Under the pieces are notes generated by a model. The model did not search any database. It worked only from the letters and a program-made list of their open reading frames with translations, and was not told the DNA's origin. DNA of 64,000 nt, taken from the IMG/VR virus record IMGVR_UViG_3300028888_000001; one strand, 5' to 3'. The position numbers and the translations under genes were made by a program. This document shows positions 1 through 64,000 of the stretch, one piece after another. The first letter of the stretch is position 1; every line of letters starts with the position of its first letter. Source of the DNA: a virus. Its lineage: Duplodnaviria; Caudoviricetes.

Positions 1-1130
1 GTGCTATAATTGTAAATTATGTTATAATTTTTATCTAAAAATATATAATGAATCCAAGACTTTGTTGGATTTGTAATATTATATTCACCATCATCAGAAT
101 TGTGATTGTTTCCAAAAAATTCAACTTTATAGTTATCTTGTATTTTAAATATTAATGTATTTTCAGCAGCTTGAATTGAGCTGTGACTATATAAAAGTGC
201 GTTATTAACAAAATAATTTTCATATAAAGAAAAATCACCATTGAATAAAATATTTTGATTTTGATACGGATGGATAATTTCAAATTCATTACATAATTCA
301 TAAACAGATTTTATTACAGGAGTTTTTACATAATCATATAATCCAGAATTATCATAAATCCCACCAGCTATTACAAATAGATAATAACCAGCTTGATTTA
401 CTTTAAATAAATTACTATTAATGGTCATATTTATTGGCTTTGTTTGAGTAGTCGTAAACCCATTAGATTCTATAATTTCAGCACTTAAAGAGCTAAGATC
501 TACACCTTCATTGGTAGCTATATTTAATTTATAAAAATATAATCTGCACCCATAATTTATTTTTATAATATCATTTTCATCTAAATAAATCGGTTTGTAT
601 GTACAAATTCTAGCTGCATTATATTTTAAATACAGCAAAGAGGTTGATGATATATCTCCGATAACAAAATAATCATCTAAAAGACTATTATTTCTTAAAC
701 AATTAACATCGGCACTTACCTTTTCAAATTCAGTCGCTTTAAAAATTGTATGCTCATAATCTATTTCCATTCTATAGCTTGTATTCAATTTTCTATAAGT
801 AAGTATAATATAATTAATTTTTTCAGTAATAGTAATATCTTGATATGCTAAATTTTTTACTGTAAATCTATTAATAATAGATTTATTTTTATCGAATGCA
901 CAAATAGTAAACCAATTATCTTCATTATTTATATCACCATAATTATTCACTCTAAGAAATAAAATATTAGTCATATTTATAAAATTACTATGAACTTCAT
1001 TATATGTACTACTAGGATTGATAACATCTCCAATACTATTAATAAATCCAGGTTCATAAATTATTTTTTCTACCTTATAAAATAATTTCGAATTTAGATA
1101 CTTTTCATCCTCTACCAAATCGTTAGAAAG
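1..1130 (-). CDS. Silent variable tail-fibre C-terminal cassette C1 (runs off the window start)
   Basis: Minus-strand frame opens at the recombination core (LSNDLVEDEKYLNSKLFYKVEKIIYEPGFINSIG...) and, by manual translation, stays open to the window edge. No SD/ATG at its head; absent from the ORF track because it is truncated. Confidence 0.8.
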
Positions 1131-1204
1131 TGAATTAGGCTTACGCCTAATTCTATTATTTTTCGATTAATAACGTATTTTTCATTTGATCTTTCTAACG
1201 ATTT
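1117..1204. repeat. 88-bp spacer copy 1: inverted 14-bp recombination cores flanking a hairpin
   Basis: AAATCGTTAGAAAG (1117-1130) ... GAATTAGGC-TTAC-GCCTAATTC hairpin ... CTTTCTAACGATTT (1191-1204). Near-identical to 24627-24714 and to the reverse complement of 30577-30664. Confidence 0.97.
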
Positions 1205-4019
1205 AGCACAATCATTATGGGGTAGCAGTGGAGAACCATCAGAAGAAGCTTCTGGAACTAATTTTAATACTATAACTAATAAAATATCTTTATTAAAAAA
1301 TGAAATAATACAATCTAATAACGGTATACAAAATTTTGCTAGTTATGGCAATTTCCAGCATTATGGTTTAGATAAGAATGGAGCCTTTTTAATATCACAA
1401 AAATATAGAGTATCTAATGATGATCCTATGCAATTTGATAGAGATATTATTATAAATATAGCAGATGGTTTTGCTGTGGGTTATATACCTTTTGTAGATT
1501 CTATTAAAGGACTATGGAGTGGATGGAAAACCGCCCCATTTAAAATTGCAGCTTTTACTGATTTTATTTTACAAATCAAAAGAAACCCAACAGAAAATTT
1601 TTCTGAAATTGCAGATGTAGATGAATTTGTATCTGCAATAACGTTTGATACATATATACATGCAAAAATTAATGCTTTAGGCGATGAAATAAACTCTATA
1701 GAACCAGGATATTACCATCCTCAAATAATAACAGAAAATAATGAGACTATATGGCCTTTAAAATATGGATATGGTAATTTAAATGGAACGTCGTTAGTAT
1801 GGATAGATTCTAAAAATTATTTAACTACGGATCCATCTGTACCAATTGCTGTTGAACCAGGCGATGTTATAGTATTAAAAGATACATTATATAGATATTT
1901 TGTAGTGGTAACTTATGATGAAGGGCAAAATTGGGAAAGCTTATCTAGTACAAGAATGACAGACTTACCAATTGTACAGAAAGGTAAGATAATAATTACC
2001 ATTAGAAAAAATGTTACTGCCTATCTTGAAAAAGATAAAATTAATAAATTTTCAGATATTATAGCTATAAATAAACATTCTCTTATATTAAATAATACTA
2101 ATAATTTAAGAAATGGCCTTATACTTTCAACTTACGGCATTCAAACATTTCAACCATACACAAGTTTTCACCATTATGGATTACATGATACTGAATATAA
2201 TGTAGGTATCAAATATAGAGTATCGAGTATAGTTCCAATAAAATTTGATATGGATATCAAAGTACACGTGAAAGATGGATTTAAATGGGGTTATATTCCT
2301 TTTGAAAATGGTGAAGCTGGTAATTGGTCAAATTGGAAAATCACAGATGTAATAATTAGTGCTAATACAGAATTTATTATTCAAATTGCTAGGGTAGATG
2401 AAAATTATTCTGAAATTGCAGATGTAGATGAATTTACATCAGCGTTAACATTTAATACAATAATAAAAGATGAAATAGAAATTTTATCGAATAAAGCCTA
2501 TACCTTTGAAAATAATATCAAAAGGATTAATAATCTTGATTATGATTTAATGAATGGCGTAGAATGGGAGCTTGGCTATTATGCCCTTGCAGGTAAAACC
2601 AATTCTGATATTATGATACGCATAAATGATTATATAACAATTAGTCAAATGAATAAAATAAATATATGGTGTGATACTGGATACAGATATTTTTACATAC
2701 TATATGATGAGAATAGAAATACTATAGAAGCAATACCATTTTCATCGTCTAAAAGAGAAATCAATGCGGTTGCTAAGAATGCTTCATATATGTCTATTAC
2801 GCTGAGAAGAAATTCTGATGGCGAGATGGATATTTCAGAGGGCGAAGTGGTACATGTAACAATAAATTCACCATTATTTAATAGCTTAGCAAATATAAAC
2901 ACATCAAGCTTATCAGACAGAATTAGCGTTGTTGAAAATATTTTCCGTTATGATAGATATTTTTCACATATTGGAGTTTCAGGAAGCACTAATATTATTA
3001 TACCATCTCAATCAATTGCAGATGTAATGAGAACAAAAAGGCTTGGGTTTAAAGTATTAGAGATTAATGTTCATAAAACATCTGATAATCATTATGTTTG
3101 TTTACATGGCTCAAGCGGAAAATTTGGAGATCAGTTTATTGGAACCGATGGAAGCAATGTTTCAGATATTGCAATTACTAGTGTAACATTAGATTGGATT
3201 AAAGAAAATGTACGTTATAAAAGTAAATATAAAAAATATCAAACTTCGCCTTATTCGTTAGAAGAGATTCTTTATGAAATGAAAAAACTTAATATCATTC
3301 CACTTGTACAATATTCCGATAATACAATGATAGATATATTAAATCAGATAATGGGTGCAAATAATTATATATTAAATTTATATGCAGGTGATAGAGACGA
3401 TAAAACTGATGCGACATGCACTTCATGGACATCTATAGCAAACATCAATGAAGCAGTTGCTAAATGCCAAACATGTGGAAAAACTTATTATCTTGGAGTA
3501 AATCATTCAAATGCTGCATTTAATGATTTCACTGATTCTGATTGGATAAATTATATAAACACTATACATGAAGCAGGATACTATGTAATGGGCGCATATA
3601 TGAATTTACAAGCTGCTGTAAAGTTTTTTGGAATGGGGTGGGATGCATTAGCATCAACCGCACAAATTAATGAAATCGAAACTGGCAATTTATGCAATCT
3701 ATTTTCTGATAATGATTTTAGTGATTTTAATACAACTGGTATTATAGAAAATGGGGTATTAACCATTGATAATGATGATAAAATTTCTCCATCTGTTACT
3801 CTTGATAGTGTATTTCTAGGTGGAGGAAGTTTACATATCCGTTTTGATGGTTTAATTCATATAAAAATAGGTAAGATTGATGACTCTTTAGAGAGTGATG
3901 GTAGTGGCGATGTGTGGGTTTCAAGTTATTTTGAAGAGCAATCACCTACATTTTCCATCGAAACCGATTCAAATGGCGCCATTATATATGAATTGTCTTA
4001 TAAGGCAAGTAGGCTTTAA
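1191..4019 (+). CDS. Silent variable cassette C2 with glycerophosphodiester phosphodiesterase (GDPD)-like domain
   Basis: ORF 1428..4019 extends 79 codons upstream in frame to the core (LSNDLAQSLWGSSGEPSEEASGTNFNT...). GDPD-like motif FSHIGVSG..IPSQSIADVMRTKRLGFKVLEINVHKTSDNHYVCLHG. Confidence 0.8.
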   Translation, partial: LSNDLAQSLWGSSGEPSEEASGTNFNTITNKISLLKNEIIQSNNGIQNFASYGNFQHYGLDKNGAFLISQKYRVSNDDPMQFDRDIIINIADGFAVGYIPFVDSIKGLWSGWKTAPFKIAAFTDFILQIKRNPTENFSEIADVDEFVSAITFDTYIHAKINALGDEINSIEPGYYHPQIITENNETIWPLKYGYGNLNGTSLVWIDSKNYLTTDPSVPIAVEPGDVIVLKDTLYRYFVVVTYDEGQNWESLSSTRMTDLPIVQKGKIIITIRKNVTAYLEKDKINKFSDIIAINKHSLILNNTNNLRNGLILSTYGIQTFQPYTSFHHYGLHDTEYNVGIKYRVSSIVPIKFDMDIKVHVKDGFKWGYIPFENGEAGNWSNWKITDVIISANTEFIIQIARVDENYSEIADVDEFTSALTFNTIIKDEIEILSNKAYTFENNIKRINNLDYDLMNGVEWELGYYALAGKTNSDIMIRINDYITISQMNKINIWCDTGYRYFYILYDENRNTIEAIPFSSSKREINAVAKNASYMSITLRRNSDGEMDISEGEVVHVTINSPLFNSLANINTSSLSDRISVVENIFRYDRYFSHIGVSGSTNIIIPSQSIADVMRTKRLGFKVLEINVHKTSDNHYVCLHGSSGKFGDQFIGTDGSNVSDIAITSVTLDWIKENVRYKSKYKKYQTSPYSLEEILYEMKKLNIIPLVQYSDNTMIDILNQIMGANNYILNLYAGDRDDKTDATCTSWTSIANINEAVAKCQTCGKTYYLGVNHSNAAFNDFTDSDWINYINTIHEAGYYVMGAYMNLQAAVKFFGMGWDALASTAQINEIETGNLCNLFSDNDFSDFNTTGIIENGVLTIDNDDKISPSVTLDSVFLGGGSLHIRFDGLIHIKIGKIDDSLESDGSGDVWVSSYFEEQSPTFSIETDSNGAIIYELSYKASRL

Positions 4020-4054
4020 TATATTAATATAAATATTATTTTCTATCGATATAA

Positions 4055-4082
4055 AACCCAGAGGGAGTAATCCCTCTGGGTT
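4055..4082. terminator. Hairpin terminator, GGGA-GTAA-TCCC family
   Basis: AACCCAGAGGGA GTAA TCCCTCTGGGTT between convergent genes. Confidence 0.85.
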
Positions 4083-4117
4083 AGTTTATGCTAGACTTTT
4101 ATATATAATTATTTTGA

Positions 4118-4657
4118 TTACAGAACGTCTTCGAAGTCGATAGTCTTCATAACGCCATTTACAGTCACGAGCTTAACAGAAGCTTCAGCTCCAGGATATA
4201 CAGGTGTTACTGTGCAAAGGAATACTACATTAGTACCCTTAACAACTTTAGTAGCAAGCTGAGCAATAGGATGAATAGCAGCGCCTACCATACCAGCGGT
4301 AACTTGCTCGAATACCTTAAGAGCATTCTCATCGATAGCATCGCCAGTATGAGCTTCAACTTTATATCCACCAAAAGCAGCTCCGCCCTCAACGATAGGC
4401 TCGATAGCATACAGATTGCATTGCATTCCCTTCTCATTAAACTTCATAAGTACGATATTCTTATCGCCAGAAGCGTTAACGATAGTCTGTTCTGCAATAA
4501 CAGCATGATTAATACCATTAACCTGCTGAGAGCCAAGATAAGCAACAGGTTCATATGTTGCGCCAACAAGCTTCTCTGCAACTTCACCCATTGCAGTTGC
4601 TACCTTCTGAGGCATAGCGTTTATTACAGCATTGATTTTCCAACCACCAAGAAGCAT
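4118..4657 (-). CDS. Hypothetical protein with two internal repeats, paralog of 8811..9386
   Basis: AAGGAGG SD. Two repeats (LLGGW..YEPVAYLGSQQVNGINH / FGGY..IHPIAQLATKVVKGTN) aligned with 8811..9386. Confidence 0.8.
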   Translation of the reverse strand: MLLGGWKINAVINAMPQKVATAMGEVAEKLVGATYEPVAYLGSQQVNGINHAVIAEQTIVNASGDKNIVLMKFNEKGMQCNLYAIEPIVEGGAAFGGYKVEAHTGDAIDENALKVFEQVTAGMVGAAIHPIAQLATKVVKGTNVVFLCTVTPVYPGAEASVKLVTVNGVMKTIDFEDVL

Positions 4658-4779
4658 TTTAATTTCCTCCTTTAAATATAATAAATTTGTTATGCTTCAT
4701 CTATTATATACTTGATTGCGCATATAATAGAATTATTTTATAGTTAGTTTGTGTGTTAATTTTTACACGGAGCTGGGAT

Positions 4780-4791
4780 AACATTTTAATA
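4780..4791 (+). promoter_or_regulatory. Putative late phage promoter AACA-N6-TA
   Basis: AACA TTTTAA TA upstream of a structural gene; motif recurs at more than 12 intergenic sites. Confidence 0.6.
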
Positions 4792-4853
4792 AAGCTCAAG
4801 AATATTTGAGTTTTGCGAAAATTATTTAAACTCTTTATTAGGAGGTAACTAAA

Positions 4854-5801
4854 ATGGCTGATAACATCAAGAAAGTATTGCTCCAAAAGAAAGTAGAAAA
4901 TACTCTGTATCAGATTCTCCCGAAGACTGATGCTACTATCGTTAACTATGACAAGACAGTTAGCGGTTCTACTACATCTACTACTGTAGCTGCTGAGCTG
5001 GCTGCTCTTGCACAAGCTATCACTGATGGTGATGAGGCTGTTAAAGATCTAATTTATGGTCTTCAAGATAACGAGACTCTCCAGCAGTCCTATGACACCA
5101 TTAAGGAAATTGGTGATTTCCTTGCAACTCATGAAGATTCCATCGGTGCTCTTGCAGCTCTTATTGCCGATGTGGGTAAGGCTACTGAAGGCTCTACAGC
5201 TGCAACTGGTATCCATGCAGATATCGAAGGCCTTGATGCACGTGTAGATGCTCTTGAGACCGCTGCTGGTACAAACGTATCCAAGACTAAGTCTGGCTCT
5301 GCTGATGCTAGCAATGGTTATGTATATCTTGATGGCGTTCTGACTGCTATCTATGATGATTCTCTTACAATTGGCGCTTCTACAGATGCAGCCAATGCTT
5401 CTGGTACGACCGTATGGCCTCGCTTAAAGCAAGCTGAATCTGATATTGATGGTCTTGAGACCGCTGTTGGTCAGTCTACTGATGCTTCTACCGCTACGAC
5501 TCTGTTCGGTCGTATGAAGAAGGCAGAAGAGGGTCTTGGACTTGCTACTGATACTGCTAACGCTGCTGGCACCACCGCATGGTCTCGCATTCTCAATGCT
5601 GAGAATGATATCGATGCTCTTCAAGCTACTGTTGGTGCTTCCACCGATACTGCAGCTGCTGATGGAACTACACTTTGGGCTCGCTTAAAGCAGGCCGAGG
5701 CTGATATTGATAACCTTCAGGCTGGTCTGCAGGTTCTTCTTGTCTCTACAATGCCTGGTACCGTTGATACTAATACTCTGTATCTGCTTGAGCTTGAATA
5801 A
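4854..5801 (+). CDS. Tail fibre-associated coiled-coil protein
   Basis: GGAGG SD. N-terminal KKVLLQKKV..ILPKT motif shared with 5888 and 15071; DTIKEI motif; four ~21-28-aa repeats (GASTDxAxAxGTTxWxRLKxAExDI). Confidence 0.7.
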   Translation: MADNIKKVLLQKKVENTLYQILPKTDATIVNYDKTVSGSTTSTTVAAELAALAQAITDGDEAVKDLIYGLQDNETLQQSYDTIKEIGDFLATHEDSIGALAALIADVGKATEGSTAATGIHADIEGLDARVDALETAAGTNVSKTKSGSADASNGYVYLDGVLTAIYDDSLTIGASTDAANASGTTVWPRLKQAESDIDGLETAVGQSTDASTATTLFGRMKKAEEGLGLATDTANAAGTTAWSRILNAENDIDALQATVGASTDTAAADGTTLWARLKQAEADIDNLQAGLQVLLVSTMPGTVDTNTLYLLELE

Positions 5802-5837
5802 TAAAAGAACTAGAGAAATTAGTATTAATTTAAATAT

Positions 5838-5871
5838 AAGCACCAGAGGGTTATATAACCCTCTGGTGCTT
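5838..5871. terminator. Hairpin terminator
   Basis: AAGCACCAGAGGGTTA-TA-TAACCCTCTGGTGCTT followed by T-run. Confidence 0.8.
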
Positions 5872-5887
5872 TTGCAAGGTGGTGCTT

Positions 5888-8629
5888 ATGGCTAAAAAGA
5901 TATTATTACAGAAAAAAGTTGGCACATCAGTAGAATCGATTTATACTAAAACATCTGCTGATATTGTTATTTATGATGAAAGTACAGGGCAGAATACAAA
6001 AGATAAAATAGATTCTTTAGAAACAAAAGAAGATAATCTTATTAGAATTGGCACCTGCTCCACAGCTGCAAATGTTAAAGATAAAGTAGTTACTTGCTCT
6101 AATTTTGTTTTATACACTGGAGCTATCATAGCTGTAAAATTCGCAGCTACAAATAGTTATTCTGCCACTGCATCTAGTCCTATCACATTAAATGTAAATA
6201 ATACCGGAGCAAAGAATATTTATTATAATGATACTGCAAATCCAACCGGTACTAACACCACAGCGTTTGGGACAGCTAGTTATTATAATTATTATATATA
6301 TGATGGCACGTATTGGGTATTCTTATCCAGAAGTACAGATGCTAACAGTACATATGCTGCATATTCTTTAGGTATTGGTTATGCTACATGTACAACCGCT
6401 GAAGCTACCGCAGCTAAAGTAGCAGCATTTAAAAATGGTACTTATACATTACATCCAAATGGCATTGTTGCTGTTGAGTTCGCCAATGCAGTGCCAGCGA
6501 ATGCTACATTAAATATTAATAATAAAGGCGCAAAACCAATTTTTTATTGTGACGCAGCCATCACCAATGGAATTATTTCAGGTGGAGACACAGCTACATT
6601 TGTTTATGACGGAACAAATTATAATCTTATTTCTATTAATAGGGCAATTGATACGGCACTTAATAGTACATCAAATAACCCTGTAGAAAATAAAGTCATT
6701 AATGCTGCTTTAAGTAATAAAGTAGATAAGGTTAGTGGTAAAGGCCTTAGTACCAATGACTTTACAGCAGCATACAAGTCTGCATTGGATAATTTATCTA
6801 CTAATCTAGACGGTAAGGTTGATAAAGTGGATGGCTCATCTTTAATGACTGAAGATGAACATACTAAGCTTGCTGGTATTGCTGCTGGAGCTAATAAAAC
6901 TACTGTAGATTCAGCACTTAACTCTAGCTCTACTAATCCAGTTCAAAATAAAGTTATTAATACAGCACTTGGCGCCAAAGTCAATACCAGTGATATTACC
7001 ACTACAGCACCAGCATCTACTAATACAGACGCACAGGTTCCATCTACTAAGAGTATGTATACTGCTCTTAATACTAAAGTTGATAAAGTTAGTGGTAAAG
7101 GATTATCTACTAATGATTTTACAGCAACATATAAAACTGCATTGGATAATCTGTCTACTAATTTAAATAAAAAAGTCAACACTAGTGATATTACTACTGC
7201 AACTCCTACAAGTGAAAATACCGACACTCAAGTACCTAGTACCAAGAGTATGTATACGGCACTTGACGCTAAAGTAGATAAAGTAGATGGCTCATCTTTA
7301 ATGACTGAAGAAGAGCATACTAAGCTTGCAGGTATTGCTACTGGAGCCACTAAAATTACAGTAGACTCTGCTCTATCTAGTTCATCAACTAATCCAGTTC
7401 AAAATAAAGCTATAAATACAGCACTTAGCGGTAAGATAGCTACTAGCTCTATTACTACTAGTGCTCCAGCATCTACTAATACTGATGCTCAAGTGCCATC
7501 AACTAAGAGTATGTATACTGCTTTAGCCACTAAACCAACTGCAACTCTTACCACCGCTGCCCCTTCAAGTAGTAGCACCGATGCTCAAGTGCCTAGCACT
7601 AAGAGTATGTATACTGCACTTAGTAATAAGGTAGATAAAGTATCTGGTAAGGGATTATCTACCAATGACTTTACTACAGAGTATAAGAATAAAGTAGATA
7701 ATACTATTGTTTATTGTACATGTGCCACTGCAGCAGCGACTCAAGTGAAAGTTGTTGATACTCCAGATGGATTCACTCTATTCACTGGTACGGTAATTGC
7801 TGTTAAATTTACATATACAAACACTTATAATTCAACTGCAACAGCGCCGGTAAAACTAAATGTAGGTGGTACTGGTGAAAAGCAAATCTATTATGATGCT
7901 TCAGCAGCTAATACTGGCGCAAATTCATCTATTTATGGTGTTGCTAATAATGTTATATTCTATATGTATGATGGTACATATTGGGTATGGCTTAACAGAA
8001 ACTACGATAATAATACCACTTATTCAAATGCATCTCTTGGAACTGGTTATGCCACGTGCACAACTGCCGAAGCAACTGCAGCTAAAGTAGCAGCATTTAA
8101 AAATGGTACTTATACATTAGCAGCAAATGGTATTGTTGCTGTTAAGTTTACATATGCAGTACCAGCAAACGCTACATTAAATATTAATAATAGAGGCGCA
8201 AAACCGATATACTTTAATAATGCAGTAATCACTGCAGGTGTTATTTCTGCTGGAGATACTGCTACGTTCTTTTACGATAATACCAATTACAATGTTATTA
8301 ATATTATGCATGAGCGTCCTAATATAATATATTGGGGAGCTGGTGCAGCTAGTCCAACTATAAATTCTGCATTTATAACAGGATTAGGAAATTCAGAAAC
8401 TATAGAGAAACAACAACTTGATGCTAAGCAAGTCACTTTAGCCTCGGGTGAATATTTATATATTGCAGTTCCATCCTCAATAACTTCTCCAATAATTAAG
8501 TTATTTGGGTTTGTTACTGCGTGTTCTAAAGTTGGAACTAGCATTGCTGTAAATAGCGTGAATTATGACGTATACAAAGCTCCAAATACTGTTAATGCTA
8601 GCACTAATTATATACTGGAGCTATGTTAA
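5888..8629 (+). CDS. Long repetitive tail fibre protein
   Basis: Start likely ATG 5888 after AAGGTGGTG. Duplicated CxTAA..K/YDGTYW domains at both ends; central repeats KVDKVSGKGLSTNDFT, TVDSALxSSSTNPVQNK, TDAQVPSTKSMYTAL. Confidence 0.8.
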   Translation: MAKKILLQKKVGTSVESIYTKTSADIVIYDESTGQNTKDKIDSLETKEDNLIRIGTCSTAANVKDKVVTCSNFVLYTGAIIAVKFAATNSYSATASSPITLNVNNTGAKNIYYNDTANPTGTNTTAFGTASYYNYYIYDGTYWVFLSRSTDANSTYAAYSLGIGYATCTTAEATAAKVAAFKNGTYTLHPNGIVAVEFANAVPANATLNINNKGAKPIFYCDAAITNGIISGGDTATFVYDGTNYNLISINRAIDTALNSTSNNPVENKVINAALSNKVDKVSGKGLSTNDFTAAYKSALDNLSTNLDGKVDKVDGSSLMTEDEHTKLAGIAAGANKTTVDSALNSSSTNPVQNKVINTALGAKVNTSDITTTAPASTNTDAQVPSTKSMYTALNTKVDKVSGKGLSTNDFTATYKTALDNLSTNLNKKVNTSDITTATPTSENTDTQVPSTKSMYTALDAKVDKVDGSSLMTEEEHTKLAGIATGATKITVDSALSSSSTNPVQNKAINTALSGKIATSSITTSAPASTNTDAQVPSTKSMYTALATKPTATLTTAAPSSSSTDAQVPSTKSMYTALSNKVDKVSGKGLSTNDFTTEYKNKVDNTIVYCTCATAAATQVKVVDTPDGFTLFTGTVIAVKFTYTNTYNSTATAPVKLNVGGTGEKQIYYDASAANTGANSSIYGVANNVIFYMYDGTYWVWLNRNYDNNTTYSNASLGTGYATCTTAEATAAKVAAFKNGTYTLAANGIVAVKFTYAVPANATLNINNRGAKPIYFNNAVITAGVISAGDTATFFYDNTNYNVINIMHERPNIIYWGAGAASPTINSAFITGLGNSETIEKQQLDAKQVTLASGEYLYIAVPSSITSPIIKLFGFVTACSKVGTSIAVNSVNYDVYKAPNTVNASTNYILELC

Positions 8630-8716
8630 ATTCAAGCAAAAAATAAATATGGCATCGCAAATGATACAGCATAATTTTTCACATTTAATTCTATCGATAG
8701 CTTTAATAACATAAAT

Positions 8717-8740
8717 CCCCAAGGCTTTATTGCCTTGGGG
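8717..8740. terminator. Hairpin terminator
   Basis: CCCCAAGGC-TTTATT-GCCTTGGGG. Confidence 0.7.
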
Positions 8741-8810
8741 GTATATTATATTTTTATTGCATAACTAACTTTAAAGTAAATTTATTAATTATCTAAAGGA
8801 GGAAACAGAA

Positions 8811-9386
8811 ATGTCAGGTTATGCTTTCACTTGGCTTGCATCACCATCACTTTTTGGATCTTGGGAAGTTAATATTATCATAGGTAGCTTTCCTCAGAAA
8901 ATAATTGCTGCTTATGATAAGCTTGAAGAAACTATGGTTGGAGCAAAATATGAGCCTATAGCTATGCTTGCTAAGCAGGTTGCTAATGGGACGAACTATG
9001 CTATGCTTGCACAACAGACTATTATCACCAAGCAGCCTCAGAAGAATATTGTTGTTATGAAGTTTAACGAGAGTGACATGGATTGTGTGCTATATTCTAT
9101 TGAGCCTATTCTTATTGGAAATAATCTTTATGGAGGTCTTAAGATTGATCCGAAGATTGGCCATGAGATTGATCCAGAATTTATTGAATCTTTCAAATCT
9201 ACAACTCAAGGCTGGTTGGGTGTTAAGCTTGAACCGGTTATTCTTCTTGCAACTAAAGTAGTTAAGGGTATTGATCTTACGTGGCTTTGCTACGATGCTG
9301 GAGTTACTCCCAAAGATAAGCCAGACGTTTTACTTGTAACAACCAATAGCGTAACTCATTCTATTGATTACGCAGAGATACTGTAA
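8811..9386 (+). CDS. Hypothetical protein, paralog of 4118..4657
   Basis: AAGGAGG SD. Shared blocks YEPIAMLAKQVANGTNY, KNIVVMKFNE, LATKVVKG. Confidence 0.8.
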   Translation: MSGYAFTWLASPSLFGSWEVNIIIGSFPQKIIAAYDKLEETMVGAKYEPIAMLAKQVANGTNYAMLAQQTIITKQPQKNIVVMKFNESDMDCVLYSIEPILIGNNLYGGLKIDPKIGHEIDPEFIESFKSTTQGWLGVKLEPVILLATKVVKGIDLTWLCYDAGVTPKDKPDVLLVTTNSVTHSIDYAEIL

Positions 9387-9396
9387 ATATTAATAC

Positions 9397-9428
9397 AATA
9401 TAGAGCCGGATTATTCCGGCTCTATATT
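9397..9428. terminator. Hairpin terminator
   Basis: AATATAGAGCCGGA-TTAT-TCCGGCTCTATATT. Confidence 0.75.
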
Positions 9429-9474
9429 ATTTTTTATAATACCCTCCACATATCTATAATAGGAGGACTAGATT

Positions 9475-9954
9475 ATGAAGATTAAAGGCATTATCCATGA
9501 AGATTTTGTTAATTATAAAAAAGCATCGATGACAATAGCAATGCCATATTGTAGTTTTAAATGTGACAAAGATTGTGGGTATACGGTTTGTCAAAACTCT
9601 AAACTTGCAAATGATCCAACTATAGATATTGCTATAGATAGAATTATAGAGCAATATTTACATAATCCAATAACACATTCTATAGTTTTTCAAGGATTAG
9701 AACCGTTTGACTCATGGGATGATTTAGAACAGTTTATTTATAGATTTAGAATGTCATATGCTTGCACTGATGATATTATAATATACACTGGATATAATGA
9801 AAATGAAATAGAAGATAAAGTAAAAATATTAAGCTGCTTTACTAATATCATTATTAAATTTGGTAGATATATGCCAAATCAAGAGCCTCATCTTGATTAT
9901 GTTTTAGGAGTTAAGTTAGCTAGCGATAATCAATATGCTGTAAAAATAAATTAA
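9475..9954 (+). CDS. nrdG: Anaerobic ribonucleotide reductase activase-like radical SAM protein
   Basis: CSFKCDKDCG..CQN cysteine cluster, FQGLEPF, IIIYTGY, IIKFGRY, ASDNQY C-terminus typical of the NrdG family. Confidence 0.75.
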   Translation: MKIKGIIHEDFVNYKKASMTIAMPYCSFKCDKDCGYTVCQNSKLANDPTIDIAIDRIIEQYLHNPITHSIVFQGLEPFDSWDDLEQFIYRFRMSYACTDDIIIYTGYNENEIEDKVKILSCFTNIIIKFGRYMPNQEPHLDYVLGVKLASDNQYAVKIN

Positions 9955-9956
9955 AT

Positions 9957-10358
9957 ATGAATGATATATCTTATTTTAATTATGCTAGGGACGCTTCTAA
10001 ATTTTCTACATTTTATAAACATCATACTGGTTGCGTAGTTGTATATAAAAAACATATAATTTCTATAGGTTTCAATAGTTATAAAACGCATCCTATACAA
10101 AAAATATATAATAAAGAACGCTTTTCTGAAGATAACACTCCACATTGTTTACATGCAGAAATATCGGCATTGATATTTATAAAAGATAGAACCGACATTA
10201 AATGGAATAATGTAGAAATATATACTTATAGAGAAAATAATTACGGGCAACCTAGATTAGCCAGACCGTGTAAATCATGTATGGCTATGATAAAATCTTT
10301 AGGAATACATAAAATTCATTATACTACAAATGATGGATTTGAAAGTGAAAATATATAA
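9957..10358 (+). CDS. Cytidine/deoxycytidylate deaminase-family protein
   Basis: Zn-deaminase motifs HAE and ARPCKSC; N-terminal HTGCVVV..ISIGFN. Confidence 0.8.
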   Translation: MNDISYFNYARDASKFSTFYKHHTGCVVVYKKHIISIGFNSYKTHPIQKIYNKERFSEDNTPHCLHAEISALIFIKDRTDIKWNNVEIYTYRENNYGQPRLARPCKSCMAMIKSLGIHKIHYTTNDGFESENI

Positions 10359-10386
10359 AAAATAAAACACGTGAACTATATTATTT

Positions 10387-10416
10387 AATAGAGAGGGATT
10401 GATATCCCTCTCTATT
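10387..10416. terminator. Bidirectional hairpin terminator
   Basis: AATAGAGAGGGAT-TGAT-ATCCCTCTCTATT between convergent genes. Confidence 0.8.
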
Positions 10417-10425
10417 TTTTATAAT

Positions 10426-10611
10426 TTATTCTTCTTTATTGTCTTCTTCGTTATCTTCATCCTCAAAAGCGTTCACTAAAATCGCAATCGGATTATTCTC
10501 TTTGTCCCAGTTTGCTTCTGGAGCTGTATACGCAGGAATGGTTTCAAGCAGTCTTTTCTGAGCATCTTCGTTAAGATCAGAAAAGTAGATTTCAAATGAT
10601 TTTGTTTTCAT
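10426..10611 (-). CDS. Small acidic hypothetical protein
   Basis: AAAGGAG SD upstream of ATG; 61 aa. Confidence 0.65.
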   Translation of the reverse strand: MKTKSFEIYFSDLNEDAQKRLLETIPAYTAPEANWDKENNPIAILVNAFEDEDNEEDNKEE

Positions 10612-10841
10612 CTTATCGCTCCTTTAGGTATAAAATTATAGTTGTTTGTACTTTAGATACTTATATATAAATATAAGTATAATTATTTTTATTCAATAGT
10701 AATCTTTTGCATACACTCGCCAATATTTATATAAAGGTTCACATTGTTGTGATAACCACATTAAATTAAATCTGCTTAGTAATTAATCAAAGCGACAAAA
10801 GCTAAGTTAGAAAACGATAAATCGCCATAACAAGCATAAAC

Positions 10842-10865
10842 CATCTAGGGATTGCTCCATAGATG
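10842..10865 (-). terminator. Terminator after cassette C3
   Basis: Minus strand CATCTATGGA-GCAA-TCCCTAGATG (one mismatch), GNRA loop. Confidence 0.65.
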
Positions 10866-10885
10866 ATATGATAAATTAGTTTTTA

Positions 10886-13111
10886 TCAAGTATTAAAACC
10901 ATATCTATTTAATGAAATATAATGAGATTTTATTGTAGATATTATTTCTCTAGCCATTAGATTTTGTCCAATTTCATTTGGATGCAATCCATCTTTAAGA
11001 GTTATACCCAATTCTCCACTAATATTAAATTCTCTAATTATACCAGAATTAGAATAATTATCAATTATTATACACCCGCAACGTTCAGCTATATGCTTTA
11101 ATTCATCATGCAATTTATCTGATGGTGCTTCATTCTCTGATCTTTGAATGGGAAGCGAACAATATACTTGAGCTAATGGAAATTGTCTTTTTATCCTTAA
11201 AAAGGCTTTTCTTGCAGCTTCGCAAAATTTATTTTCAGATAAATTGTCTATAGTAGCATCTACATCTATTGAATTTGGATATTGTTCCAAATATACTGTT
11301 TTGTTCATAGCATCTGCATATGTATCATTTGGAACTCCATCATTTGTTCCCAAAGCAAATATAATTATATCTGGATAAAAATCTCCTTCGGTTGGAAAAG
11401 CATTATGTTTATTAGGAATATCATTTATAGCTAAATCTATCTGATAATGTAAATTCTGCCTTTCATACCCAGATGTTCTGGTTTGTGATTTAAATGATGC
11501 TCCAGACATTGCATAATTTCTTAATTCTTTTATAGGTTCAGAATATTCTAATATTTCAGGCCATTTAGAATATCTTACTGTATTACCATTAGTATCTGTA
11601 TAACTATTAGATGGATGGTATTTTACCCATGCTGTGGTTTCATTGTCTTGATTTATAGTAAAGTTCTCTGCAGTTGTTATGCTATCTCCAAATACTAAAA
11701 CTGATATATCTTTTAATATATTATCAGATGCATTGGGTAAAAAGTTTTCTTTAATCTTTTCAGATGAATCTCCTATAAGTGATTCATCCCATTTATCTTT
11801 CATAATAATAATAGTATTATTAGGATCATTTATATCATAAATTCCATTATAAATATATAATAATAAATATTTTGCTGTTTCTGGCGCATATAACTTTAAT
11901 ACGTATTCATTATTATATATAGTATATATTTCTGGATTCAATGTTTCGTAAGTATCACCTGCCACAAAATTATTTTCAGTAGACCAAATATAATAATCTC
12001 TATTTCTGTTAGATACATATACATAGTAATATGTATTGGATTCAACTGGAAATATAATTGATGTAGTGTTACTATTTGCCATCAAAGTATTTGTCACTTG
12101 TGGGAATCCGTTAAATATAGTTATTAGAGAATTATCTAGCACATTGTTTTCTTCAAATAAATAATCTTTTGTTATATATTTAGATAAATCAAAATTATCA
12201 GTTGTTGTATCGACACTATTATTAGCGCTATTTTTTGAATAATAATATAATTTGGTATTATGTATTTGAGTTTCTCCGTTATACATTCTAGTTCCAAATC
12301 TTAAATATTCTGTATTTGCAGGAATTTCAAAATCATCTCTGGTAAAATTTCCAGAAATTTTATTAATATAGCCAATACATTCATAATTTGAATTATAAAA
12401 TGCAATTGCAGCAGATGATTCCCCAGCATAACAATCGGTTAGTATAAAATTCTCATTATTATATTTAATAAAATCTGTATTTCTATAATCAGGAGCGTTT
12501 GTATATACTAATCCTGTACCATCACCATTAGTAACTACTGCAATATATCCAATGAAATTATATTGTATTTCATATATTGGCATTATACAGTCTAAATTAT
12601 TTTGCATAGTTTCAATATCATAGTTAAGTAAATTTAATAGATTATCATTTAAATATTTATCATATAATTTTTCTTTTATAATATCTGGAATTGTAGTTGT
12701 GTTTTCATATAGTTTAATTTTACTCAAATCAGTATAATCATAGTTATAACTTCCAGATGCAAAATACATGAAAATATAATTAGCATTTTCATTTGTAGAA
12801 AACCATTGAATATTTGGATTGTCATTGCCGTAATGACAAGTAACTTTATCATACGTTTCACCAATAATAAATTCATTTATTGAATTTGAAATTGCATATC
12901 CCCTGCGATCTACAGGTTCACTAAAATCAATAACATAATTAGTATTTGGTTTTACTTGAAATACAATTGATGATATATTTGGTGCGTTACCATTACGTAT
13001 GGTAGTACCATCAGTAAATTTATTATTGATTACTATTAAATTATTATATTTTAATATATTATCATTTGTGTAAAAGTAAGATCTTATTTTATTATCAAAA
13101 TCGTTAGAAAG
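10886..13111 (-). CDS. Silent variable cassette C3 with SGNH/GDSL hydrolase domain
   Basis: ORF 10886..12769 extends 114 codons in frame to the core (LSNDFDNKIRSYFY...). SGNH blocks VFGDSIT, NYAMSGA, ALGTND, DGLHPN. Confidence 0.85.
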   Translation of the reverse strand, partial: LSNDFDNKIRSYFYTNDNILKYNNLIVINNKFTDGTTIRNGNAPNISSIVFQVKPNTNYVIDFSEPVDRRGYAISNSINEFIIGETYDKVTCHYGNDNPNIQWFSTNENANYIFMYFASGSYNYDYTDLSKIKLYENTTTIPDIIKEKLYDKYLNDNLLNLLNYDIETMQNNLDCIMPIYEIQYNFIGYIAVVTNGDGTGLVYTNAPDYRNTDFIKYNNENFILTDCYAGESSAAIAFYNSNYECIGYINKISGNFTRDDFEIPANTEYLRFGTRMYNGETQIHNTKLYYYSKNSANNSVDTTTDNFDLSKYITKDYLFEENNVLDNSLITIFNGFPQVTNTLMANSNTTSIIFPVESNTYYYVYVSNRNRDYYIWSTENNFVAGDTYETLNPEIYTIYNNEYVLKLYAPETAKYLLLYIYNGIYDINDPNNTIIIMKDKWDESLIGDSSEKIKENFLPNASDNILKDISVLVFGDSITTAENFTINQDNETTAWVKYHPSNSYTDTNGNTVRYSKWPEILEYSEPIKELRNYAMSGASFKSQTRTSGYERQNLHYQIDLAINDIPNKHNAFPTEGDFYPDIIIFALGTNDGVPNDTYADAMNKTVYLEQYPNSIDVDATIDNLSENKFCEAARKAFLRIKRQFPLAQVYCSLPIQRSENEAPSDKLHDELKHIAERCGCIIIDNYSNSGIIREFNISGELGITLKDGLHPNEIGQNLMAREIISTIKSHYISLNRYGFNT

Positions 13112-13119
13112 TTCAGTAA
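13098..13119 (-). repeat. Recombination site, 22-bp inverted copy of the expressed-gene site
   Basis: AAATCGTTAGAAAGTTCAGTAA is the exact reverse complement of 18242-18263. Confidence 0.95.
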
Positions 13120-13142
13120 CTTATTTTTACAAAAAAATAATA

Positions 13143-13170
13143 TGCCCATAGGGAGAAATCCCTATGGGTA
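13143..13170. terminator. Hairpin terminator insulating the silent site at 13098-13119
   Basis: TGCCCATAGGGA-GAAA-TCCCTATGGGTA. Confidence 0.8.
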
Positions 13171-13291
13171 CACATATAAGTTTAAATTATTCTTCATGTA
13201 GATCTGCTGTTATTTGATCATAATCGTTGTTAGATATAACAGTAACTCTATATATAATCAAAGAAAAACGAATTTGTAAAACAAAATTTAT

Positions 13292-13315
13292 CCCTCTAGC
13301 CGTTAGGCTAGAGGG
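13292..13315. terminator. Hairpin terminator
   Basis: CCCTCTAGCC-GTTA-GGCTAGAGGG. Confidence 0.7.
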
Positions 13316-13320
13316 TTTTA

Positions 13321-13527
13321 TTAATAATTTACATTGCTGACAATTCCGCCATTATACATATCTTTCTTTTTCTTTTCTATAATCTTATCCATTTGGCTAT
13401 AGAGAGATAATAAAGTATTATAGTCCATTGCATTTATTAAATTTATTGCTCTGGATAAATATTCTCCTTGCATATATGTATATGGATAAATATTTCTATT
13501 ATCATTGCATGTATTATAACTGCTCAT
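13321..13527 (-). CDS. Hypothetical protein
   Basis: AGGAG SD; 68 aa. Confidence 0.55.
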   Translation of the reverse strand: MSSYNTCNDNRNIYPYTYMQGEYLSRAINLINAMDYNTLLSLYSQMDKIIEKKKKDMYNGGIVSNVNY

Positions 13528-13547
13528 TATTGGCTCCTATAGGGTAT

Positions 13548-13793
13548 TCATCTCATACGTTTATCTATTATTTTCTTGCATGCTAGAAATCTTATACGAT
13601 CACTTTCAATGACAAATTTATCATTCTTATGATCTTGCATATAGTTCCAGCATTGTAGCGAAGACCAATCTTTCAATTCCGTTTCAATTGCATCATTAAT
13701 TGCTTTAGATTCTATTTTTATCATTTTTATTGATACAATGATAAATGCCACTAATACTATAGTAATTAATGTGCTTGAAATATAAAAAACCAT
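13548..13793 (-). CDS. Small membrane protein
   Basis: GAGGTG SD; N-terminal hydrophobic helix. Confidence 0.6.
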   Translation of the reverse strand: MVFYISSTLITIVLVAFIIVSIKMIKIESKAINDAIETELKDWSSLQCWNYMQDHKNDKFVIESDRIRFLACKKIIDKRMR

Positions 13794-13930
13794 ATTTTTA
13801 AATCACCTCAAAAACTTTCTATAATAGAGTATAGCACTGCTACTGCTGTGCTCGTATTCTATTATTAAGAATTAATTAGCGATATGCCAATATGATATGC
13901 ACTCTTAATACGTATATGTTGAATAAAAAA

Positions 13931-14004
13931 TAGATCGTCCGAGACTCGAACTCGGGACACACGGCTTATAAGGCCGCCGCTCTAACCTACTGAGCTAACG
14001 ATCC
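13931..14004 (-). tRNA. tRNA-Ile (anticodon UAU)
   Basis: Reverse complement GGATCGTTAGCTCAGTAGGTTAGAGCGGCGGCCTTATAAGCCGTGTGTCCCGAGTTCGAGTCTCGGACGATCTA folds as a cloverleaf; anticodon loop CT-TAT-AA; TTCGA T-loop; no encoded CCA. Confidence 0.92.
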
Positions 14005-14064
14005 ATAGTTGAGCAATAAATATGCTACAAGCCAATACTTTTATGTTATTGCTATAATATTTTA

Positions 14065-14913
14065 TTATTCAATAACATCCATCATCTGTTTATACGGATA
14101 CGGAGATCCGTGATCTATTCTATTAAGACGAGCTTTAGAAAATGCATCCATTGTTATTGGAACTCTATTGCCACCATTCAATGTAGGAATATTGTATTTA
14201 TAATGTGCTACGCAATCTCTATATACTGCTGCGGAATACGGATCAGAAAATTTTGCATGCATAGCTTCAGAACCATTGTGATTAAACGATGCATGCCATG
14301 AGTTATCTCTAAAGCTTACTCCAACATATGGATTTGTAGATGTACCACCGTATGTTTGTCTTGCCATTTGAGCCATATTCTGATTTCTCGGAATTAATAC
14401 GCAAGTCCATGGTGAATAAACTTTTTGATTTTCTGGGATACCCTGCTGAAGTGTGTCTTTGTCTAAATCATACCCATTATTAGTACAAGCCCAATTATTA
14501 TAATTTGGCATTTTTATAAAATCTAAGAAGAAATTTTTAAATGAATGCCATACTGGATGAACTCTAATACCTAAAGCACCATACCATTGATAGTCTTTAG
14601 CATTTGGATCATAGCATCTACTTAGCATAGATCTCCATATAGCATATATTCTATTATGCTCATTGATATTGGAATTATAACCGAATTTATTAGCATCATC
14701 AAAATATCCAACTCCAAATATCAATGGAAATTTTTGATCTTTAACTGCCAGCTTATGTACGTCACTAACGTTAACCCAGTATTCATAACCAGTATTTTTA
14801 AATCTAATTTTCGCTTTTGATCTATTATTTATAACAGCTTGATCTACAACAGTAAATTCCCCATACACCGGATGCTCAGCTTCAAGTCCTACACAATTCA
14901 TAGCCCTCGGCAT
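14065..14913 (-). CDS. HNH homing endonuclease-like protein with C-terminal AP2-like domain
   Basis: WRSMLSRCY..YGALGIRV..W..F..F, LDKD..YSPWTC..N and YVGVSF..WHA motifs; AAGGAGGAG SD. Confidence 0.75.
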   Translation of the reverse strand: MPRAMNCVGLEAEHPVYGEFTVVDQAVINNRSKAKIRFKNTGYEYWVNVSDVHKLAVKDQKFPLIFGVGYFDDANKFGYNSNINEHNRIYAIWRSMLSRCYDPNAKDYQWYGALGIRVHPVWHSFKNFFLDFIKMPNYNNWACTNNGYDLDKDTLQQGIPENQKVYSPWTCVLIPRNQNMAQMARQTYGGTSTNPYVGVSFRDNSWHASFNHNGSEAMHAKFSDPYSAAVYRDCVAHYKYNIPTLNGGNRVPITMDAFSKARLNRIDHGSPYPYKQMMDVIE

Positions 14914-15022
14914 TATTATACTCCTCCTTATGTATATTTATATCCATGTGTATGCTAGTGTAAATTTCGAATATATGTTTCACCACGTTTATTTTTCAAT
15001 AAAATAGACCCCAAATATCTTC

Positions 15023-15034
15023 AACATTATTATA
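15023..15034 (+). promoter_or_regulatory. Putative late promoter of the operon containing the constant tail-fibre gene
   Basis: AACA TTATTA TA upstream of 15071. Confidence 0.6.
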
Positions 15035-15070
15035 ATTGCAGCAAATATTAAAGAAAGGAGATCTCTTTCT

Positions 15071-15868
15071 ATGGCTAATATTAATTATGCAACTTTAGCT
15101 AAAGAAATCAATGGAGTAATTGAGTACATTTACCCCAAGACTGTTGCTAGTATAGTCGAATATACGTCAGATCAGACAGTAGAAGAAGCGTTAAATGAGA
15201 TCAAATCTGGTCTTGGTAATGTGTCTTCTGCAGTCGCAGCTGACTATTACAGCAAAACTGAAGTAGATCAATATCTCGATTCTCTATATTCTGTAATTAA
15301 ACTTGAATCTGTTTCTGTATCTCCAGCATATGCCGAGCTTGGTTCATCCAAGACGGTTAACGTTTCCTGGGCAGCTAGCAGAAAGCCTTACAATGTAACC
15401 GTAAATGGTACAGATATGACTTCTCAGGTAACCGGTGAAACCGGCTCTTTCTCATTTAGTAATGTGAATTCTGATACTACATATACTGTAGCAATTAAGG
15501 ATCACAAGAATAATGGTCAGAGTAAGAATGGCTCTATCAAATTCGTTAATAGAGTATATTGGGGTGCTAGTTCTTCTGCTAGCTTAAATAGCTCTGATGC
15601 TATTAAGGGATTAAGCAAGAAAAGCGCTGATAACGATTCTGGCGCTAAATCTCGTAACGTTGGTAGTCTTAGCTTTAATAACCAATATTTCTATTATTGC
15701 TATCCCAGCAGGCTCGGTGCAATCACTGCTACAGCTGGTGGTTTAGCATTTGCTCTTAATGCTCCTGTAACGGTAAGTTTCACTAACGATAGCGGTTATA
15801 CAGAGAATTATTATGTATATAGATCAAGTAACGTGCTTAGTGGTTCTCTTAGCATCGTTGTAAGCTGA
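15071..15868 (+). CDS. Tail fibre-associated structural protein (beta-sandwich)
   Basis: AAGGAG SD. IYPKT motif shared with 4854/5888; C-terminal YWG..YFYYCYP..YYVYRS domain similar to the C-termini of 5888 and 15897. Confidence 0.65.
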   Translation: MANINYATLAKEINGVIEYIYPKTVASIVEYTSDQTVEEALNEIKSGLGNVSSAVAADYYSKTEVDQYLDSLYSVIKLESVSVSPAYAELGSSKTVNVSWAASRKPYNVTVNGTDMTSQVTGETGSFSFSNVNSDTTYTVAIKDHKNNGQSKNGSIKFVNRVYWGASSSASLNSSDAIKGLSKKSADNDSGAKSRNVGSLSFNNQYFYYCYPSRLGAITATAGGLAFALNAPVTVSFTNDSGYTENYYVYRSSNVLSGSLSIVVS

Positions 15869-15896
15869 TAAATTATACGTAAGGAGGTGAAAATAC

Positions 15897-17051
15897 ATGG
15901 CAAAAAATTTTGCTAGATACGGTGGAGGCGTTCTGGTTACTGGCGGTATCGAACCAGCTGGTAATTTCCCAGTCGTTGAATCCAAATATGTTATGGTTAA
16001 AGAAGACGGAACTACACTAGCAGATGTACTTGGTGACGGTTCTGGTTCTATTTCTGATCAGATTAATGTAGAATTAGCATCATATTCTACTACAGCTCAG
16101 GTAAAAGCGTTTAATGATATGGCTAACTACTATACAAAAACGCAGATGGATGCAGCAAGTGGTACAGGTGCTAAAGTAGATAAATCTGCTGTGCAATCTT
16201 CTCTCAGCGCTTCATCTACAAATGAACAAGTACCATCTGCTAAGGCTACTTATGATGCAATTGAGAACGCCAAGAGCGCAGCAGCAAATAATAAAATTGC
16301 TTCTGTTACATCTGGTTCTACAGTTCCAGTCACATCCGGTGCGGTATATTCTGAATTTCAGAACTATTATACTAAAGATGAGGCTAATGAAAACTTTTAT
16401 GTTGCTATCGTTATCAACTCTAGTTCTCTCTCTAAGGGCACATTTGAGCAGGGCGATACTGCTAAAACTGCTACTTTCAGCTGGTCTACTAATACTTTAG
16501 CTGTAAGTGCTAAAATCTCAGTTGGCGGTGGAGCAGCAACAGAAACTATTACAAGTGGTCAGAAGAAAAACAGCGGTACATATACTGTTACTGTTGATAC
16601 TGATTCTGTTGGTAGCAATGGCTCCAAGACAGTCGCTGTTAAGGTTGATGTTAAGGATGCCTTTGACGGTACAGCAAGTAAATCTGTAAATGCTACTGTA
16701 TGCAATAATGTTATTATTGGTGGTGCTGTTAAAGCTACCTCTAGTAATGGCGCAACTGTATTATCAGATGCTAATATGTCTGCTAAATTCTTGCAGACTA
16801 GTAAAGCACTTGGTAGTGCTGCAGCTCCAAAGAGTGCAACAGTTCAAGCTAATAAGTACTTTACACTTGCTATTCCTTCTGCATATGGCACACCTAGCAA
16901 ATTCAATCTTAATGGTAGCGATATAGCTCTGCCTAAAATTGCTAGTAATGTAGCTTTCACTAATGGATTTGGAAAGACTGTTAATTATGATATCTATCAG
17001 AATAACCAGGCTCCAAATGCAAATACTACATATTCTTTCTATTGTTCATAA
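15897..17051 (+). CDS. Tail fibre-associated structural protein
   Basis: AAGGAGGTG SD. N-terminal GNFPVVE motif like 17077 (GTFPIVE); QVPSAKATY repeat; C-terminal YFTLAIP..YDIYQ domain. Confidence 0.65.
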   Translation: MAKNFARYGGGVLVTGGIEPAGNFPVVESKYVMVKEDGTTLADVLGDGSGSISDQINVELASYSTTAQVKAFNDMANYYTKTQMDAASGTGAKVDKSAVQSSLSASSTNEQVPSAKATYDAIENAKSAAANNKIASVTSGSTVPVTSGAVYSEFQNYYTKDEANENFYVAIVINSSSLSKGTFEQGDTAKTATFSWSTNTLAVSAKISVGGGAATETITSGQKKNSGTYTVTVDTDSVGSNGSKTVAVKVDVKDAFDGTASKSVNATVCNNVIIGGAVKATSSNGATVLSDANMSAKFLQTSKALGSAAAPKSATVQANKYFTLAIPSAYGTPSKFNLNGSDIALPKIASNVAFTNGFGKTVNYDIYQNNQAPNANTTYSFYCS

Positions 17052-17076
17052 AATAAACTTAAGGAGGATATAATAA

Positions 17077-20000
17077 ATGGCTAAAACGCTTAGTAATTAT
17101 GATCCACTAGTACAAGTACCAGCAAGTATGACTCCTGCAAATGGAACATTCCCTATTGTAGAGGCACATGATGTGTTGGTTGGTGCTAGTGATAAGAGAC
17201 TTGATTCTAAGCTCTCTGACATTGATGATGCCATCTCTGCTATTACAGATGGTGATTCAGGTGGGCTTAATGATAAAGTTGACAAGAGTGCTATGACTAC
17301 TACAGTTGCTGCAGCTGCTAGTGCTGTAGATACAAAAATTCCTACAGAGAAGGCAGTTCGTACAGCCATTGATGCTAAAACTATTACTGTAGATAGCGCT
17401 CTTAGCACTACAAGTACCAACGCTGTACAGAATAAAGTTGTTAATACAGCGCTTGATACTAAGGTAGATAAGGTTACTGGTAAGCAGCTCTCTACTGAGG
17501 ATTATACCTCTGCTGAGAAGACTAAGCTTGCAGGCGTAGCTACAGGTGCTACCAATACGCCTATTGTTGCTACAGCTAATAAGCCAGCTGATGCTGCTAG
17601 TGCTGTAGAGACTAATGTTCTTTCTTCTAAGGCTACATTAACAGCAATCGATTCTGCCATTGATGCAGCATCCGAAGATTTTGACGCTGCAGCTGCTGCG
17701 CTGCAGACTTCTTATAATACGTTTACCAATGAAGTCGATGCCAAGATTGGTGAGCCAAGTGATACTGCTGATCCTGCAGCCACTGCAGTATGGCCAAGAC
17801 TTAAGAATGCAGAAAACGATATCGGAGCTCTCTCTGCTCAGTTCTTAGTAGCTAATGCTCTTACCACAACTGAGATGTCTGATACCTCTAGATTCTATAT
17901 CTATAAGGGTAAGGAGCTTCATGTAGTTGCAGCTGAAGCTGATATGACCGATACCACTGGTGATATCATCTATAGTCTTACTACAGCTGGTTCTACTTAT
18001 GCTGTTGGTCTGTATTCTTATGATTCTGCAAATAGCAATTACGCAGCTCTTACTGCTGCTGATGTGTTCAATATCACTATTGAAGGTTCTGCTACTGCTG
18101 GAACTATCTTCTATCCGTCATATTGGTATTACTATGACACCAATACTTGGAAGATGGGCAGTGCTATGGCAAGTGTAGATGTAGATCCTACACTGAGTGT
18201 TTCTGGTGCCGCTGCTGATGCTAAGGTTACTGGAGATCAACTTACTGAACTTTCTAACGATTTGACGAATAATAAAGATGAAATATATGATTTAAATGTA
18301 TTTTGCAAAAAAGAAATAGAAACAAAAATTTCTGCTGCTTGTAATCTTATTGCCGGTAAAAGCGTTGTTGCATCAAATCAATTAATAACTGTAAATATAG
18401 CCAATGGACAACATTATAAATTTTTATTAAAAGATGACGACCATTTTATAAATGGCCAATATTTTTTGTATGAAAATGGAACAGACGCAAAAGCTCTAGA
18501 AACTAATACTCTTCATTTACTTACAGCATCAAAAGACATTAATTTTATTTCTATTTATATTAATGGGGCAATTATTATTGAGTCGGGTGTTGTTGAGGCG
18601 ATACTTTATAAAATAGATGAATTCGAAAATTCTCTTGAAAATCAAATATTAAGTTTAAAAAATAATGAAGAAAAAATTAATAATGATATTAAAAACAATA
18701 TTTTAAGTATTGAAAATGATATTAAACTTTTTTATAATGGTACATCATTAATTTTGGATAATGTGCTATGGGAAAATGGTCAATTTGATCATGCTGGAAA
18801 TAAAAATAATGGACCGAATCAAAGACGCACAGCATATCCAATAAAATTTACTGATACTATAAAAATTTCAAGAGCTGAAGGTGCTAGTATTAGTATTTAT
18901 ATATTAGAATTAGATGAAAATAAATCTCCAATAAAAGATTTATATCGAATCACTACATCGGAAAAATTGTTATCAAATGAAGATTGCGCATATATTGATA
19001 TTATGCTATATTCAACGACTATACCACAAGCAGAACTTGAGCAAAATATTACAATAGAACTCATTAGATCTATTGATGAAAGCTCGGTTTTAGAAACTGA
19101 GGATAGAAATTCTGAAATTGATGAATTGAAAAATAACACTTTAGGCAATGCGTATTTTAAAATAAATAGCAAATTAGAATCTAATGCAGAAATTACACGT
19201 CAAGTGGGTCTTAGCGTTAGTGATTTTATAAGTATACCACCATCATTTAAATATATGAAAGTTTATACTGGCAGTGATACTACTAAAAGAATTATTTGTT
19301 TTTATGATGAAAATAAAGAATTCTTAGGATGGCGAGGAGTCGATGGGACTGCTTCAGAGTATAGATCACTTGCTCTAAATGACACTTTTAGTGCTACTTA
19401 TTTAAGATTTACTTTTGTAACAAATTATGATGCTAGGGTTGAAGTAGATAATAGAAATATTTATAGAAAATATTCTTATTTAACCAATAAAGAAATTCCA
19501 AGTTATTATCAAAATTATATAGAGCAAAAAATAATCAGAATTAATGAATTGGCATCTGAAGTAGCTGCAGCTGGAGATATTTTTGTATTTATAACTGATG
19601 AGCATTGGGGATTAAATCAGAAAAATTCAATACCGTTAATTTCTTATTTAAATAAAAGATGCCATTTTAATAAAATATTCAGCGGCGGTGATACGGACGA
19701 CAATCCAAGCGAAGAATTTTGTAATAATTTAAGAGAAGCATTTCCATACTCCATATATCATGCTGCTGGCAATCATGATTGGTTTGCTGAATCTGGGGCT
19801 CTTATTTATTATTATTTCCACAGCTATAATACAAATCAAATAGGGAATATGGAAAAGAATTATTATTATATTGATGATCAAACAAAAAATATACGATATA
19901 TTATTCTTAATAGATTCCGTCAAGTTGATAAAACTTGGATTAATGCATATGATGATGAAGATCAATTAAATTGGGTGCAAGATAAAGCTCTTAATATACA

Positions 20001-20427
20001 AGATGGTTGGAGTATTATTATACTTACGCATTGGTTTGATATGCGTACAAATGATTCTAGAAATCTTCGCCAAATATTTGACAATGCAAGAAATAATGGT
20101 AAAGATATAATAGCGATTTTTTCTGGGCATGCTCATTATGATGCAGTATGGCATACTGAAGGCGGCATACCTATTATTGTAACTACTTGTGATAAAAATA
20201 GTCCATGGATAAAAAATGGGACTGATATGGAACCATGGTTGACAGAACAAAGAATTAGTGGAACTATAAATGAACAAGCATTTGATGTTGTAATAATTGA
20301 TAGAAAGACAAAAAAGATTACTTCTGTTCGTATTGGAGCACCAGCTATGAATAATATAGATATTACCCCGTTAAATGAAAATTGGTCGTATGATAATGTG
20401 TTAGAAGAACGTGAAATTTTATATTAA
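17077..20427 (+). CDS. Expressed tail fibre/tailspike: 391-aa constant N-terminus fused to variable cassette C4 (calcineurin-like metallophosphoesterase)
   Basis: AAGGAGG SD. Fibre repeats, then DPTLSVSGAAADAKVTGDQLTE-LSNDL at the core (18250). Composition turns sharply AT-rich after the core. Metallophosphoesterase motifs ITDEH, GGD, GNHD, LTHW, SGHAH. Confidence 0.9.
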   Translation: MAKTLSNYDPLVQVPASMTPANGTFPIVEAHDVLVGASDKRLDSKLSDIDDAISAITDGDSGGLNDKVDKSAMTTTVAAAASAVDTKIPTEKAVRTAIDAKTITVDSALSTTSTNAVQNKVVNTALDTKVDKVTGKQLSTEDYTSAEKTKLAGVATGATNTPIVATANKPADAASAVETNVLSSKATLTAIDSAIDAASEDFDAAAAALQTSYNTFTNEVDAKIGEPSDTADPAATAVWPRLKNAENDIGALSAQFLVANALTTTEMSDTSRFYIYKGKELHVVAAEADMTDTTGDIIYSLTTAGSTYAVGLYSYDSANSNYAALTAADVFNITIEGSATAGTIFYPSYWYYYDTNTWKMGSAMASVDVDPTLSVSGAAADAKVTGDQLTELSNDLTNNKDEIYDLNVFCKKEIETKISAACNLIAGKSVVASNQLITVNIANGQHYKFLLKDDDHFINGQYFLYENGTDAKALETNTLHLLTASKDINFISIYINGAIIIESGVVEAILYKIDEFENSLENQILSLKNNEEKINNDIKNNILSIENDIKLFYNGTSLILDNVLWENGQFDHAGNKNNGPNQRRTAYPIKFTDTIKISRAEGASISIYILELDENKSPIKDLYRITTSEKLLSNEDCAYIDIMLYSTTIPQAELEQNITIELIRSIDESSVLETEDRNSEIDELKNNTLGNAYFKINSKLESNAEITRQVGLSVSDFISIPPSFKYMKVYTGSDTTKRIICFYDENKEFLGWRGVDGTASEYRSLALNDTFSATYLRFTFVTNYDARVEVDNRNIYRKYSYLTNKEIPSYYQNYIEQKIIRINELASEVAAAGDIFVFITDEHWGLNQKNSIPLISYLNKRCHFNKIFSGGDTDDNPSEEFCNNLREAFPYSIYHAAGNHDWFAESGALIYYYFHSYNTNQIGNMEKNYYYIDDQTKNIRYIILNRFRQVDKTWINAYDDEDQLNWVQDKALNIQDGWSIIILTHWFDMRTNDSRNLRQIFDNARNNGKDIIAIFSGHAHYDAVWHTEGGIPIIVTTCDKNSPWIKNGTDMEPWLTEQRISGTINEQAFDVVIIDRKTKKITSVRIGAPAMNNIDITPLNENWSYDNVLEEREILY
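18242..18263 (+). repeat. Recombination (crossover) site within the expressed gene
   Basis: TTACTGAA-CTTTCTAACGATTT; core in frame at codon 392. Confidence 0.95.
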
Positions 20428-20441
20428 ATAAAAATAAATTA

Positions 20442-20475
20442 ATAATGCTATAGGGAGTTATCCCTATAGCATTAT
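20442..20475. terminator. Terminator after cassette C4
   Basis: ATAATGCTATAGGGA-GTTA-TCCCTATAGCATTAT. Confidence 0.85.
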
Positions 20476-20537
20476 CGTATTTTTTGACATTCTATTAATA
20501 GTAATAAACATGTTTTTATATCGTTGGAGGTAATTTT

Positions 20538-22415
20538 ATGTCAGTTAAATTTTCTGATAAAGAAAAAGAAGTATTTCGTAATATAATCAGTGGTGTGGAA
20601 AGTGGTGGGATGGAATATGCCGGAGGAGACTACGCTGCATTTGCTGAAGCTTATGAGAATTCATCTACTGAGTATGCTATCACTTTAGGTAAATGGCAAG
20701 CATATGGGCCAGAAGCGCATGAACTTGTAGAGCGCATACAGAAAAAATATCCTTCTGTATTTAAGAAACTAGATACCGCTGGTATTGCAGAAGATTTAGC
20801 AGCATCAGATTGGTCTTATTATCAAATTTCTCGCAATTCAGATAAAGCTAAATGTATTATCAAGATTATTTCATCCACTCAAGGGAAGCAATGTCAAGAA
20901 GAACAGTTTGACGAAACTGTACAGAAGCTTCATGATTATGTATATTCTCTTGGAATTACAGATCATCAAGCTATAGCAATGGCATCTAATTGGTCGTATC
21001 AGGGAGGTCCCGCCAGTGTGACCCGCATATTGAAGAAGACTAATAAACCATATAACTTAGATAATCTATATGCTGCGTGCCAAACAGATACTGATCCATC
21101 TTACGTTGGATATTATAAAAATAGGCAGCGTTGTGTTTATACTTGGATCAAGCAGTATTGGCCTAAATCAACTACTAATACTGTAGAAGAATCTTCTGCA
21201 TCTTTAAACAATAATGCCACAGGAGGTAAAAATATGGCAAAAACTTATCCGGCTGGATATTTATCAAATTCCGGTCATGATGAAAATTATAGCTATGCTA
21301 ATGGACAAGCTGGAGATAACACTGAAACAGAATGGGAACTTCGTACTTGGTACTCATATCCTTGGGATTGTATCTTAAGACATCCTAATGCTGAAGTTCG
21401 CCAGCTCATAGCAGAGCTTGGTATAGAAGCCGCATTGAATAATAAAATTGGTTATGACCAATATGAGAGAACTACATTTTGGTATCAGCTTGCAAAGTCA
21501 GGCTATCATCCAAAAAATATTACTGTAGCATGTGAAGCAGATTGCTCTGCTGGTGTTGCTGCTATATGTAAAGCTGTTGGTTATTTAGTTGGCGATTCAA
21601 AAATGGCTGGAATTTCACCTGAAAATTGGACTGGATCAATGAAAGCAGCTTTTAGATCTGCTGGATTTGAAGTGCTAACTGCTAGCAAATATCTTACCTC
21701 AAGTGATTATATTTTAGCTGGCGATATTCTTTTGAATGAAACTCACCACACTTGTATTTGCATATCATCTGGGGCTAAATCCGGTGAAGATCAAACTACA
21801 TATGATGGTTCATCTTCTAATAGCGGATCTACTAGTTCAGACGATGATTCTCTTAATACTACAGTGAAGTCTAAGCTATATGCTAATAAGAATAATGTAG
21901 CACTTAGAACTTGGGCAGGAGTAGAAAATTCCCAACTCAAAAGCTTTCCAACTGTAAATAGAAATCAAGAGCTTGGTTTATGCGATACTATTAAAGCAGA
22001 TGATGGCTCTACATGGTATTTTGTTAAGATTGAAGACAAATATGGATTTGTGGATTCTACTGACGTTAGTACTTCTAAAGTAAGTGGTTCTACAAATAAT
22101 GATAATATTAGCGATAGTGTAGTTGTAAATGGCGTTAAAATGACATTAAGCGATGGTTCTAGCTTTAATACCAAAAAGCGTAAATGGGTAGGAAGAGTAA
22201 ATGTAGATAAAGGCAAGACTCTTAAGCTACGTCAATGGCCAGCTGGACAACCATTGGTAACTCTGCCTAAAGTTAAACGCGGTACTAAAGTATATGTATA
22301 CGATGCTATGCTAGATGATGATGGAGATATTTGGCTATATATTAAAACAAAGAATCCAACTACTGGAGCTTGGACTTGGGCATTTGCATATGCCGCATAT
22401 ATTTCTAAGATTTGA
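20538..22415 (+). CDS. Multi-domain peptidoglycan hydrolase (lysozyme-like + NlpC/P60/CHAP-like + SH3-like)
   Basis: IISGVESGG N-domain; ADCSAGV..GDILLNETHHT cysteine-peptidase motif; two SH3b-like C-terminal domains (WYFVKIEDKYGFV; WLYIK..WAFAYAAYI). Confidence 0.75.
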   Translation: MSVKFSDKEKEVFRNIISGVESGGMEYAGGDYAAFAEAYENSSTEYAITLGKWQAYGPEAHELVERIQKKYPSVFKKLDTAGIAEDLAASDWSYYQISRNSDKAKCIIKIISSTQGKQCQEEQFDETVQKLHDYVYSLGITDHQAIAMASNWSYQGGPASVTRILKKTNKPYNLDNLYAACQTDTDPSYVGYYKNRQRCVYTWIKQYWPKSTTNTVEESSASLNNNATGGKNMAKTYPAGYLSNSGHDENYSYANGQAGDNTETEWELRTWYSYPWDCILRHPNAEVRQLIAELGIEAALNNKIGYDQYERTTFWYQLAKSGYHPKNITVACEADCSAGVAAICKAVGYLVGDSKMAGISPENWTGSMKAAFRSAGFEVLTASKYLTSSDYILAGDILLNETHHTCICISSGAKSGEDQTTYDGSSSNSGSTSSDDDSLNTTVKSKLYANKNNVALRTWAGVENSQLKSFPTVNRNQELGLCDTIKADDGSTWYFVKIEDKYGFVDSTDVSTSKVSGSTNNDNISDSVVVNGVKMTLSDGSSFNTKKRKWVGRVNVDKGKTLKLRQWPAGQPLVTLPKVKRGTKVYVYDAMLDDDGDIWLYIKTKNPTTGAWTWAFAYAAYISKI

Positions 22416-22423
22416 TAACATAA

Positions 22424-22455
22424 ATAACCAAGAGGGATTGCTCCCTCTTGGTTAT
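22424..22455. terminator. Bidirectional terminator (lysin / cassette C5)
   Basis: ATAACCAAGAGGGA-TTGC-TCCCTCTTGGTTAT (GCAA loop on the minus strand). Confidence 0.85.
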
Positions 22456-22456
22456 A

Positions 22457-24640
22457 TTATTCATCGATATTATCATCTATAATGTTATTTTGAGTTACTG
22501 TTAATTTTGATTGATTATCAATTAAATTAAAAGTGCCAGTTTTATTATAGTACTTAAATAAATTATTATTCAAACAAATATATTTTGCCGCATCACCAGT
22601 TTCGATTCCAGTATCAGTATAATAACCTACACCATCAAATATATTATTACTTATAATACATTTATTGCAATCTTGTATATTTATCGCTGGACCAGCAAAA
22701 TCACTAAATGAATTATTTTTTATTAAAACATTTGCCCCTCTAAATACATATATAGCAGATCTATTACCACTATGTAATGGATGATTATAATCATTCTGTA
22801 AATCTTTATCCCAATATGTATTAACATGAGCTATAACTATATTATCTTGAATAACACCATTGCAATGGAAAGTGTTTCCTTGAACGCAAGCTAATATATA
22901 GTTAATATTGTCTCTAAAAATAACGTTATTAGATAAGCAAAGATTTGCTGCAGCACCAATATAAAATCCTGCAAAACTACCGCCATCTACAACATTATTT
23001 CTTATAGAAATACCAACAATATTATGCCCAGCTCCATTATTTGTATCTATACACCATGGACCGTTTTCCATTAAATCTGTTATTGTATCTATATTGTCAT
23101 AATCTTTAAATAATGCGGATGTATGTGTTACATTGTTTTCTTCACACCAATGTGTGCCGCATGAATGGAATCTGCAGCTTTCAACTCTCCATCCTCTACT
23201 TGATACTGGAGGTGTACCGGCATAAGACGCTGGCCTGAATAAAACTCCTTTATTACAATTACTAAAACCGCATTCTTTTATTTCGCAATTCTTTCCAAAT
23301 GCAACTATTCCGATTATACAAAATCTTAAATAGCATCTTATTACTGTCGCATCAAGATGTGGAATTTCATCTGCATTTATAGCTGTAGATCTATGAAATT
23401 TAATACCTCTCGCTAACCAATCCGCTTGTATTGTTAAATCCTGAAAATGTGAACCACTGTCTTGTATCTCAAACATATAATATTTTGAAAAATCGCTAGA
23501 AGCCTTAATAGTTGGATTATGGCAAGAGAAACTAGTGCCTTGAAACGTCATATTAGTATATGTTCTTGGTACAACTATTGTATCTGAAATAGTGTATGTT
23601 TTATTCTTATTGAATGTTATTGTTCCATTAGCCCCAATATAATTAATGGATGCTTGTATCGCTTGATAATAATCCCCGTTATCAATTCCATCAATATATG
23701 CTAGCTCAGGATCTATTATGGCATTTAACCATGGTTTACCATTTACCATATTATCAAATACCATATTACATAAATAACAATAAACAGTATTTTCATCTAC
23801 TGATATAGCTGCATCATTGTGATGCTTTATTGTTATACTTAAATAACCATCACATTCTATTTTAATTAGCTTTCTAATTTTATGAGTATGAAAAACAGCA
23901 CCATCGTAACTCCAAATTATTGAAGCTGAACCATCTTCTTTATTAGTGTCATATATCCTAAGCACTGCCATCAAAGCATCTATTTCTTGTGTTTGAATAA
24001 TTAAATACATACCTTTGCTGACTTTAGGCATATTTGTATTGATCAACCTAATATTACTATTATTAATGGTTCCATTGTCTGCTCTTGAACCCAATTTAAA
24101 ATCATTTATAGCTTCCTTACCAGAATTTATAATTTTTTCTAAATTATTTTTATTGTCTTCACAATGCTCTCTAGCAATTTTATCTTTTGCAGTGAAATTA
24201 TTATATATTATATCATTTATAGTACTACTATTTAAATTAACTATATTTGGAAATACATAGCAATCATCTGGTTTGATCAGTTCTCCGGTTGTCTCATTAT
24301 ATGCATAACAAAAATTAATAAAATAAGCATTATTTGTTTGGATATCTACATTAGTATAATTTTTAACATTAGATGTTGTGCTACGTTCAATAATACGTTT
24401 AATAAATGTTTTATTTTCATCATATAACCCTATGCGATGTATAAAACTATTACCACCATTATTTATAAATCCCAATGTAATATATGAATACTTAGAAACA
24501 TCTATAAAATCGCTCACCCAGAATTTATTTGCTTTAACTACCTTGCCATAAGCATCAAGTTGAACATCGTATTGTACTTTATGTTTATTAAATAAATTAT
24601 TATTTTTATTTTCTGTTGAATATTTTAAATCGTTAGAAAG
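22457..24640 (-). CDS. Silent variable cassette C5 with right-handed beta-helix (pectate lyase-like depolymerase)
   Basis: ORF 22457..24517 extends 41 codons in frame to the core (LSNDLKYSTENKNNNLFNK...). DYYQAIQASINY..GTITF..TYTISDTI cap motif followed by IxNN beta-helix rungs. Confidence 0.8.
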   Translation of the reverse strand, partial: LSNDLKYSTENKNNNLFNKHKVQYDVQLDAYGKVVKANKFWVSDFIDVSKYSYITLGFINNGGNSFIHRIGLYDENKTFIKRIIERSTTSNVKNYTNVDIQTNNAYFINFCYAYNETTGELIKPDDCYVFPNIVNLNSSTINDIIYNNFTAKDKIAREHCEDNKNNLEKIINSGKEAINDFKLGSRADNGTINNSNIRLINTNMPKVSKGMYLIIQTQEIDALMAVLRIYDTNKEDGSASIIWSYDGAVFHTHKIRKLIKIECDGYLSITIKHHNDAAISVDENTVYCYLCNMVFDNMVNGKPWLNAIIDPELAYIDGIDNGDYYQAIQASINYIGANGTITFNKNKTYTISDTIVVPRTYTNMTFQGTSFSCHNPTIKASSDFSKYYMFEIQDSGSHFQDLTIQADWLARGIKFHRSTAINADEIPHLDATVIRCYLRFCIIGIVAFGKNCEIKECGFSNCNKGVLFRPASYAGTPPVSSRGWRVESCRFHSCGTHWCEENNVTHTSALFKDYDNIDTITDLMENGPWCIDTNNGAGHNIVGISIRNNVVDGGSFAGFYIGAAANLCLSNNVIFRDNINYILACVQGNTFHCNGVIQDNIVIAHVNTYWDKDLQNDYNHPLHSGNRSAIYVFRGANVLIKNNSFSDFAGPAINIQDCNKCIISNNIFDGVGYYTDTGIETGDAAKYICLNNNLFKYYNKTGTFNLIDNQSKLTVTQNNIIDDNIDE

Positions 24641-24714
24641 TGAATTAGGCTTACGCCTAATTCTATTATTTTTTGATTAATAATGTATTTTTCATTTGAT
24701 CTTTCTAACGATTT
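24627..24714. repeat. 88-bp spacer copy 2
   Basis: Same as 1117-1204 except two C>T changes. Confidence 0.97.
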
Positions 24715-26479
24715 AGATAATTCCATTGATAATGCAAATTATATTAACAATTTGTTAGGAATTCAACAAAATAGTTTAGCAATACCACCAACTTTAATTG
24801 AAGAAGATACAGCAAGCCAAAGAATTTCATCCAATGCAGATGCTCCATTTATATTAAATGAACCTATATATTCCATTAATAGCCTTATTATAGGTATTAT
24901 GATTAATGCCAAAACTATTGGCACATTAGATATTTATACAATTAAAAGGATAAATGCTATCGATGGCCAGCCTTTTAATTATAATGATTTTACATTAAAA
25001 GAAACCTTAAATGTTACTAATACTGGAGTTCAAATTATTAAATTTAAAAATCCATTTATTCTTCCAGATGATGAATATTTAGCAGTAGCTTCACCAAATA
25101 GCACATGTAGATTTTATTTTGGTACTGGTTACAATCAGAGTTTTTTATATAGATCACATAATACTGAAACTGATACGTATATTCATAAAAAATCATCGTA
25201 TATAAATATAGCGGTCATATATAAAGATATGTATTTAATAAATGATGATAGTATATTTAAAAAAGTAAGTTCAATTTTACAAATACTTAATTTACTTAAT
25301 ATTAATGAAACACTTATTTTAAATGGTCGTGTTAGTACAGCTAAAAATATTGCAAATATTAATAATGCTCCATATTTTTTACAAACAACTTTTAATTATG
25401 ATTATTATATTACAAAAATAAATTTTAAAACATCAACATCGGGTACTATATCATTTGGAGTTATTGATCCAAAAGATTTAACGAATAATAAACCAGAAAA
25501 TTTAAATATACAAAACATACAAACTACAACTGTATATTCTGAAGGTGAACATGATATTATTTTTGATGAGCCACTATTACTTAAAAAAGGATGGCGTCTA
25601 ATGTATTATTTACCATCAGATTCTGCTAAAATTATATATCACAGCGGAACTCCTGCAGATGTCGATCATGGATTTTTATTTTATAATGCTACCAGTAAAA
25701 CACTACAAACTGCTACTAGTTCGTTAAATTTGATATTATATGGCATAAAATCAACAAATGATGATACTACTGATAGTATTTATAAAGATAAAGCCATTAG
25801 TATACTTGGAGATTCAATTAGTACATTTTCAGGCTATATTCCTGAAGGGAATGCTGTATATTATCCAAGCGGAACAATTACATCTGTATCTGATACATGG
25901 TGGAAAAAATTAATAGATGCATTAGGGGCAAATCTTGAAATAAATAACTCATGGTCTGGATCTAGAGTAACTACAACTGCTGGTGAAACTTCTGCAGGAT
26001 GCATGGATAGGTGTGAAAATCTAGGCAATCCAGATGCTATTATAATATACATGGGTATTAACGATTTCAATAATGAAGTGCCGATTGGAGAGTATGATGG
26101 AACTAGTACTATTCCAGAAAGCACTATAACTTTCAGAGAAGCCTATGCAATAATGCTTAATAAAGTATTGACAAAATATCAATTTGCTGAAATTTGGGTT
26201 TGTACTTTGCCACAATGTGAAAGAAATAGTGAAACAGGATTCCCAGAAATTAATCAACAAAATTTACCTTTATATGAATATAACAAAGCTATAGTCGAAT
26301 TGGCTAATGCTTTTGGAGTAAAAATTTTAGACCATAATAAATGCGGTATGACGTATCAAAATATGCCGACATTTAATCCAGATAAATTACATCCTAATAA
26401 AAATGGACATTCGCTTATGGCAAATAATGCAATTAAACAAATGGACCCAAGTATTAAATTTAGGTACCCTATTAGTTAA
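24701..26479 (+). CDS. Silent variable cassette C6 with SGNH/GDSL hydrolase domain
   Basis: LSNDLDNSID at the core; ILGDSIS, NSWSGS, MGINDF, DKLHPN motifs. The annotated ATG at 24683 lies in the spacer and has no SD. Confidence 0.85.
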   Translation, partial: LSNDLDNSIDNANYINNLLGIQQNSLAIPPTLIEEDTASQRISSNADAPFILNEPIYSINSLIIGIMINAKTIGTLDIYTIKRINAIDGQPFNYNDFTLKETLNVTNTGVQIIKFKNPFILPDDEYLAVASPNSTCRFYFGTGYNQSFLYRSHNTETDTYIHKKSSYINIAVIYKDMYLINDDSIFKKVSSILQILNLLNINETLILNGRVSTAKNIANINNAPYFLQTTFNYDYYITKINFKTSTSGTISFGVIDPKDLTNNKPENLNIQNIQTTTVYSEGEHDIIFDEPLLLKKGWRLMYYLPSDSAKIIYHSGTPADVDHGFLFYNATSKTLQTATSSLNLILYGIKSTNDDTTDSIYKDKAISILGDSISTFSGYIPEGNAVYYPSGTITSVSDTWWKKLIDALGANLEINNSWSGSRVTTTAGETSAGCMDRCENLGNPDAIIIYMGINDFNNEVPIGEYDGTSTIPESTITFREAYAIMLNKVLTKYQFAEIWVCTLPQCERNSETGFPEINQQNLPLYEYNKAIVELANAFGVKILDHNKCGMTYQNMPTFNPDKLHPNKNGHSLMANNAIKQMDPSIKFRYPIS

Positions 26480-26552
26480 TTTTATATTTTAAAATTTAAT
26501 TCATTTGTATATTATATTAATAAGAATATGCTCTTAAGGAGGTTTCTTATTA

Positions 26553-27578
26553 ATGTATAATAATTTTAAAAATGATTTTATTTCAGATTTACAAACACTT
26601 AATTTAGAATTATCAAAAAGTCAAATGAATAAAATATTAGCGGTGCTTGACAGCACCGCTACTAATTATGACATTATCGATCGTGCCAGCGCAAATAGAT
26701 TACAGGTTACTAATGGAGTGCCGCAAAGTGTATATGATTACATACAATGTAAGAAAGCTGAAGGATTATCTAAAGATACATTATATGTATATAAAATAAT
26801 GCTAGAAATATTCTTTCGTACAGTACAAAAGCCTCCAGAATATATTGAGGCTACAGATATAATGAACTTTTTGAGGGAATATCAAAATAACAATAAAATA
26901 TCTAATAGAACGTTAGATAAGTATAGACAATATATTTGTTGTTATTTTGTGTTTATTTATGATTATGGATATATTTCTAGAAATCCATCTCGTCAAGTAA
27001 AAAAGATTAAATACGAAACCAAACCCCAACCAGTATTAACAGAATATGAGACTGAGCTCATTCGTGGGGCATGTAAATCTAAGAGAGAAACAGCAATAAT
27101 AGAATTCTTTCTTTCTACAGCATGCAGAGTTGGGGAATTAGTTAAAGTAAAAATATCTGATATTGACTGGGACCGAGATGAAGTCATGTTATTTGGTAAA
27201 GGATCTAAATATGGTGTGAGTTTTATAACGCCTAGATGTAGATATGCTATAGAAGAATATCTTAAACATAGAAAATTAATAGATCCAGACGAGCATTCAG
27301 ATTATTTATTTATTAGAGAAAGAAAGCCTTATACGTGTTTATCTACTAGAGGAGTTGAAGATATAATAGAACGTATAATGAGTAGAGTTAGTAATATTCC
27401 TAAAAGAGTAACACCTCATACTACAAGAAGAAGCAGTTCTACCAATGCATATCTTAATGGCATGAGTCTAGAAGACATTAGAGGATGGTTAAGGCATGCA
27501 GATATTAGAACTACGGAAATTTATGTAAGAAATTCTACTAACCATATACATGGTGAACATAAGCGATTTGTACATTAA
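26553..27578 (+). CDS. XerC/D-like tyrosine recombinase, candidate shufflon invertase
   Basis: AAGGAGG SD. Catalytic set R (STACRVGEL), K (GKGSK), HxxR (TPHTTR), H (LRHAD), Y (TTEIY); N-terminal core-binding domain. Confidence 0.92.
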   Translation: MYNNFKNDFISDLQTLNLELSKSQMNKILAVLDSTATNYDIIDRASANRLQVTNGVPQSVYDYIQCKKAEGLSKDTLYVYKIMLEIFFRTVQKPPEYIEATDIMNFLREYQNNNKISNRTLDKYRQYICCYFVFIYDYGYISRNPSRQVKKIKYETKPQPVLTEYETELIRGACKSKRETAIIEFFLSTACRVGELVKVKISDIDWDRDEVMLFGKGSKYGVSFITPRCRYAIEEYLKHRKLIDPDEHSDYLFIRERKPYTCLSTRGVEDIIERIMSRVSNIPKRVTPHTTRRSSSTNAYLNGMSLEDIRGWLRHADIRTTEIYVRNSTNHIHGEHKRFVH

Positions 27579-27595
27579 AAAATAAATATTCATAT

Positions 27596-27619
27596 AGAGG
27601 GCGGATTACTCCGCCCTCT
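27596..27619. terminator. Bidirectional terminator
   Basis: AGAGGGCGGA-TTAC-TCCGCCCTCT plus T-run. Confidence 0.85.
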
Positions 27620-27632
27620 TTTTATAGATATA

Positions 27633-28232
27633 TTATTTTTTACAATTAAGATTTTTATTTATCATAAATTTTTGAATGGCATCTTTTGTATGCTTATCAA
27701 GTTTAATGCATCTTTCATATGTAAACGCTGTTATATAAAGTTTATCAATAACAATCTTTACTTTTTCTGAATAATCGGATGAAAATGCTAAACATGAATT
27801 CCATTGATGATCATCTTCTACATAAGAACTCAAATAGCATTCTATATTACCTATGTCAGTTTTAATTAATATAACTCTTTGCCCTTTATTATATTCTGCC
27901 CAATATTCATTTGCACTGGTTTTATACCAATCTAAATTTCCTACCTCCGTATCAATACAAAGTTCTTGTAAGAAGCTTATAATCAGTGTTTCATTATTCG
28001 AAATTTCTAAATCGCATTCGAGTAATGTATCTATATTAATATTAAAATATCTAGCTAGTTTATAAACAAGTTCAACCGACATAGTTGACTTATCCGCTTT
28101 CTTTGAAAGACGACTAATATATCCAGTCGAAACTCCTATCGCCTTTTCAACATCGCCCACCAAAATTTTATTTTGTTTAATAAGAAAGTTTACATTTTTC
28201 ATAAATTGTTTAATATCATATGTTTTTTCCAT
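27633..28232 (-). CDS. Xre-family helix-turn-helix regulator
   Basis: VGDVEKAIGVSTGYISRL..SVELVYKLARYFNINIDTLL; GAGG SD. Confidence 0.8.
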   Translation of the reverse strand: MEKTYDIKQFMKNVNFLIKQNKILVGDVEKAIGVSTGYISRLSKKADKSTMSVELVYKLARYFNINIDTLLECDLEISNNETLIISFLQELCIDTEVGNLDWYKTSANEYWAEYNKGQRVILIKTDIGNIECYLSSYVEDDHQWNSCLAFSSDYSEKVKIVIDKLYITAFTYERCIKLDKHTKDAIQKFMINKNLNCKK

Positions 28233-28442
28233 AATTCGCCTCTTATTTTTATAATATAAAATCTTAATTACTTCTAAGTATATAATATATAATTGAAATA
28301 TTATTAATGGAAGGTGGATTGCTCCAGCTTCTTTTTTAATAAAAAATATTTTAACTATTTATATATTTTGTATCTGGAATTATATTTAAAATATCTCCAT
28401 TTTGTACTCGATGCTTTGTATTTATATATGTAACTTTAAATA

Positions 28443-28536
28443 CAGATATTGGAGCCATAGAAATCTATGTAAGAAATTCTATTAACCATATATACATATA
28501 TAGTGAATATAAACGATTTGTACATTAATAAATAAA
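28443..28536 (+). pseudogene. Degenerate duplicate of the recombinase 3' end
   Basis: Aligns with 27499-27586 (CAGATATT..GAAAT.TATGTAAGAAATTCTA.TAACCATATA..GTGAA.ATAA.CGATTTGTACATTAA). Confidence 0.8.
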
Positions 28537-28562
28537 AGTATATACTTTAAATAAAAATTCAA

Positions 28563-30590
28563 TTATGTTAAATTAACGTTATCAACTAATTCAAAAAATA
28601 TATCTCCCTCGCTAATATTTGGCAAAGTAAATTTTGATATCATAATTTTATTATTAGACGAAATCATGTATACTATATTATCAAAAACAGAAAATGAAGG
28701 ATAAGAAAACCCATCATACCCCTCTATAATTTTTAAACTATTCATTATATTAGCAGTATCAATCTTATAAATTTCAAAATTATTACGCGTATATGGATTT
28801 GAAAATAAATATAATTCATTATTTACCTCAAAAAATGCTGGCCTTGAACTACAATTTGGCACCATACAATATTCTTTTATATTAGCATTTAAATCTAATT
28901 TAACTAAAATTCCGGCGGTATTATTTGTATAGACAGTGTTGTTATTTATATCTTTATTAGGATGGGGCCTCGACATTGCATAAATATGGCTATCTTTATA
29001 CCATACAGCTAATTCATATATTGATATTTGTTTAAATGGATAAGCGAAGAAAATTTGCCAATTATAATGATCTGTAGTTTTAAATATAATAGCATTTTTA
29101 TAAGTACCAGAAGAGCAAACCCAGCCAATATAATAATTGCCATTTCCATCATTACCAATAGTGCAGTTAGCTTGAGCACTTGTATATGCACCGGATGAAA
29201 AACTTGTTTTATAATAATAATTTATCCATTCGTAATTTAACATAATTCCATTTACATAAACAGGGTTATAATTTTGGAATTGATTATTAATTATATTATA
29301 TTCACAATAAAATTGAGTATAAATATCGTTTATTTTAACAATATAAAGAATGTGTATAATATTATCAGTGAGGTACATTGTTGGGGAGCCAGCTCCACCT
29401 GTTTCTACTAATGATTCATTATAAATTTTGCCATTTTCTGCAACTATTTGCGTATCAATTTTTTCTTTTGTAAACGGATTAATTCTATCAAATAAAAGTT
29501 TAGCAGATGGATTGCTTGCAGAATCTCCTCCTGGTATAGTGGCATCATATTGTACGTATAAGGTGTATAATATACTATTAGTATAAATTATAGTACAATC
29601 ATGCACTCCATAAGTTGTTTGATTTATTCTAATAATTTCATTGCTCACATATTGTTTATACAAATTAGCGCCATTTTTTAAAGCTAATATTCTTCTACTC
29701 ATTATATTATTTTGTATCGCATATGATAAATTTAATGCTTGGTCTAATGGATATTCATCTATAATATCATTTTGCTTTTTATCAATATAATTAATAATAT
29801 AAGAATTAATATTATTTAATATAATAATTTTAACGTTAATTTCACCAGTAAAATCTGTAAATCTTAATCTATTGACTTTAGTTGTAACATGATATATTCC
29901 ATTTATATTGGTTTTATAAGCAACAATAGTTTGTGCATAATTATTATCTATTAATCTAAATTCAGATAAGGTGGCTATTTCTGTATCTACTTCTACAATA
30001 TAAACTGCACCTGCATCTAATATTTCGCTTCCCACAAAATTTATATTAAATGCAGAATTTGCAGTTTGTTCAATAATTTTATTAGAAGTATCCTCAAAAA
30101 CAAAATCATCTGCTAAATTATGGTTAAATATTTTTAGATTTGGCATTTGCAATATAAGTTGAAGTTTTGCTTCTGTTAAAGTCGCTGCATCTGTTTTAAT
30201 TAAATATTTTTCTGTATTTATATCCGCCCTATAATTGCAAAATATGAAAGCTGTATTTTCATTTTGTATTTCGATTAAAGCATTGGTTCTACTATGAGTA
30301 TATAAATAATTTTTATCAATATCCAACTCTATTGTTTCAAAGGCATCTGTATAAAATGTTTCTCCTTTAGAAGTATTAATAAAAATTACTGGAGAAAACC
30401 ACTTATCTGATTCAAAAAGTTTATTTGTGGATGGAGAAAAATATATATTTTGGTACTGCGCATAATATAACAAATTACCTGTTTGTATTTCATTTAATTT
30501 TATAGCCGCAGTATTAAAATTTAATCCAGAAGCTTCTTCAGATGCAATTCTAGTTTCTCCATATAGTTTATAATCAATATCGTTAGAAAG
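28563..30590 (-). CDS. Silent variable cassette C7, possible sialidase-like beta-propeller
   Basis: ORF 28563..30473 extends 39 codons in frame to the core (LSNDIDYKLYGETRIASEEASGLNFNT...). Asp-box-like KTTDHYNW, ELAV..IYAMSR and FSYPS motifs; fold call tentative. Confidence 0.75.
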   Translation of the reverse strand, partial: LSNDIDYKLYGETRIASEEASGLNFNTAAIKLNEIQTGNLLYYAQYQNIYFSPSTNKLFESDKWFSPVIFINTSKGETFYTDAFETIELDIDKNYLYTHSRTNALIEIQNENTAFIFCNYRADINTEKYLIKTDAATLTEAKLQLILQMPNLKIFNHNLADDFVFEDTSNKIIEQTANSAFNINFVGSEILDAGAVYIVEVDTEIATLSEFRLIDNNYAQTIVAYKTNINGIYHVTTKVNRLRFTDFTGEINVKIIILNNINSYIINYIDKKQNDIIDEYPLDQALNLSYAIQNNIMSRRILALKNGANLYKQYVSNEIIRINQTTYGVHDCTIIYTNSILYTLYVQYDATIPGGDSASNPSAKLLFDRINPFTKEKIDTQIVAENGKIYNESLVETGGAGSPTMYLTDNIIHILYIVKINDIYTQFYCEYNIINNQFQNYNPVYVNGIMLNYEWINYYYKTSFSSGAYTSAQANCTIGNDGNGNYYIGWVCSSGTYKNAIIFKTTDHYNWQIFFAYPFKQISIYELAVWYKDSHIYAMSRPHPNKDINNNTVYTNNTAGILVKLDLNANIKEYCMVPNCSSRPAFFEVNNELYLFSNPYTRNNFEIYKIDTANIMNSLKIIEGYDGFSYPSFSVFDNIVYMISSNNKIMISKFTLPNISEGDIFFELVDNVNLT

Positions 30591-30664
30591 ATCAAATGAA
30601 AAATACGTTATTAATCGAAAAATAATAGAATTAGGCGTAAGCCTAATTCACTTTCTAACGATTT
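30577..30664. repeat. 88-bp spacer copy 3, inverted relative to copies 1 and 2
   Basis: Reverse complement of 1117-1204 apart from one mismatch in the left core (ATATCGTTAGAAAG). Confidence 0.97.
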
Positions 30665-33600
30665 AATGTTTATTTATGGTCAAAAAGATATTGATATCGA
30701 TCTTCCAACACCAACAACTGGATATTTTTATAATTCAAATGGCGAAAAGGTTAATGACGATTCATTTACTAATTCTAAATTTTATATTATTGATATATCT
30801 AAGTATATTGGTTATAGCGTACTAGTAAATATAAAATCAAATGCTCCTTCTTCATTACGTAGAACATTTATTATGCGAAATAACGAAACTACTATTTATG
30901 TAACGGCGGAAAATGTTTTAAATAGTGTAGACGATTATAGCAAATTCACCCATAAAATTCCTTATGATGGAAAATACTTATATATCTCTTGCATTTTAGC
31001 GGCTGAGATTTCTGTAAAAATTAGAAATACATCGTTGACTGAAAGCTATCAACAGAAAAATAGATTATTAAATAATGCCATATATGCGGCTGCTTTAGCA
31101 AATAATTTTACTCACATCGATTTTAATAATGGAGCTGCTGTTATAAATAATGGTGTAGAGTATACACATGACGATTTATCCAATCAAATAGGATTTACAC
31201 TTTATCCTAATACCGATTATTACATTATTAAATTCCGATATACAAAAAATGCGGTATACTTATTGGAAGCTTCAAGCTCTTCATACGATTTATCATATTT
31301 TGTTATGTTCTCAAATGGTGAAATTATACCGCCATTAATTGTAGAGGGCTCAGACTATAAATGGTTAGTTTCTAAAGAATTGATCGGTGATAGAGACGGA
31401 ATAGAATTTAGATTAGACAATAGATCTGGCAAAGCTCCTATCACGATAGATCGTGTTGCTGCATTCATTTCTATTATTGATAACGAAGAAGAAAATAATG
31501 TGGATGATGTTACTATAATAAATAAAAATAATATAATACCATATTTCGATACGACTAATCAAACTGTAATTCTGCATTTTAATTTTATAGATACTTATTA
31601 TTATTATAAAAATGATAATTCTAATACTAACTATAGTATAAATTATAATAATATCGTAAATGAAAAAGCAAATAATGCTGTAATTTTAAGTTATAATAAA
31701 AATGATTTAATAGATAGCTCAGATAGTCAATCGACTGTAAATCGATATTTATGTTATGATTTAAATAGTAATGAATTAAAGATATATAAAATATATAAAA
31801 ATATAGCAAAAAATAATATTTTACTAATGCATTTCTTTGCTACAATATCAACAGCCTCATCGAATTATAATTTTATTATTAGCAACATTTCCAACATTTA
31901 TTATATCGATGGTGTTGAATATAATAATCAAATCCAATCTTCAGATATTTATAATTTAGATTATATTTTTAGAAATTGCATCCATAAAGATTTAACTGAA
32001 ATTAGTAATACTAATTCAATTACACAAAATCAAGATGGAACTATAACTATTGCTCCTGGAGGTTTTTATTTTCCAGGAATCGCCGTGCATGGCTATTTTA
32101 ATGGCGATTGCCATATTAGAATAAGGCTAGAAAGTACTAATGCTATAACTTCTTTATATGCTGCTAAATCTATAGTAACAAGTGGAGGCGGCTATGATAA
32201 ATTGCCGTTTACTTTATTATCAGAAAATGAATCTGTAAATGAAACAGTGTGGTATTTGCATATAACAGATACAGATTATGATAAAGCAAATAGTTATACA
32301 AGTTATATTTTACGTATAGACAATAGACAAAATGCGAATGATATAATAATAAAGTCAATAGAAATTGTAGATTCTGGAATACCTGCGAGGGTAAATTCGG
32401 TCTCTACTTCAACCTCAATCGCATATGTATCTACAAATGGAAGCGATGATAACGTCGGATCAAAAGCAATGCCATTTGCCAGTGTAACCCAAGCACTTCA
32501 AAGCGGAGCTAATTATATCTTAGTAGAACCAGGTATTTATCATGAAAATATAAATTTTACTGATGCTCAAGGAAAAATTACATTATTAAATAATGGCACT
32601 TACAATTTATGTAAATTTTTACCAGATGATGAATCTAAATATATATTATCAAAAACAGAAACTAAAGTAGATGGTTATAATAACGTTTATAAAGCATCAA
32701 GTACAGTTACGTTAACTCAATATTATTTATTCCAAAATGGAGTAAATGATTTAAGCACAGAAATTTTAGACAGCGAAAGATTACCTCAGCAAAGAGGTAT
32801 GAAATACCGTTGCGAGAATACTAAATTACAAAAGTGCAGCATGACTCAATTAAGCACAGCTTTACATGAAATAGAAACATGCACCGATAATGTTTATAAA
32901 TTCTTCCAAGACCCAGAAACTTTAGATGTATATTTTTGTAGGCCTCAAGAAGTTTCAGAAACAAATTATTTAGCTTTTCCAGGAACTACAACTTTATTTA
33001 ATGGATTATCAAAAAATGTAAGCCTCGAAGTTATTGGCATAGAATGTATGTATATGTCTTTTAATGTTAGTTTTGCTGATAGATGCAAAATTGTAGATTG
33101 CAAGGCTGGATATAATCAAGCTAGTGGAGCATTTATTTATAATAGGCAAGTTGGAACTGAATTTATTCGATGCGAAGCCATAAGATGTATTAATAATTCT
33201 AATGGAGATGGCTTTAACGGGCATTCTATTAATGCCGGTGATATTTATTCTAAACAAACTACAGTAAGTTTGATAGATTGTTGGTCTCATGATAATTACG
33301 ATGATGGTTATTCAGATCATGAAAGAAGCGAAATCACTATTCAAGGCGGATTATATGAATGGAATGGTAAAGGTGGTATAGTACCTTCATATGGTTCTCA
33401 TTGCACTTGCTATAATGTATATTCTCGCAATAATTTTGCTGGATTTTATTATGTTGGAGATGTTGATGAAGCCGAGGGCGGTATATATGGTCAAATGTCA
33501 TGTTTCTATTGTCATGCTGAAAATAATAATAGGGGTGGCGCAAAAACTGGTTTTGGCATAACCGGTAATGGTAATAGAATGGAACTTATAGGGTGTACTT

Positions 33601-33752
33601 CTATAGGTAATAATACAGGGTATAGTTGTGGTACAAATAATGTAGTTAGAATGATAGATTGTAAAGCGTTAAACAATTCAGTTTCAGTAACAAATTTTCC
33701 TGAAACTGCAAACGTAGAGATTATAACTACTGATATTGTGTCTGCTCAGTAA
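30651..33752 (+). CDS. Silent variable cassette C8 with right-handed beta-helix domain
   Basis: LSNDL-MFIYG in frame with ORF 30666. AYVSTNGSDDNVGSKAMPFASVTQAL cap, then GDGFNGH / HDNYDDGYSDHE beta-helix rungs. Confidence 0.85.
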   Translation, partial: LSNDLMFIYGQKDIDIDLPTPTTGYFYNSNGEKVNDDSFTNSKFYIIDISKYIGYSVLVNIKSNAPSSLRRTFIMRNNETTIYVTAENVLNSVDDYSKFTHKIPYDGKYLYISCILAAEISVKIRNTSLTESYQQKNRLLNNAIYAAALANNFTHIDFNNGAAVINNGVEYTHDDLSNQIGFTLYPNTDYYIIKFRYTKNAVYLLEASSSSYDLSYFVMFSNGEIIPPLIVEGSDYKWLVSKELIGDRDGIEFRLDNRSGKAPITIDRVAAFISIIDNEEENNVDDVTIINKNNIIPYFDTTNQTVILHFNFIDTYYYYKNDNSNTNYSINYNNIVNEKANNAVILSYNKNDLIDSSDSQSTVNRYLCYDLNSNELKIYKIYKNIAKNNILLMHFFATISTASSNYNFIISNISNIYYIDGVEYNNQIQSSDIYNLDYIFRNCIHKDLTEISNTNSITQNQDGTITIAPGGFYFPGIAVHGYFNGDCHIRIRLESTNAITSLYAAKSIVTSGGGYDKLPFTLLSENESVNETVWYLHITDTDYDKANSYTSYILRIDNRQNANDIIIKSIEIVDSGIPARVNSVSTSTSIAYVSTNGSDDNVGSKAMPFASVTQALQSGANYILVEPGIYHENINFTDAQGKITLLNNGTYNLCKFLPDDESKYILSKTETKVDGYNNVYKASSTVTLTQYYLFQNGVNDLSTEILDSERLPQQRGMKYRCENTKLQKCSMTQLSTALHEIETCTDNVYKFFQDPETLDVYFCRPQEVSETNYLAFPGTTTLFNGLSKNVSLEVIGIECMYMSFNVSFADRCKIVDCKAGYNQASGAFIYNRQVGTEFIRCEAIRCINNSNGDGFNGHSINAGDIYSKQTTVSLIDCWSHDNYDDGYSDHERSEITIQGGLYEWNGKGGIVPSYGSHCTCYNVYSRNNFAGFYYVGDVDEAEGGIYGQMSCFYCHAENNNRGGAKTGFGITGNGNRMELIGCTSIGNNTGYSCGTNNVVRMIDCKALNNSVSVTNFPETANVEIITTDIVSAQ

Positions 33753-33770
33753 TACTTAAAATATCATAAT

Positions 33771-33794
33771 CCTAGAGGGAGCAATCCCTCTGGG
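33771..33794 (+). terminator. Terminator after cassette C8
   Basis: CCTAGAGGGA-GCAA-TCCCTCTGGG plus T-rich tail. Confidence 0.8.
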
Positions 33795-33915
33795 TTTAAT
33801 TTCTTTTAATATATAATTTAATTATATATTATATTTTTAGAGAAGCTAGAATATTTTAATAAAAAGCTTTCTCTAAAACCAATTAATATCAAAATTATTC
33901 TAAAGGAGGAACAAA

Positions 33916-34383
33916 ATGAAACCGATCTTATTATCAAACTTAATTGATGAAAATGTAGTTAAAACTTTAGGAGGAGTAAGAGATTTATCAAAATGCGGAT
34001 ATGATTTCGACAGCCTCTTAATGGATGATGACAGAATGACTATAAGAATAGTCTTTACGTGCAACGAGAATTGGGGTAGCAATTATGAAGGCCACAATAT
34101 CAGAATAGTGTTTAATAATGACGGAGAAAAGTCTGTGACTAATTTTAACTCATATGACATCTCTGCATCTAAATATGAAAATGGAGTATGGGAAGCTTCA
34201 TGGATTCCATATACAGCATTAAGGCCGCTGGCTACATTTATCAAATGCTTCTGCGGTTATATAGCTGATAGGATGGGTGAGAAAGTAGCTTCTTTCGACA
34301 GAAAAACACTATTAGCATACTTAAATCGTCAGGAGCCTATAAATGTTAAAGATCTTATGAAGGAGATGAATCAGAATGTATAA
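33916..34383 (+). CDS. Hypothetical protein (putative early gene)
   Basis: AAGGAGG SD; TATATTAT motif at 33825. Confidence 0.7.
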   Translation: MKPILLSNLIDENVVKTLGGVRDLSKCGYDFDSLLMDDDRMTIRIVFTCNENWGSNYEGHNIRIVFNNDGEKSVTNFNSYDISASKYENGVWEASWIPYTALRPLATFIKCFCGYIADRMGEKVASFDRKTLLAYLNRQEPINVKDLMKEMNQNV

Positions 34384-35035
34384 GTCTTATTCAGATTATA
34401 ATGTAAAGCTTTTAAACCACTCTCAATTAAACTGCACTGAGAATGGTGATTACATTGGATTCTTTTGTCCAAAGTGTTTTGAGCCGTTTGTTAAAAGATA
34501 TAGCACTAAAAAAGAATATTTTTGTGATGATGAATTTACAATAAATGAAACTTATACTTTAGTATGTCCTAAGTGTAAACATGCTTGGACACAGAATTGG
34601 TTTCTTGATCCTAATATAACAAAAACAATAGCCCTTTTAAACAAGAAAGGCTACATCACAGAGTTTTGTTGTGAAGGTCATTATGCCAAAGATGATGATG
34701 GAGACGAATATTTAGCATCCGTTCCATATATTCTATTTGCTGTAAACTATACTTGGATGGCGCCTATGGCACCATATCCATGGTATTGGTCATTAATGCT
34801 TAATAGTGCATGCAATAGCTTTAGCTTTTATAATAAAATACAAAGATCAGAACTCAAAGCTAATTTAGAAGCATTTGATGCTACAAAACAGTATGCGCTG
34901 GATGTTATACATGAATGGACTACAAATTTACCAGACTTGAGCTGTAATAAGCGTAGTATGAAAGCGATTAAAGAATCAATACAGTATAGAAAAGACATGG
35001 AAACAGCATTATATAATAATATTATAGTTTTATAA
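34376..35035 (+). CDS. Hypothetical Zn-ribbon protein
   Basis: Two CPKC motifs; LNKKGYITEFCCEGH motif. Confidence 0.7.
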   Translation: MYKSYSDYNVKLLNHSQLNCTENGDYIGFFCPKCFEPFVKRYSTKKEYFCDDEFTINETYTLVCPKCKHAWTQNWFLDPNITKTIALLNKKGYITEFCCEGHYAKDDDGDEYLASVPYILFAVNYTWMAPMAPYPWYWSLMLNSACNSFSFYNKIQRSELKANLEAFDATKQYALDVIHEWTTNLPDLSCNKRSMKAIKESIQYRKDMETALYNNIIVL

Positions 35036-35121
35036 ACCCGTTAACCAAATAATAATAGAGGGCTCCATCAAGAGCCCTCGATAAATACATTTATTATTTT
35101 TTATGAGAGGAGAAATATAGA

Positions 35122-36075
35122 ATGCAAGAAGTAGTAGATCATTATAATGGAATGGAGCGTACACTTCAATTTGAAAATTTTGATATCGAAACTAAACTTG
35201 GTAAAACCATTTTCCATGCTGACGATACTATCGGTGACCATTATCATAAAGAAATGCTTAGAAGAATTTTTAAATATGGGCATTTGGATCATAACCCAAG
35301 ACCTCATTATTCAGATGGAACCCCTGCGCACACTATCTCTATTAATGGAAGTATGCATCAGTACGATTTATCAAAAAATCAATTGCCTATAATTACTTTA
35401 CGACCTATAGCAATTAAATCTGCTATAGGGGAAATGCTTTGGATTTATCAAGATCAATCTAATGATCTTGATTTGCTCAAAGAGAAATATAATGTTACTT
35501 GGTGGGATTCTTGGGACATTGGAAATAGAACCATTGGCCAGGTTTATGGAGCAACTGTAAAGAGATACAATCTTGTTAATAATCTTATTAAAGATATTAA
35601 AGAAAATCCAGATGGTAGAAGACATATTATGTCTTTATGGCAAGTAAAAGATTTTGAAGAACCGCATGGTTTAAAGCCTTGTGCGTTTTTAACTGTTTGG
35701 AATGTACATCATGCTGAAGATGGTAATGATTATTTAGACATGTCTCTAAATATCAGATCAAGTGATTACAGCGTTGCTGGAGTTTTGAACCAGATGCAGT
35801 ATGTTGTTCTTCAACATCTTATTGCTAGAGAGTGTGGTTATAAACCAGGATTATTTACTTGCTTTTTTAGCAATATACAAATCTATGATAGGCATATTGA
35901 CAATGCTATAGAGCTCTGTTCTCGTAATGGTATTCAGTGTATGCCTAAATTATGGATTAACCCAGAAAAAACTAATTTTTATGATTTCACCATAGACGAT
36001 ATTAAATTAGTTGATTACCCAAGAGAAGAGATTAGTAGGAAGAACCCACAATTAAAATTCGATTTGGGTATCTAA
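35122..36075 (+). CDS. thyA: Thymidylate synthase
   Basis: EMLW, IGQVYG, PDGRRHI, LKPC, RSSD, NQMQY, IQIYDRH motifs. Confidence 0.93.
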   Translation: MQEVVDHYNGMERTLQFENFDIETKLGKTIFHADDTIGDHYHKEMLRRIFKYGHLDHNPRPHYSDGTPAHTISINGSMHQYDLSKNQLPIITLRPIAIKSAIGEMLWIYQDQSNDLDLLKEKYNVTWWDSWDIGNRTIGQVYGATVKRYNLVNNLIKDIKENPDGRRHIMSLWQVKDFEEPHGLKPCAFLTVWNVHHAEDGNDYLDMSLNIRSSDYSVAGVLNQMQYVVLQHLIARECGYKPGLFTCFFSNIQIYDRHIDNAIELCSRNGIQCMPKLWINPEKTNFYDFTIDDIKLVDYPREEISRKNPQLKFDLGI

Positions 36076-36097
36076 AATAATATATAGGAGTGAAAAT

Positions 36098-37087
36098 ATG
36101 TTTAAATTTTATGAATTTTTTAATCATATATTCAACAAAGAAAACATAGACGATGGGAAGCTTAGATCTAAAGTTATTTATAATACAAGACATAATCTTA
36201 TTATTTTAATTTCTTATGCATCTAAAAATTTCTATTCTGCTATAGAATTTATTGCTGCTATTAAGAATACCAAATTAAAACTTATTATATCTAACTCTTC
36301 TAAAGAAAGACAGTTAACTGAAGAAGAGCTTGAAGAATTCGATAAAAAGACTGTAAGTCTTATTGATAATAGATATTATATTCTATTATCTGGCACGCCT
36401 GAAGAATACGCTAACATGGTAAACTACATGGATTTAAATAATGAAATATTTGAATTGCTTGTAGACGATTTTTATCATCATTGCTCATCTACTATCTTTA
36501 ATGAGTATATAAACTATGGGATTTTTGATAGGTCTAAATTTATATACAAAGATGTAGTCCCATCTAATTATAATAAGCTTGTAAATTTTAGCTCAAATGA
36601 ATTACCTAAAGGCAGAACATATTTTAGAGACGATCTTAAATATATCCTAGACAGATTGCCAGATTCGTTCTTAACTATAGATATAGCACAGTGCATAAAC
36701 TATTATCAATCATTTGACTTAGGTAAGCATTATGAGTATTTGTTTAATGTAAATGAATTAGTTAAAACTGTGATTGATAATAAATCTCCAAATGTAGATT
36801 TCTGCAATGATATAGTTAAAGCAAGCAATATAGTATTTAAGCTTATAGTTCCAGACCCATGTGTTGAAACTCTTGAGATTTTAAATGCTCCTATATTTTT
36901 GAGAGAGAATCTAGAAGATGTATATTCAGCAGCAGTTCCAATAGAAGAATTAGATGAAATATTCCAGCAAGACTATGATAGATTCACGCAAATTACAGCT
37001 GGAGAATCTGAATATGAAGATATAGATGAACAAATTGGCGATGATGAAGAAACAGAAAATATGCGTAAGGAAGATATAATAAATTGA
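36098..37087 (+). CDS. Hypothetical protein
   Basis: AGGAG SD; 329-aa ORF. Confidence 0.7.
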   Translation: MFKFYEFFNHIFNKENIDDGKLRSKVIYNTRHNLIILISYASKNFYSAIEFIAAIKNTKLKLIISNSSKERQLTEEELEEFDKKTVSLIDNRYYILLSGTPEEYANMVNYMDLNNEIFELLVDDFYHHCSSTIFNEYINYGIFDRSKFIYKDVVPSNYNKLVNFSSNELPKGRTYFRDDLKYILDRLPDSFLTIDIAQCINYYQSFDLGKHYEYLFNVNELVKTVIDNKSPNVDFCNDIVKASNIVFKLIVPDPCVETLEILNAPIFLRENLEDVYSAAVPIEELDEIFQQDYDRFTQITAGESEYEDIDEQIGDDEETENMRKEDIIN

Positions 37088-37812
37088 CGCTAGTTAATAT
37101 ATGTAATCTTGCTGATGCTTATTATATCGCCAAACATAAGTATGAGATTAATCAAGATCACATCGCTTCATCTACATTAATATATTCGGATGGTACTTGT
37201 AAACATCATGTGAATAATGATGGCTATATTCATATAACTTCAGTTGAAGGCGCAACATATTTAATCTATCTAGATCAAGAGGGTAATGTATTCTTATGGA
37301 TTTATGAGCTTACTCCTGAATTAAAATATAAAGAGATTATAGACAGCATGAATAAGCTTAGACAGATCACAGGAATGCAAAAACATTCAATAGAAGTTAA
37401 ATCAAAAATAAATAATAAAAAAGACAGTAAAACGGAAGAATTTAAAGATAAAAAAGAAGAAATAAAAACAGATAATGTAGATAAAGAAAAACCGGAGCAA
37501 TTTATAATAGAGCCAGTAAGACCAAGATTATTCAAAAGAGAAGATGATAAATATATTTCGGCTGCTCCAGCTGAGATAGTTGATGTAAATAATTTAGTAT
37601 GTACAGAATGTAAATCTACAGAATTCTCATCGTATATAGAAAATAATGATTATTCTATAGAATGCACATGTGATAAATGCGGAACATCATTTATTTTTGT
37701 TCCATCTAAGTACTATATCTTAAAACAAAAAATAGTACCAACTGACATGAGTAGTAATGAAATATTACCATACTTAATTCATAGGAGGTCAAAAGAACAA
37801 AACGATGATTGA
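37084..37812 (+). CDS. Hypothetical protein with C-terminal Zn ribbon
   Basis: CTECKS..CDKCG; overlaps both neighbours. Confidence 0.65.
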   Translation: MTLVNICNLADAYYIAKHKYEINQDHIASSTLIYSDGTCKHHVNNDGYIHITSVEGATYLIYLDQEGNVFLWIYELTPELKYKEIIDSMNKLRQITGMQKHSIEVKSKINNKKDSKTEEFKDKKEEIKTDNVDKEKPEQFIIEPVRPRLFKREDDKYISAAPAEIVDVNNLVCTECKSTEFSSYIENNDYSIECTCDKCGTSFIFVPSKYYILKQKIVPTDMSSNEILPYLIHRRSKEQNDD

Positions 37813-38245
37813 TTTAAAAATTAAATATATGCACGATGATACTAAAAGACTTACCATCAATCCAAATGGTAATTGGATTGATGTATATGCTGATGAAGAT
37901 ATAACTTTACGTAATCTAGAGCATAAATATATTAAGCTTGGATTTGCTATGGAATTACCACAGGGCTATGAGGCATATCTGGCTCCAAGAAGCTCAACGT
38001 ATAAAAACTGGGGCCTTATTATGGCTAACTCTATTGGTATTATAGATACATCATACTGTGGTGATAACGATGAATGGCACGCTTCTGTACTGTGTATTAC
38101 AGATAATGATTTTATAAATATACATAGAGGTGATAAGATTGCTCAGTTTAGAATTATCGAATCTATGCCGCCGGTAAATATTATTGAAGTAGAGTCTCTT
38201 AATAATAAAAACCGTGGCGGTTTAGGTTCTACCGGTAAGGTTTGA
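37805..38245 (+). CDS. dut: Trimeric dUTPase
   Basis: PRSS, GIIDTSYCG, GDKIAQ, RGGLGSTG motifs. Confidence 0.93.
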   Translation: MIDLKIKYMHDDTKRLTINPNGNWIDVYADEDITLRNLEHKYIKLGFAMELPQGYEAYLAPRSSTYKNWGLIMANSIGIIDTSYCGDNDEWHASVLCITDNDFINIHRGDKIAQFRIIESMPPVNIIEVESLNNKNRGGLGSTGKV

Positions 38246-38357
38246 TCCTCATAACAAATAAGTAATCTAGAGTGGAAAATATTCTAGATTGCCTTCGCTA
38301 CCTATATTATATAAAGATGCATTGTCGGGACAGTACACAAATCATTCTTCGTGCGGA

Positions 38358-38385
38358 GACCATATGGGAGCAATCCCATATGGTC
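38358..38385 (+). terminator. Hairpin terminator
   Basis: GACCATATGGGA-GCAA-TCCCATATGGTC. Confidence 0.85.
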
Positions 38386-38453
38386 ATTCTTTTGCTTTTT
38401 AGCTGAAACATTTTATTAAAATAGAAAATAAAAGAAAGGAGTGTAATATAAAG

Positions 38454-39272
38454 ATGATTAATGCCGAATACATTAATAAGGTTGAAAATGTCTATATTGA
38501 TGGGGCTTCATCTGTATTTAATATAGAATCTTTAGATAGATTCGACGGAGATCAATATGATATTTACGATCAAAAAGATTACGCTCGAATGCTTAAAGAT
38601 ATAGAAACTGTATGTAGAACTTCATTTGAATATCGTCAGCTTATTGCTTACTTAAGAAACACTGAAGGGATGAACACTTGTAGCTTCTTAGGTAATGTAA
38701 CTAACGTAGATAATACTAAAGTTAAAATAGAAATACATCATTCCCCATTTACACTATTCTCTATAGTAGAAGCTGTAACTAAGAAAAGACTGCATAATAA
38801 TGAATCTGTAGATATTTTCGATATAAGTAAAGAAGTAATGCTTTTGCATTACATGGGCTACGTTGGATTAATACCATTAAGTGCTACAGTGCATGAGATG
38901 GTTCATAATGGATATATTTTTATACCACTAAATTTGCCTAGAGGAAATTGGGAAAAATTTGTTGAGCTTTACTATGACTATATTTCTCCAGCTGATCTGG
39001 ATGCTTTAGATTCAGCCAGAGAAATGACAACTGAATGGTTAGAGGATATTTCTAAAGAAAATAATATAGTTGATACTCAACAGCAGTTGTTTAATTTACA
39101 CACTACGTACATAAAATATAATAATATAGATATTAATACTAAAGCTCATGATGCTAAAAATGATATTAAAGACTCTATTGAAGAGATTAAAACAAAGAAG
39201 AAAAGCATGATGAAAGTAGACTATAATCATCGTGGAGGCCCAATAACAGACTTTTTAAATGGTTTAAACTGA
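38454..39272 (+). CDS. Conserved phage protein with HNH-like His motifs, paralog of 49624..50259
   Basis: IEIHH..LIPLSATVHEMVH; R.S.EY..L pattern shared with 49624. Confidence 0.65.
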   Translation: MINAEYINKVENVYIDGASSVFNIESLDRFDGDQYDIYDQKDYARMLKDIETVCRTSFEYRQLIAYLRNTEGMNTCSFLGNVTNVDNTKVKIEIHHSPFTLFSIVEAVTKKRLHNNESVDIFDISKEVMLLHYMGYVGLIPLSATVHEMVHNGYIFIPLNLPRGNWEKFVELYYDYISPADLDALDSAREMTTEWLEDISKENNIVDTQQQLFNLHTTYIKYNNIDINTKAHDAKNDIKDSIEEIKTKKKSMMKVDYNHRGGPITDFLNGLN

Positions 39273-39342
39273 AACATTGTAATAAGTATTCAAATGCTTA
39301 TGAGTTTTATTAAAATTTCAAAAATTTTGGAGGAGATAAGAT

Positions 39343-40638
39343 ATGAATATTAAATCAAATCTTCAGCTTATTAGCGAAGCTGCTACTTATGATCTTCAGA
39401 TTAATACTGAAGCTGCAGTGGAATTAGATTCTGTTAAAGAATCTTATGATTGTATCCCTACAGCTATGGGCTTTTGTGTAACTGAAGCTGCTGATGTTGT
39501 TGTTAATAATGTCAATGGCGAATATTTTGTAGAGATGGTTAACCTTAGTCCATTTATGTTAGATAGTGGAATCACTTCTATTTCTAAAGCTCTTAATCTT
39601 GTTGCTGAAGCCAATGGGCTTCCGCCTAGAAGTGTAGGTCTTGTAATTGACTCTCAGGAATCTGTTAATGCTATGCTTGCATCTGCAGATGCAAGATCAA
39701 AAGCCACTGGCAACTATAAGATTCGTGAGAACGCTATTGCAAAAGTGCAGAAGAATATTGCTATTGCTAATAAGCTTATGGCTGAAGGGTTCAATGTAGC
39801 CAAGAAAAGCAAAAATAAAGGAGTTTGTCCTAAATGCGGTAAAGCAGATTGCAAATGTGAATGCGGCGGATCTTGTGGTAAAGGTTGCAATAAGGAATGC
39901 GATGCAAGCAACGTAGTCGGCAAGGCTGCTATTTCTGAAAAGAAAGAATGCGGAGCAAATTGTAAGAAAGAATCATATTCTGTTATTGATTCTGCATACA
40001 TTTTTATAGAGAATGCTTTAGATGGTAGAGACTTTGAATCTCTTACTGAGGCTGAGCAAATTGAACTTATTAAAGAAGCTGCTATCAAGACAAAAGAAGA
40101 TATCAATGAGAAGCTAAGAGTATTAGATTCAAAGAATGCTTCTGCTGAAGATTATGCTTATGCATTCAAGAAAGATGCAGCATCTCAAGCTACTATACTT
40201 GGCACTTCTGCAGGAGCTGCTGTAGCCGCTAGTAAGGCTGCTGATGTTGTCGGTGCAGTTTCAGGTAGCTTTGGTTTAGGCCTTGGAACCCTATATATTG
40301 GCGGTTTGTCACTTGCTCTGCTAACTACTTATGCACTATCTACCATGACTAGAATCTTTAATTGCCCAGGAAGTATTTCTGATAATATTAAATATGCTAA
40401 GGGCGTCCAGAAGCAATTTGAAAAAGCTATCGCTAAGTTCGAAAAGAAGGGTGACGAGAAGATGGCTACCAAATGTAGGGAAGCTAAAGAAAAAGTCGAT
40501 GCTCGTCTTGAAGAGCTTATGAAGAAAGCTGAGGGTAAGTCTATTTCTTATCAGAACACTCATAATGAAAAGGGTGAAAGATACAATAACCAGACCAATA
40601 GTTATAAGAAGACAGGTTCATCTTCATCCAAGAAATAA
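39343..40638 (+). CDS. Putative virion (head) protein with Cys-rich insert
   Basis: Late-type promoter at 39273, GGAGG SD, high-expression codon usage; CPKCGKADCKCECGGSCGKGC segment. Confidence 0.6.
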   Translation: MNIKSNLQLISEAATYDLQINTEAAVELDSVKESYDCIPTAMGFCVTEAADVVVNNVNGEYFVEMVNLSPFMLDSGITSISKALNLVAEANGLPPRSVGLVIDSQESVNAMLASADARSKATGNYKIRENAIAKVQKNIAIANKLMAEGFNVAKKSKNKGVCPKCGKADCKCECGGSCGKGCNKECDASNVVGKAAISEKKECGANCKKESYSVIDSAYIFIENALDGRDFESLTEAEQIELIKEAAIKTKEDINEKLRVLDSKNASAEDYAYAFKKDAASQATILGTSAGAAVAASKAADVVGAVSGSFGLGLGTLYIGGLSLALLTTYALSTMTRIFNCPGSISDNIKYAKGVQKQFEKAIAKFEKKGDEKMATKCREAKEKVDARLEELMKKAEGKSISYQNTHNEKGERYNNQTNSYKKTGSSSSKK

Positions 40639-40662
40639 TTATAACTATACTATTATCTATAA

Positions 40663-40688
40663 CCCCATAGGGAGAAATCCCTATGGGG
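40663..40688 (+). terminator. Hairpin terminator
   Basis: CCCCATAGGGA-GAAA-TCCCTATGGGG. Confidence 0.85.
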
Positions 40689-40798
40689 ATTTATTTTGTT
40701 TAAATTTCATTTTAATTATATACTATAATTATGTAGCCAAAAACAAATTAATTTCTAAAAACTCGATAACTTAAAATTAAACGGGAGGATAAAAAATT

Positions 40799-41290
40799 AT
40801 GGTAGCTAAGAAAGAAATCGATCAGAATATTATAGCCGATCTTGTAAATAAAACTCAGACAGAGTTATCAGCAAGATTAGCAGATAATGAAGAGACTAGA
40901 AAATTATTAAAGCAGATTGATGCTAATAATCTATCAAATCAGGAGATTATAAATTTAGCAATAACCGCTGGTTGTGGTACCGGTATTGGAGCGTTGACTA
41001 AGAAAATAGATGAATATATTAACTCAGATGAGATCCAGGAATACGGATCATATAGAGTTGTAACTCTTAGAGACGTAGTGGATTACGCTAATTATTGCGA
41101 TAATCACAGAGAAGAAATATTAAGAAAGAAATTAAAACTTTATGATGAGCTTGATGAAGAATCCAAGCAGATGGCTTTACAGATTTTTTCGTTAGGACAA
41201 GACGTATTTGCTTCTGAGCTGTACTATAATTTGGCCAGGAACGCATACGCTGTGTCAAAAGAATATATAACAATAAATACTAAAGTATAA
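40799..41290 (+). CDS. Hypothetical protein
   Basis: GGGAGG SD; 163 aa. Confidence 0.7.
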   Translation: MVAKKEIDQNIIADLVNKTQTELSARLADNEETRKLLKQIDANNLSNQEIINLAITAGCGTGIGALTKKIDEYINSDEIQEYGSYRVVTLRDVVDYANYCDNHREEILRKKLKLYDELDEESKQMALQIFSLGQDVFASELYYNLARNAYAVSKEYITINTKV

Positions 41291-41334
41291 TAAAGTTATA
41301 TATTATAAAATAAGAAAGAAAGGAGAAAAATAAA

Positions 41335-42000
41335 GTGGAAGTCTTAGAAATCTGCACCGATGCTAGTTTGAAAACTTTCGAAAGCAGTGGAAGAGTATTC
41401 ACTTGCAGTGGTGCAGTATGTATCAACACAGGCGAAGAAACATATATAGTTTCACAGGATAGCACTAATAACAGAGGTGAACTATTAGGAGTATATATTG
41501 GTATTAAGTTAGCTGAGAAAATATATACAACTAATATAGGCAAATACTCAGCTATTTATCTATACTCAGATTCTCAATTTGCTATATTTGGAATCAGAGA
41601 TTGGATAAATAATTGGTATAGCACAATTGATGCTGAAGGTATAATGTATGGCTCTTCAGGTAAACCCGTTAAGAATCAAGAGCTGTTTAAAATGATAATA
41701 ACGTATTTAGCAACAAAACAACTCACTATACATTTCTTCAATCAGAAAGGCCATGTAAATTTAAATAATCAGAAGCATTTAGCAGCAGCAAATCATCAAT
41801 TTAAAGAAGCTAATGGCTTTTGGTTAAAGCCACAAGATATTTATAAGATTAGTTTTTATAATGATCTTGTAGATAAGAATTCTAGAACAATCTTAAATAA
41901 TATTAACCAAGATGAATATCCAATATTCACTTACTCACCTGGAGTGGAGGAGATGATGATCTATAAAATACCTCCAAATTACAGAAATTACATAAAATAA
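41335..42000 (+). CDS. Ribonuclease H
   Basis: ICTDAS, TNNRGEL, YSDSQ, VKNQEL, QKGH, NDLVD motifs of RNase HI. Confidence 0.85.
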   Translation: MEVLEICTDASLKTFESSGRVFTCSGAVCINTGEETYIVSQDSTNNRGELLGVYIGIKLAEKIYTTNIGKYSAIYLYSDSQFAIFGIRDWINNWYSTIDAEGIMYGSSGKPVKNQELFKMIITYLATKQLTIHFFNQKGHVNLNNQKHLAAANHQFKEANGFWLKPQDIYKISFYNDLVDKNSRTILNNINQDEYPIFTYSPGVEEMMIYKIPPNYRNYIK

Positions 42001-42023
42001 AAGCAGCGGTATAGGGGAGAAAA

Positions 42024-43007
42024 ATGAATGAAATACCATATATGATTAATAATGGCGCATTCGGGACTTTCAATCCGTATGTACAACAACAAATGCCGAT
42101 GGGTAATATGATACCTGTTGGTGCTTATGGATATAATCAACCACAACAACAGAACGATTATGTGTTTAAGCCAGTTGGAGGTGGTTATACTCCAAATCCA
42201 TATCAACAACAAAATTATTATAACCCATTTCCGTATTTTCAACAGGTCCAACAGCAACAATATCCTAATCCATATTCTCAATTTGGATATAACAACTATT
42301 CTCCATTTATGTCTATGCAAAGGCAGCAAGAGCTAATTCAAATGGAGATAGATAAAGAAAAAATGAAAGCTAGATATCGAGCTCATGCTATGGGTATTGA
42401 AGTATCTGAAGAAGAACTCGATATTAGATTCAACCCTAATAACAAAGTAAACGTACAAAAACGAGAGGAGATAGAAAAACAAAGAGACCCTATATGGGAA
42501 GAATTATGCTACATTAATAGTGTATTTTGGACATCTCCATTATTAAGTCCAAAACGCATGAATCAAATGAATTATATCAATAGCTATTATGCTAATTGTC
42601 GTAAAGAGTTTGGTTCTCATAGCATGTTTGAGTTCTTAGAGATAGATCTTCCTAAGCTGTTAAGGGAAGAGTGGATCTCTGAACATATTAAACCAAAACA
42701 GAATAGAAATCTCGGTGCTACTTATAATTCTGAAGCTTATAATGAATTATTAAATATGCATCGTAGCAGTAATCCATACATAAATGAGATTCTAGACCAA
42801 TCTAGATATGATAATAATATAGACGATGCTGAGGTTGGTTTAGCAGAATTATTTGATAGAGAAAGAAGGAAAATAAATCTTCTTACAGGTAAACTACCGA
42901 CGTTTGTAAGCAGCCCAGAAGTTCAAGCGGCAAGAGCTAAGTATACACAAGAGCTAATGGATGCTTTATACAAAAAAGAAAATAAGGTGGTGAATAACAG
43001 TGTCTAG
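42024..43007 (+). CDS. Hypothetical protein with Q/N/Y/P-rich low-complexity N-terminus
   Basis: First ~100 aa dominated by Q, Y, N, P, G, M. Confidence 0.75.
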   Translation: MNEIPYMINNGAFGTFNPYVQQQMPMGNMIPVGAYGYNQPQQQNDYVFKPVGGGYTPNPYQQQNYYNPFPYFQQVQQQQYPNPYSQFGYNNYSPFMSMQRQQELIQMEIDKEKMKARYRAHAMGIEVSEEELDIRFNPNNKVNVQKREEIEKQRDPIWEELCYINSVFWTSPLLSPKRMNQMNYINSYYANCRKEFGSHSMFEFLEIDLPKLLREEWISEHIKPKQNRNLGATYNSEAYNELLNMHRSSNPYINEILDQSRYDNNIDDAEVGLAELFDRERRKINLLTGKLPTFVSSPEVQAARAKYTQELMDALYKKENKVVNNSV

Positions 43008-44916
43008 AACATCTACTATAGAACAGATGACTGTAGGTAAAAGAAAAAATGCTCTAGAGTTTCACTGGGATTCTTTATGGGCACCACCAATAATGTCACT
43101 ATTTACTCCAGAAGATATAAATGAGCTAATATCTATAGCTAAGTCTATTAGATATGCTGGTAATGTATCTAAGAAATACGATTTAATCGATAGTGTAATG
43201 AAAAGACGGGGCTTCAGAAGAGCCCATTGTGGAACTAATAGAATTTGTTATCATTTCTTGGAATCATCTGTATTTGTGGCCAAAGTAGCAGTTGATTCTG
43301 TGGGTATGACAGATAGTCCTGCTGAGTATATCAACCAGGATTTCTTTAAACCATTCTGTTGTAAAATATTTGAAGTTCATCCATCTGGAGTTATAGCATT
43401 CATAGAACGAGTAAATCCGATTTCGTCTATAGAAGAATTTATTTCAGTTAAAGATGATATTTTTAATTTAATGATAACAAAGATAATAGGAAAATATGTT
43501 GTAGATGATCTTGGAGCTAAAAGCTATATGAATTTTGGAGTTAGACAGATGTCTAATGGTGTAAGCTTTGGCCCGGTAATCATAGATTTTCCTTATGTAT
43601 ATGAAACAGATGGAGCAAAATTAACCTGCATGCATGCTATACAAAATATAAATGGATTCTATGAACCATGTGGTGGAGATATAGACTATGATGCAGGATT
43701 TAATAAGCTCTATTGTACCAAATGTGGCCGAGAATATAGAGCTATAGATTTAGCTAAAGCAAAAGACAATAATGAGATCAAATTTGAGTATTCTGATAAA
43801 GATAGGCAATTTGCAGAGAAAATAAGACCTATGATAAGAGCTCAAATAATTGAGTATGACGGTACAGTTGTGTATGATTCAGGGCGTAAATCAAAAAGAT
43901 ATATCTCTAAGGAGGATTTTATAATGAGCACAAATATGCCTGAAGGCAGCATCAAAGTCTCAAAAGTTCATAGACAGAAGAGAGAATCTATCCAAGATGT
44001 GAGGAAAAGATTCTTTTCAGATTTACAGATTCAGTATTATACCAATATGAAAGATAACCAGCCGTTTAATCCTGTAGTTGAACAGCAGGTGGAGAAAGCT
44101 CAAACGGTAAAACCTAATAAGACAGATAATTTCAATGGTGATCCATACGCCATTCAGCATATAGATAATTATCAGGAGATGGAGATTGTTCCAGAATATA
44201 TTCCAAATCCTGCATTTAAAGTAAAGGTTAGGAAAACTCATTTTCCTGATGGAACAACTGTAAGATCTGATGAACAGATTGCAACAGATCTTGATGGTAT
44301 GGAGTCTACTGTATTCCCGGAGATTAATAACGTCGTTTCTGTAGAAGAAGCAGTTGAAGAGCATAAGGAGAGTACAGAGGCTGCTGATTCTGATGGTAAG
44401 CAGGATGCTGAAATGGAGCATCAAGTATTTGCTCAGGAGAGAAAATCTGGTCAGATCATTTCGGATGAAGAATTCGGTATTATGCTTGATGGATATAAGA
44501 AAGGCAACGCAAGTGAAACTGTAGAGGAAGAATCTTCTATAATTGATCCCACGTTGGATACCAATCCATTAAATAATCCGATAATTAGACCATATGGGGA
44601 CGCAACACATTCTGTGTATTATACGCCTCCGAAAGAAAATATTGTTAATCCTATAGATATAGCTGAAGCTATCAGTACTACCGATTCTGATGATGAATCA
44701 GATGATGATAGTGTAAAACCAACTTCAGATATCAAAGAATTATTAAAGGTTACGACAGACAATGAGTATAATCAGCATGCGGAAGAAGAAGAGTCTGAAA
44801 GTGATTATGAGTCTGAGTATGCTCAAGTCGAAGATACGTATGATAGGCAGGAGTTACAGGACTTAGAGAAAACAAATAAGAGGAAAAAGTATGTAACTAA
44901 CAAAAGGAGGCATTAA
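43000..44916 (+). CDS. Protein kinase-like protein with Zn ribbon and acidic tail
   Basis: CGTNR, VAKVA, AEY, DDLG..MNFG, VIIDF arranged as in the kinase fold; CGG..CTKCG; D/E-rich C-terminus. Confidence 0.6.
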   Translation: MSRTSTIEQMTVGKRKNALEFHWDSLWAPPIMSLFTPEDINELISIAKSIRYAGNVSKKYDLIDSVMKRRGFRRAHCGTNRICYHFLESSVFVAKVAVDSVGMTDSPAEYINQDFFKPFCCKIFEVHPSGVIAFIERVNPISSIEEFISVKDDIFNLMITKIIGKYVVDDLGAKSYMNFGVRQMSNGVSFGPVIIDFPYVYETDGAKLTCMHAIQNINGFYEPCGGDIDYDAGFNKLYCTKCGREYRAIDLAKAKDNNEIKFEYSDKDRQFAEKIRPMIRAQIIEYDGTVVYDSGRKSKRYISKEDFIMSTNMPEGSIKVSKVHRQKRESIQDVRKRFFSDLQIQYYTNMKDNQPFNPVVEQQVEKAQTVKPNKTDNFNGDPYAIQHIDNYQEMEIVPEYIPNPAFKVKVRKTHFPDGTTVRSDEQIATDLDGMESTVFPEINNVVSVEEAVEEHKESTEAADSDGKQDAEMEHQVFAQERKSGQIISDEEFGIMLDGYKKGNASETVEEESSIIDPTLDTNPLNNPIIRPYGDATHSVYYTPPKENIVNPIDIAEAISTTDSDDESDDDSVKPTSDIKELLKVTTDNEYNQHAEEEESESDYESEYAQVEDTYDRQELQDLEKTNKRKKYVTNKRRH

Positions 44917-44918
44917 TT

Positions 44919-45569
44919 ATGTTTAATAATCATTCAATGTCTCTAGTGCTAGACCTCGGTGTATTAGGCCAATCATTATATAATAGAGATTTTTTACGGG
45001 TAGCAGCGATAACATCCGGAAGTTATCCAGATTTAGATAATATCTATTATGCTGGTGTATTGATGCCACCAACAGAAATGTTAATGGATTGGGCTGATGG
45101 TAATCAGCAGACGTTAAACGTGCAATACCCGCAGTATCTAATGACAAAAGATTGCGATGATTTTATTATCGCGCTTATAGCAGCAATGACAAAAATGAAT
45201 ATTGTTCTTTATATTCCAGATGAAGAGTTCAGCATATTTGGTCAGCTGTTATTGAATCACATATATTATACATATGGTATTGTCGTTAATACACCAAGTA
45301 CACAGTTTGCTGTTTTGGAGCAGAAAATACCACTAATAATCTCTAAGTTCTTTATGATTGACGTTATGGACCCAGACGTTTATTTATCGCTATATCCGGC
45401 AAATTATATGCTACCAGATTTTGTAATAAATAAACTGGCGGAAGAATTAAATCCATTTAATGGTCAGCCAGCAACGTTTGAGCAGTATAGAGAATATTTC
45501 AATAAATTAAACGCATCTAAAATCGCTCAACAGCCTAAAGTACAACTGATGGAGGTTAAGAAAGAATGA
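44919..45569 (+). CDS. Hypothetical protein
   Basis: AGGAGG SD; weak similarity to the next gene. Confidence 0.75.
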   Translation: MFNNHSMSLVLDLGVLGQSLYNRDFLRVAAITSGSYPDLDNIYYAGVLMPPTEMLMDWADGNQQTLNVQYPQYLMTKDCDDFIIALIAAMTKMNIVLYIPDEEFSIFGQLLLNHIYYTYGIVVNTPSTQFAVLEQKIPLIISKFFMIDVMDPDVYLSLYPANYMLPDFVINKLAEELNPFNGQPATFEQYREYFNKLNASKIAQQPKVQLMEVKKE

Positions 45570-46084
45570 TAGTATTCTTAGACAAGATAGAGCTCTGTCA
45601 GTATATAAAGCAACCATTTATTATATATAATCTATCTTCAATGTATTCTGGGTTTAAAGATGCAACATGCTTGCTAACTAATATGAAGATAGTGAATTAT
45701 ACACAAACTCCAATGTATGAGTACGTGCAGACACCAGAGTTCGATATGCAGTACTATACAGCGATATTTAACAATCCGAAAATGTTTGCTACATTTATGG
45801 ATTTTATATATTGCGATTTCATTGGAATGAACGCTATTCTATTAGTGTATAGAGAATTTTATAGAGACGCAGTTATGGAATCTATACTAAAAATTATGCA
45901 GCAGCGTTATGGGCTTAATGGTTGGGTGGTCGAGACGCCTGAAGATATAGAGTGTTTGAAAAATACCCATTACAATCCAGACGGAATTATGCTGTTACAG
46001 CAAGATATAGAAAAATATACTGAACTCTGTAAAATCAATACTATAGAAAATCCATGCATTGATATAAATACGTGTATAGAGTAG
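45566..46084 (+). CDS. Hypothetical protein
   Basis: ATGA overlap with the upstream gene; GGAGG SD. Confidence 0.75.
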   Translation: MIVFLDKIELCQYIKQPFIIYNLSSMYSGFKDATCLLTNMKIVNYTQTPMYEYVQTPEFDMQYYTAIFNNPKMFATFMDFIYCDFIGMNAILLVYREFYRDAVMESILKIMQQRYGLNGWVVETPEDIECLKNTHYNPDGIMLLQQDIEKYTELCKINTIENPCIDINTCIE

Positions 46085-46093
46085 CGTTAATCA

Positions 46094-46124
46094 AAAATGG
46101 GGGTAATTAAATTACCCCCATTTT
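46094..46124 (+). terminator. Hairpin terminator
   Basis: AAAATGGGGGTAATT-A-AATTACCCCCATTTT. Confidence 0.75.
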
Positions 46125-46150
46125 ATTTTTTCTAAAGGGAGCATACTAAA

Positions 46151-46495
46151 ATGGGTTATAATAGAGACTGGTTATATGATCTTAAGATTGGCGATGCTAA
46201 AATTAAAGATATGATGACCGATAAAGAAAAATACGGAGACTTTATAAACAGTGTAACTACAGATTATATAAATTCTATTAAAGTAGATAAAGACCCAGAT
46301 AAATTCATTGCAAATGTAATTAAAGAATCTATAAGTTGGATATTACAATTAAAATTTATATCTGATATTATCACTTATAGATTTGAAGAAACAGGAGTTG
46401 ATACTAATTACATTAATAATTTTTTATCAGAATCGCTAGATGCATTTAACAATGATTTAATTTCCAAAGGCTTATTAAAAGAGACATCAGAGTAA
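46151..46495 (+). CDS. Hypothetical protein
   Basis: GGGAG SD; 114 aa. Confidence 0.65.
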   Translation: MGYNRDWLYDLKIGDAKIKDMMTDKEKYGDFINSVTTDYINSIKVDKDPDKFIANVIKESISWILQLKFISDIITYRFEETGVDTNYINNFLSESLDAFNNDLISKGLLKETSE

Positions 46496-46518
46496 TTTAT
46501 AAACCGGAGGTAAAAATT

Positions 46519-47217
46519 ATGCTTACTCAGTATGATATAGATTATCTAGCAATACAAATATCTAAAGGTTATAAGCCAAGTATTTATTACGTGGCTAACA
46601 TGATTGAAACTCGTGAAGGGTATTTAGATGAATTGATCTATAAATCTGTACCGAAGTATAAAGCTATAAAAATAAATGTTTCAAAAATAGAAAACGCTTA
46701 TTTCGAACTTTTAAGGTATAGAAATAATCCAGAGAATTATCATGAAGAATCAGAAGAATGCTATTACAGCCCAACTGATAAATATGTACACTATTATATA
46801 GTACCTAACGACGCTGGGACTTTCGATAAACCTTTCAATTCTAGGATGCCAAGTATAATATATGGCACTAAGAAAAAATTATATAGAGCCGGAGAACCAG
46901 ATATAGAACAAGAATTCGTTACAGCCTCACCAGTAAAAGAAATATACACTAATTCTCTTTCACTATATAATTATTCTGAATATGGAGCGGAGAATGCTTA
47001 TCATCGTGGAGATTTAGATTGGAAATATTACACCATTCCAGACGGTGGTTATAGTATGGACGGATCTCTGTACAAGTATATAACTACAGACTATTATATT
47101 TTTGACATTGAAAATTTCCCAAGAACAGAAAAGCCGCTTATAAAAGCTGGTCATAAAACCGCTTACTTTATGACAAATGAAGATGCTCAAAATGCTATAT
47201 TACAGTATGAAGCTTAA
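46519..47217 (+). CDS. Hypothetical protein
   Basis: GGAGG SD; 232 aa. Confidence 0.7.
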   Translation: MLTQYDIDYLAIQISKGYKPSIYYVANMIETREGYLDELIYKSVPKYKAIKINVSKIENAYFELLRYRNNPENYHEESEECYYSPTDKYVHYYIVPNDAGTFDKPFNSRMPSIIYGTKKKLYRAGEPDIEQEFVTASPVKEIYTNSLSLYNYSEYGAENAYHRGDLDWKYYTIPDGGYSMDGSLYKYITTDYYIFDIENFPRTEKPLIKAGHKTAYFMTNEDAQNAILQYEA

Positions 47218-47232
47218 AAGGAGACCTTAGCT

Positions 47233-47766
47233 ATGAATATATCTGCAATTGCAGCTGTAGATAAAAATTTTGGATTGGGGTATCAAAATAAGTTATTGTT
47301 TAGAATCAAACAAGACATGCAATTTTTTAAAGAGACCACAATCGGTAATACAGTAATAATGGGTAGAAAAACATTTGAGTCCATGGGCTCAAAACCTTTA
47401 AAAGATAGAGATAATATAGTTATCACTTCAGATATATCTAAGCATACATTAAAAGATAATTTACGTATAACGTCTATGGACATCGTAGAAAATATGCTAA
47501 AGAACGATAAGAGTAACAAAAGATATTTCATTATAGGTGGAGGTTCCATCTATGAACAGCTATTAAAATATTGTGACAGTTTATATTTAACAGTATTTAA
47601 TAAAGAGTATGATGACGTAGATACTTGGTTTCCAAATCCGCTAAAACATGATTTTCATCAGGCTATGATAATTGAAGCAGACTTTGTAGATTTTGTACCA
47701 TACGTTATTTCATTATGGTTAAGAGGTGATCAATATAGAAACTTTAATAAACAGAGTTTCAATTGA
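47233..47766 (+). CDS. folA: Dihydrofolate reductase
   Basis: IAAVDKNFGLG, DMQFFKETT, VIMGRKTFESM..PLKDRDNIVIT, IIGGGSIY, DTWFP. Confidence 0.93.
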   Translation: MNISAIAAVDKNFGLGYQNKLLFRIKQDMQFFKETTIGNTVIMGRKTFESMGSKPLKDRDNIVITSDISKHTLKDNLRITSMDIVENMLKNDKSNKRYFIIGGGSIYEQLLKYCDSLYLTVFNKEYDDVDTWFPNPLKHDFHQAMIIEADFVDFVPYVISLWLRGDQYRNFNKQSFN

Positions 47767-48088
47767 ATATTATAATACTGAAACTTGTCAGTTCATATCT
47801 TACTATTCTTATGGTAATGGATTTATTGATCCAATAAATAATCAGCACGTTAATGCTAAGACAATAAGTTCATTATTAAAATCAATGAAACATGCTATAG
47901 ATGATAGCGAAAATGATGAATTCTATGAGATAACACAATTGAAGGAGATTTATCGCTGTGAGCTTAATATTAAAACTAACACTGGAGATCGCTTTAGTTT
48001 TTCTACTTATTCGGACAATGAATGTACGGTGATTGTAGATAATAAATCTACGTTTCATGAGCTATGTAATAAATATTTATTAAGCTAG
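47726..48088 (+). CDS. Hypothetical protein
   Basis: 120-aa ORF in an operon; start uncertain. Confidence 0.55.
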   Translation: MINIETLINRVSIEYYNTETCQFISYYSYGNGFIDPINNQHVNAKTISSLLKSMKHAIDDSENDEFYEITQLKEIYRCELNIKTNTGDRFSFSTYSDNECTVIVDNKSTFHELCNKYLLS

Positions 48089-48099
48089 CCCTATAGGAG

Positions 48100-48912
48100 G
48101 TGAATACATTGTCAGAGCTATATAACAAAGTTAATTATTCTTCAGATATATCGTATTTGAATAATGTATTCATCTACGAGCTAGATATATCTAAAGCCAA
48201 TATCAATATACTATATTCTAAAGGTTGTATAGATAAAGAGATATATGATTATTTATACAATGCAGAAAGAATGGTTAGGCAAGTCTTTATAGGTAAACTA
48301 TTGAAAAATAACCCAGAGATAATCAAGCAACTTAAAGATGGTATAATAGAAGCTAAGAAAGCACTATTCGAAGCTAATAATATACAAGATTACGAGGTGC
48401 TAAGTATTAAAAACGATGCTGTGTTTCTAATTAATAGAATACCTAAAGTGAGAGATTTTGGGCTAATTCATTTTGCTGCAAAGAATAAATACACTGGATA
48501 TTATAAGGTCAGGAATCTAGAATTTTACTATTATTATAACTCTATAACCAAAGAAGAATACCTACATATTAAAGGCTTAGGTGATAAAAATTATCCGGCG
48601 CATGAAAAATATTTAATCCAATTCTTTAAAGATCTATTCTATACTATACAATGCAATGGTGTAGAAATAGCTTTAAGATTATTGAAAGATTTTTATATGC
48701 AATATATTTCTTTATCTTTGCCAACTGGATATTATAGAAGATTTGGATTAACTAACGATTATCATTTTAAAATAAACACTGTCGTCGGTTCTGGTTATTA
48801 TATAAACTATATAACTGATGAGATGAAGCCAATGATAGATATAAGCTATAACTTAAATATATTATTAGAAATGCAAAAAATATTAACAGATATGTATTTT
48901 GTAAAGCATTAA
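48100..48912 (+). CDS. Possible stand-alone family-B DNA polymerase palm-like protein
   Basis: YELDISKAN and SIKNDAVF resemble the two catalytic Asp motifs; IKG downstream. Tentative. Confidence 0.45.
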   Translation: MNTLSELYNKVNYSSDISYLNNVFIYELDISKANINILYSKGCIDKEIYDYLYNAERMVRQVFIGKLLKNNPEIIKQLKDGIIEAKKALFEANNIQDYEVLSIKNDAVFLINRIPKVRDFGLIHFAAKNKYTGYYKVRNLEFYYYYNSITKEEYLHIKGLGDKNYPAHEKYLIQFFKDLFYTIQCNGVEIALRLLKDFYMQYISLSLPTGYYRRFGLTNDYHFKINTVVGSGYYINYITDEMKPMIDISYNLNILLEMQKILTDMYFVKH

Positions 48913-48914
48913 TC

Positions 48915-48944
48915 AATCCTAGAGGGAGTAATCCCTCTAGGATT
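48915..48944. terminator. Bidirectional terminator
   Basis: AATCCTAGAGGGA-GTAA-TCCCTCTAGGATT. Confidence 0.85.
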
Positions 48945-48953
48945 TTTATTTCA

Positions 48954-49436
48954 TTATTTATTTTTCTGTACTGCATTCAAAGCAGTGCGTTGATTAGTAT
49001 CTGGACTATTGGTTAGATTAAATTCTAATACATAGTTTAATACTATCATATAAATTCTTCTACCGATGAGTTCTCCTATGAAGCTTTCAGAATATACTAT
49101 AGATAGATTATATAATAAAGTCTCTGATAATCTATCTGGTATTTTTTCTGTTAAATTCTCTACGATCCTGGATTCCATTTCTGAATTTATATAGTAGATA
49201 TTTTTAGGCTGAATATTAAATATGATATATTCATCTAGAGCTTCTTTGATAATATAATCAAGATGACCAACAATTTCAGCTTCATCATATTTAGCTCTAT
49301 ATGATTCGTTTATTTTATAATCTACATAATTATTTAAAATTCTAATTAGCCTAACAACCATTACCGCAAATATGATAGCTAATGGTACCCACACCCATCT
49401 AAATGTAATTAAAGAAAAAATAATATTACTTTTCAT
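48954..49436 (-). CDS. Membrane-anchored hypothetical protein
   Basis: AGGAGG SD; N-terminal TM helix. Confidence 0.7.
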   Translation of the reverse strand: MKSNIIFSLITFRWVWVPLAIIFAVMVVRLIRILNNYVDYKINESYRAKYDEAEIVGHLDYIIKEALDEYIIFNIQPKNIYYINSEMESRIVENLTEKIPDRLSETLLYNLSIVYSESFIGELIGRRIYMIVLNYVLEFNLTNSPDTNQRTALNAVQKNK

Positions 49437-49623
49437 TGCTGCTTATTCCTCCTAAAAGTATTTTTATATAAATGTGATTGAAAAAGTAATAAAATATAGT
49501 AATATATTATATTTATGAAAATAAATATAATATGTAATGTGTGTAGTGTGATTAGAGTTGAATAAATTTTTATTTGAAATGGAGAGCTGCAAAGCTCTCC
49601 ATATTATATATTATATTTATTTT

Positions 49624-50259
49624 TTAATAATTTATAGGACCAGCGTGTTCTTGCCAGTCTAATAGTATCTCTCTTTGTCTTGGGCAATTTAGCCATGTAG
49701 TTTTAAATCCAAATTGTTCTTCCATCTTTAATTGTAATAACCATTTAAATGCTATATCTAACGTAAGTCCATCTCTATACTTCTCTAAAAATAAATATGA
49801 GTTACCATATGCTTGAGAAAGAGAAACAAAAGCTGATGGATCAGCATGTAACGCTTGATGATTGGTTTCTGTTAACATAACTACACTAAGCATATTTAAT
49901 CTATGAGCTTCCTCTAGATCTTCTATAATATCCATAGTGGTTACTTGACCAACAGTATTAAGTCTATGCTCGCATATCATTATAGCTGCCATATTTAATG
50001 TAGGCATAAGATGGTGTAGTTGAATTTCTGTCATCTCGCTATTAACTCCACGCATGAGTTGATCGAAATTCAATCCCTTATTCATTACGTTTGATTTATA
50101 ATCTTTGTAGAAACGTGAACGTCTAAATTGATTTTCAGCAGAATATATAAAATGACTATAGAGTTCTGTATCCATTAAGGTATCTCTAGTTTGCTGAAAC
50201 TGTATAGTCATATAATTATTGGGATCTCCAATAATGGGATTTATATTTAAATTTAGCAT
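49624..50259 (-). CDS. Conserved phage protein, paralog of 38454..39272
   Basis: FRRSRFYKDY, IQLHH, VVMLTETNHQALH. Confidence 0.7.
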   Translation of the reverse strand: MLNLNINPIIGDPNNYMTIQFQQTRDTLMDTELYSHFIYSAENQFRRSRFYKDYKSNVMNKGLNFDQLMRGVNSEMTEIQLHHLMPTLNMAAIMICEHRLNTVGQVTTMDIIEDLEEAHRLNMLSVVMLTETNHQALHADPSAFVSLSQAYGNSYLFLEKYRDGLTLDIAFKWLLQLKMEEQFGFKTTWLNCPRQREILLDWQEHAGPINY

Positions 50260-50379
50260 TAGTATATCACCCCGTTCATTATGACCTTATATTTATTAAT
50301 TTCATGTTTTACATTATTAAGCACATTTAATTAATAAAGGAAACAAATAATTCATTAAGAGGAGGAAATATGATTAAAA

Positions 50380-50763
50380 ATGATTACTGAACTATTATTT
50401 GGAAAGTGGCTAGATGATTTAAACAAGCGCATTAATCGTAGAGTATCGGTTTCAATTAGAGAGCTTGAAATTGCAAAAGATAAAGCAACTGAATCAATCA
50501 CCACGTCAAATACTATTATGCTTCAATCACTCAATTCAGTAAATGAAGCTAAAGCAGATTTAGATACATTATATAATAAATATAATGAATTATTAGATCA
50601 ACGTAAACAAGAAATAGATTTACAAAAACTTTATGTTTATCTTATACCTAAACTATTGGATTCTTCAGGTATTACACTCCCAGAAAATTTTGATATCACA
50701 AATTATGATGATGCACAAAAACTTTATAAACGATTCTACAATGGCGATTTGTCAGATTATTAA
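50380..50763 (+). CDS. Hypothetical coiled-coil protein
   Basis: GAGGAGG SD; 127 aa. Confidence 0.65.
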   Translation: MITELLFGKWLDDLNKRINRRVSVSIRELEIAKDKATESITTSNTIMLQSLNSVNEAKADLDTLYNKYNELLDQRKQEIDLQKLYVYLIPKLLDSSGITLPENFDITNYDDAQKLYKRFYNGDLSDY

Positions 50764-50770
50764 TACATAA

Positions 50771-50795
50771 ACCGGGCTAGTGTATCTAGCCCGGT
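50771..50795 (+). terminator. Hairpin terminator
   Basis: ACCGGGCTAG-TGTAT-CTAGCCCGGT. Confidence 0.75.
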
Positions 50796-50874
50796 AATTT
50801 TACTGCTTCCGCACATTCCTATAATAGCTTTCTATGAAGATATATAATACGGAAGGAGGTTTAATCAAAGTAAT

Positions 50875-53800
50875 ATGATTACTCCAGAAAAAACATATAG
50901 CACAAACCCATTTGTTGATAATATTATTTATTTTGCTAAACTGATGGGTTTAAATTGTACTGTAAAAGATGAAGACGAAGCGTTATCTTTTGAAACTAAA
51001 GAAACGCTACGAGCAGCGGATGTTCTGTTTGCTTGCGTAGATAAAAATAGTCGTTACGAAATGTTTACTTATATACCTAAAGAGATATTAAGTAAATATA
51101 TCGATACTATAAGTAATCTTGACTTATATACTAAAAATAAAATGGCTCTTAGAGCTCATTTTAATACATTTACCAGGATGGAGAGAAGTAAAAAATTAAA
51201 TAAATTAAACTCTCTAGCCCGTACTGTTTATATAGATCATTATGAGATAATGGATAACTATCTATCCAATCTTCCTACTACATGGCTAGAAGATAATCTA
51301 GAGCTATATAATAAGTGTGTTTCTGAAGAAGCCACATACGTTGACCTTTTCAGTGAATTACCTGCTAAGACTGTATTAAGAATACTTAAAAGATATTTAA
51401 ACTCAAGTGACTTTGATAAATTCACTAATATATGGGACGCTAAATCTTTAATATCAGTAGAGGATCTATTAGCGTTAATACCTAAACCGGGTGAATCTAT
51501 ACCAACAGTAAAGCAACTTTTAAAACTCACTGATGATATAAATACAAGAAGAATTCTTCTTAATAAAAATTATATTATAGAAAATCCAGATCAGCTGATA
51601 GATGATACTATTCAATCTTATAGTATTGAACTTGGAAGCTTTATTAGTTTCAGTTCAAATAGTGAATCTGTATATAATGAACTGGATAAGATTTCAAAAG
51701 CAATGCGTGAAGTATTTAAAGATCATTATGAAATGATGAAAGAAAGAAAATACTTCAGTGAGAATGTTAATGATGATCCAGACGTGGAAGATGATGAACC
51801 ATTCTGGATGCAATTTTACCCAGAACAAGAAACTTATGAAAAATGTAAAGCCGGTACAGCAACGTATTATGAATTATATGATTTCTTCCCCAAAGGCAAA
51901 TTAAAAGAATGCTTAACCGAAGTTCTCGGAGATGATGTAGAAACATATAATCTCATGAACAGTGCTGAAACTCTTAAAGGCTATTTAACAGGTGGATATC
52001 GTACAGATGCTACTAGTAAGATTATAGAGCTAAATCAGTTATTATCTGAAATTTATTTAAACAACTATCAGCTCTATATGAATACAGATATCTATTATAA
52101 ATGCCAAGACGGAAGAATAGACTTTTATGGGTTGATGGAATATTTACCGCCTGAAACGATAAAATCTATTATATTAACTGAATTTGATGAGGTTACAAAT
52201 CTAGATATCTACTCTACCAATAAAGCTATGCTAGATGATTATCTAGATTCGTTAACAGATACAGTAGATTTAGTTTATGATGATGGTACTAGAGCTACTG
52301 TAACCAGAGGTGAATATATAAAATATCACATCAATAAAGATATGCAAACTTGGTATCCAAATAATCATGTAGAGAAGAATAATTACTATAGAGCATTGAT
52401 TGGATTGCCACCTTTGGACAGCAGTGGAAATCCGTGTATTGATACTTTGGTTCATACATATGATGAAACTACTGACTCATATATTGAGTTTGGTGATAGG
52501 TTCACCTCTCAGTGTCCTACAGATATTTATCCTGATTATCATTGGAGACAAGAATTTTATAAATATGATTCTTACGACGTTGCTGTATTGGAAGAGTCTG
52601 GAATATTGGCTGACTATATGGCAGCATGTGGACAAACCACAAATAAATTACGCTACAGGTATTTAAATTATCTGGGTGACTATGCTCTTAATATATATGA
52701 ATGCCGAAAAGCAATGAATTTTCAGCTTATTGGTATGCCTACAGTAACAGATTCTATAATTAAAAGAAAGTTTGTAGACACATTCGAACTTAATAGAGAT
52801 TATATTGTTCGTGCTGTATATTCAGATGCGTATAAATTCCAGTCTGATTACTTTAATAAATTTATAATTATATTCATTATCATTAATACTATAATGGATA
52901 TGCTTACTGGAATACCAGATTTAATTATAAATAAAGACGTATTCGATGCTAGATGTATTAGATATTTATTCGAATCATATGGCATACCATATTATGCTGA
53001 AATTCCTGTGAAATATCAGCAAGCTATGCTTAAAAATCTTAATACTCTCATCAAGTATAAATCTAGTACCAAAAACATGGTAGACATCTGTAGTCTATTT
53101 GGTTTTAGAGACGTTAGAGTATTCGGATATTACTTAATGAAAGATCAAAATACTGATAAATATACTGGAGATTTTATTTTATCAGAAAATAACGATATTA
53201 ATTATAGTCCAGATAATCTTTATGTGCTTGATAAGACTACTGGAACTATAACAGATGTTTCCGGTAGAAGATTTTCTAAGCTTTCAGAATACAGACATTT
53301 TATAGAAGATTATTATTTTAAGACTATAACTGTGAAAAATAAAGATGGTTCTATAGAGAAGAAAAAGATTATCAACAACGAGAGAGAATTATTTGTATAC
53401 GACAGTGCTTATAACGAAATGATTCCTCTTAAAGATAGTTCATATTTCACACGCATTAAAGCAAACCAAGAACCATCAGCAAGTCTTAAATTCATCAAAG
53501 TCCCTGTAGATGAAACTCTAACAAACTATAAGCAAGATAGCGATTATATTATAGACTATGATGAAATCACTACAGGCGATGATGTATGGGATGGTGGATT
53601 AGACCACGAATACTTAAAAAAGAAAATTATTGATTATGAATTCAATGCTGTTAAATCTAAATATATATCCATAGAGACCACTACAGATATGACAGAATTA
53701 GCTTTTCAAATATCATATTTTTATAATATGCTATTTGATGGATATTATTCCGAAGAGGGGCTAAAACTAGATATTCCATATCTTCGTTCAGGACATAAAT

Positions 53801-56800
53801 TTAGATTAGTAGACGTTATATGCTATCTGTTTGCATTGAATTACTATTACTATGGTCTTGAAGATAGGATCATGTATTCACCCACACAGATTTTATATGT
53901 TAAGGGTTATAACTTTAATGAGGATCTGAATAAAATTTTGGCAGACCCACAGATATTTACTCAAGAGTCGCCAATAAAAAATATATTCGACGTTAACCAG
54001 CAGATAGCTGACAATGGATATGATTATCAAAAGGAATTTGATCAACCACATCTTAAAGTTAAATCATTTAATCTCCAAGCTGATATAGATGCATTGAATT
54101 TATGGCTAAATGAAACATATCAAATGGATTTATCTGATTTTATTGTAGAAGAGGGTGAATCTGAAGAGGACAATATTACATTAAAATCTTTCTTCTCATT
54201 AAATAATTCGGCATATCAAAAGTCTATTTTTAATGGAGACATGATGCCAATTAATTATAATAACAATATAAAGTATGCATATGATTTTGATGTAATAGAG
54301 AAAATATATTCTAATGATATAAATGCTCAAAAGCATACGTATATACAAGAGAAAATTCCAACAATAAGAGAATCTGAAAACATCGGTGTTTATGTTGAAA
54401 ATCTCATTAGGGGATTACCTAAAACTATAGAATTTCCGTCTATAACAGAAATTATATATAGAATGAATTCTATTGGCAGTGAACTTACAGATTATTCTAT
54501 GCTCACTACAGTATTAGGTTATCCTGAAGAGGAAGCTCAAGAGATTTTAAATAATGAGATAGGATTATATTATTTCATAGAGCTTCTAGAAAATACCAAT
54601 GATGTAATTTATATTTTTGATAATGATAGATACGCTGTAATAAATAATGTCTCTACAGCAGTTTACAATCAATATTATAAAAATTATGATTCGTCTATAT
54701 ATGAAAAAGTATCAAATGACTATTATTATAAATCAGGTGATGAATTTAAGCCTATAGTATCTGGATCTATTAGGGTTAAAAACTCTGATGGCATCTATGT
54801 ATTTGGTACTAACGCTATTTATGTTAAAGATTCTGAAACTGGAGAATATAATAAAGTTACAGATGAGAAATATTTCTATGAAGACGAAGATGAATTAATA
54901 CAAATACTTAACTTTAATAGTGAGTATTATATTTTTACAGACAATGGCTATCAGCTTAACACAGATTTATGCTATGTAAGAATTATAAACAATCTAGGGA
55001 TGGAACAGTATATCCCATTTAATGATATAGATAAATATGAAAATATAATAGTACAAGATTCAGGTTGTTATCTAAGACATTCTGATGGTCATTTTATCAG
55101 ATTCGATACAACGGATTATTATAAGAGAGTCTTCGGTAAGAATATACTAGACCTAAATGATTCTCTTCAAAGCTATGAAAATTCCGGGCTTACGTTTGAC
55201 TATAATCCAACGACTGGAATCATAAAGATATATGGTAACTCTGATAATAATGGCTATTCTAGTAATCTCTACATAGAGAATGAGAATTTTAAAGAATACT
55301 ATAATGCTAGATTCATATTCCCAGAAGATACTATAGTGACATTCTGTGCTAATGCTTCAGAATATCCAGCAGAATTAAGCTTTGAAATTACAGATGGGAC
55401 TACAGTTTATACAGATACTGGTAATGGTATCACATTCACAGCTGAAGCTGATAAATTATACCTATTTAGGATATCATTCATTGCAGGGCTATCTGTAGAT
55501 AAAGATTCTCCTATAATAGTTAAACCTCAAGTAGAGATAAGAGAAGAGAAAACAGAATTTGAGCCTTATAGAGTAAAAGATACTGAGTATGCTAATTTAG
55601 CGATATATAAAGAAGAACCATTATTTGTTAAGACTATCAATAAGACAATCTATTTTGATCCTGATGAGCCAGATGTTTATTATAAAAAGCTTAGTGATTT
55701 TTATGCTGAAAATACATATGATATCTATAGAGATGAGCTTTATGTAATAGACCATAATGGGAATTATATTTTAGTAGATAATCTACTATCTCCATTAAAC
55801 TGCTACTATTATAATTATGATACTGATCAATATGAATTAATTATAAATCATTTCATTACTTTTAATGAATATGAGAATCCAAAAGATGTAAGATACATTC
55901 TCATAAAGCAGAACAATAATGATTATTATAAATATGAAGAAGATCCAAACACTGGAAATTATCTATTAGTATCATCTGATATAAAACGTTATATTTATGA
56001 TAGCAATACTGAAGATATTTTGGTTCTATACAAAAACGTTTCTTATGCTGATACTAATATGCTATTTGTGTCATTGAATAAATCCCTCTATACAGAAAAT
56101 CTCGATGCTGAATTGTATCAAACCGATGATTATAATCCTTCATTAACAGACGATAGATGGGATGAAAATGATTGGTATTACGATAATCCATCGTCAGATG
56201 AAAATGTCTCTATTGGAATGAATGGAGAGAATATATGGTACTATCGTAAGCCAGGCGACAATAGCTCAGAAGAAACTGTAGAAGAGCAAGATAATGATAC
56301 TATTGGATCTGGATATTATTTAGAAGCATCGTCATATCTAGGTGCTATTGAACTTGAAGATGGTCAAGAATATTATATAGCATTTGACGTTGAGACTAAC
56401 TTTTATGGCTCTATGAGTATTTATTGTTCAGCTGACGCTAATATGAATACTCCAAATGATAGAGTTTATAGTTTCAGAAACAACGAAAAGAAACATATTT
56501 CTCAAGTATTTACAGCCAACTCTACAACTAGACCTTCATTAATATTTGCTAAGTATAACTTTACAGATAACCCAATTAATATTGGTAACTATGTTGTAGT
56601 TTCAAATATTAAAGTAATTAAGTCTTATTCTAAAGACTTCATAACTACAGATATACCATCATATGATCAATTAGATAAACTATATAGAACTAACGAAAAA
56701 ATTTATAAATGGCTAATCGATGCCATGATTAATACAGATGATAAAATACTATATGATATCTATAAGAAGCTCTATGATGCTCTTATGATTTCTAATTATA

Positions 56801-57639
56801 ATAAAGAAGCATTTAAGCTAGGGCCAAATGAGTATGCATTAACCTTCACAGAATTCTTGAAATCTAGAGATGAGGTATTGCATGATAAGCTAGAATATTT
56901 CAAGAATATGGAATTTGAAGTAATGCAGAAAAATATTGCCGATGAAATAATTGAAATAACTTATGCTCTAAATGATGTTATCGGAAACTATGATTATAAT
57001 TATTTGTATTCATATTTTCCAGGAACATCTATAAACTTTATACAAGATTATATTTATAAAATAATAAATTGGTTTAAGTCTTGGAAGGTTCAGCTTCTGG
57101 GTATAAATACAGTATATCACTTAGGTGGAACTGCTGGATCTATATTTGATAATTCTGATTATTTAGTTAAAATATTACAGAAGAACGAACGCAAGATTAA
57201 AATAAATACCAAGTTACCAGACTCGTTTGTGTATGGTAATTGTAAAGTAAATCCAATTTATGATTATTCACCAGATGGAACTCCATATGCTCAGAAATAT
57301 GATTTTGATCCTGTACTGGATATGCATAAAAATGTTGGTATTAAGCATAGAATTAGAGTTATAACACGTACAGCAAACTCGCTATCTTATACTGATAATG
57401 AAACAAATATGAGGCTGAGTTTATATGATGATTCAACTCATGTTTGGGTTAACGATAAAAATATCCTGATGATCAGAACTATTAATGGAGATTCATTTGA
57501 ACCTATAGATACTAATAAATTATTAATGCATGTAAATGATGAAGATGATGCTGACATGTATATATCTCAAGTCTTAGGAGAGGTAAATATCTTAAGTGGC
57601 GATTATATAGAATACGACGAAATGGATATGGAGGATTGA
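50875..57639 (+). CDS. Very large virion structural protein, probably baseplate wedge
   Basis: 2254 aa; late-type promoter at 50812; segment YLFESYGIPYY..QQAMLKNLNTLIKYKSSTKNMVDICSLFGF resembles the P2 gpI/wedge motif; inserted carbohydrate-binding-like domain (GKNILD..PQVE..TEFEPY). Confidence 0.6.
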   Translation: MITPEKTYSTNPFVDNIIYFAKLMGLNCTVKDEDEALSFETKETLRAADVLFACVDKNSRYEMFTYIPKEILSKYIDTISNLDLYTKNKMALRAHFNTFTRMERSKKLNKLNSLARTVYIDHYEIMDNYLSNLPTTWLEDNLELYNKCVSEEATYVDLFSELPAKTVLRILKRYLNSSDFDKFTNIWDAKSLISVEDLLALIPKPGESIPTVKQLLKLTDDINTRRILLNKNYIIENPDQLIDDTIQSYSIELGSFISFSSNSESVYNELDKISKAMREVFKDHYEMMKERKYFSENVNDDPDVEDDEPFWMQFYPEQETYEKCKAGTATYYELYDFFPKGKLKECLTEVLGDDVETYNLMNSAETLKGYLTGGYRTDATSKIIELNQLLSEIYLNNYQLYMNTDIYYKCQDGRIDFYGLMEYLPPETIKSIILTEFDEVTNLDIYSTNKAMLDDYLDSLTDTVDLVYDDGTRATVTRGEYIKYHINKDMQTWYPNNHVEKNNYYRALIGLPPLDSSGNPCIDTLVHTYDETTDSYIEFGDRFTSQCPTDIYPDYHWRQEFYKYDSYDVAVLEESGILADYMAACGQTTNKLRYRYLNYLGDYALNIYECRKAMNFQLIGMPTVTDSIIKRKFVDTFELNRDYIVRAVYSDAYKFQSDYFNKFIIIFIIINTIMDMLTGIPDLIINKDVFDARCIRYLFESYGIPYYAEIPVKYQQAMLKNLNTLIKYKSSTKNMVDICSLFGFRDVRVFGYYLMKDQNTDKYTGDFILSENNDINYSPDNLYVLDKTTGTITDVSGRRFSKLSEYRHFIEDYYFKTITVKNKDGSIEKKKIINNERELFVYDSAYNEMIPLKDSSYFTRIKANQEPSASLKFIKVPVDETLTNYKQDSDYIIDYDEITTGDDVWDGGLDHEYLKKKIIDYEFNAVKSKYISIETTTDMTELAFQISYFYNMLFDGYYSEEGLKLDIPYLRSGHKFRLVDVICYLFALNYYYYGLEDRIMYSPTQILYVKGYNFNEDLNKILADPQIFTQESPIKNIFDVNQQIADNGYDYQKEFDQPHLKVKSFNLQADIDALNLWLNETYQMDLSDFIVEEGESEEDNITLKSFFSLNNSAYQKSIFNGDMMPINYNNNIKYAYDFDVIEKIYSNDINAQKHTYIQEKIPTIRESENIGVYVENLIRGLPKTIEFPSITEIIYRMNSIGSELTDYSMLTTVLGYPEEEAQEILNNEIGLYYFIELLENTNDVIYIFDNDRYAVINNVSTAVYNQYYKNYDSSIYEKVSNDYYYKSGDEFKPIVSGSIRVKNSDGIYVFGTNAIYVKDSETGEYNKVTDEKYFYEDEDELIQILNFNSEYYIFTDNGYQLNTDLCYVRIINNLGMEQYIPFNDIDKYENIIVQDSGCYLRHSDGHFIRFDTTDYYKRVFGKNILDLNDSLQSYENSGLTFDYNPTTGIIKIYGNSDNNGYSSNLYIENENFKEYYNARFIFPEDTIVTFCANASEYPAELSFEITDGTTVYTDTGNGITFTAEADKLYLFRISFIAGLSVDKDSPIIVKPQVEIREEKTEFEPYRVKDTEYANLAIYKEEPLFVKTINKTIYFDPDEPDVYYKKLSDFYAENTYDIYRDELYVIDHNGNYILVDNLLSPLNCYYYNYDTDQYELIINHFITFNEYENPKDVRYILIKQNNNDYYKYEEDPNTGNYLLVSSDIKRYIYDSNTEDILVLYKNVSYADTNMLFVSLNKSLYTENLDAELYQTDDYNPSLTDDRWDENDWYYDNPSSDENVSIGMNGENIWYYRKPGDNSSEETVEEQDNDTIGSGYYLEASSYLGAIELEDGQEYYIAFDVETNFYGSMSIYCSADANMNTPNDRVYSFRNNEKKHISQVFTANSTTRPSLIFAKYNFTDNPINIGNYVVVSNIKVIKSYSKDFITTDIPSYDQLDKLYRTNEKIYKWLIDAMINTDDKILYDIYKKLYDALMISNYNKEAFKLGPNEYALTFTEFLKSRDEVLHDKLEYFKNMEFEVMQKNIADEIIEITYALNDVIGNYDYNYLYSYFPGTSINFIQDYIYKIINWFKSWKVQLLGINTVYHLGGTAGSIFDNSDYLVKILQKNERKIKINTKLPDSFVYGNCKVNPIYDYSPDGTPYAQKYDFDPVLDMHKNVGIKHRIRVITRTANSLSYTDNETNMRLSLYDDSTHVWVNDKNILMIRTINGDSFEPIDTNKLLMHVNDEDDADMYISQVLGEVNILSGDYIEYDEMDMED

Positions 57640-57645
57640 TACGTT

Positions 57646-58587
57646 ATGAGCAATAGTAGATTATTGTATTTAAATGAAAAAATCCGTCAAAAAGATGATT
57701 TAAACTTTGGTAAACGTTTTAATTCAAAGCTTGAGTTTTTTAATGAGGTTACTGGAGAACGTATATGGACTCCTCTACATAATAAAACTGTAATAGCTGG
57801 AGGGGCTTTAACTTTAGCTAAATTATTTAATTTCGATAGATCTGCATTTGATAATACGCCTACATACGATGAAATCTTAGAGCTTGATGAGGGCAACCTT
57901 TCAGGCGATTATCCAACGATAACTATCAAAGATAGCAATAACAATGCAGTTGGTGTAATAGAAGACGAAGCTCAAAGAGTAATATGCGGTTTCTGTCTTG
58001 GTCAAGGTGGATCTGGTTCTGATATTAGTGACGTATTTGACGTTCCTTATGCATCATGGATAACTCCTGACAATATTGTGCCATTCAGATACCCATTATC
58101 CTCTACAGATAATGTAGATGAAACTATGTATAAGGGTAAGAAAACTATCAATCTTGAAACTGGCCAAACTGTAGTCGCATATTATTTTAAAGAGTTTTCT
58201 AATACTCCTGAGTTAGTGCAGAACTACGTATCTACGATTGGGACTTTTACAGATTCTGTAACTAAAGAGAATGTTTATAATGATACAGCCTCTGCAGATA
58301 AAGCACAATCATATGTAGAACTTCATCTTAAGATAACTAGAGAAGACGTAAGAGAATTCTTCTACAGACACGAAGGTATTGAATCTGCTAGAATTAATCA
58401 GATTGGACTTATTTCTGCATGGAAGAAGCCGGTTACTGTAACAAAGCTTAATGCGTCTAATAATATGACAACTGCTACATATGAGTATCTGCAAGATATT
58501 AGACCATTTAGTGTATGTAATATCCCATCTGAGGTATTATCTGATCAATCAAAATCTATATCTTGCATCTACACATTATATTGCTAA
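57646..58587 (+). CDS. Putative baseplate/tail-fibre attachment protein
   Basis: Follows the wedge-like gene; HNKTVIAG N-terminus and INQIGL..ISCIYTLY C-terminus pattern. Confidence 0.5.
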   Translation: MSNSRLLYLNEKIRQKDDLNFGKRFNSKLEFFNEVTGERIWTPLHNKTVIAGGALTLAKLFNFDRSAFDNTPTYDEILELDEGNLSGDYPTITIKDSNNNAVGVIEDEAQRVICGFCLGQGGSGSDISDVFDVPYASWITPDNIVPFRYPLSSTDNVDETMYKGKKTINLETGQTVVAYYFKEFSNTPELVQNYVSTIGTFTDSVTKENVYNDTASADKAQSYVELHLKITREDVREFFYRHEGIESARINQIGLISAWKKPVTVTKLNASNNMTTATYEYLQDIRPFSVCNIPSEVLSDQSKSISCIYTLYC

Positions 58588-58604
58588 AAATTAATTAAAT
58601 TATA

Positions 58605-58634
58605 AACCCTCTAGGGATTGCTCCCTAGAGGGTT
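58605..58634. terminator. Bidirectional terminator
   Basis: AACCCTCTAGGGA-TTGC-TCCCTAGAGGGTT. Confidence 0.85.
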
Positions 58635-58639
58635 ATTTT

Positions 58640-59065
58640 TTAATGGGCATATACTTTTATAACTTCATCATGAATATATGGTACTTTAGAATTGAAAACA
58701 CAATTCATAGTACCAGCTGTACTTGTAGTCTTAATAGCATCTTTAATATCCATCTGTGTTTGCTGAGAATATGCTAATACTATCTCGTTTGCAGTCAAAT
58801 TATTAAAGCTGCAAGCGCCAGATTTATCTCCAGCAGCAATATGAATATCAGCAATTTTGATATCATAATAATTATCATTTACATCTGGAGGAGCTAAGCT
58901 GACTAATTTCTTTATGACATCAACTAGCATATCATTGGGCTCATGATAAATAGTTCCAGATGAATTGACCATCTGCTTACCTAGCTTAAGACGTTCAATT
59001 ATATCATAAACTAGCTCTCGTTCTGTAACTTTATCTACAAGTTGATCAAACGGTATTGAGCTCAC
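58640..59065 (-). CDS. Hypothetical (likely structural) protein
   Basis: GAGGTG SD, GTG start. Confidence 0.65.
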   Translation of the reverse strand: MSSIPFDQLVDKVTERELVYDIIERLKLGKQMVNSSGTIYHEPNDMLVDVIKKLVSLAPPDVNDNYYDIKIADIHIAAGDKSGACSFNNLTANEIVLAYSQQTQMDIKDAIKTTSTAGTMNCVFNSKVPYIHDEVIKVYAH

Positions 59066-59084
59066 TATAACTCACCTCTCTTCA

Positions 59085-60509
59085 TTATATATTTGTAGCT
59101 TCAAAGACTATGTGCTCATCTAATTCAGTACGAACAAATAGCGTTATAGTTTGAGTTGTCTTACTGATAGAATAATCTAAATCTTTAAATAGTCTAACTC
59201 CATTTCTATATACTCTAATTATAGACGATGTATTATAATCCAACTCAGCAAATGAGATTACAGTCTCATCATCTTTACATGTATAGATATATCTAGTTTC
59301 TGTAAGCATACTCTCTACAAGCGAAACTACTTTAGCTGATGTATAGTTAACAATTACTTTAACTATACGACCAGCAGCTACACCATCAGGAATACTTATA
59401 TTAAATAATGATGTGTTGAAAGTTTCTGAAGTCGCTCCATGCGTCACAGAAAGTCTAATATTTTCTATCTTATTGCTAGCTGGAATAATATTTAGTAGAA
59501 TATATTTCGATGAAAGCTCAACCCCAAATGTAGAAATATCAACAATAATTTCTGTAGTGGATTGAGATAAATCATTAACAAAGAATGCAGAGTTAGATGC
59601 ATGGTTAGCTACATCACTAAGTTCACTATAAAGCTTATAAACAGATGCTGCAGAAGCTACTGCAGATGCATCATTTATAGTATAGTCATTAGATACTTTA
59701 GCTAGCTTAGTTGTTGGTATAGAATAAGATGCTATCTGTCCACCATTTATAGCTGTTTTGGAGCCATCTGCACCATCAGTTGCGTTATATATAAATAAAA
59801 TATCTATACGACGACCTAACTCAATTTTGTCATGTAGAAATGTAATTGTACATCCGTATATATCACCATTCTCATCTCTATTATCTACAATTTGGTATCT
59901 ATCTTTATCAATATAAGTAGTACCAATACGTAATTCCATATAATTACCATTCTCAGTATAGTTTAAGAATGGGTATATAATCTCAAACGTACGTTGATCT
60001 TCTTGAGTTGCTTTGATATAATCATTAGCAAACCCAAGACGAACCATATTATCAAGACGTTCTTGTAGATTGGTACCATTGCTATCAAATACAGCATCTG
60101 CCTTGGTTATAGGCATAAATACCGTACCATCAGCATTTCTCAATAAAGTAAGTATAGTATCTTTACTATAAATCTTATCAAAGTCCCTAGTATAATCATA
60201 ACCATCCAAATTCTCAGGATAAAGAAATAGCTTATATATAAAGTTAAGCAAATCATGTAATGTCATTTGCTCAGTCATTCCATCTATTGATATAGCAATG
60301 TCATTACCAAATGCTTCTTTAACAAGATAATTGGTGATATCTATTATTCTAGTTTCATCTGCTGGATCGACTATATAGATATGATAACTTGGGTTTTCGC
60401 CTTTATAATCGATCAAAAGTTCTGATGGCTGTGCTAAGTCTTTATCTTTATATGCTAGCGGCTTTAATGGTATACGCGCCATGTTACTAAATTGATCATT
60501 TAATGCCAT
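59085..60509 (-). CDS. Putative tail structural protein
   Basis: AGGAGG SD; FMPITKADAVFDSNGTNLQERL motif akin to the fibre N-termini; VYRNGVRL..DY domain. Confidence 0.6.
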   Translation of the reverse strand: MALNDQFSNMARIPLKPLAYKDKDLAQPSELLIDYKGENPSYHIYIVDPADETRIIDITNYLVKEAFGNDIAISIDGMTEQMTLHDLLNFIYKLFLYPENLDGYDYTRDFDKIYSKDTILTLLRNADGTVFMPITKADAVFDSNGTNLQERLDNMVRLGFANDYIKATQEDQRTFEIIYPFLNYTENGNYMELRIGTTYIDKDRYQIVDNRDENGDIYGCTITFLHDKIELGRRIDILFIYNATDGADGSKTAINGGQIASYSIPTTKLAKVSNDYTINDASAVASAASVYKLYSELSDVANHASNSAFFVNDLSQSTTEIIVDISTFGVELSSKYILLNIIPASNKIENIRLSVTHGATSETFNTSLFNISIPDGVAAGRIVKVIVNYTSAKVVSLVESMLTETRYIYTCKDDETVISFAELDYNTSSIIRVYRNGVRLFKDLDYSISKTTQTITLFVRTELDEHIVFEATNI

Positions 60510-60622
60510 AACTAAACCTCCTAAGGTTAAATTAGTTTCGAACTGAATTTATCCAAATGTTCCGGGTTAAGGCTTTTTATTGACATTTTGATAAAGGTCC
60601 ATATATAAGGTGGTGATTTTAT

Positions 60623-61234
60623 ATGTTTAGTATTAAAAGTGCGTTTATTAATATTAATAAAAAATATAAACAATACAAATCTAATAGAGAAAAAATAGAA
60701 ATTAAAAGAGAGCAAGAAGAGTATATCAGAAGACAAGAACGCTATAATGATATGCTTAGGGACGAAGCACAAAAGCAAAAGTTTTTACGTAATATGAATA
60801 AGATTAAAATCAATACATATACTAAAAAACTAGTTGCTGTTATAATTACATTTTGTATTGCATGTATCTCTGCAAGCTATATATTGGCATTCTTTAATAA
60901 AGATAATACTCTTGAAAGTTTATCTACTCAATTATGTATCACTATCTTAGGTACAGCATTTGTATATATGGTTAGAGCATATTTTGATTCTAAAGAAGAA
61001 CATAAAAACTTAGATAATAAAATTAAGAATGAATTAGAAGAGGGTTTACGATTTAAAATGCAAGATATGCTAAATCAAGCTGGGTTGAATGTTAATATTG
61101 AAGATTCTGAGGATGAAGAAGAGGAGGAAAGTGATGAGGAGGAAGAAATTAACAGTATAGATAAATTTGAACCTGGCGTTGTGCATTACAATAAAAAGAA
61201 AAAGATTGATGATGGCGCTGATTCTGTTGGTTAA
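60623..61234 (+). CDS. Two-TM membrane protein, possible lysis accessory
   Basis: Two hydrophobic helices, acidic tail, upstream of the holin-like gene. Confidence 0.6.
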   Translation: MFSIKSAFININKKYKQYKSNREKIEIKREQEEYIRRQERYNDMLRDEAQKQKFLRNMNKIKINTYTKKLVAVIITFCIACISASYILAFFNKDNTLESLSTQLCITILGTAFVYMVRAYFDSKEEHKNLDNKIKNELEEGLRFKMQDMLNQAGLNVNIEDSEDEEEEESDEEEEINSIDKFEPGVVHYNKKKKIDDGADSVG

Positions 61235-61292
61235 TATTTATTATCAAATGAATATTATAGTAAAATAAAAAATAGGGAGGGATTAAAATATT

Positions 61293-61841
61293 ATGAACGA
61301 TTCTGGTATTTTGTATTTAATTGTAGAAATAATTATTCTTGTTGGGTCTTATGTGGTTGGTAGATATATTATACCAACTGTAAGTTATTCAGAAACTATA
61401 TCAGATGTGACAAAAAAATTTAATCTTATAGTAGAATATGCTGATAAATTTGTATCATGGGCTAAATATTTCATGAAGAGCTATACAGGCTCAGAGAAAA
61501 TGGATGCTGTTGTTAACGAGTTGGTTAAGATAACTGAAAAATATGATATCAATATATCTAGGACTGAAATTATTGCTATAGCTCAAAAAGCTTATGACAA
61601 TATGATGATAGGTATTGATAAAGCAGAGAATGCTAAGAAGATAGCTGACGCTGCTGAAAATAAAAATGAAGCTAAAATTGTTATTCCTAATAATATAGTT
61701 CAAACAACACCTTTAGCAGACTATAAAAGTAATGAGTTAACTAGCACTACAGCAATACCAAATATCAATAATCAAACTAAAATCACCTCTGATGATCCAA
61801 TGACAGCAGTTTATTTAGCTGAGCATGGCGAAAGTTTATAA
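61293..61841 (+). CDS. Holin-like protein (LL-H type)
   Basis: N-terminal TM; V.WA..TGSEKMDAV..I..IAQKAY pattern. Confidence 0.55.
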   Translation: MNDSGILYLIVEIIILVGSYVVGRYIIPTVSYSETISDVTKKFNLIVEYADKFVSWAKYFMKSYTGSEKMDAVVNELVKITEKYDINISRTEIIAIAQKAYDNMMIGIDKAENAKKIADAAENKNEAKIVIPNNIVQTTPLADYKSNELTSTTAIPNINNQTKITSDDPMTAVYLAEHGESL

Positions 61842-61851
61842 AAAAATAAAA

Positions 61852-61877
61852 CCAGGAGGCCTTTTATGGCCTCCTGG
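61852..61877. terminator. Bidirectional terminator
   Basis: CCAGGAGGCC-TTTTAT-GGCCTCCTGG. Confidence 0.8.
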
Positions 61878-61898
61878 CATTTCTTCTGAAAACAACAC

Positions 61899-62267
61899 TC
61901 ATCTGATAGGCGCAACGAGCCCCTCAAGCTCGCACAGTTGCCTCACAATGCAGGTCTGCGCTCCACAGCGGTTCACATAGTCGCGACTATAGCTACCGCA
62001 ACTCTCAAGCGGGCAATCATGACAGTTACCACAGTTCACAGGGTTGAAGAACCACTGCGACGGCAAGTTGCCGTGAATGGTTGTCGGCTCAAATCGCTGT
62101 GACGGTACCAGATCGTTCTGTACAGCCCGATTTTCGTCGAGTGCAATCTGCACTGCTCTGGCTGCCTGCTGTAACAAATCATTTGCTTTCTTGAGGTTAT
62201 AAATGGCACGCTCGCCATTATTTTTCCTCATGAGGCCTTTGTCTTCAGAATACGTCCAATCTCTCAT
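61899..62267 (-). CDS. Cys-rich hypothetical protein, GC-rich insert
   Basis: AAGGAG SD; CGNCHDCPLESC..C..C..C; visibly higher GC than its flanks. Confidence 0.7.
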   Translation of the reverse strand: MRDWTYSEDKGLMRKNNGERAIYNLKKANDLLQQAARAVQIALDENRAVQNDLVPSQRFEPTTIHGNLPSQWFFNPVNCGNCHDCPLESCGSYSRDYVNRCGAQTCIVRQLCELEGLVAPIR

Positions 62268-62446
62268 TTTATTTCTCCTTTCTTAATGAGGTAATGGTTT
62301 AGAGATAGAATTCCATTTCTTCTATCTCTTATGATTATAATATATAATCATAAACTTAGTTATTTACATTTATTTATAATATCGTAAGACTTATTACCCG
62401 GAAACATTCTTATAATTACAAAAAATACAGAAGGAGGATAAATTAT

Positions 62447-63025
62447 ATGAGCCTTCTATATAAGGATACCCCAGCTGGTTTTCATAGGGTACTCGATGGG
62501 CCATTAGATGATCATGAAATTTTTACTTCTAATGCCGCACTATTGGATTATTGTAAAAATGGCACTGCCTACCATGGGCAGCGTGTTTTATTAACTTATG
62601 AAGGATTATATGATCAACCATGTATCATTAAGAAGGGCCGTCAGTCAGATTATTTAGTACCAGTATTAGATCTACAATCTGGTATTGAACTAGTAACAAT
62701 GACTGAAGGAACAGATATCTATGGTCTTGTATGCTATTTCAATGATGGAAATATTTATACTGATGATAAAGACATTATGCTTAAGCTAGATGATATATAT
62801 TATTTCGCTATGCTGCCTCAAGCAGGATTATTAGCAAACTCAGATACCGAAATTACATATAAATTCCAAATTAAAAATAAACCAGATGAGCTATTAGTAA
62901 GCGGAAATGTATTTACTGGAAATGGTGTAGCAATAATGAATAAGATAAAAGAAAATCTTATTGCTAAAAACATACTTAAAGTATGGGTACGTTGTAACAA
63001 TTATTTTAATGCTACGGGGGTATAA
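62447..63025 (+). CDS. Putative tail-associated protein
   Basis: Late-type promoter at 62403, GGAGG SD; GPLDD..F..L..Y..AYHGQRV motif seen at fibre N-termini. Confidence 0.55.
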   Translation: MSLLYKDTPAGFHRVLDGPLDDHEIFTSNAALLDYCKNGTAYHGQRVLLTYEGLYDQPCIIKKGRQSDYLVPVLDLQSGIELVTMTEGTDIYGLVCYFNDGNIYTDDKDIMLKLDDIYYFAMLPQAGLLANSDTEITYKFQIKNKPDELLVSGNVFTGNGVAIMNKIKENLIAKNILKVWVRCNNYFNATGV

Positions 63026-63027
63026 AG

Positions 63028-63567
63028 ATGGCCGATTATAATTTGGGGCCTTATCGCCCCAGACCTATGGGTGAATTTGATGGCACCGTTAATTATAGAT
63101 ACTTAGACATAGTTAGATTTAACGGTGCCACATATATAAATATATTCCTAGATGATATAGATGGAACAGCATGTATTGGGATTCTTCCTACAGGACAAGA
63201 GAATTCTGAAGTGTATTGGATGTGTATAGCCGAGAAAGGCGATAAAGGTGACACTGGTGATGTGTACACCCCATACGTAGAAGTTAAAAACGGAGTATGG
63301 GACTTCTCTAAAGGTGATAAATGTTTTATTCCAGATAATTCTCCTGGGGGAGATGGAATTGTAATAGATAATGTATATGATGGTTGTTGTGGTATGATTA
63401 TAACTAAATATGATTTAGTTATACCAAACAATAGCCTTAAATCATTAGATTACAAATTCTGTGGTTTACGTAAACCAACAGATTATTATTTTTATACATT
63501 CACATATGCTAAGATGGGAGAAAACAATTTCTATATATGGCATAGGACGGTGATTACAAATGATTAA
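63028..63567 (+). CDS. Putative tail-associated protein
   Basis: NLG..RP.GEFD....Y..LDIV.FNG.TY..W..IAEKGDKGDTG motif typical of fibre/collagen-adjacent modules. Confidence 0.6.
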   Translation: MADYNLGPYRPRPMGEFDGTVNYRYLDIVRFNGATYINIFLDDIDGTACIGILPTGQENSEVYWMCIAEKGDKGDTGDVYTPYVEVKNGVWDFSKGDKCFIPDNSPGGDGIVIDNVYDGCCGMIITKYDLVIPNNSLKSLDYKFCGLRKPTDYYFYTFTYAKMGENNFYIWHRTVITND

Positions 63568-64000
63568 TGAACTATTTCAAGGGGTTCAAATGAATCATAA
63601 AAATAATCATACGCACACTACTCGTGAAGGCCATATGCTAGAAGAAGACTTTAAAATTCTTCCTATAGTAGAATATACCGGAAAGCCGACTTTCTTGAGA
63701 ATGCTTTCTCAGGGAATGTATAAGATCTATATAGATGAAGAATGGTATATATTTATGGTGCACGACATATTAGGCCCAGCAGATTTTATTAGAATAGATG
63801 ATCAATATAATGCTGTAGTTGTAAATAATATGGTTTCAAATCCGCTATATTTAAGAAAATTTAACAGTGGTTGTGATTTAAGAACCGATGGATTTTATTT
63901 ACAAAATACAGTTAACGATAGATTAGATATGCTAGTAATAGATGGGCTGACTAAATATGGGGACGATAAGTATATACGATTTGATACTCCTAGAAAAATA
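63560..64000 (+). CDS. Hypothetical protein (truncated at window end)
   Basis: ATG at 63560 overlaps the previous gene; frame open to 64000 (MINELFQGVQMNHKNNHTH...). Confidence 0.65.
   Translation, partial: MINELFQGVQMNHKNNHTHTTREGHMLEEDFKILPIVEYTGKPTFLRMLSQGMYKIYIDEEWYIFMVHDILGPADFIRIDDQYNAVVVNNMVSNPLYLRKFNSGCDLRTDGFYLQNTVNDRLDMLVIDGLTKYGDDKYIRFDTPRKI

Follow-up and report, generated by a model that had tools for sequence, protein, structure and literature searches.

A probable tail-fibre shufflon with whole-enzyme cassettes dispersed over a jumbo phage genome

The pilV shufflon of R64 and other IncI1 plasmids, run by the recombinase Rci, acts on a plasmid pilus adhesin, and packs four segments and seven sites into about 2 kb, with no passenger genes. 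Mu, P1 and p15B rely on the serine invertases Gin, Cin and Min, respectively, which work with an enhancer and Fis. Min of p15B acts at several crossover sites (PMC6109161). In the Rin shufflon of Bifidobacterium prophages a tyrosine recombinase adjoins the receptor-binding-protein gene, and five cassettes form one compact locus of a temperate siphophage; the repeat is asymmetric and 11 bp long (TTCCCTAACCC), and inversions have been seen in reads (Mavrich et al. 2018, PMC6109161). A BV01-like Phocaeicola phage carries a shufflon with a 10-bp motif, in which three cassettes take up 1.7 kb, and reads revealed every configuration (PMC13596623, a 2026 preprint). Since tyrosine-recombinase shufflons of receptor-binding proteins had already been published in these two reports, the novelty which an earlier, sequence-only reading assigned to the locus described here was overstated. 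A literature search for shufflons in jumbo, huge or mega phages found none, and what is new here is the scale, the dispersal and the use of whole-enzyme cassettes.

The window analysed, a stretch of 64,000 nt, is part of a 313,331-bp virus record with a terminal repeat, rated 100% complete (GC 32.5%). The phage is a jumbo phage, and the setting proposed from the sequence is thus borne out. A 14-bp core, CTTTCTAACGATTT, occurs eight times in the window, on the plus strand at 1191, 18250, 24701 and 30651, and on the minus strand at 1117-1130, 13098-13111, 24627-24640 and 30577-30590. All eight were found where the first reading had placed them; seven are exact, and the copy at 30577-30590 has one mismatch (variant ending GATAT). 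This count was reached in none of 100 shuffles. Genome-wide there are 14 cores, seven per strand, set as seven back-to-back inverted pairs, and every one points into a cassette. A shufflon needs at least three short, asymmetric sites that face both ways, and 14 are present. The sites do not form a compact contiguous locus, the pairs being dispersed over the genome at 27.7, 34.5, 126.7, 266.9, 272.9, 279-284 and 296.4 kb. The cassettes measure 1.5-3.1 kb each and total 32.2 kb, or 10.3% of the genome. The array had been reckoned at 33 kb or more, with eight or more cassettes and maybe others outside the window, and proved to be larger, with 14 cassettes genome-wide. Those in the window are the following.

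1..1130, minus strand, running off the window start: C1, silent, 891 codons in the genome, GDPD phosphodiesterase domain, core 1117-1130
1191..4019, plus strand: C2, silent, 942 codons, no Pfam domain found
10886..13111, minus strand: C3, silent, 741 codons, GDSL/SGNH esterase domain, core 13098-13111
18250..20427, plus strand: C4, currently expressed, 725 codons, calcineurin-like metallophosphoesterase domain
22457..24640, minus strand: C5, silent, 727 codons, right-handed beta-helix (weak Pfam match), core 24627-24640
24701..26479, plus strand: C6, silent, 592 codons, GDSL esterase domain, core 24701-24714, recombinase gene directly 3'
28563..30590, minus strand: C7, silent, 675 codons, variant core 30577-30590
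30651..33752, plus strand: C8, silent, 1033 codons, core 30651-30664

C6 also matches PHROG 5240, 'tail fiber protein'. Every copy of the core is read as L-S-N-D and continues in frame into a long open frame, of 506-1033 codons genome-wide and of 592-1033 codons in the window, as had been claimed for the window; C1, cut by the window edge, was traced to its full length in the genome. The codons CTT TCT AAC GAT are used in all core copies, even though AAC is the minor Asn codon (19%), and the probability of 13 further identical codon copies is ~7.5e-24. Such identity denotes constraint on DNA, not on protein. Within the cassettes a recurring GATTTAGAA was considered as a second, inverted half-site, which would imply a 13-bp central region; it is read as the protein motif D-L-E. 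No 3' homology or 3' element common to the cassettes was found, and the site lies at the 5' end only. Each cassette closes with its own terminator (20442-20475 after C4), and terminator hairpins precede the silent cassettes.

A single core has a translated upstream part, within the segment listed below.

13112..18249: 'master' segment, 5.1 kb, flanked by the inverted cores 13098(-) and 18250(+)
13930-14005, minus strand: tRNA-Ile(TAT), in the master segment
14065-14913, minus strand: HNH endonuclease, in the master segment
15071-15868: orf265, in an operon with orf384 and the fibre N-terminus
15897-17051: orf384, in the same operon
17077..18249, plus strand: 391-aa constant N-terminal part of the fibre, present once in the genome, with a strong SD, ending ..DQLTE directly 5' of the core

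The N-terminus starts at ATG 17077, preceded by TAAGGAGG. A long upstream frame (391 codons) is found only at the 18250 core, and the other 13 cores have no SD-linked start; one constant 5' part and several start-less, in-frame 3' parts, as in a shufflon, are therefore present. The translated N-terminus and its SD had both been anticipated, and stand. The promoter motif claimed along with them fared less well, since the sigma-70 scan exceeded shuffles only modestly (59 found, shuffle mean 40.5, sd 5.1). A 'late' promoter motif had no support within the window. GC content is 42.5% in the N-terminus versus 25-30% in the cassettes, one of which reaches 36%, and breaks sharply at the core. The N-terminus matched no Pfam or PHROG family; its relatives carry Peptidase_S74, Mtd_N, Phage_fiber_2, PTR and phage fibre repeat domains. 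An AF2 model (mean pLDDT 37) was unusable and left aside, and Atlas feature matches of 0.84-0.86 are leads only.

The distribution of start signals bears on the notion that the cassettes are independent genes, sharing a leader and the LSND motif, and translated from non-canonical or spacer ATG starts. In-frame ATGs do occur 6-7 codons 5' of the core at three of the six S2-side spacer junctions, as this notion would have it. Yet all three lack an SD, and the ATG is not kept among otherwise identical spacers. Furthermore, an in-frame start with an SD-like motif, sought from -20 to +150 codons, was found in 0 of the 14 cassettes, versus 121 of 198 ordinary long ORFs (61%). Divergent pairs 60 bp apart with a terminator hairpin in between fit poorly with autonomous translation, a protein motif leaves the codon-level identity of the core unexplained, and the same core is non-coding in a related phage (L058, see below). 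Independent genes are hence very unlikely.

Sequences between cores are themselves repeated.

1131..1190: spacer between back-to-back cores, 60 bp, hairpin with a 9-bp stem (GAATTAGGC..GCCTAATTC)
13112..13175, minus strand: 'dead-end' partner junction, terminator hairpin 13145-13168 and GTTACTGAA abutting the C3 core

Copies of the 1131-1190 spacer lie at 24641-24700 in the same orientation and at 30591-30650 in the opposite one, and each 60-bp spacer holds a hairpin (z -3.0 and -4.7). Genome-wide, three spacers are in one orientation and three in the other, and near-identical variants are common to distant pairs, which is the footprint expected from past inversions. The last 8 nt of the dead-end junction equal the end of the N-terminal exon.

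Repeats of this kind may also mislead an assembler. One could argue that the 88-bp core-spacer-core units caused a single compact locus to be scattered, and contigs of the source run do break at every spacer pair, the repeat piece having ~4x depth. However, the pairs recur in relatives, on independent contigs, and cassettes are found at both ends of every inter-pair segment, including those of 92 kb and 140 kb, so that no re-ordering at repeats would unite all cassettes. An artefact is the least credible of the explanations weighed here.

The array contains a dedicated recombinase, along with several other genes.

26553..27578, plus strand: Int1, Xer-like tyrosine recombinase, 341 aa, Pfam Phage_integrase 7e-26
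124125-125149 of the genome, outside the window: Int2, second recombinase paralog, 83% identical to Int1
27633..28232, minus strand: HTH (Cro/C1-type) protein, adjoining Int1
4118..10358: passenger genes between C2 and C3
5879-8629: second fibre-like protein, with repeats common with the N-terminus
9475-9954: NrdG-like protein
9957-10358: dCMP deaminase
20538..22415, plus strand: endolysin-like domain (ELLD) protein, 625 aa, passenger

The intact tyrosine recombinase that had been noticed in the array was confirmed by the Pfam match and the full hexad. Int1 combines a SAM-like core-binding domain (PF13495) and a catalytic domain (PF00589), and the hexad R192-K219-H289-R292-H315-Y324 is intact in both paralogs, each of which lies directly 3' of a GDSL cassette and has its own SD. 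In Int1 the latter is again TAAGGAGG, and a conserved upstream block carries TGTATATTATA, which occurs nine times versus ~2 expected and is found 5' of both recombinase genes. The best PDB matches are XerA and XerD structures. All NCBIfam Xer and integron models scored below cut-offs, and Int is therefore no true XerC, XerD or XerA. An integron was rejected, the integron-integrase models being far below cut-offs, and the cassettes having a 5' site only and no common 3' element. The whole genome has no match to serine recombinases or invertases (PF00239, Resolvase domain), which sets it apart from the Gin/Cin/Min/Pin group, and none to reverse transcriptases (PF00078), as a diversity-generating retroelement would demand. 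The HTH protein may be a regulator; no HTH gene is found beside Int2. The 625-aa neighbours of the two arrays were compared as possible paralogs, and are not.

Related phages support the core as the likely exchange point, as homology breaks there. Two contigs from the same metagenome, L046 and L047, match at 96.8% identity along 2237 nt as far as the core, past which their sequences are unrelated; L047 carries a silent back-to-back pair as well. In P0002 an 88%-identical N-terminus is followed by LSND, a foreign cassette and a recombinase; the cassette had no BLASTP match among the 14 of this genome, and part of the variation hence derives from gene flow, not internal shuffling. The dCMP deaminase of P0002 is differently oriented. 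A 300.8-kb contig (L056) encodes a recombinase 47% identical, and has a core variant, TTTCTAGTGATAT, in the same layout of pairs, with a 62-bp hairpin spacer and a cassette-then-recombinase module. The core part common to related phages is the 11-bp TTTCTAACGAT. In the 262-kb contig L058 the recombinase is 58% identical and adjoins a switch, where the core, CTTTCTAACGATAT, is non-coding and lies inside perfect inverted repeats of at least 32 bp, flanking a 0.78-kb non-coding-type switch between divergent fibre-like genes. Ten contigs with an L058-type recombinase all end before the inverton. Over 21 kb, L067 and L068, whose recombinases are 44-49% identical, show neither cassette pairs nor repeats resembling the core. 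In viral_contigs, exact-pattern scans found neither the expression junction nor the spacer with its core, no recombinase locus in that set was confirmed by tblastn, and the N-terminus matched only a short, widespread fibre motif. One genome_contigs match to the 20-nt junction, inside a pyrD/pyrK-like gene of a Gammaproteobacteria MAG, was taken as chance.

Among sequencing runs one, from sheep gut, holds the phage and is probably the source; four goat-gut runs carry only 6-10% of sampled words. The source-run data examined are contigs, in which rare variants are invisible. They cross the cores at 13098 and 18250 unbroken and at even depth (~27), with reference junctions only, which together with the closed 313-kb assembly indicates that one isomer dominates the sample. 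No strand-changing joint at any core was seen among these contigs, which cannot reveal rare forms. The 'skips' among them were treated as noise, being flanked by only 20-25 nt on each side, in AT-rich DNA. Of the shufflon first proposed, the anatomy and the role of the core in relatives hold, while inversion itself was not observed in these contigs of one dominant isomer.

The dominance of one isomer could mean that the array is an archive, not a switch. Heads would be swapped rarely at cores, by site-specific or homologous exchange within the genome or between co-infecting relatives, and silent cassettes would be a slowly turning-over store. In agreement, cassettes of close relatives find no BLASTP match among the 14, and relatives that diverge at the core are 3-12% divergent in other places too, pointing to exchange over evolutionary time rather than to switching within a population. 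A store of this type is nonetheless improbable. Thirteen frames of 506-1033 codons have stayed open at 32.5% GC, which needs recurrent selection on expression; both recombinase paralogs are intact, each with an SD of its own; spacers occur in both orientations within one genome; and the 11-14 bp in common are too short for efficient homologous recombination.

We consider it probable that the array is a shufflon, or multiple inversion system, for the distal half of one tail-fibre/tail-spike gene in a lytic-type jumbo phage; the occurrence of inversion, its frequency and its effect on host range are what we infer. The single expression site would comprise the operon promoter, orf265, orf384 and the N-terminus ending at the asymmetric core, and the 13 other cores would lead into start-less cassettes with their own terminators, stored as back-to-back pairs around the genome. 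The Xer-like recombinase, in its two versions, would pair two inverted cores and invert the intervening DNA. As exchange falls inside the common core, the frame ..T-E|L-S-N-D.. would be kept, and the N-terminus would gain a new enzymatic head, be it a phosphodiesterase, a metallophosphoesterase, an SGNH esterase or a beta-helix, changing the cell-wall polymer recognised or degraded by the virion. One inversion (5 to ~150 kb) would suffice to reach seven cassettes, and two would be needed for the remaining six. In some cases up to ~150 kb would be turned over, and directly oriented cores could delete essential DNA. We are evenly divided on a wider proposal, a chromosome-scale shufflon, the largest known and the first in a jumbo phage, in which programmed inversions, from 5 kb to about half of the genome, would choose among 14 receptor-degrading heads, and the core would also act as a universal joint through which related jumbo phages of the ruminant gut exchange cassettes, recombinase and core co-varying.

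An active system would give one uncultured gut phage 14 interchangeable cell-wall-targeting enzymes for the same fibre scaffold, as a built-in answer to host surface variation; glycerophosphodiesterases, metallophosphoesterases, SGNH esterases and a beta-helix are among them. The enzyme types and the SD use suggest that hosts are probably Gram-positive and teichoic-acid-bearing. It would also mean that a large phage chromosome tolerates programmed inversions of tens to >100 kb, and that such a system can be scattered instead of compact. Metagenomic assemblies of these phages are single isomers, and predictions of host range based on the one expressed fibre would overlook 13 of the 14 specificities. 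For the modular exchange of fibres in phage laboratories, the small recombinase and its 11-14-bp site are a candidate tool.

Compared with known systems, the array has its functional analogue in Rin, which is likewise phage-encoded, with a constant N-terminal part and C-terminal cassettes that are unlike one another, a short asymmetric repeat preceding each; the Rin repeat and TTTCTAACGAT are both 11 bp long, and both contain CTAAC. In contrast to Rin, the 14 cassettes (1.5-3.1 kb) extend over 313 kb, are paired, with hairpin spacers and two recombinase paralogs, and their inversion is one that we infer. In the BV01-like phage, too, recombinase-flanked multi-cassette inversion alters the distal end of a carbohydrate-binding tail fibre, but cassettes are short tails, not whole enzyme domains. 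The R64 shufflon is a functional analogue as well, sharing multiple inversion by a tyrosine recombinase, asymmetric sites facing both ways, and one N-terminus with several C-termini; the models that the present recombinase fits best are those of Xer, all with scores below cut-offs. Gin, Cin and Min similarly switch phage host range through in-frame inversion of fibre C-termini, but are serine recombinases, of which this genome encodes none. Promoter invertons of the fimS type are resembled by L058, where the same core forms inverted repeats around the 0.78-kb segment between divergent fibre-like genes, whereas the site in the window lies inside coding sequence and would swap protein ends, not promoter direction. 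Among fibre shufflons run by tyrosine recombinases, this putative host-range switch seems to be the largest and the most dispersed.

All eight positions at which the sequence-only reading had placed the 14-bp core CTTTCTAACGATTT were confirmed. Seven copies are exact, that at 30577-30590(-) carries one mismatch, and the observed count was reached by none of 100 dinucleotide-preserving shuffles. A match at 39957, with two mismatches, is unrelated. At every copy in the window the codons CTT TCT AAC GAT, read LSND, indeed open 592-1033 codons in frame, C1 running off the window. As also proposed, the copy at 18250 is the only one with a long upstream frame, 391 codons which start at ATG 17077 and are preceded by TAAGGAGG.

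Cores in the window and the cassettes which they open
1117-1130 (-), C1
1191 (+), C2
13098-13111 (-), C3
18250 (+), C4, the expressed cassette, joined to the constant fibre N-terminus at 17077-18249 (+)
24627-24640 (-), C5
24701 (+), C6
30577-30590 (-), C7
30651 (+), C8

Four types of upstream flank of the core occur in the window
S1 and S2, the two ends of a common 60-bp spacer
the end of the N-terminal exon, ..CTTACTGAA
a 'dead end', ..GTTACTGAA, behind a terminator

Given the codon usage of the genome (CTT 27%, TCT 41%, AAC 19%, GAT 82%), the probability that 13 further LSND motifs share the same four codons is ~7.5e-24; judging from the sequence, the core is a DNA site. The cassettes are mostly unrelated to one another. 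GC content, 42.5% in the N-terminus, falls exactly at the core to 25-30% for 13 of the 14 cassettes (genome, 32.5%); this break suggests that the cassettes differ in origin or in past expression.

The window corresponds to positions 233541-297540, minus strand, of a 313,331-bp virus record which carries a 127-bp terminal repeat and is rated 100% complete, and the jumbo-phage context assigned earlier is upheld. The whole genome hosts 14 cores arranged in seven back-to-back pairs.

Core pairs, genome coordinates
27.7 kb
34.5 kb
126.7 kb
266.9 kb
272.9 kb
279.3/284.4 kb
296.4 kb

The same 60-bp spacer separates six of the seven pairs. The members of the remaining one (279.3/284.4 kb) are separated by a 5.1-kb master segment including a promoter-proximal operon and the N-terminus, which is single copy in the genome. 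Together the 14 cassettes, of 506-1033 codons each, take up 32.2 kb (10.3% of the genome). The inter-pair segments of 92 kb and 140 kb carry a cassette at either end, so that the array could not be made compact by any rearrangement at the repeats; the dispersal is therefore genuine rather than a product of assembly. A giant open frame (G000:C1:2-13561(-)), at least 4520 codons long, runs off the start of the record, and therefore wraps around arbitrary contig ends. The master segment also hosts a tRNA-Ile(TAT) gene (13930-14005(-)), which accounts for short matches of unrelated goat-gut contigs near 13.96 kb, and an HNH endonuclease gene (14065-14913(-)).

An SD-like motif with an in-frame ATG, GTG or TTG between -20 and +150 codons is absent from all 14 cassettes; by comparison, such a motif precedes the first start in 121 of 198 other long ORFs. 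An in-frame ATG is found 6-7 codons before the core at three of the six S2-side spacer junctions (window 24683, genome 27731 and 126751; M(T)YFSFD-LSND), due to single-base differences among otherwise identical spacers, and lacks a preceding SD. The 60-bp spacer folds in either direction into a hairpin with a 9-bp stem (z -3.0 and -4.7), a strong terminator precedes C3, and each cassette ends with its own terminator. Similar hairpins, CCxxAGGGA-loop-TCCCTxxGG, close most cassettes on the 3' side; members of this family lie at window 13145-13168 and 20442-20475, and also in a 300-kb relative, L056, near 6170, 11060 and 15920. Cassettes share no 3' homology, except for the two linked to recombinases, which argues against two-sided gene conversion.

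The tyrosine recombinase reported within the array was found again at 26553-27578 (Int1), with an intact hexad, and a paralog, Int2, resides at genome 124125-125149. Both measure 341 aa, are 83% identical, and keep R192-K219-H289-R292-H315-Y324 with spacings of 3 (H-R), 23 (R-H) and 9 (H-Y) residues. They resemble Xer-type models and structures most closely, every match falling below the family cut-offs. Neither a serine recombinase nor a reverse transcriptase was found in the whole genome. Each gene immediately follows the 3' end of a GDSL cassette and is preceded by a conserved block containing TAAGGAGG. This module, formed by the cassette at genome 126730(-) and Int2 (region G000:C1:124125-127000), recurs as C6-Int1 in the window and in two relatives, P0002 and L056. 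When its GDSL cassette occupies the expression site, the recombinase gene might share a transcript with the fibre.

In the model proposed, a recombinase occupying two inverted cores would flip the intervening DNA, crossover taking place within TTTCTAACGAT, the 11 bp common to all sites of four lineages. In relatives, core position 1 depends on the upstream side; positions 13-14 depend on the cassette. Such variation is consistent with a crossover within these 11 bp. A single inversion would fuse the N-terminus to any of the seven cassettes facing the expression-site core; the remaining six would require two steps.

Cassettes one inversion away, with the length involved
C3, 5.2 kb
C5, 6.4 kb
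C7, 12.3 kb
C1, 17.1 kb
cassette at genome 126791, ~152 kb
cassettes at genome 34605 and 27752, ~62-69 kb across the ends of the record

Cores in direct orientation could give deletions; Rci avoids deletions between direct sites. Of the six spacers, three read S1-to-S2 and three S2-to-S1, and their three sequence variants recur in distant pairs with opposite orientation. If the outer cores of two pairs recombined by inversion, the spacers would end up swapped and flipped, and the pattern resembles the footprint of past inversions, a suggestive likeness and not a proof. The phage was met in one public run only, from sheep gut and probably its source (the run behind contig record SRR9006805), examined as contigs, which cannot show rare isomers. 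Contigs 13968-24654 and 12300-13984 of this run pass through the cores at 18250 and 13098, respectively, and breaks occur only at 88-bp repeats; one isomer thus dominates the run. Because rare isomers are invisible in contigs, inversion activity is something we infer. A shufflon is the best reading of the array, and quite probably the correct one.

The comparison took in contigs of related phages. In P0002 (ENA ERZ1029116, 12,996 bp) residues 1-388 of the N-terminus show 88% identity; LSND comes next, then a GDSL cassette with no BLASTP match among the 14 described here, then a 340-aa recombinase and a back-to-back pair. The dCMP deaminase gene of P0002 is directly 3' of the left-hand GDSL cassette, on the same strand; in the window it converges on C3, a rearrangement apparently not explained by core-to-core inversion. 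Two contigs of one JGI metagenome, L046 and L047, are 96.8% identical over 2237 nt up to the core, and past it they are unrelated; the encoded proteins match at 96% as far as ..ITELSND and diverge from there. L047 also hosts a silent pair (core xTTTCTAACGATGT) with a 45-bp hairpin spacer. L056 (300.8 kb) carries a recombinase 47% identical, and two pairs of enzyme cassettes, beta-helix/GDSL and pectinesterase/GDSL, with a 62-bp spacer forming a different hairpin. Its core, xTTTCTAGTGATAT, is read (I/F)SSD; recombinase and site thus differ together. In L058 (262-kb ENA contig, scaffold_30 of ERZ920241), whose recombinase shares 58% identity with Int1, a 0.78-kb segment is bounded by perfect inverted repeats (at least 32 bp) that include CTTTCTAACGATAT. 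This arrangement, in the region 7990-8835, lies 1.2 kb from the recombinase gene and between two divergent, mutually homologous fibre-like genes with their own starts. The segment is likely a promoter-type inverton choosing between the two genes. Here the core falls outside any long frame, the best evidence for a recombination site as opposed to a peptide motif. No shufflon-like layout was found near recombinase homologues of 44-49% identity.

Enzymes encoded by the cassettes
metallophosphoesterase: the expressed C4 and two silent ones, with a fourth cassette that shares 35% identity with C4
GDSL/SGNH esterase: C3, C6 and the cassette at genome 126730(-)
GDPD phosphodiesterase: C1 and the cassette at genome 126791(+)
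beta-helix: C5, a weak match

C6 matches a PHROG 'tail fiber protein', and classic fibre domains are present in relatives of the N-terminus. Enzymes of these types act on phosphodiester-linked and acetylated wall polymers. The enzyme types, the strong use of SD motifs, and the CHAP and XkdX genes in contigs with homologous recombinases (L056 and L067) point to a Gram-positive host.

Serine-invertase systems such as Gin, Cin and Min are classic. The novelty of the array holds in part. Tyrosine-recombinase shufflons of phage receptor-binding proteins are already published (PMC6109161, PMC13596623); no paper linking a shufflon with jumbo, huge or mega phages was found in the literature searched. 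In the Rin system, whose inversions were observed in reads, there are five cassettes and an 11-bp site (PMC6109161); the present array has 14 cassettes and an inversion that we infer. The shufflon of a BV01-like phage holds three cassettes in 1.7 kb (PMC13596623), whereas the 14 described here are spread genome-wide. What sets the present array apart is the combination of 14 whole-enzyme cassettes, hairpin-insulated pairs dispersed throughout the genome, two recombinase paralogs, and occurrence in a clade of ruminant-gut jumbo phages.

Follow-up and report, generated by a model that had tools for sequence, protein, structure and literature searches.

Background

In the vsa locus of Mycoplasma pulmonis, the Xer-like recombinase HvsR varies bacterial surface lipoproteins by means of one expression site, consisting of a promoter and gene front, and many 5'-truncated silent genes. 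The inversions are site-specific and take place at a short sequence within the coding region, and one recombinase acts on distant loci, with the silent genes distributed over one locus plus the hsd loci. The shufflon of the R64/IncI plasmids, in which the Rci recombinase acts on the sfx sites of pilV and alters the pilus adhesin, contains several invertible segments with asymmetric sites that retain one conserved arm and undergo inversion without deletion. It combines one constant gene front with alternative C-termini, as is proposed here, in a plasmid-borne compact cluster of about 2 kb, with convergent ORFs and single sfx sites between them. Host range is switched through inverted tail-fibre C-terminal segments in the Min (p15B), Gin (Mu) and Cin (P1) systems, which make use of serine invertases and an enhancer. 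The Rin shufflon of Bifidobacterium prophages employs a phage-encoded armless XerD-like tyrosine recombinase, and an 11-bp asymmetric crossover repeat precedes each variable C-terminal segment of a receptor-binding protein with one constant N-terminal part (Mavrich et al. 2018, PMC6109161). The BV01-like phages carry a 1.7-kb multi-cassette shufflon with 10-bp motifs, the activity of which has been shown in reads (PMC13596623).

The DNA considered here, referred to as the window, is a stretch of 64,000 nucleotides of a 313-kb Caudoviricetes genome (G000; IMG/VR record IMGVR_UViG_3300028888_000001). It contains a repeated 88-bp element which we consider, with a probability of roughly three in four, to be a cold junction. 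The shufflon to which it would belong extends over the genome, works by inversion through a tyrosine recombinase and varies the distal half of a single tail-fibre (receptor-binding or depolymerase) protein.

Anatomy of the 88-bp junction module

Three copies of the module occur in the window, at 1117-1204 (copy 1; genome copy S6), 24627-24714 (copy 2; S5) and 30577-30664 (copy 3; S4), with 98-100 % identity. As the preliminary description reported, two are direct and one is inverted. Copy 1 has its A (hairpin) side on the left and its B side on the right, copy 2 is in the same orientation with two SNPs, and copy 3 matches the reverse complement of copy 1 without any difference (86/86). The internal structure given in that description, namely two outward-facing cores around a 60-bp interior with a 9-bp hairpin and a T-run, was likewise recovered, as was the absence of a Shine-Dalgarno (SD) sequence from the interior. 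The cores, TCGTTAGAAAG and CTTTCTAACGA, are mutually inverted and lie exactly 60 bp apart in each copy, and the module as a whole has 14-bp perfect terminal inverted repeats. The 11-bp core CTTTCTAACGA is asymmetric and codes for L-S-N-D. Its recurrence in the window is not due to chance, with eight occurrences against 0.97 expected and none of 100 shuffles reaching eight.

The hairpin, GAATTAGGC-TTAC-GCCTAATTC followed by the T-run TATTATTTTT, is located at 1132-1153 in copy 1 (T-run 1154-1163), at 24642-24663 in copy 2 and at 30628-30649 in copy 3, where it is terminator-like on the minus strand. The 9-bp stem (-11.2 kcal/mol) and the adjoining T-run score as terminator-like in the A-to-B direction, and the G+C-containing stem-loop directly before a T-run is the sequence hallmark of an intrinsic terminator. 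It may thus be predicted from sequence that the hairpin terminates transcription and that parked cassettes are silenced. A k-mer search for a phage promoter motif returned generic AT-rich words only, none of them spacer-specific, and tRNA was the sole match in an Rfam search.

The whole genome contains six copies of the module, three per orientation, with the three copies outside the window situated at 27.7, 34.5 and 126.7 kb of G000. The six are 97-100 % identical, with stem and loop of the hairpin invariant in 6/6, and the flanks are unrelated from the core edge outward, giving a sharp boundary.

Cores, cassettes and the expression site

Eight cores are present in the window and fourteen in the genome, all exact copies of CTTTCTAACGA, with seven per strand, and every one is followed by a same-frame (L-S-N-D) ORF of 506-1033 aa. 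These include two single cores beyond the copies in the preliminary description, at 13101 (-) and 18250 (+), which flank a 5.1-kb expression module (13112-18249). Seven head-to-head junctions can thus be distinguished, six 60-bp cold spacers and one 5.1-kb hot module, at 27.7, 34.5, 126.7, 266.9, 272.9, 279-284 and 296.4 kb of G000, and they do not form a compact contiguous cluster. Each has two outward-facing cassettes, each behind a core, and there are therefore fourteen cassettes. Amino acid identity among them is at most 35 % and confined to enzyme domains, in line with the unrelated flanks claimed previously.

The hot module comprises an operon and the constant 391-aa gene front on its E side, and a terminator and stop codon on its E' side. 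The constant N-terminal part (17077-18249, +) of the tail-fibre gene (17077-20427) has weak tail-protein matches, ends in ...QLTE and reads into the expression-site core E (18250-18260), which opens the cassette that appears to be currently expressed (18250-20427, +; 725 aa), with a metallophosphoesterase domain. It is only at 18250 that an open frame reads into a core; the spacers and E' have in-frame stops and no SD. On the cold side of the module, the core at 13101-13111 opens the single, putatively silent cassette E' (10886-13111, -; 741 aa), a GDSL esterase. A TAA stop lies three codons upstream of this core, the left arm is a copy of that found at E, and a terminator-like hairpin (13145-13168, -) is found just upstream.

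Both ORFs flanking each spacer start exactly at a core (12/12 in frame), and the consensus spacer supplies neither a start codon nor an SD to them and has in-frame stops inside. Copy 1 is flanked by an A-side cassette (3-1130, -; exceeding the window and 891 aa in the genome) and a B-side cassette (1191-4019, +; 942 aa), and copy 2 by an A-side cassette with a weak beta-helix match (22457-24640, -; 727 aa) and a B-side SGNH/GDSL esterase (24701-26479, +; 592 aa) that is followed by a recombinase gene. Copy 3 lies between a B-side cassette (28563-30590, -; 675 aa) and an A-side cassette (30651-33752, +; 1033 aa). One of the fourteen cassettes would accordingly be expressed, with the others, including these A- and B-side cassettes, probably serving as unexpressed spare C-terminal ends. 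However, three of the six spacers (S1, S3 and S5) supply an in-frame ATG for the B-side cassette, 6-7 codons before the core, so that 'silent' may not hold for all copies. These ATGs are created by two independent SNPs, representing two of the three polymorphic sites (crude p about 0.004-0.007). The one in copy 2 (S5), at 24683, results from a single SNP and was absent from the preliminary description.

Recombinases

The recombinase gene behind the B-side cassette of copy 2 (26553-27578, +) encodes a Xer-like tyrosine recombinase of 341 aa, which matches PF00589 at 91 bits and also PF13495. Its best NCBIfam match is Xer-like, but falls under all equivalog cut-offs. A second copy, 83 % identical, is encoded at about 124-125 kb of G000 behind another B-side cassette, both genes adjoining their cassette directly. 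A gene for an HTH protein adjoins the recombinase in the window, and is absent beside the second recombinase and in the closest relative. No match to PF00239, the serine recombinase family of resolvases and invertases, was found anywhere in the 313-kb genome. Among GenBank phages only relatives of the recombinase were found, with at most 36 % identity. An integron with attC sites was considered and rejected: the match to TIGR02249 reaches 64 bits against a cut-off of 265 and is not of the IntI type, the paired cassettes point outward and each shares one reading frame with its core, and E has no palindromic partner.

Conservation in related phages

The closest relatives (ENA ERZ1029112/115/116 and ERZ27257205) were compared by gene tables. 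At the protein level, a pair of relatives, P0003 and P0004, share 96 % identity over a 500-aa stretch that ends in ...ITELSND, beyond which they are unrelated. P0002 has a constant part that is 88 % identical, with a different cassette after LTELSND. The C-terminal swap in these relatives thus falls exactly at LSND. In the contig L061, which encodes a recombinase of 58 % identity, a perfect 32-bp inverted repeat with ATCGTTAGAAAGT surrounds a 790-bp segment, suggesting that the core travels with the recombinase family.

Two further related phages retain the layout of the junction. The constant part of L071 is 35 % identical and its E has the same core as the phage described here. It also has a silent inverted cassette, the core of which is followed by the same hairpin (42/48 nt identical) with a compensatory stem change from an A-T to a G-C pair, the contig ending inside the spacer. 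L074, a 300.8-kb jumbo phage with a recombinase of 47 % identity, has the same layout: two modules of 92 nt, in which 62 nt separate the outward cores TTTCTAGTGAT, are flanked by four start-less cassettes, and the recombinase lies behind a B-like cassette. Its hairpin is unrelated in sequence to that of the phage described here, is accompanied by a T-run and scores as terminator-like on both strands, and the two copies differ in the loop and share the same stem. The recombinase-linked copy has a spacer ATG; the other reads ATG-TAA. The dedicated head-to-head junction proposed previously is thus borne out, in that both ORFs begin at a core and the layout is kept in two related phages, and the relatives together lend support to cassette swapping at the core.

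Database searches outside these phages yielded little. Exact searches of IMG/VR returned no match to the 22-nt hairpin or to the core-gap-core pattern, and the latter recovered only four unrelated long palindromes without cassettes from JGI metagenomes. The sole IMG/VR match to an 18-nt hairpin query (L073) has neither cores nor genes in common with this phage and was taken as chance. When IMG/VR was searched for related loci, no close relative was recovered with the constant part, with the recombinase or with the 384-aa gene upstream, and a widespread fibre repeat motif was all that matched. Forms fused to the constant part were sought for two cassettes of the window: the A-side cassette at 22460-24640 retrieved itself and one 36 % relative only, and E' (741 aa) retrieved only itself, so that a 741-aa gene in a relative's contig is not an E' orthologue.

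A model of genome-wide inversion

The arrangement is best explained by a Xer-like recombinase that would invert the DNA between any two oppositely oriented cores, and we infer that such inversion occurs in this phage, with crossover at the cores. Inversion would place a different cassette behind the constant part in the correct reading frame, with the displaced cassette being parked in the vacated slot. Since the two cassettes of a junction face in opposite directions, each junction would always offer one that is reachable by a single inversion. The 60-bp interior would keep the two sites apart and insulate them, by way of the hairpin and U-run terminator, the in-frame stops and the missing SD. 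A pair of recombination sites separated by a terminator and insulator would thus give a familiar type of host-range switch a new layout. Any recombination of E and E' would proceed in the absence of the 60-bp interior. The interior, for which the preliminary description suggested accessory binding sites, consequently cannot be needed at both partners.

The preliminary description took the mixed orientation of the spacers as a footprint of inversion. A junction inside an inverted segment is flipped, and inversion between the cores of two other junctions would flip any spacer spanned by them, so that mixed orientation is expected and the genome-wide 3:3 ratio fits. On the other hand, the same arrangement recurs in independent assemblies: two to three independent long assemblies on record agree fully in the expressed protein and in the neighbourhood of S3, and no DNA-level inversion isomer of this genome was found among them. 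Neither gene strand nor GC or AT skew, taken for each segment between junctions, yielded a footprint of inversion that could be used, since genes of both orientations are intermingled throughout. It also counts against the model that the cassettes at 27-127 kb can be reached only by inversions of 150-250 kb, for which we know of no phage precedent.

Alternative explanations

The interior could instead be mainly architectural, its palindrome binding a dimeric accessory factor or the recombinase and so controlling synapsis, direction or frequency, rather than acting mainly as a terminator. Although their proteins are only 35 % identical, this phage and L071 have almost the same hairpin sequence, in the loop as well as in the stem. 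A plain terminator needs less sequence conservation than this, which could mean either protein binding or a recent exchange of modules. The invariance in all six copies and the HTH protein gene beside the recombinase point the same way. This explanation is nevertheless unlikely, as the same layout is served in L074 by a completely different hairpin, with a variable loop on a conserved stem, and the stem change in L071 is compensatory. E and E' lack the interior altogether, and the HTH gene is missing both beside the second recombinase and in the closest relative.

The in-frame ATGs raise a different question, namely whether the spacer is an expression element that provides a start codon and perhaps a promoter, such that parked B-side cassettes, like the recombinase that follows them, would yield free proteins. 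The two SNPs involved are independent, and the ATG is present in both recombinase-linked cassettes as well as in the recombinase-linked copy of L074. However, the genes of this phage use strong AAGGAGG sites and no SD precedes any spacer ATG, three copies have no ATG, and neither a promoter-like match nor an enriched upstream motif was found in the spacer, making such a role quite improbable. It can scarcely be credited that the module is unrelated to recombination of the flanking genes, being either a mobile element of the miniature inverted-repeat type or no more than an intergenic terminator present in several copies. Its 88-bp length, perfect terminal repeats, six dispersed near-identical copies and terminator-like hairpin do recall such elements, but in 12/12 cases a terminal repeat continues in frame into a long ORF, on either side of the module, and the expressed gene contains this core at the position at which the relatives' proteins switch sequence. 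Furthermore, there is no target-site duplication at the six copies, and in three phages the module is accompanied by a linked recombinase from the corresponding family. The cold junction of an inversion shufflon is thus retained as the preferred explanation.

Implications and comparison with known systems

To our knowledge, phage shufflons reported to date are confined to compact loci that measure a few kilobases. In the present case the shufflon principle would span a 313-kb genome, with fourteen enzyme-bearing fibre ends and a standard junction shared with related jumbo phages. If switching is by inversion, segments of up to about 250 kb would be flipped. This bears on how uncultured rumen and gut jumbo phages meet variable host surfaces, on the assembly of jumbo-phage genomes, as the relatives' contigs break at these repeats, and on the reading of synteny between such phages. 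The ATG-bearing B sides might tie expression of the recombinase to the parking place of its cassette. The junction chassis is 42/48 nt identical between phages with 35 % identical fibre fronts and entirely different cassettes, and on this basis the modules could be shared landing pads, at which co-infecting jumbo phages trade whole tip segments through two site-specific crossovers at the inverted cores, in the manner of recombinase-mediated cassette exchange. This is possible, if doubtful; were it true, the internal switch would double as a platform for horizontal exchange of receptor-binding enzymes.

With the vsa locus, this genome shares one expression site, silent truncated genes and a short site within the coding region, although vsa is bacterial and the present system is that of a phage; we know of no equivalent of the junction module in vsa. 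Where R64 has single sfx sites, paired sites with a terminator spacer are found here. The Min, Gin and Cin systems differ in their serine invertases, which this genome lacks, and these as well as the BV01-like systems are compact (1.7-3.5 kb) rather than genome-wide. The conserved 60-bp hairpin junction between head-to-head cassettes has no description for Rin in PMC6109161, and the crossover core is TTCCCTAACCC in Rin as opposed to CTTTCTAACGA here. Both nevertheless combine a phage tyrosine recombinase, the two enzymes being likened by description, with an 11-bp asymmetric repeat and a constant front. While Rin is a compact locus with small segments beside the invertase in a temperate siphophage (PMC6109161), the present genome has fourteen cassettes with enzyme domains, 500-1000 aa in length, scattered across about 270 kb of its 313 kb.

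Junction modules and cassettes

Three copies of an 88-bp module are present in the window, as the preliminary description had claimed, at 1117-1204 (copy 1), 24627-24714 (copy 2) and 30577-30664 (copy 3). Copies 1 and 2 share the same orientation and differ at two positions, and copy 3 is inverted and, read on the opposite strand, matches copy 1 perfectly. Each copy comprises a core (TCGTTAGAAAG), a 60-bp interior and a second core (CTTTCTAACGA). The hairpin and T-rich tract reported previously could be located at the opening of the interior (GAATTAGGC-TTAC-GCCTAATTC, then TATTATTTTT), and the spacer copies do indeed lack a purine-rich ribosome site. No ATG, GTG or TTG occurs in the consensus 60-bp spacer, and both cassette frames encounter in-frame stops within the 60-bp spacers. 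The 11-mer core occurs eight times in the window versus 0.97 expected, with no shuffle approaching eight, and includes, beyond the three pairs, single cores at 13101 (minus strand) and 18250 (plus strand). The copy 2 SNPs at 24673 and 24684, relative to copies 1 and 3, are both C-to-T changes at CG dinucleotides and could reflect deamination of methylated cytosine, with too few events to judge.

The virus record to which the window belongs is 313,331 bp long, has 32 % G+C and carries direct repeats at its termini. Fourteen exact cores are found in this genome, forming six 88-bp modules (at 27.7, 34.5, 126.7, 266.9, 272.9 and 296.4 kb of the genome record) and the pair E, the core at 18250 that is joined to the expressed fibre gene, and E', the silent core at 13101. 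Three modules are oriented each way. Only three positions vary among the six modules, each of them in the non-hairpin half, and the two shared variants are each found in both orientations. The core frame CTT TCT AAC GA(T) encodes L-S-N-D, and the window cores each open an in-frame ORF of 592-1033 aa, with one further ORF exiting the window; the remaining two frames are closed within a few codons. Genome-wide, 14/14 cores open in-frame ORFs (506-1033 aa), which are candidate alternative C-terminal ends (cassettes) of a single tail-fibre gene. The contrast drawn earlier between near-identical modules and unrelated flanks is borne out, with the fourteen cassettes sharing at most 35 % identity, over enzyme domains only. 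The domains concerned are of the GDSL/SGNH esterase, metallophosphoesterase or beta-helix type, as is usual for fibre or spike tips with a role in breaking down surface polymers. Matches of the constant part to tail proteins are only weak, and the designation as tail fibre therefore derives from the cassette domains and neighbouring genes.

Expression module and recombinases

Among the window cores, an open frame enters only that at 18250, which lies at codon 392 of a 1116-aa gene (17077-20427). This gene is preceded by two others in the same orientation, with strong AAGGAGG ribosome sites. Three codons upstream of the core at 13101 is a TAA, and a strong hairpin with T-run is close by (13145-13168). 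The upstream arm of this core duplicates that of 18250, with TTACTGAA ahead of the core, and the arms sit in a 34-nt inverted repeat (85 % complementary). On the basis of these arms and flanks, 13112-18249 is itself a junction of two outward cores, of which the E side is hot (promoter region, operon and constant gene front) and the E' side cold (terminator and stop codon). This 5.1-kb expression module also includes a tRNA-Ile (anticodon TAT; 13930-14005) and a gene for a 282-aa HNH endonuclease (14065-14913, minus strand), both of which would invert along with the fibre operon. A 916-aa gene elsewhere in the window (5879-8629) gives tail-fibre repeat matches and is internally repetitive, with several direct repeats of 150-274 nt at 60-86 % identity; its short repeat motif is also seen at 17444-17555, within the constant part of the fibre gene. 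A family of intergenic hairpins, (C/T)CC(A/T)(T/G)AGGGAG-NNAT-CCCT..GGG, most followed by T-runs, occurs in the window at 4054-4100, 13140-13197, 20444-20490, 33768-33814, 40661-40707 and 48915-48961, and in the related contig L074 at 6166, 11066 and 15910. These are probably the standard bidirectional terminators of the phage, although the sequence is unusually conserved.

A 341-aa tyrosine recombinase is encoded at 26553-27578, directly after the copy 2 cassette on the non-hairpin side (B side), and the B-side cassette of the 126.7-kb module is likewise followed by a recombinase gene, whose product is 83 % identical. The recombinase is Xer-like, falls below every curated cut-off and is distant from integron integrases and Fim-type invertases; no serine recombinase was found in the whole genome. 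The 3' end of the recombinase gene (~90 nt; 27496-27586) is duplicated at 28440-28536 with 85-88 % identity. A 199-aa HTH gene (27633-28232, minus strand) lies between, and because it is flanked by this duplication it looks like an insertion; the corresponding position is empty of genes in the contig of the closest relative.

Related loci

The fibre protein of one relative (P0002) has a constant part 88 % identical and the same ...QLTE|LSND junction, while its cassette beyond LSND matches none of the fourteen in this genome; the recombinase gene immediately follows the expressed cassette in its contig. Two further proteins, P0003 and P0004, are 96 % identical across 500 residues up to ...ITELSND and unrelated beyond, which is the clearest sign of cassette exchange at the core.

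More distant loci retain parts of this arrangement. Contig L071, with a constant part only 35 % identical and neighbouring genes 60-75 % identical, has an E equivalent (GTTACTGAA and the identical core), and an inverted silent cassette 5.2 kb downstream with the core ATTTCTAACGA. The hairpin and T-run of this phage recur after that core, with 42/48 nt matching; the stem has G-C in place of A-T at its second pair and lacks the outermost pair. The L071 contig ends 34 nt inside the spacer, as repeats would make it, and neither of its two cassettes resembles any in this genome. L074, from a 300,792-bp contig, encodes a 47 % identical recombinase, with flanking genes 60-73 % identical to those at 215-220 kb of the genome record. 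Its two 92-nt modules (93 % alike) have outward cores (TTTCTAGTGAT) 62 nt apart, coding I/F-S-S-D, and are flanked by four start-less cassettes (524-620 aa), with the recombinase gene again after a cassette on the non-hairpin side. The hairpin beside one core (CACGATGG-loop-CCATCGTG, then TTTTTGTTTT) scores as terminator-like on both strands, and between the copies the stem is kept and the loop differs.

At the end of a 262-kb scaffold (L061; recombinase 58 % identical), a perfect 32-bp inverted repeat with ATCGTTAGAAAGT (8001-8032 and 8790-8821) brackets a segment of 790 bp, with the recombinase gene 1.2 kb away. This repeat indicates that the core goes with the recombinase family even when non-coding. 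The segment, which lies just upstream of the operon ending in the recombinase and contains two small divergent genes, has the appearance of a simple inverton that might switch a promoter or a gene. In three contigs of 2.4-3.6 kb with a 58 % identical recombinase (L062-L064), a tail-fibre coding repeat (...YLTKTDAS...) forms both the start and the end, in inverted copies, with the recombinase gene between them. This suggests either that the lineage has an additional, compact locus for fibre inversion or that assembly broke off at coding repeats.

Proposed mechanism and silencing

The seven junctions each hold two outward cassettes, and inversion between oppositely oriented cores of two junctions would swap those attached. 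With E as a partner, the gene front would gain a new in-frame C-terminal half, and the one it replaces would be parked. The left arms (constant part, E' stub, and hairpin (A) and B sides of the spacers) would keep their places, and thus the spacer would persist as a unit, flipped only inside an inverted stretch. As inversions spanning a spacer would turn it, the flipped copy and the 3:3 split genome-wide are as expected, and to this extent the inversion footprint proposed earlier is supported; however, no DNA-level isomer was seen, with independent long assemblies sharing the expressed protein and the 126.7-kb neighbourhood. Judging from the orientations, 7/13 silent cassettes are now one inversion from E and the other six would need two, while those at 27-127 kb would need inversions of 150-250 kb. 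For inversion of a module's own 60 bp alone, the loop is probably too short for a tyrosine recombinase, by analogy with the spacing limits of Cre and FLP.

The back-to-back arrangement of silenced cassettes proposed earlier holds for the outward layout of all modules, but in 3/6 spacers the B-side cassette is given an in-frame ATG. Of the three polymorphic spacer positions, two independently produce such an ATG (p ~0.004-0.007 under a crude random-substitution model), which stands seven codons ahead of the core in the 27.7- and 126.7-kb modules and six codons ahead in copy 2 (24683-24685). The variant at the third position adds a TGA a short way upstream. The ATG is present in both cassettes linked to a recombinase gene and likewise in the recombinase-linked module of L074, the other copy of which reads ATG-TAA. 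A ribosome site is absent before every such ATG. Some parked cassettes may thus not be fully silent.

The hairpin and T-run are directed from the A to the B side, and would halt transcripts that cross the A-side cassette in antisense, keeping them out of the B-side cassette and, in two cases, out of the recombinase gene. For copy 2, this direction is that of read-through from the expression operon. A fixed protein-binding sequence would be compatible with the near-identity of the hairpin in this phage and L071, which exceeds the needs of a terminator, and recent module exchange between the phages is another possible source of this likeness. The L074 modules, in which the layout is kept and the hairpin sequence is free to differ, point to a structural role, namely termination, rather than a fixed protein-binding sequence.

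Comparison with known systems

Of the systems described so far, the Rin shufflon of Bifidobacterium prophages comes closest, and the R64 Rci/sfx and Mycoplasma pulmonis vsa/HvsR systems operate alike. In Rin, the tyrosine invertase is armless and 11-bp asymmetric sites stand ahead of each variable segment of the receptor-binding protein (PMC6109161), while BV01-like phages have a compact 1.7-kb shufflon with activity seen in reads (PMC13596623). The literature search returned no paper combining 'jumbo phage' and 'shufflon'. The present system differs from those above in being scattered across a jumbo-phage genome, in its larger, more numerous and enzyme-bearing cassettes, and in its standard hairpin-bearing head-to-head junction.

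What the first reader, a model, noticed from the sequence alone, without database searches (positions are those of the whole stretch)
1191..33752. The cassettes are a toolkit of different cell-surface-polymer enzymes, not allelic binding tips
Seen motifs: C2 GDPD-like; C3 and C6 SGNH esterases; C4 calcineurin-like phosphoesterase; C5 and C8 beta-helices; C7 possible sialidase-like propeller. Each enzyme sits C-terminal to several small beta-rich modules. Known: GDPD domains on Gram-positive phage baseplates degrade teichoic acid, SGNH tailspikes deacetylate polysaccharides, beta-helices depolymerise capsules. Inferred: the switch changes the chemistry of attack, perhaps tracking phase-variable capsule or teichoic acid in the host.
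Basis: partly seen in the sequence, partly recalled or inferred. Interest (0 to 1): 0.8.

Follow-up and report, generated by a model that had tools for sequence, protein, structure and literature searches.

The report
Jumbo phage shufflon swapping tail enzymes
A large virus of sheep-gut bacteria keeps 14 interchangeable gene ends, encoding five unrelated kinds of surface-attacking enzyme, and appears to splice one at a time onto a single tail protein by DNA recombination, so it can change how it attacks the host cell coat, not just where it binds.

Summary
Confirmed and larger than reported. The window lies in a complete 313-kb sheep-gut jumbo myovirus. Fourteen cassettes (8 in the window, 6 outside, up to 152 kb away) start in frame at CTTTCTAACGAT; one (C4) is fused to a 391-aa constant part behind a late-type promoter; two tyrosine recombinases are intact. 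All seven fold calls held: SGNH esterase x4, calcineurin-like phosphoesterase x4, GDPD x3, beta-helix x2, sialidase-fold propeller x1 (C2 and C7 by AlphaFold plus structure search). Catalytic sets are complete in C3, C4, C6, near-complete in C7, Asp motifs in C8; C2 keeps both His but lacks two metal ligands; C5 is untested. A related 325-kb phage expresses, fused at the same core, a cassette 90.5% identical to one that is silent here 68 kb away; three other relatives express SGNH. Two corrections: each cassette also swaps 290-700 aa of repeated modules, and same-fold cassettes are divergent alleles, so 'enzymes, not binding tips' is a false split. Substrates, host and live switching are not shown. 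Closest known: Rin/Min shufflons (about 100-aa binding tips). The scan noted this system before only on this same genome.

The parts
1..1130 (-). Cassette C1 (runs off the window; 891 aa in the genome): two module-A repeats, C-terminal GDPD
   Evidence: (GDPD E 1.2e-6); His584, Glu611, Asp613, His626, Asp740 read from the sequence
1119..1202 (.). 84-bp parking spacer 1: two inverted 12-bp cores around a 9-bp hairpin with T run
   Evidence: six copies in the genome, three in each orientation
1191..4019 (+). Cassette C2 (942 aa): three module-B repeats, divergent GDPD barrel (from 2943), terminal beta-sandwich
   Evidence: His593, Glu624, His639 kept, Asp replaced by Asn626, third ligand Gln707
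10886..13111 (-). Cassette C3 (741 aa): SGNH esterase, parked at the far end of the expression module
   Evidence: Ser477, Gly537, Asn590, Asp707, His710
13100..18261 (.). 5.1-kb expression module bounded by inverted cores that share the left arm TTACTGAA
   Evidence: same layout (3.9-5.0 kb) in L071, L073, L077
15023..15034 (+). Late-type promoter motif AACA-N6-TA
   Evidence: 33 of 246 genes against 4-9 at other spacings; also upstream of tail sheath; kept in four relatives
15071..17051 (+). Two genes (265 and 384 aa) co-transcribed ahead of the switched gene
   Evidence: orthologues travel with the constant part in all relatives seen
17077..18249 (+). Constant N-terminal part (391 aa), ending in the ADAKVTGD motif at the core
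   Evidence: (PHROG tail protein E 3e-6, tail fiber E 0.002)
18250..20427 (+). Cassette C4 (725 aa), the one now expressed: two module-A repeats, calcineurin-like metallophosphoesterase
   Evidence: DxH 450, GDxxD 480, GNHD 507, H594, GHxH 626
22457..24640 (-). Cassette C5 (727 aa): right-handed beta-helix, catalytic status untested
24629..24712 (.). Parking spacer 2
24701..26479 (+). Cassette C6 (592 aa): two module-C repeats, SGNH esterase
   Evidence: Ser372, Gly420, Asn454, Asp561, His564
26553..27578 (+). Tyrosine recombinase (341 aa); an 83% identical second copy lies at genome 124124-125149
   Evidence: R192 K216 H289 R292 H315 Y324 all present
28563..30590 (-). Cassette C7 (675 aa): sialidase-fold six-bladed propeller (from 29735 down)
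   Evidence: His330, Asp356, Glu526, Arg541, Arg602, Tyr630
30579..30662 (.). Parking spacer 3 (opposite orientation)
30651..33752 (+). Cassette C8 (1033 aa): beta-helix (from 32403) with invariant DGF and DDG motifs
   Evidence: Asp853, Asp884, Asp885 invariant in 61 family members

Best explanation
A tyrosine-recombinase shufflon spread over a jumbo phage genome. One late operon makes a virion tail-type protein whose first 391 aa are constant and whose remainder is whichever cassette sits at the expression core. The other 13 cassettes are parked, headless, in back-to-back pairs around an 84-bp spacer (or at the far end of the 5.1-kb expression module). Recombination between inverted cores brings any cassette to the expression site in one or two inversions, turning over 5 to about 150 kb of DNA. 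Each cassette is a complete business end: a string of small modules (probably binding or stalk) plus one hydrolytic or lytic domain. The five folds point to removing O-acetyl groups (SGNH), cutting phosphodiesters of teichoic-acid-like or phosphorylated polymers (GDPD, metallophosphoesterase), removing an acidic keto-sugar (sialidase fold) or cutting a polysaccharide (beta-helix). Switching therefore changes both specificity and chemistry, and most likely host range among Gram-positive rumen bacteria. Shown: cores, frames, folds, residues, exchange at the core between related phages. Inferred: the recombinase acts on these cores, the route is inversion, the protein is on the virion, the enzymes are active, their substrates and the host.
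For: 14 in-frame cores, 7 per strand. Folds and residues. In L071 the DNA matches our silent cassette at genome 34601-37135 (91.8%) up to the core and our constant part (87.6%) from the core on; protein 90.5% identical over 842 aa. L073, L077, L089 express SGNH fusions from the orthologous operon. The same pair-spacer-recombinase layout recurs with a changed core (TCTAGTGAT) where the recombinase is about 50% identical (L009, L091). Spacers occur in both orientations. Silent cassettes have no Shine-Dalgarno before their first ATG. Late motif. Virion link: PHROG tail hits, 9WWC tail protein, stand-alone homologues fused to PF10651, PF18454, PF05658 or beside a phage connector, top structural match a phage spike domain (PMC13433997). 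63% of genes have a Shine-Dalgarno motif; Atlas neighbours of C7 are mostly Bacillota.
Against: No enzyme assay, proteomics or host. C2 lacks two of three GDPD metal ligands; C7 has His for the first Arg; C8 has no Lys at the PL9 base position; C5 untested; two outside SGNH cassettes lack the Asp of the triad. Inversion alone cannot explain the relatives: the gene downstream of the shared cassette differs between L071 and this genome, and strains with an identical recombinase protein carry different cassettes beside it, so cassettes are also replaced. Long inversions would flip RNA polymerase and tape-measure-like genes.
Confidence: 0.75

Rival explanations
1. The cassettes are mainly binding tips. 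The enzyme folds are partly relics or binding pockets, and specificity is set by the N-terminal modules; switching changes the receptor, as in Rin or Min, and catalysis is secondary.
For: Modules make up 43-73% of each cassette and recur regardless of enzyme class; C2 family has invariant Asn for the metal-binding Asp; C5 shows no recognised motif; several cassettes share one fold.
Against: Complete catalytic sets in C3, C4, C6, three outside phosphoesterases and two GDPDs; invariant catalytic-type residues across 34-61 homologues of C2, C7, C8 at 20-60% identity; SGNH tail fibres of other phages are active esterases (PMC13123978).
Confidence: 0.15
2. The cores are integration and exchange sites, not a live switch: cassettes are gained and swapped between co-infecting phages (integron-like), and only the local 5.1-kb flip or nothing occurs within a population.
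For: Repertoires barely overlap between relatives (1 close orthologue among 15 cassettes seen); neighbours differ; a second recombinase with its own pair lies 152 kb away.
Against: Strict back-to-back pairing with 7 cores per strand and spacers in both orientations fit inversion; all 13 silent frames are intact over 500-1000 codons, which needs selection through at least occasional expression.
Confidence: 0.2
3. The switched protein is not a virion part but a phage-encoded enzyme that remodels the infected host's own surface (for example to block superinfection).
For: The constant part has only weak tail hits and no recognised baseplate anchor.
Against: No signal peptide or membrane segment is visible in the constant part; late promoter motif; homologues are fused to baseplate and fibre domains.
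Confidence: 0.05
4. The wide scatter of cassettes is an assembly artefact caused by the six near-identical spacers.
For: Logan unitigs break at the 84-bp spacer, which is collapsed at about four times the depth.
Against: The repeat is shorter than the 127-base assembly overlap; independent assemblies of relatives also place pairs among core genes; the fold inventory does not depend on order.
Confidence: 0.05

Closest known systems
Rin shufflon of Bifidobacterium prophages (PMC6109161)
   Same: Phage tyrosine recombinase without arm-binding domain beside cassettes; constant N-terminus; short asymmetric in-frame crossover site (11 bp there, 12 bp here) in front of each C-terminal cassette.
   Different: Rin has five cassettes of 95-100 aa in one compact locus, nearly all TP901-1-type binding heads. 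Here 14 cassettes of 506-1033 aa with five unrelated enzyme folds, parked in pairs across about 180 kb of a lytic-type jumbo genome, with two recombinases and an invertible expression operon.
Min (p15B), Cin (P1), Gin (Mu) tail-fibre inversion systems (as described in PMC6109161)
   Same: Inversion joins alternative C-termini to a constant tail-fibre start to change host specificity.
   Different: Serine recombinases, short fibre tips, compact loci, no catalytic domains reported.
BV01-like tail-fibre shufflon of Phocaeicola vulgatus phages (PMC13596623, preprint)
   Same: Gut phage, multi-cassette, 10-bp motif, proposed answer to host surface variation.
   Different: 1.7-kb locus, three cassettes, carbohydrate-binding fibre; activity shown by reads, which is missing here.
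Enzymatic virion proteins: GDPD on Ld17 baseplate and enterococcal tails (PMC10194240), phage 812/K spike petal domain (PMC13433997, PDB 9F49), SGNH tail fibres (PMC13123978), endosialidases K1F and phi92 (PDB 1V0E, 4HIZ)
   Same: Same folds, C-terminal position on tail proteins; the two His of the 812 petal are also what C2 keeps.
   Different: These are fixed genes, exchanged only in evolution; none is described as a programmed switch between enzyme classes. No tail-borne calcineurin-like phosphoesterase turned up in the papers read.
R64 plasmid shufflon (Rci, PilV) (from own knowledge; named in PMC9881135)
   Same: Tyrosine recombinase, many sites, conserved part on the cassette side with variable left arm.
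   Different: About 2-kb locus of short adhesin tips on a plasmid.

Membership tests
Shufflon (Rin/Min type) | Repeated crossover site in frame ahead of each cassette, in both orientations | tested here: met
   14 cores, 7 per strand, all open frames
Shufflon (Rin/Min type) | One constant N-terminus; other cassettes headless | tested here: met
   391 open codons upstream only at C4, 3-19 at the others; no Shine-Dalgarno at first ATG
Shufflon (Rin/Min type) | Linked site-specific recombinase with intact active site | tested here: met
   RKHRHY complete, two copies
Shufflon (Rin/Min type) | Alternative fusions exist at the site | tested here: met
   Between related phages: L071, L073, L077, L089
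Shufflon (Rin/Min type) | Alternative arrangements coexist within one population | tested here: inconclusive
   Only assembled contigs were available; they drop rare variants
Shufflon (Rin/Min type) | Recombinase inverts DNA between the sites; variants change host range | not testable with these tools
   needs experiment
SGNH hydrolase (C3, C6) | Blocks I (GDS), II (G), III (GxND), V (DxxH) | tested here: met
Calcineurin-like metallophosphoesterase (C4) | DxH, GDxxD, GNHD/E, H, GHxH | tested here: met
GDPD (C2) | GDPD barrel fold | tested here: met
   Z 17-21 to GDPD-fold chains in the first 21 rows, next row 13
GDPD (C2) | Two catalytic His | tested here: met
   His593, His639 invariant in 34 sequences
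GDPD (C2) | Three metal ligands Glu, Asp, Glu (PMC10194240) | tested here: not met
   Glu624 kept; Asn626 invariant in place of Asp; Gln707 (Glu in 15 of 34). C1 and the outside GDPD keep acidic residues at all three
Sialidase GH33 (C7) | Sialidase-type propeller fold | tested here: met
   Z 28.1, rmsd 3.0 over 304 residues to NanA
Sialidase GH33 (C7) | Asp acid/base, Glu, Tyr nucleophile, second and third Arg | tested here: met
   Asp356, Glu526, Arg541, Arg602, Tyr630 conserved; spacings 15/61/28 against 16/58/31 in NanA; matched by sequence spacing, not by superposition
Sialidase GH33 (C7) | First Arg of the triad (RIP motif) | tested here: not met
   Invariant His330, 26 residues before the Asp (25 in NanA); so a sialidase-like enzyme, substrate open
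Polysaccharide lyase PL9 (C8) | Beta-helix with DGF and DDG acid motifs | tested here: met
   profile aligns these motifs with 5OLQ; invariant
Polysaccharide lyase PL9 (C8) | Lys base stacked on the third Asp (from own knowledge of Pel9A) | tested here: inconclusive
   Val/Thr-Pro at the expected place by coil register, a conserved Lys907 four residues earlier; no model was made
Beta-helix depolymerase (C5) | Catalytic acid residues in the groove | not tested
   no homologue alignment or model left in the budget; fold only

The most novel reading that the evidence does not exclude
A lineage of rumen jumbo phages uses its whole genome as the shufflon: site-specific inversions of 5-150 kb, across essential genes, pick one of 14 enzyme heads of five or more unrelated chemistries for one virion appendage within a living population, while the same core serves as a landing site for new enzyme cassettes from other phages.
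Probability: 0.45. Interest if true: 0.92.

Novelty: new variant of a known kind. Interest (0 to 1): 0.8.

Why it matters
Known phage shufflons swap short binding tips in a 2-4 kb locus. This one swaps whole 500-1000-residue enzyme heads between unrelated folds and spreads its cassettes over more than half of a 313-kb genome, and the design is shared by a lineage of 290-325 kb gut phages. It gives a natural, ready-paired panel of enzymes against the surface polymers of rumen bacteria (including uncharacterised sialidase-like, GDPD-like and beta-helix families and tail-borne metallophosphoesterases), a direct way to ask whether phages bet-hedge on chemistry of attack, a cause for gene-order scrambling in jumbo phages, and a tyrosine recombinase that must keep direction over very long distances.

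Tried and rejected
Reads: only Logan contigs of the probable source sample were available; one contig spans 13968-24654 across the expression core without a branch and no joint at a core was among those shown; contigs drop rare variants, so this is no evidence either way. The three goat runs cover the stretch only in scraps. Pattern and protein scans of viral and metagenome contigs found no close relative; relatives came through the recombinase cluster instead. No cultured phage is close. Single-sequence PDB searches of C2, C4 and the 960-aa outside cassette gave nothing. The C7 profile's weak GH43 hit was superseded by the structure search. Module A has no Pfam family. My recollection of a tail shufflon in crAss002 was not borne out by PMC8042965 and was dropped. 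L005 and L011 carry related recombinases without this layout in the stretch seen. Pfam sheath model found nothing; PHROG did. Ten literature searches found no description of an enzyme-class shufflon, within an incomplete library.
Full report
Setting. The window is positions 233541-297540 (reverse strand) of a complete 313,331-bp virus record with terminal repeats, held in full only by a sheep gut metagenome run that may be its source. It encodes a tail sheath, a multi-subunit RNA polymerase subunit and a 4520-aa tape-measure-like protein with wall hydrolase domains: a jumbo myovirus. About 63% of genes carry a Shine-Dalgarno motif, which with the GDPD cargo suggests a Gram-positive host; the host is inferred, not shown.

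The cassettes. The 12-mer CTTTCTAACGAT occurs eight times in the window and 14 times in the genome, seven per strand, against 0.07 expected. Every copy opens a stop-free frame beginning L-S-N-D, 506-1033 codons long. Twelve sit back to back in six pairs around a near-identical 84-bp spacer holding a terminator-like hairpin, three copies in each orientation. The seventh pair, C3 and C4, flanks a 5.1-kb module carrying an operon of 265 aa, 384 aa and a 391-aa constant part fused in frame to C4. Only C4 has a long open frame upstream; the first ATGs of the others lack a Shine-Dalgarno motif. The operon is preceded by AACA-N6-TA, a motif found before 33 of 246 genes (4-9 at other spacings), including the sheath, and kept in four relatives; from my own knowledge this is the late promoter consensus of AR9-like phages. 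Six cassettes lie outside the window, 62-68 kb and 152 kb from the expression site on the circle; the last pair has its own recombinase copy, 83% identical. Both strands and all catalytic residues of the recombinase are in order.

Fold test. C3 and C6 are SGNH hydrolases with all four blocks. C4 is a calcineurin-like phosphoesterase with all five motifs. C2 had only a Pfam hint (E 0.025); its model (pLDDT 95.9) matches GDPD-fold chains at Z 17-21, best the C-terminal domain of phage K gp155, followed by a beta-sandwich. Both His are invariant in 34 homologues, but the metal-binding Asp is an invariant Asn and the third ligand is Gln, against the five residues given in PMC10194240; the phage 812 spike petal is likewise described by its two His (PMC13433997). 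C7's model (pLDDT 92.9) matches sialidases at Z 28. Its family conserves Asp, Glu, Arg, Arg, Tyr at NanA-like spacings (PMC2531273), with His for the first Arg and one extra conserved Arg, so it is sialidase-like with an open substrate. C8 belongs to a large beta-helix family (665 hits) with invariant DGF and DDG motifs that align with the PL9 lyase 5OLQ; these acids also fit inverting beta-helix hydrolases (own knowledge), so lyase versus hydrolase is unresolved. C5 is a beta-helix by Pfam and Atlas with no catalytic test. With C1 and the outside cassettes the tally is SGNH 4, metallophosphoesterase 4, GDPD 3, beta-helix 2, sialidase fold 1. Relatives add alpha/beta-hydrolase, metallo-beta-lactamase and pectinesterase folds (the first two below curated cut-offs).

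Same-fold cassettes are 18-38% identical in the catalytic domain: divergent alleles. Each cassette also carries 290-700 aa ahead of the enzyme. A 125-aa module occurs one to four times in six cassettes of three enzyme classes, two other module types in C2 and C6; the first matches a solved phage tail protein (9WWC, E 1.9e-7). The switch thus replaces modules and enzyme together, and enzymatic tail proteins are receptor-binding proteins in their own right (PMC13123978).

Evidence for switching. Phages with recombinases 81-85% identical keep the operon, the core and the pair layout. In L071 (325 kb) the constant part (82% identical) is fused to a cassette 90.5% identical over all 842 aa to our silent cassette at genome 34605, 68.5 kb from our expression site; the DNA match changes partner exactly at the core. 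L073, L077 and L089 express SGNH heads. More distant jumbo phages (recombinase about 50% identical) have the same layout with the core TCTAGTGAT. Across close relatives the invariant stretch is CTAACGA with a variable left arm, the size of a tyrosine recombinase crossover region. The core sits at the end of the ADAKxTGD motif, which also precedes the variable part in 20 of 233 homologues from other phages: the shufflon exploits an existing module joint. Orientation logic allows every cassette to be reached by one or two inversions. Limits: no within-population variant was seen in contigs, and cassettes are also replaced, since neighbours differ and strains with an identical recombinase carry different adjacent cassettes in different gene contexts.

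Verdict. It works like Rin and Min (PMC6109161) and meets the sequence criteria of a shufflon, but differs in cassette number, size, enzyme content and genome-wide spread. New variant of a known kind; interest 0.8.

Noticed in passing
window 14065-14913 (-) and 13930-14005 (-): An HNH-endonuclease-like gene (PHROG E 2e-38) and a tRNA-Ile(TAT) ride inside the invertible expression module; L071 has a similar gene there, L073 and L077 do not.
   Followed up: partly
window 27499-28536: An Xre-type HTH gene lies between the recombinase and a degenerate copy of the recombinase 3' end; in relatives a cassette ends directly against the recombinase, so this looks like an insertion.
   Followed up: partly
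window 5879-8629 (+): 916-aa tail-fibre-like gene with internal repeats, related to the constant part (32%) but without a core.
   Followed up: no
window 20538-22415 (+): Endolysin-like domain gene (PF25309, E 1.7e-58) between C4 and C5; it would be flipped by the shortest swap with C5.
   Followed up: no
L003:5822-7249 (+), genome 299153-300580: 475-aa stand-alone gene right after C1 with PHROG tail fibre and phosphodiesterase hits: possibly a fixed GDPD-like tail enzyme.
   Followed up: no
L002:7210-10614, genome 124124-128614: Remote cassette pair with its own recombinase beside the tail sheath and tube region; the GDPD cassette has 36% G+C against 25-30% for the other cassettes, hinting at recent gain.
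   Followed up: partly
L073:4780: In this relative the constant part is 496 aa, ends in a different sequence and has a one-base change in the core (CTTTCTAACGAG), so the constant part itself varies.
   Followed up: no
L005:6700-12121: A 262-kb contig with a 58% identical recombinase has long inverted repeats within repeat-rich fibre-like genes: perhaps a different inversion system.
   Followed up: no
window-wide, e.g. 4054-4100, 33768-33814: A family of hairpins of the type AGGGAG(C/T)AATCCCT ends many genes and cassettes: the phage's common terminator.
   Followed up: no
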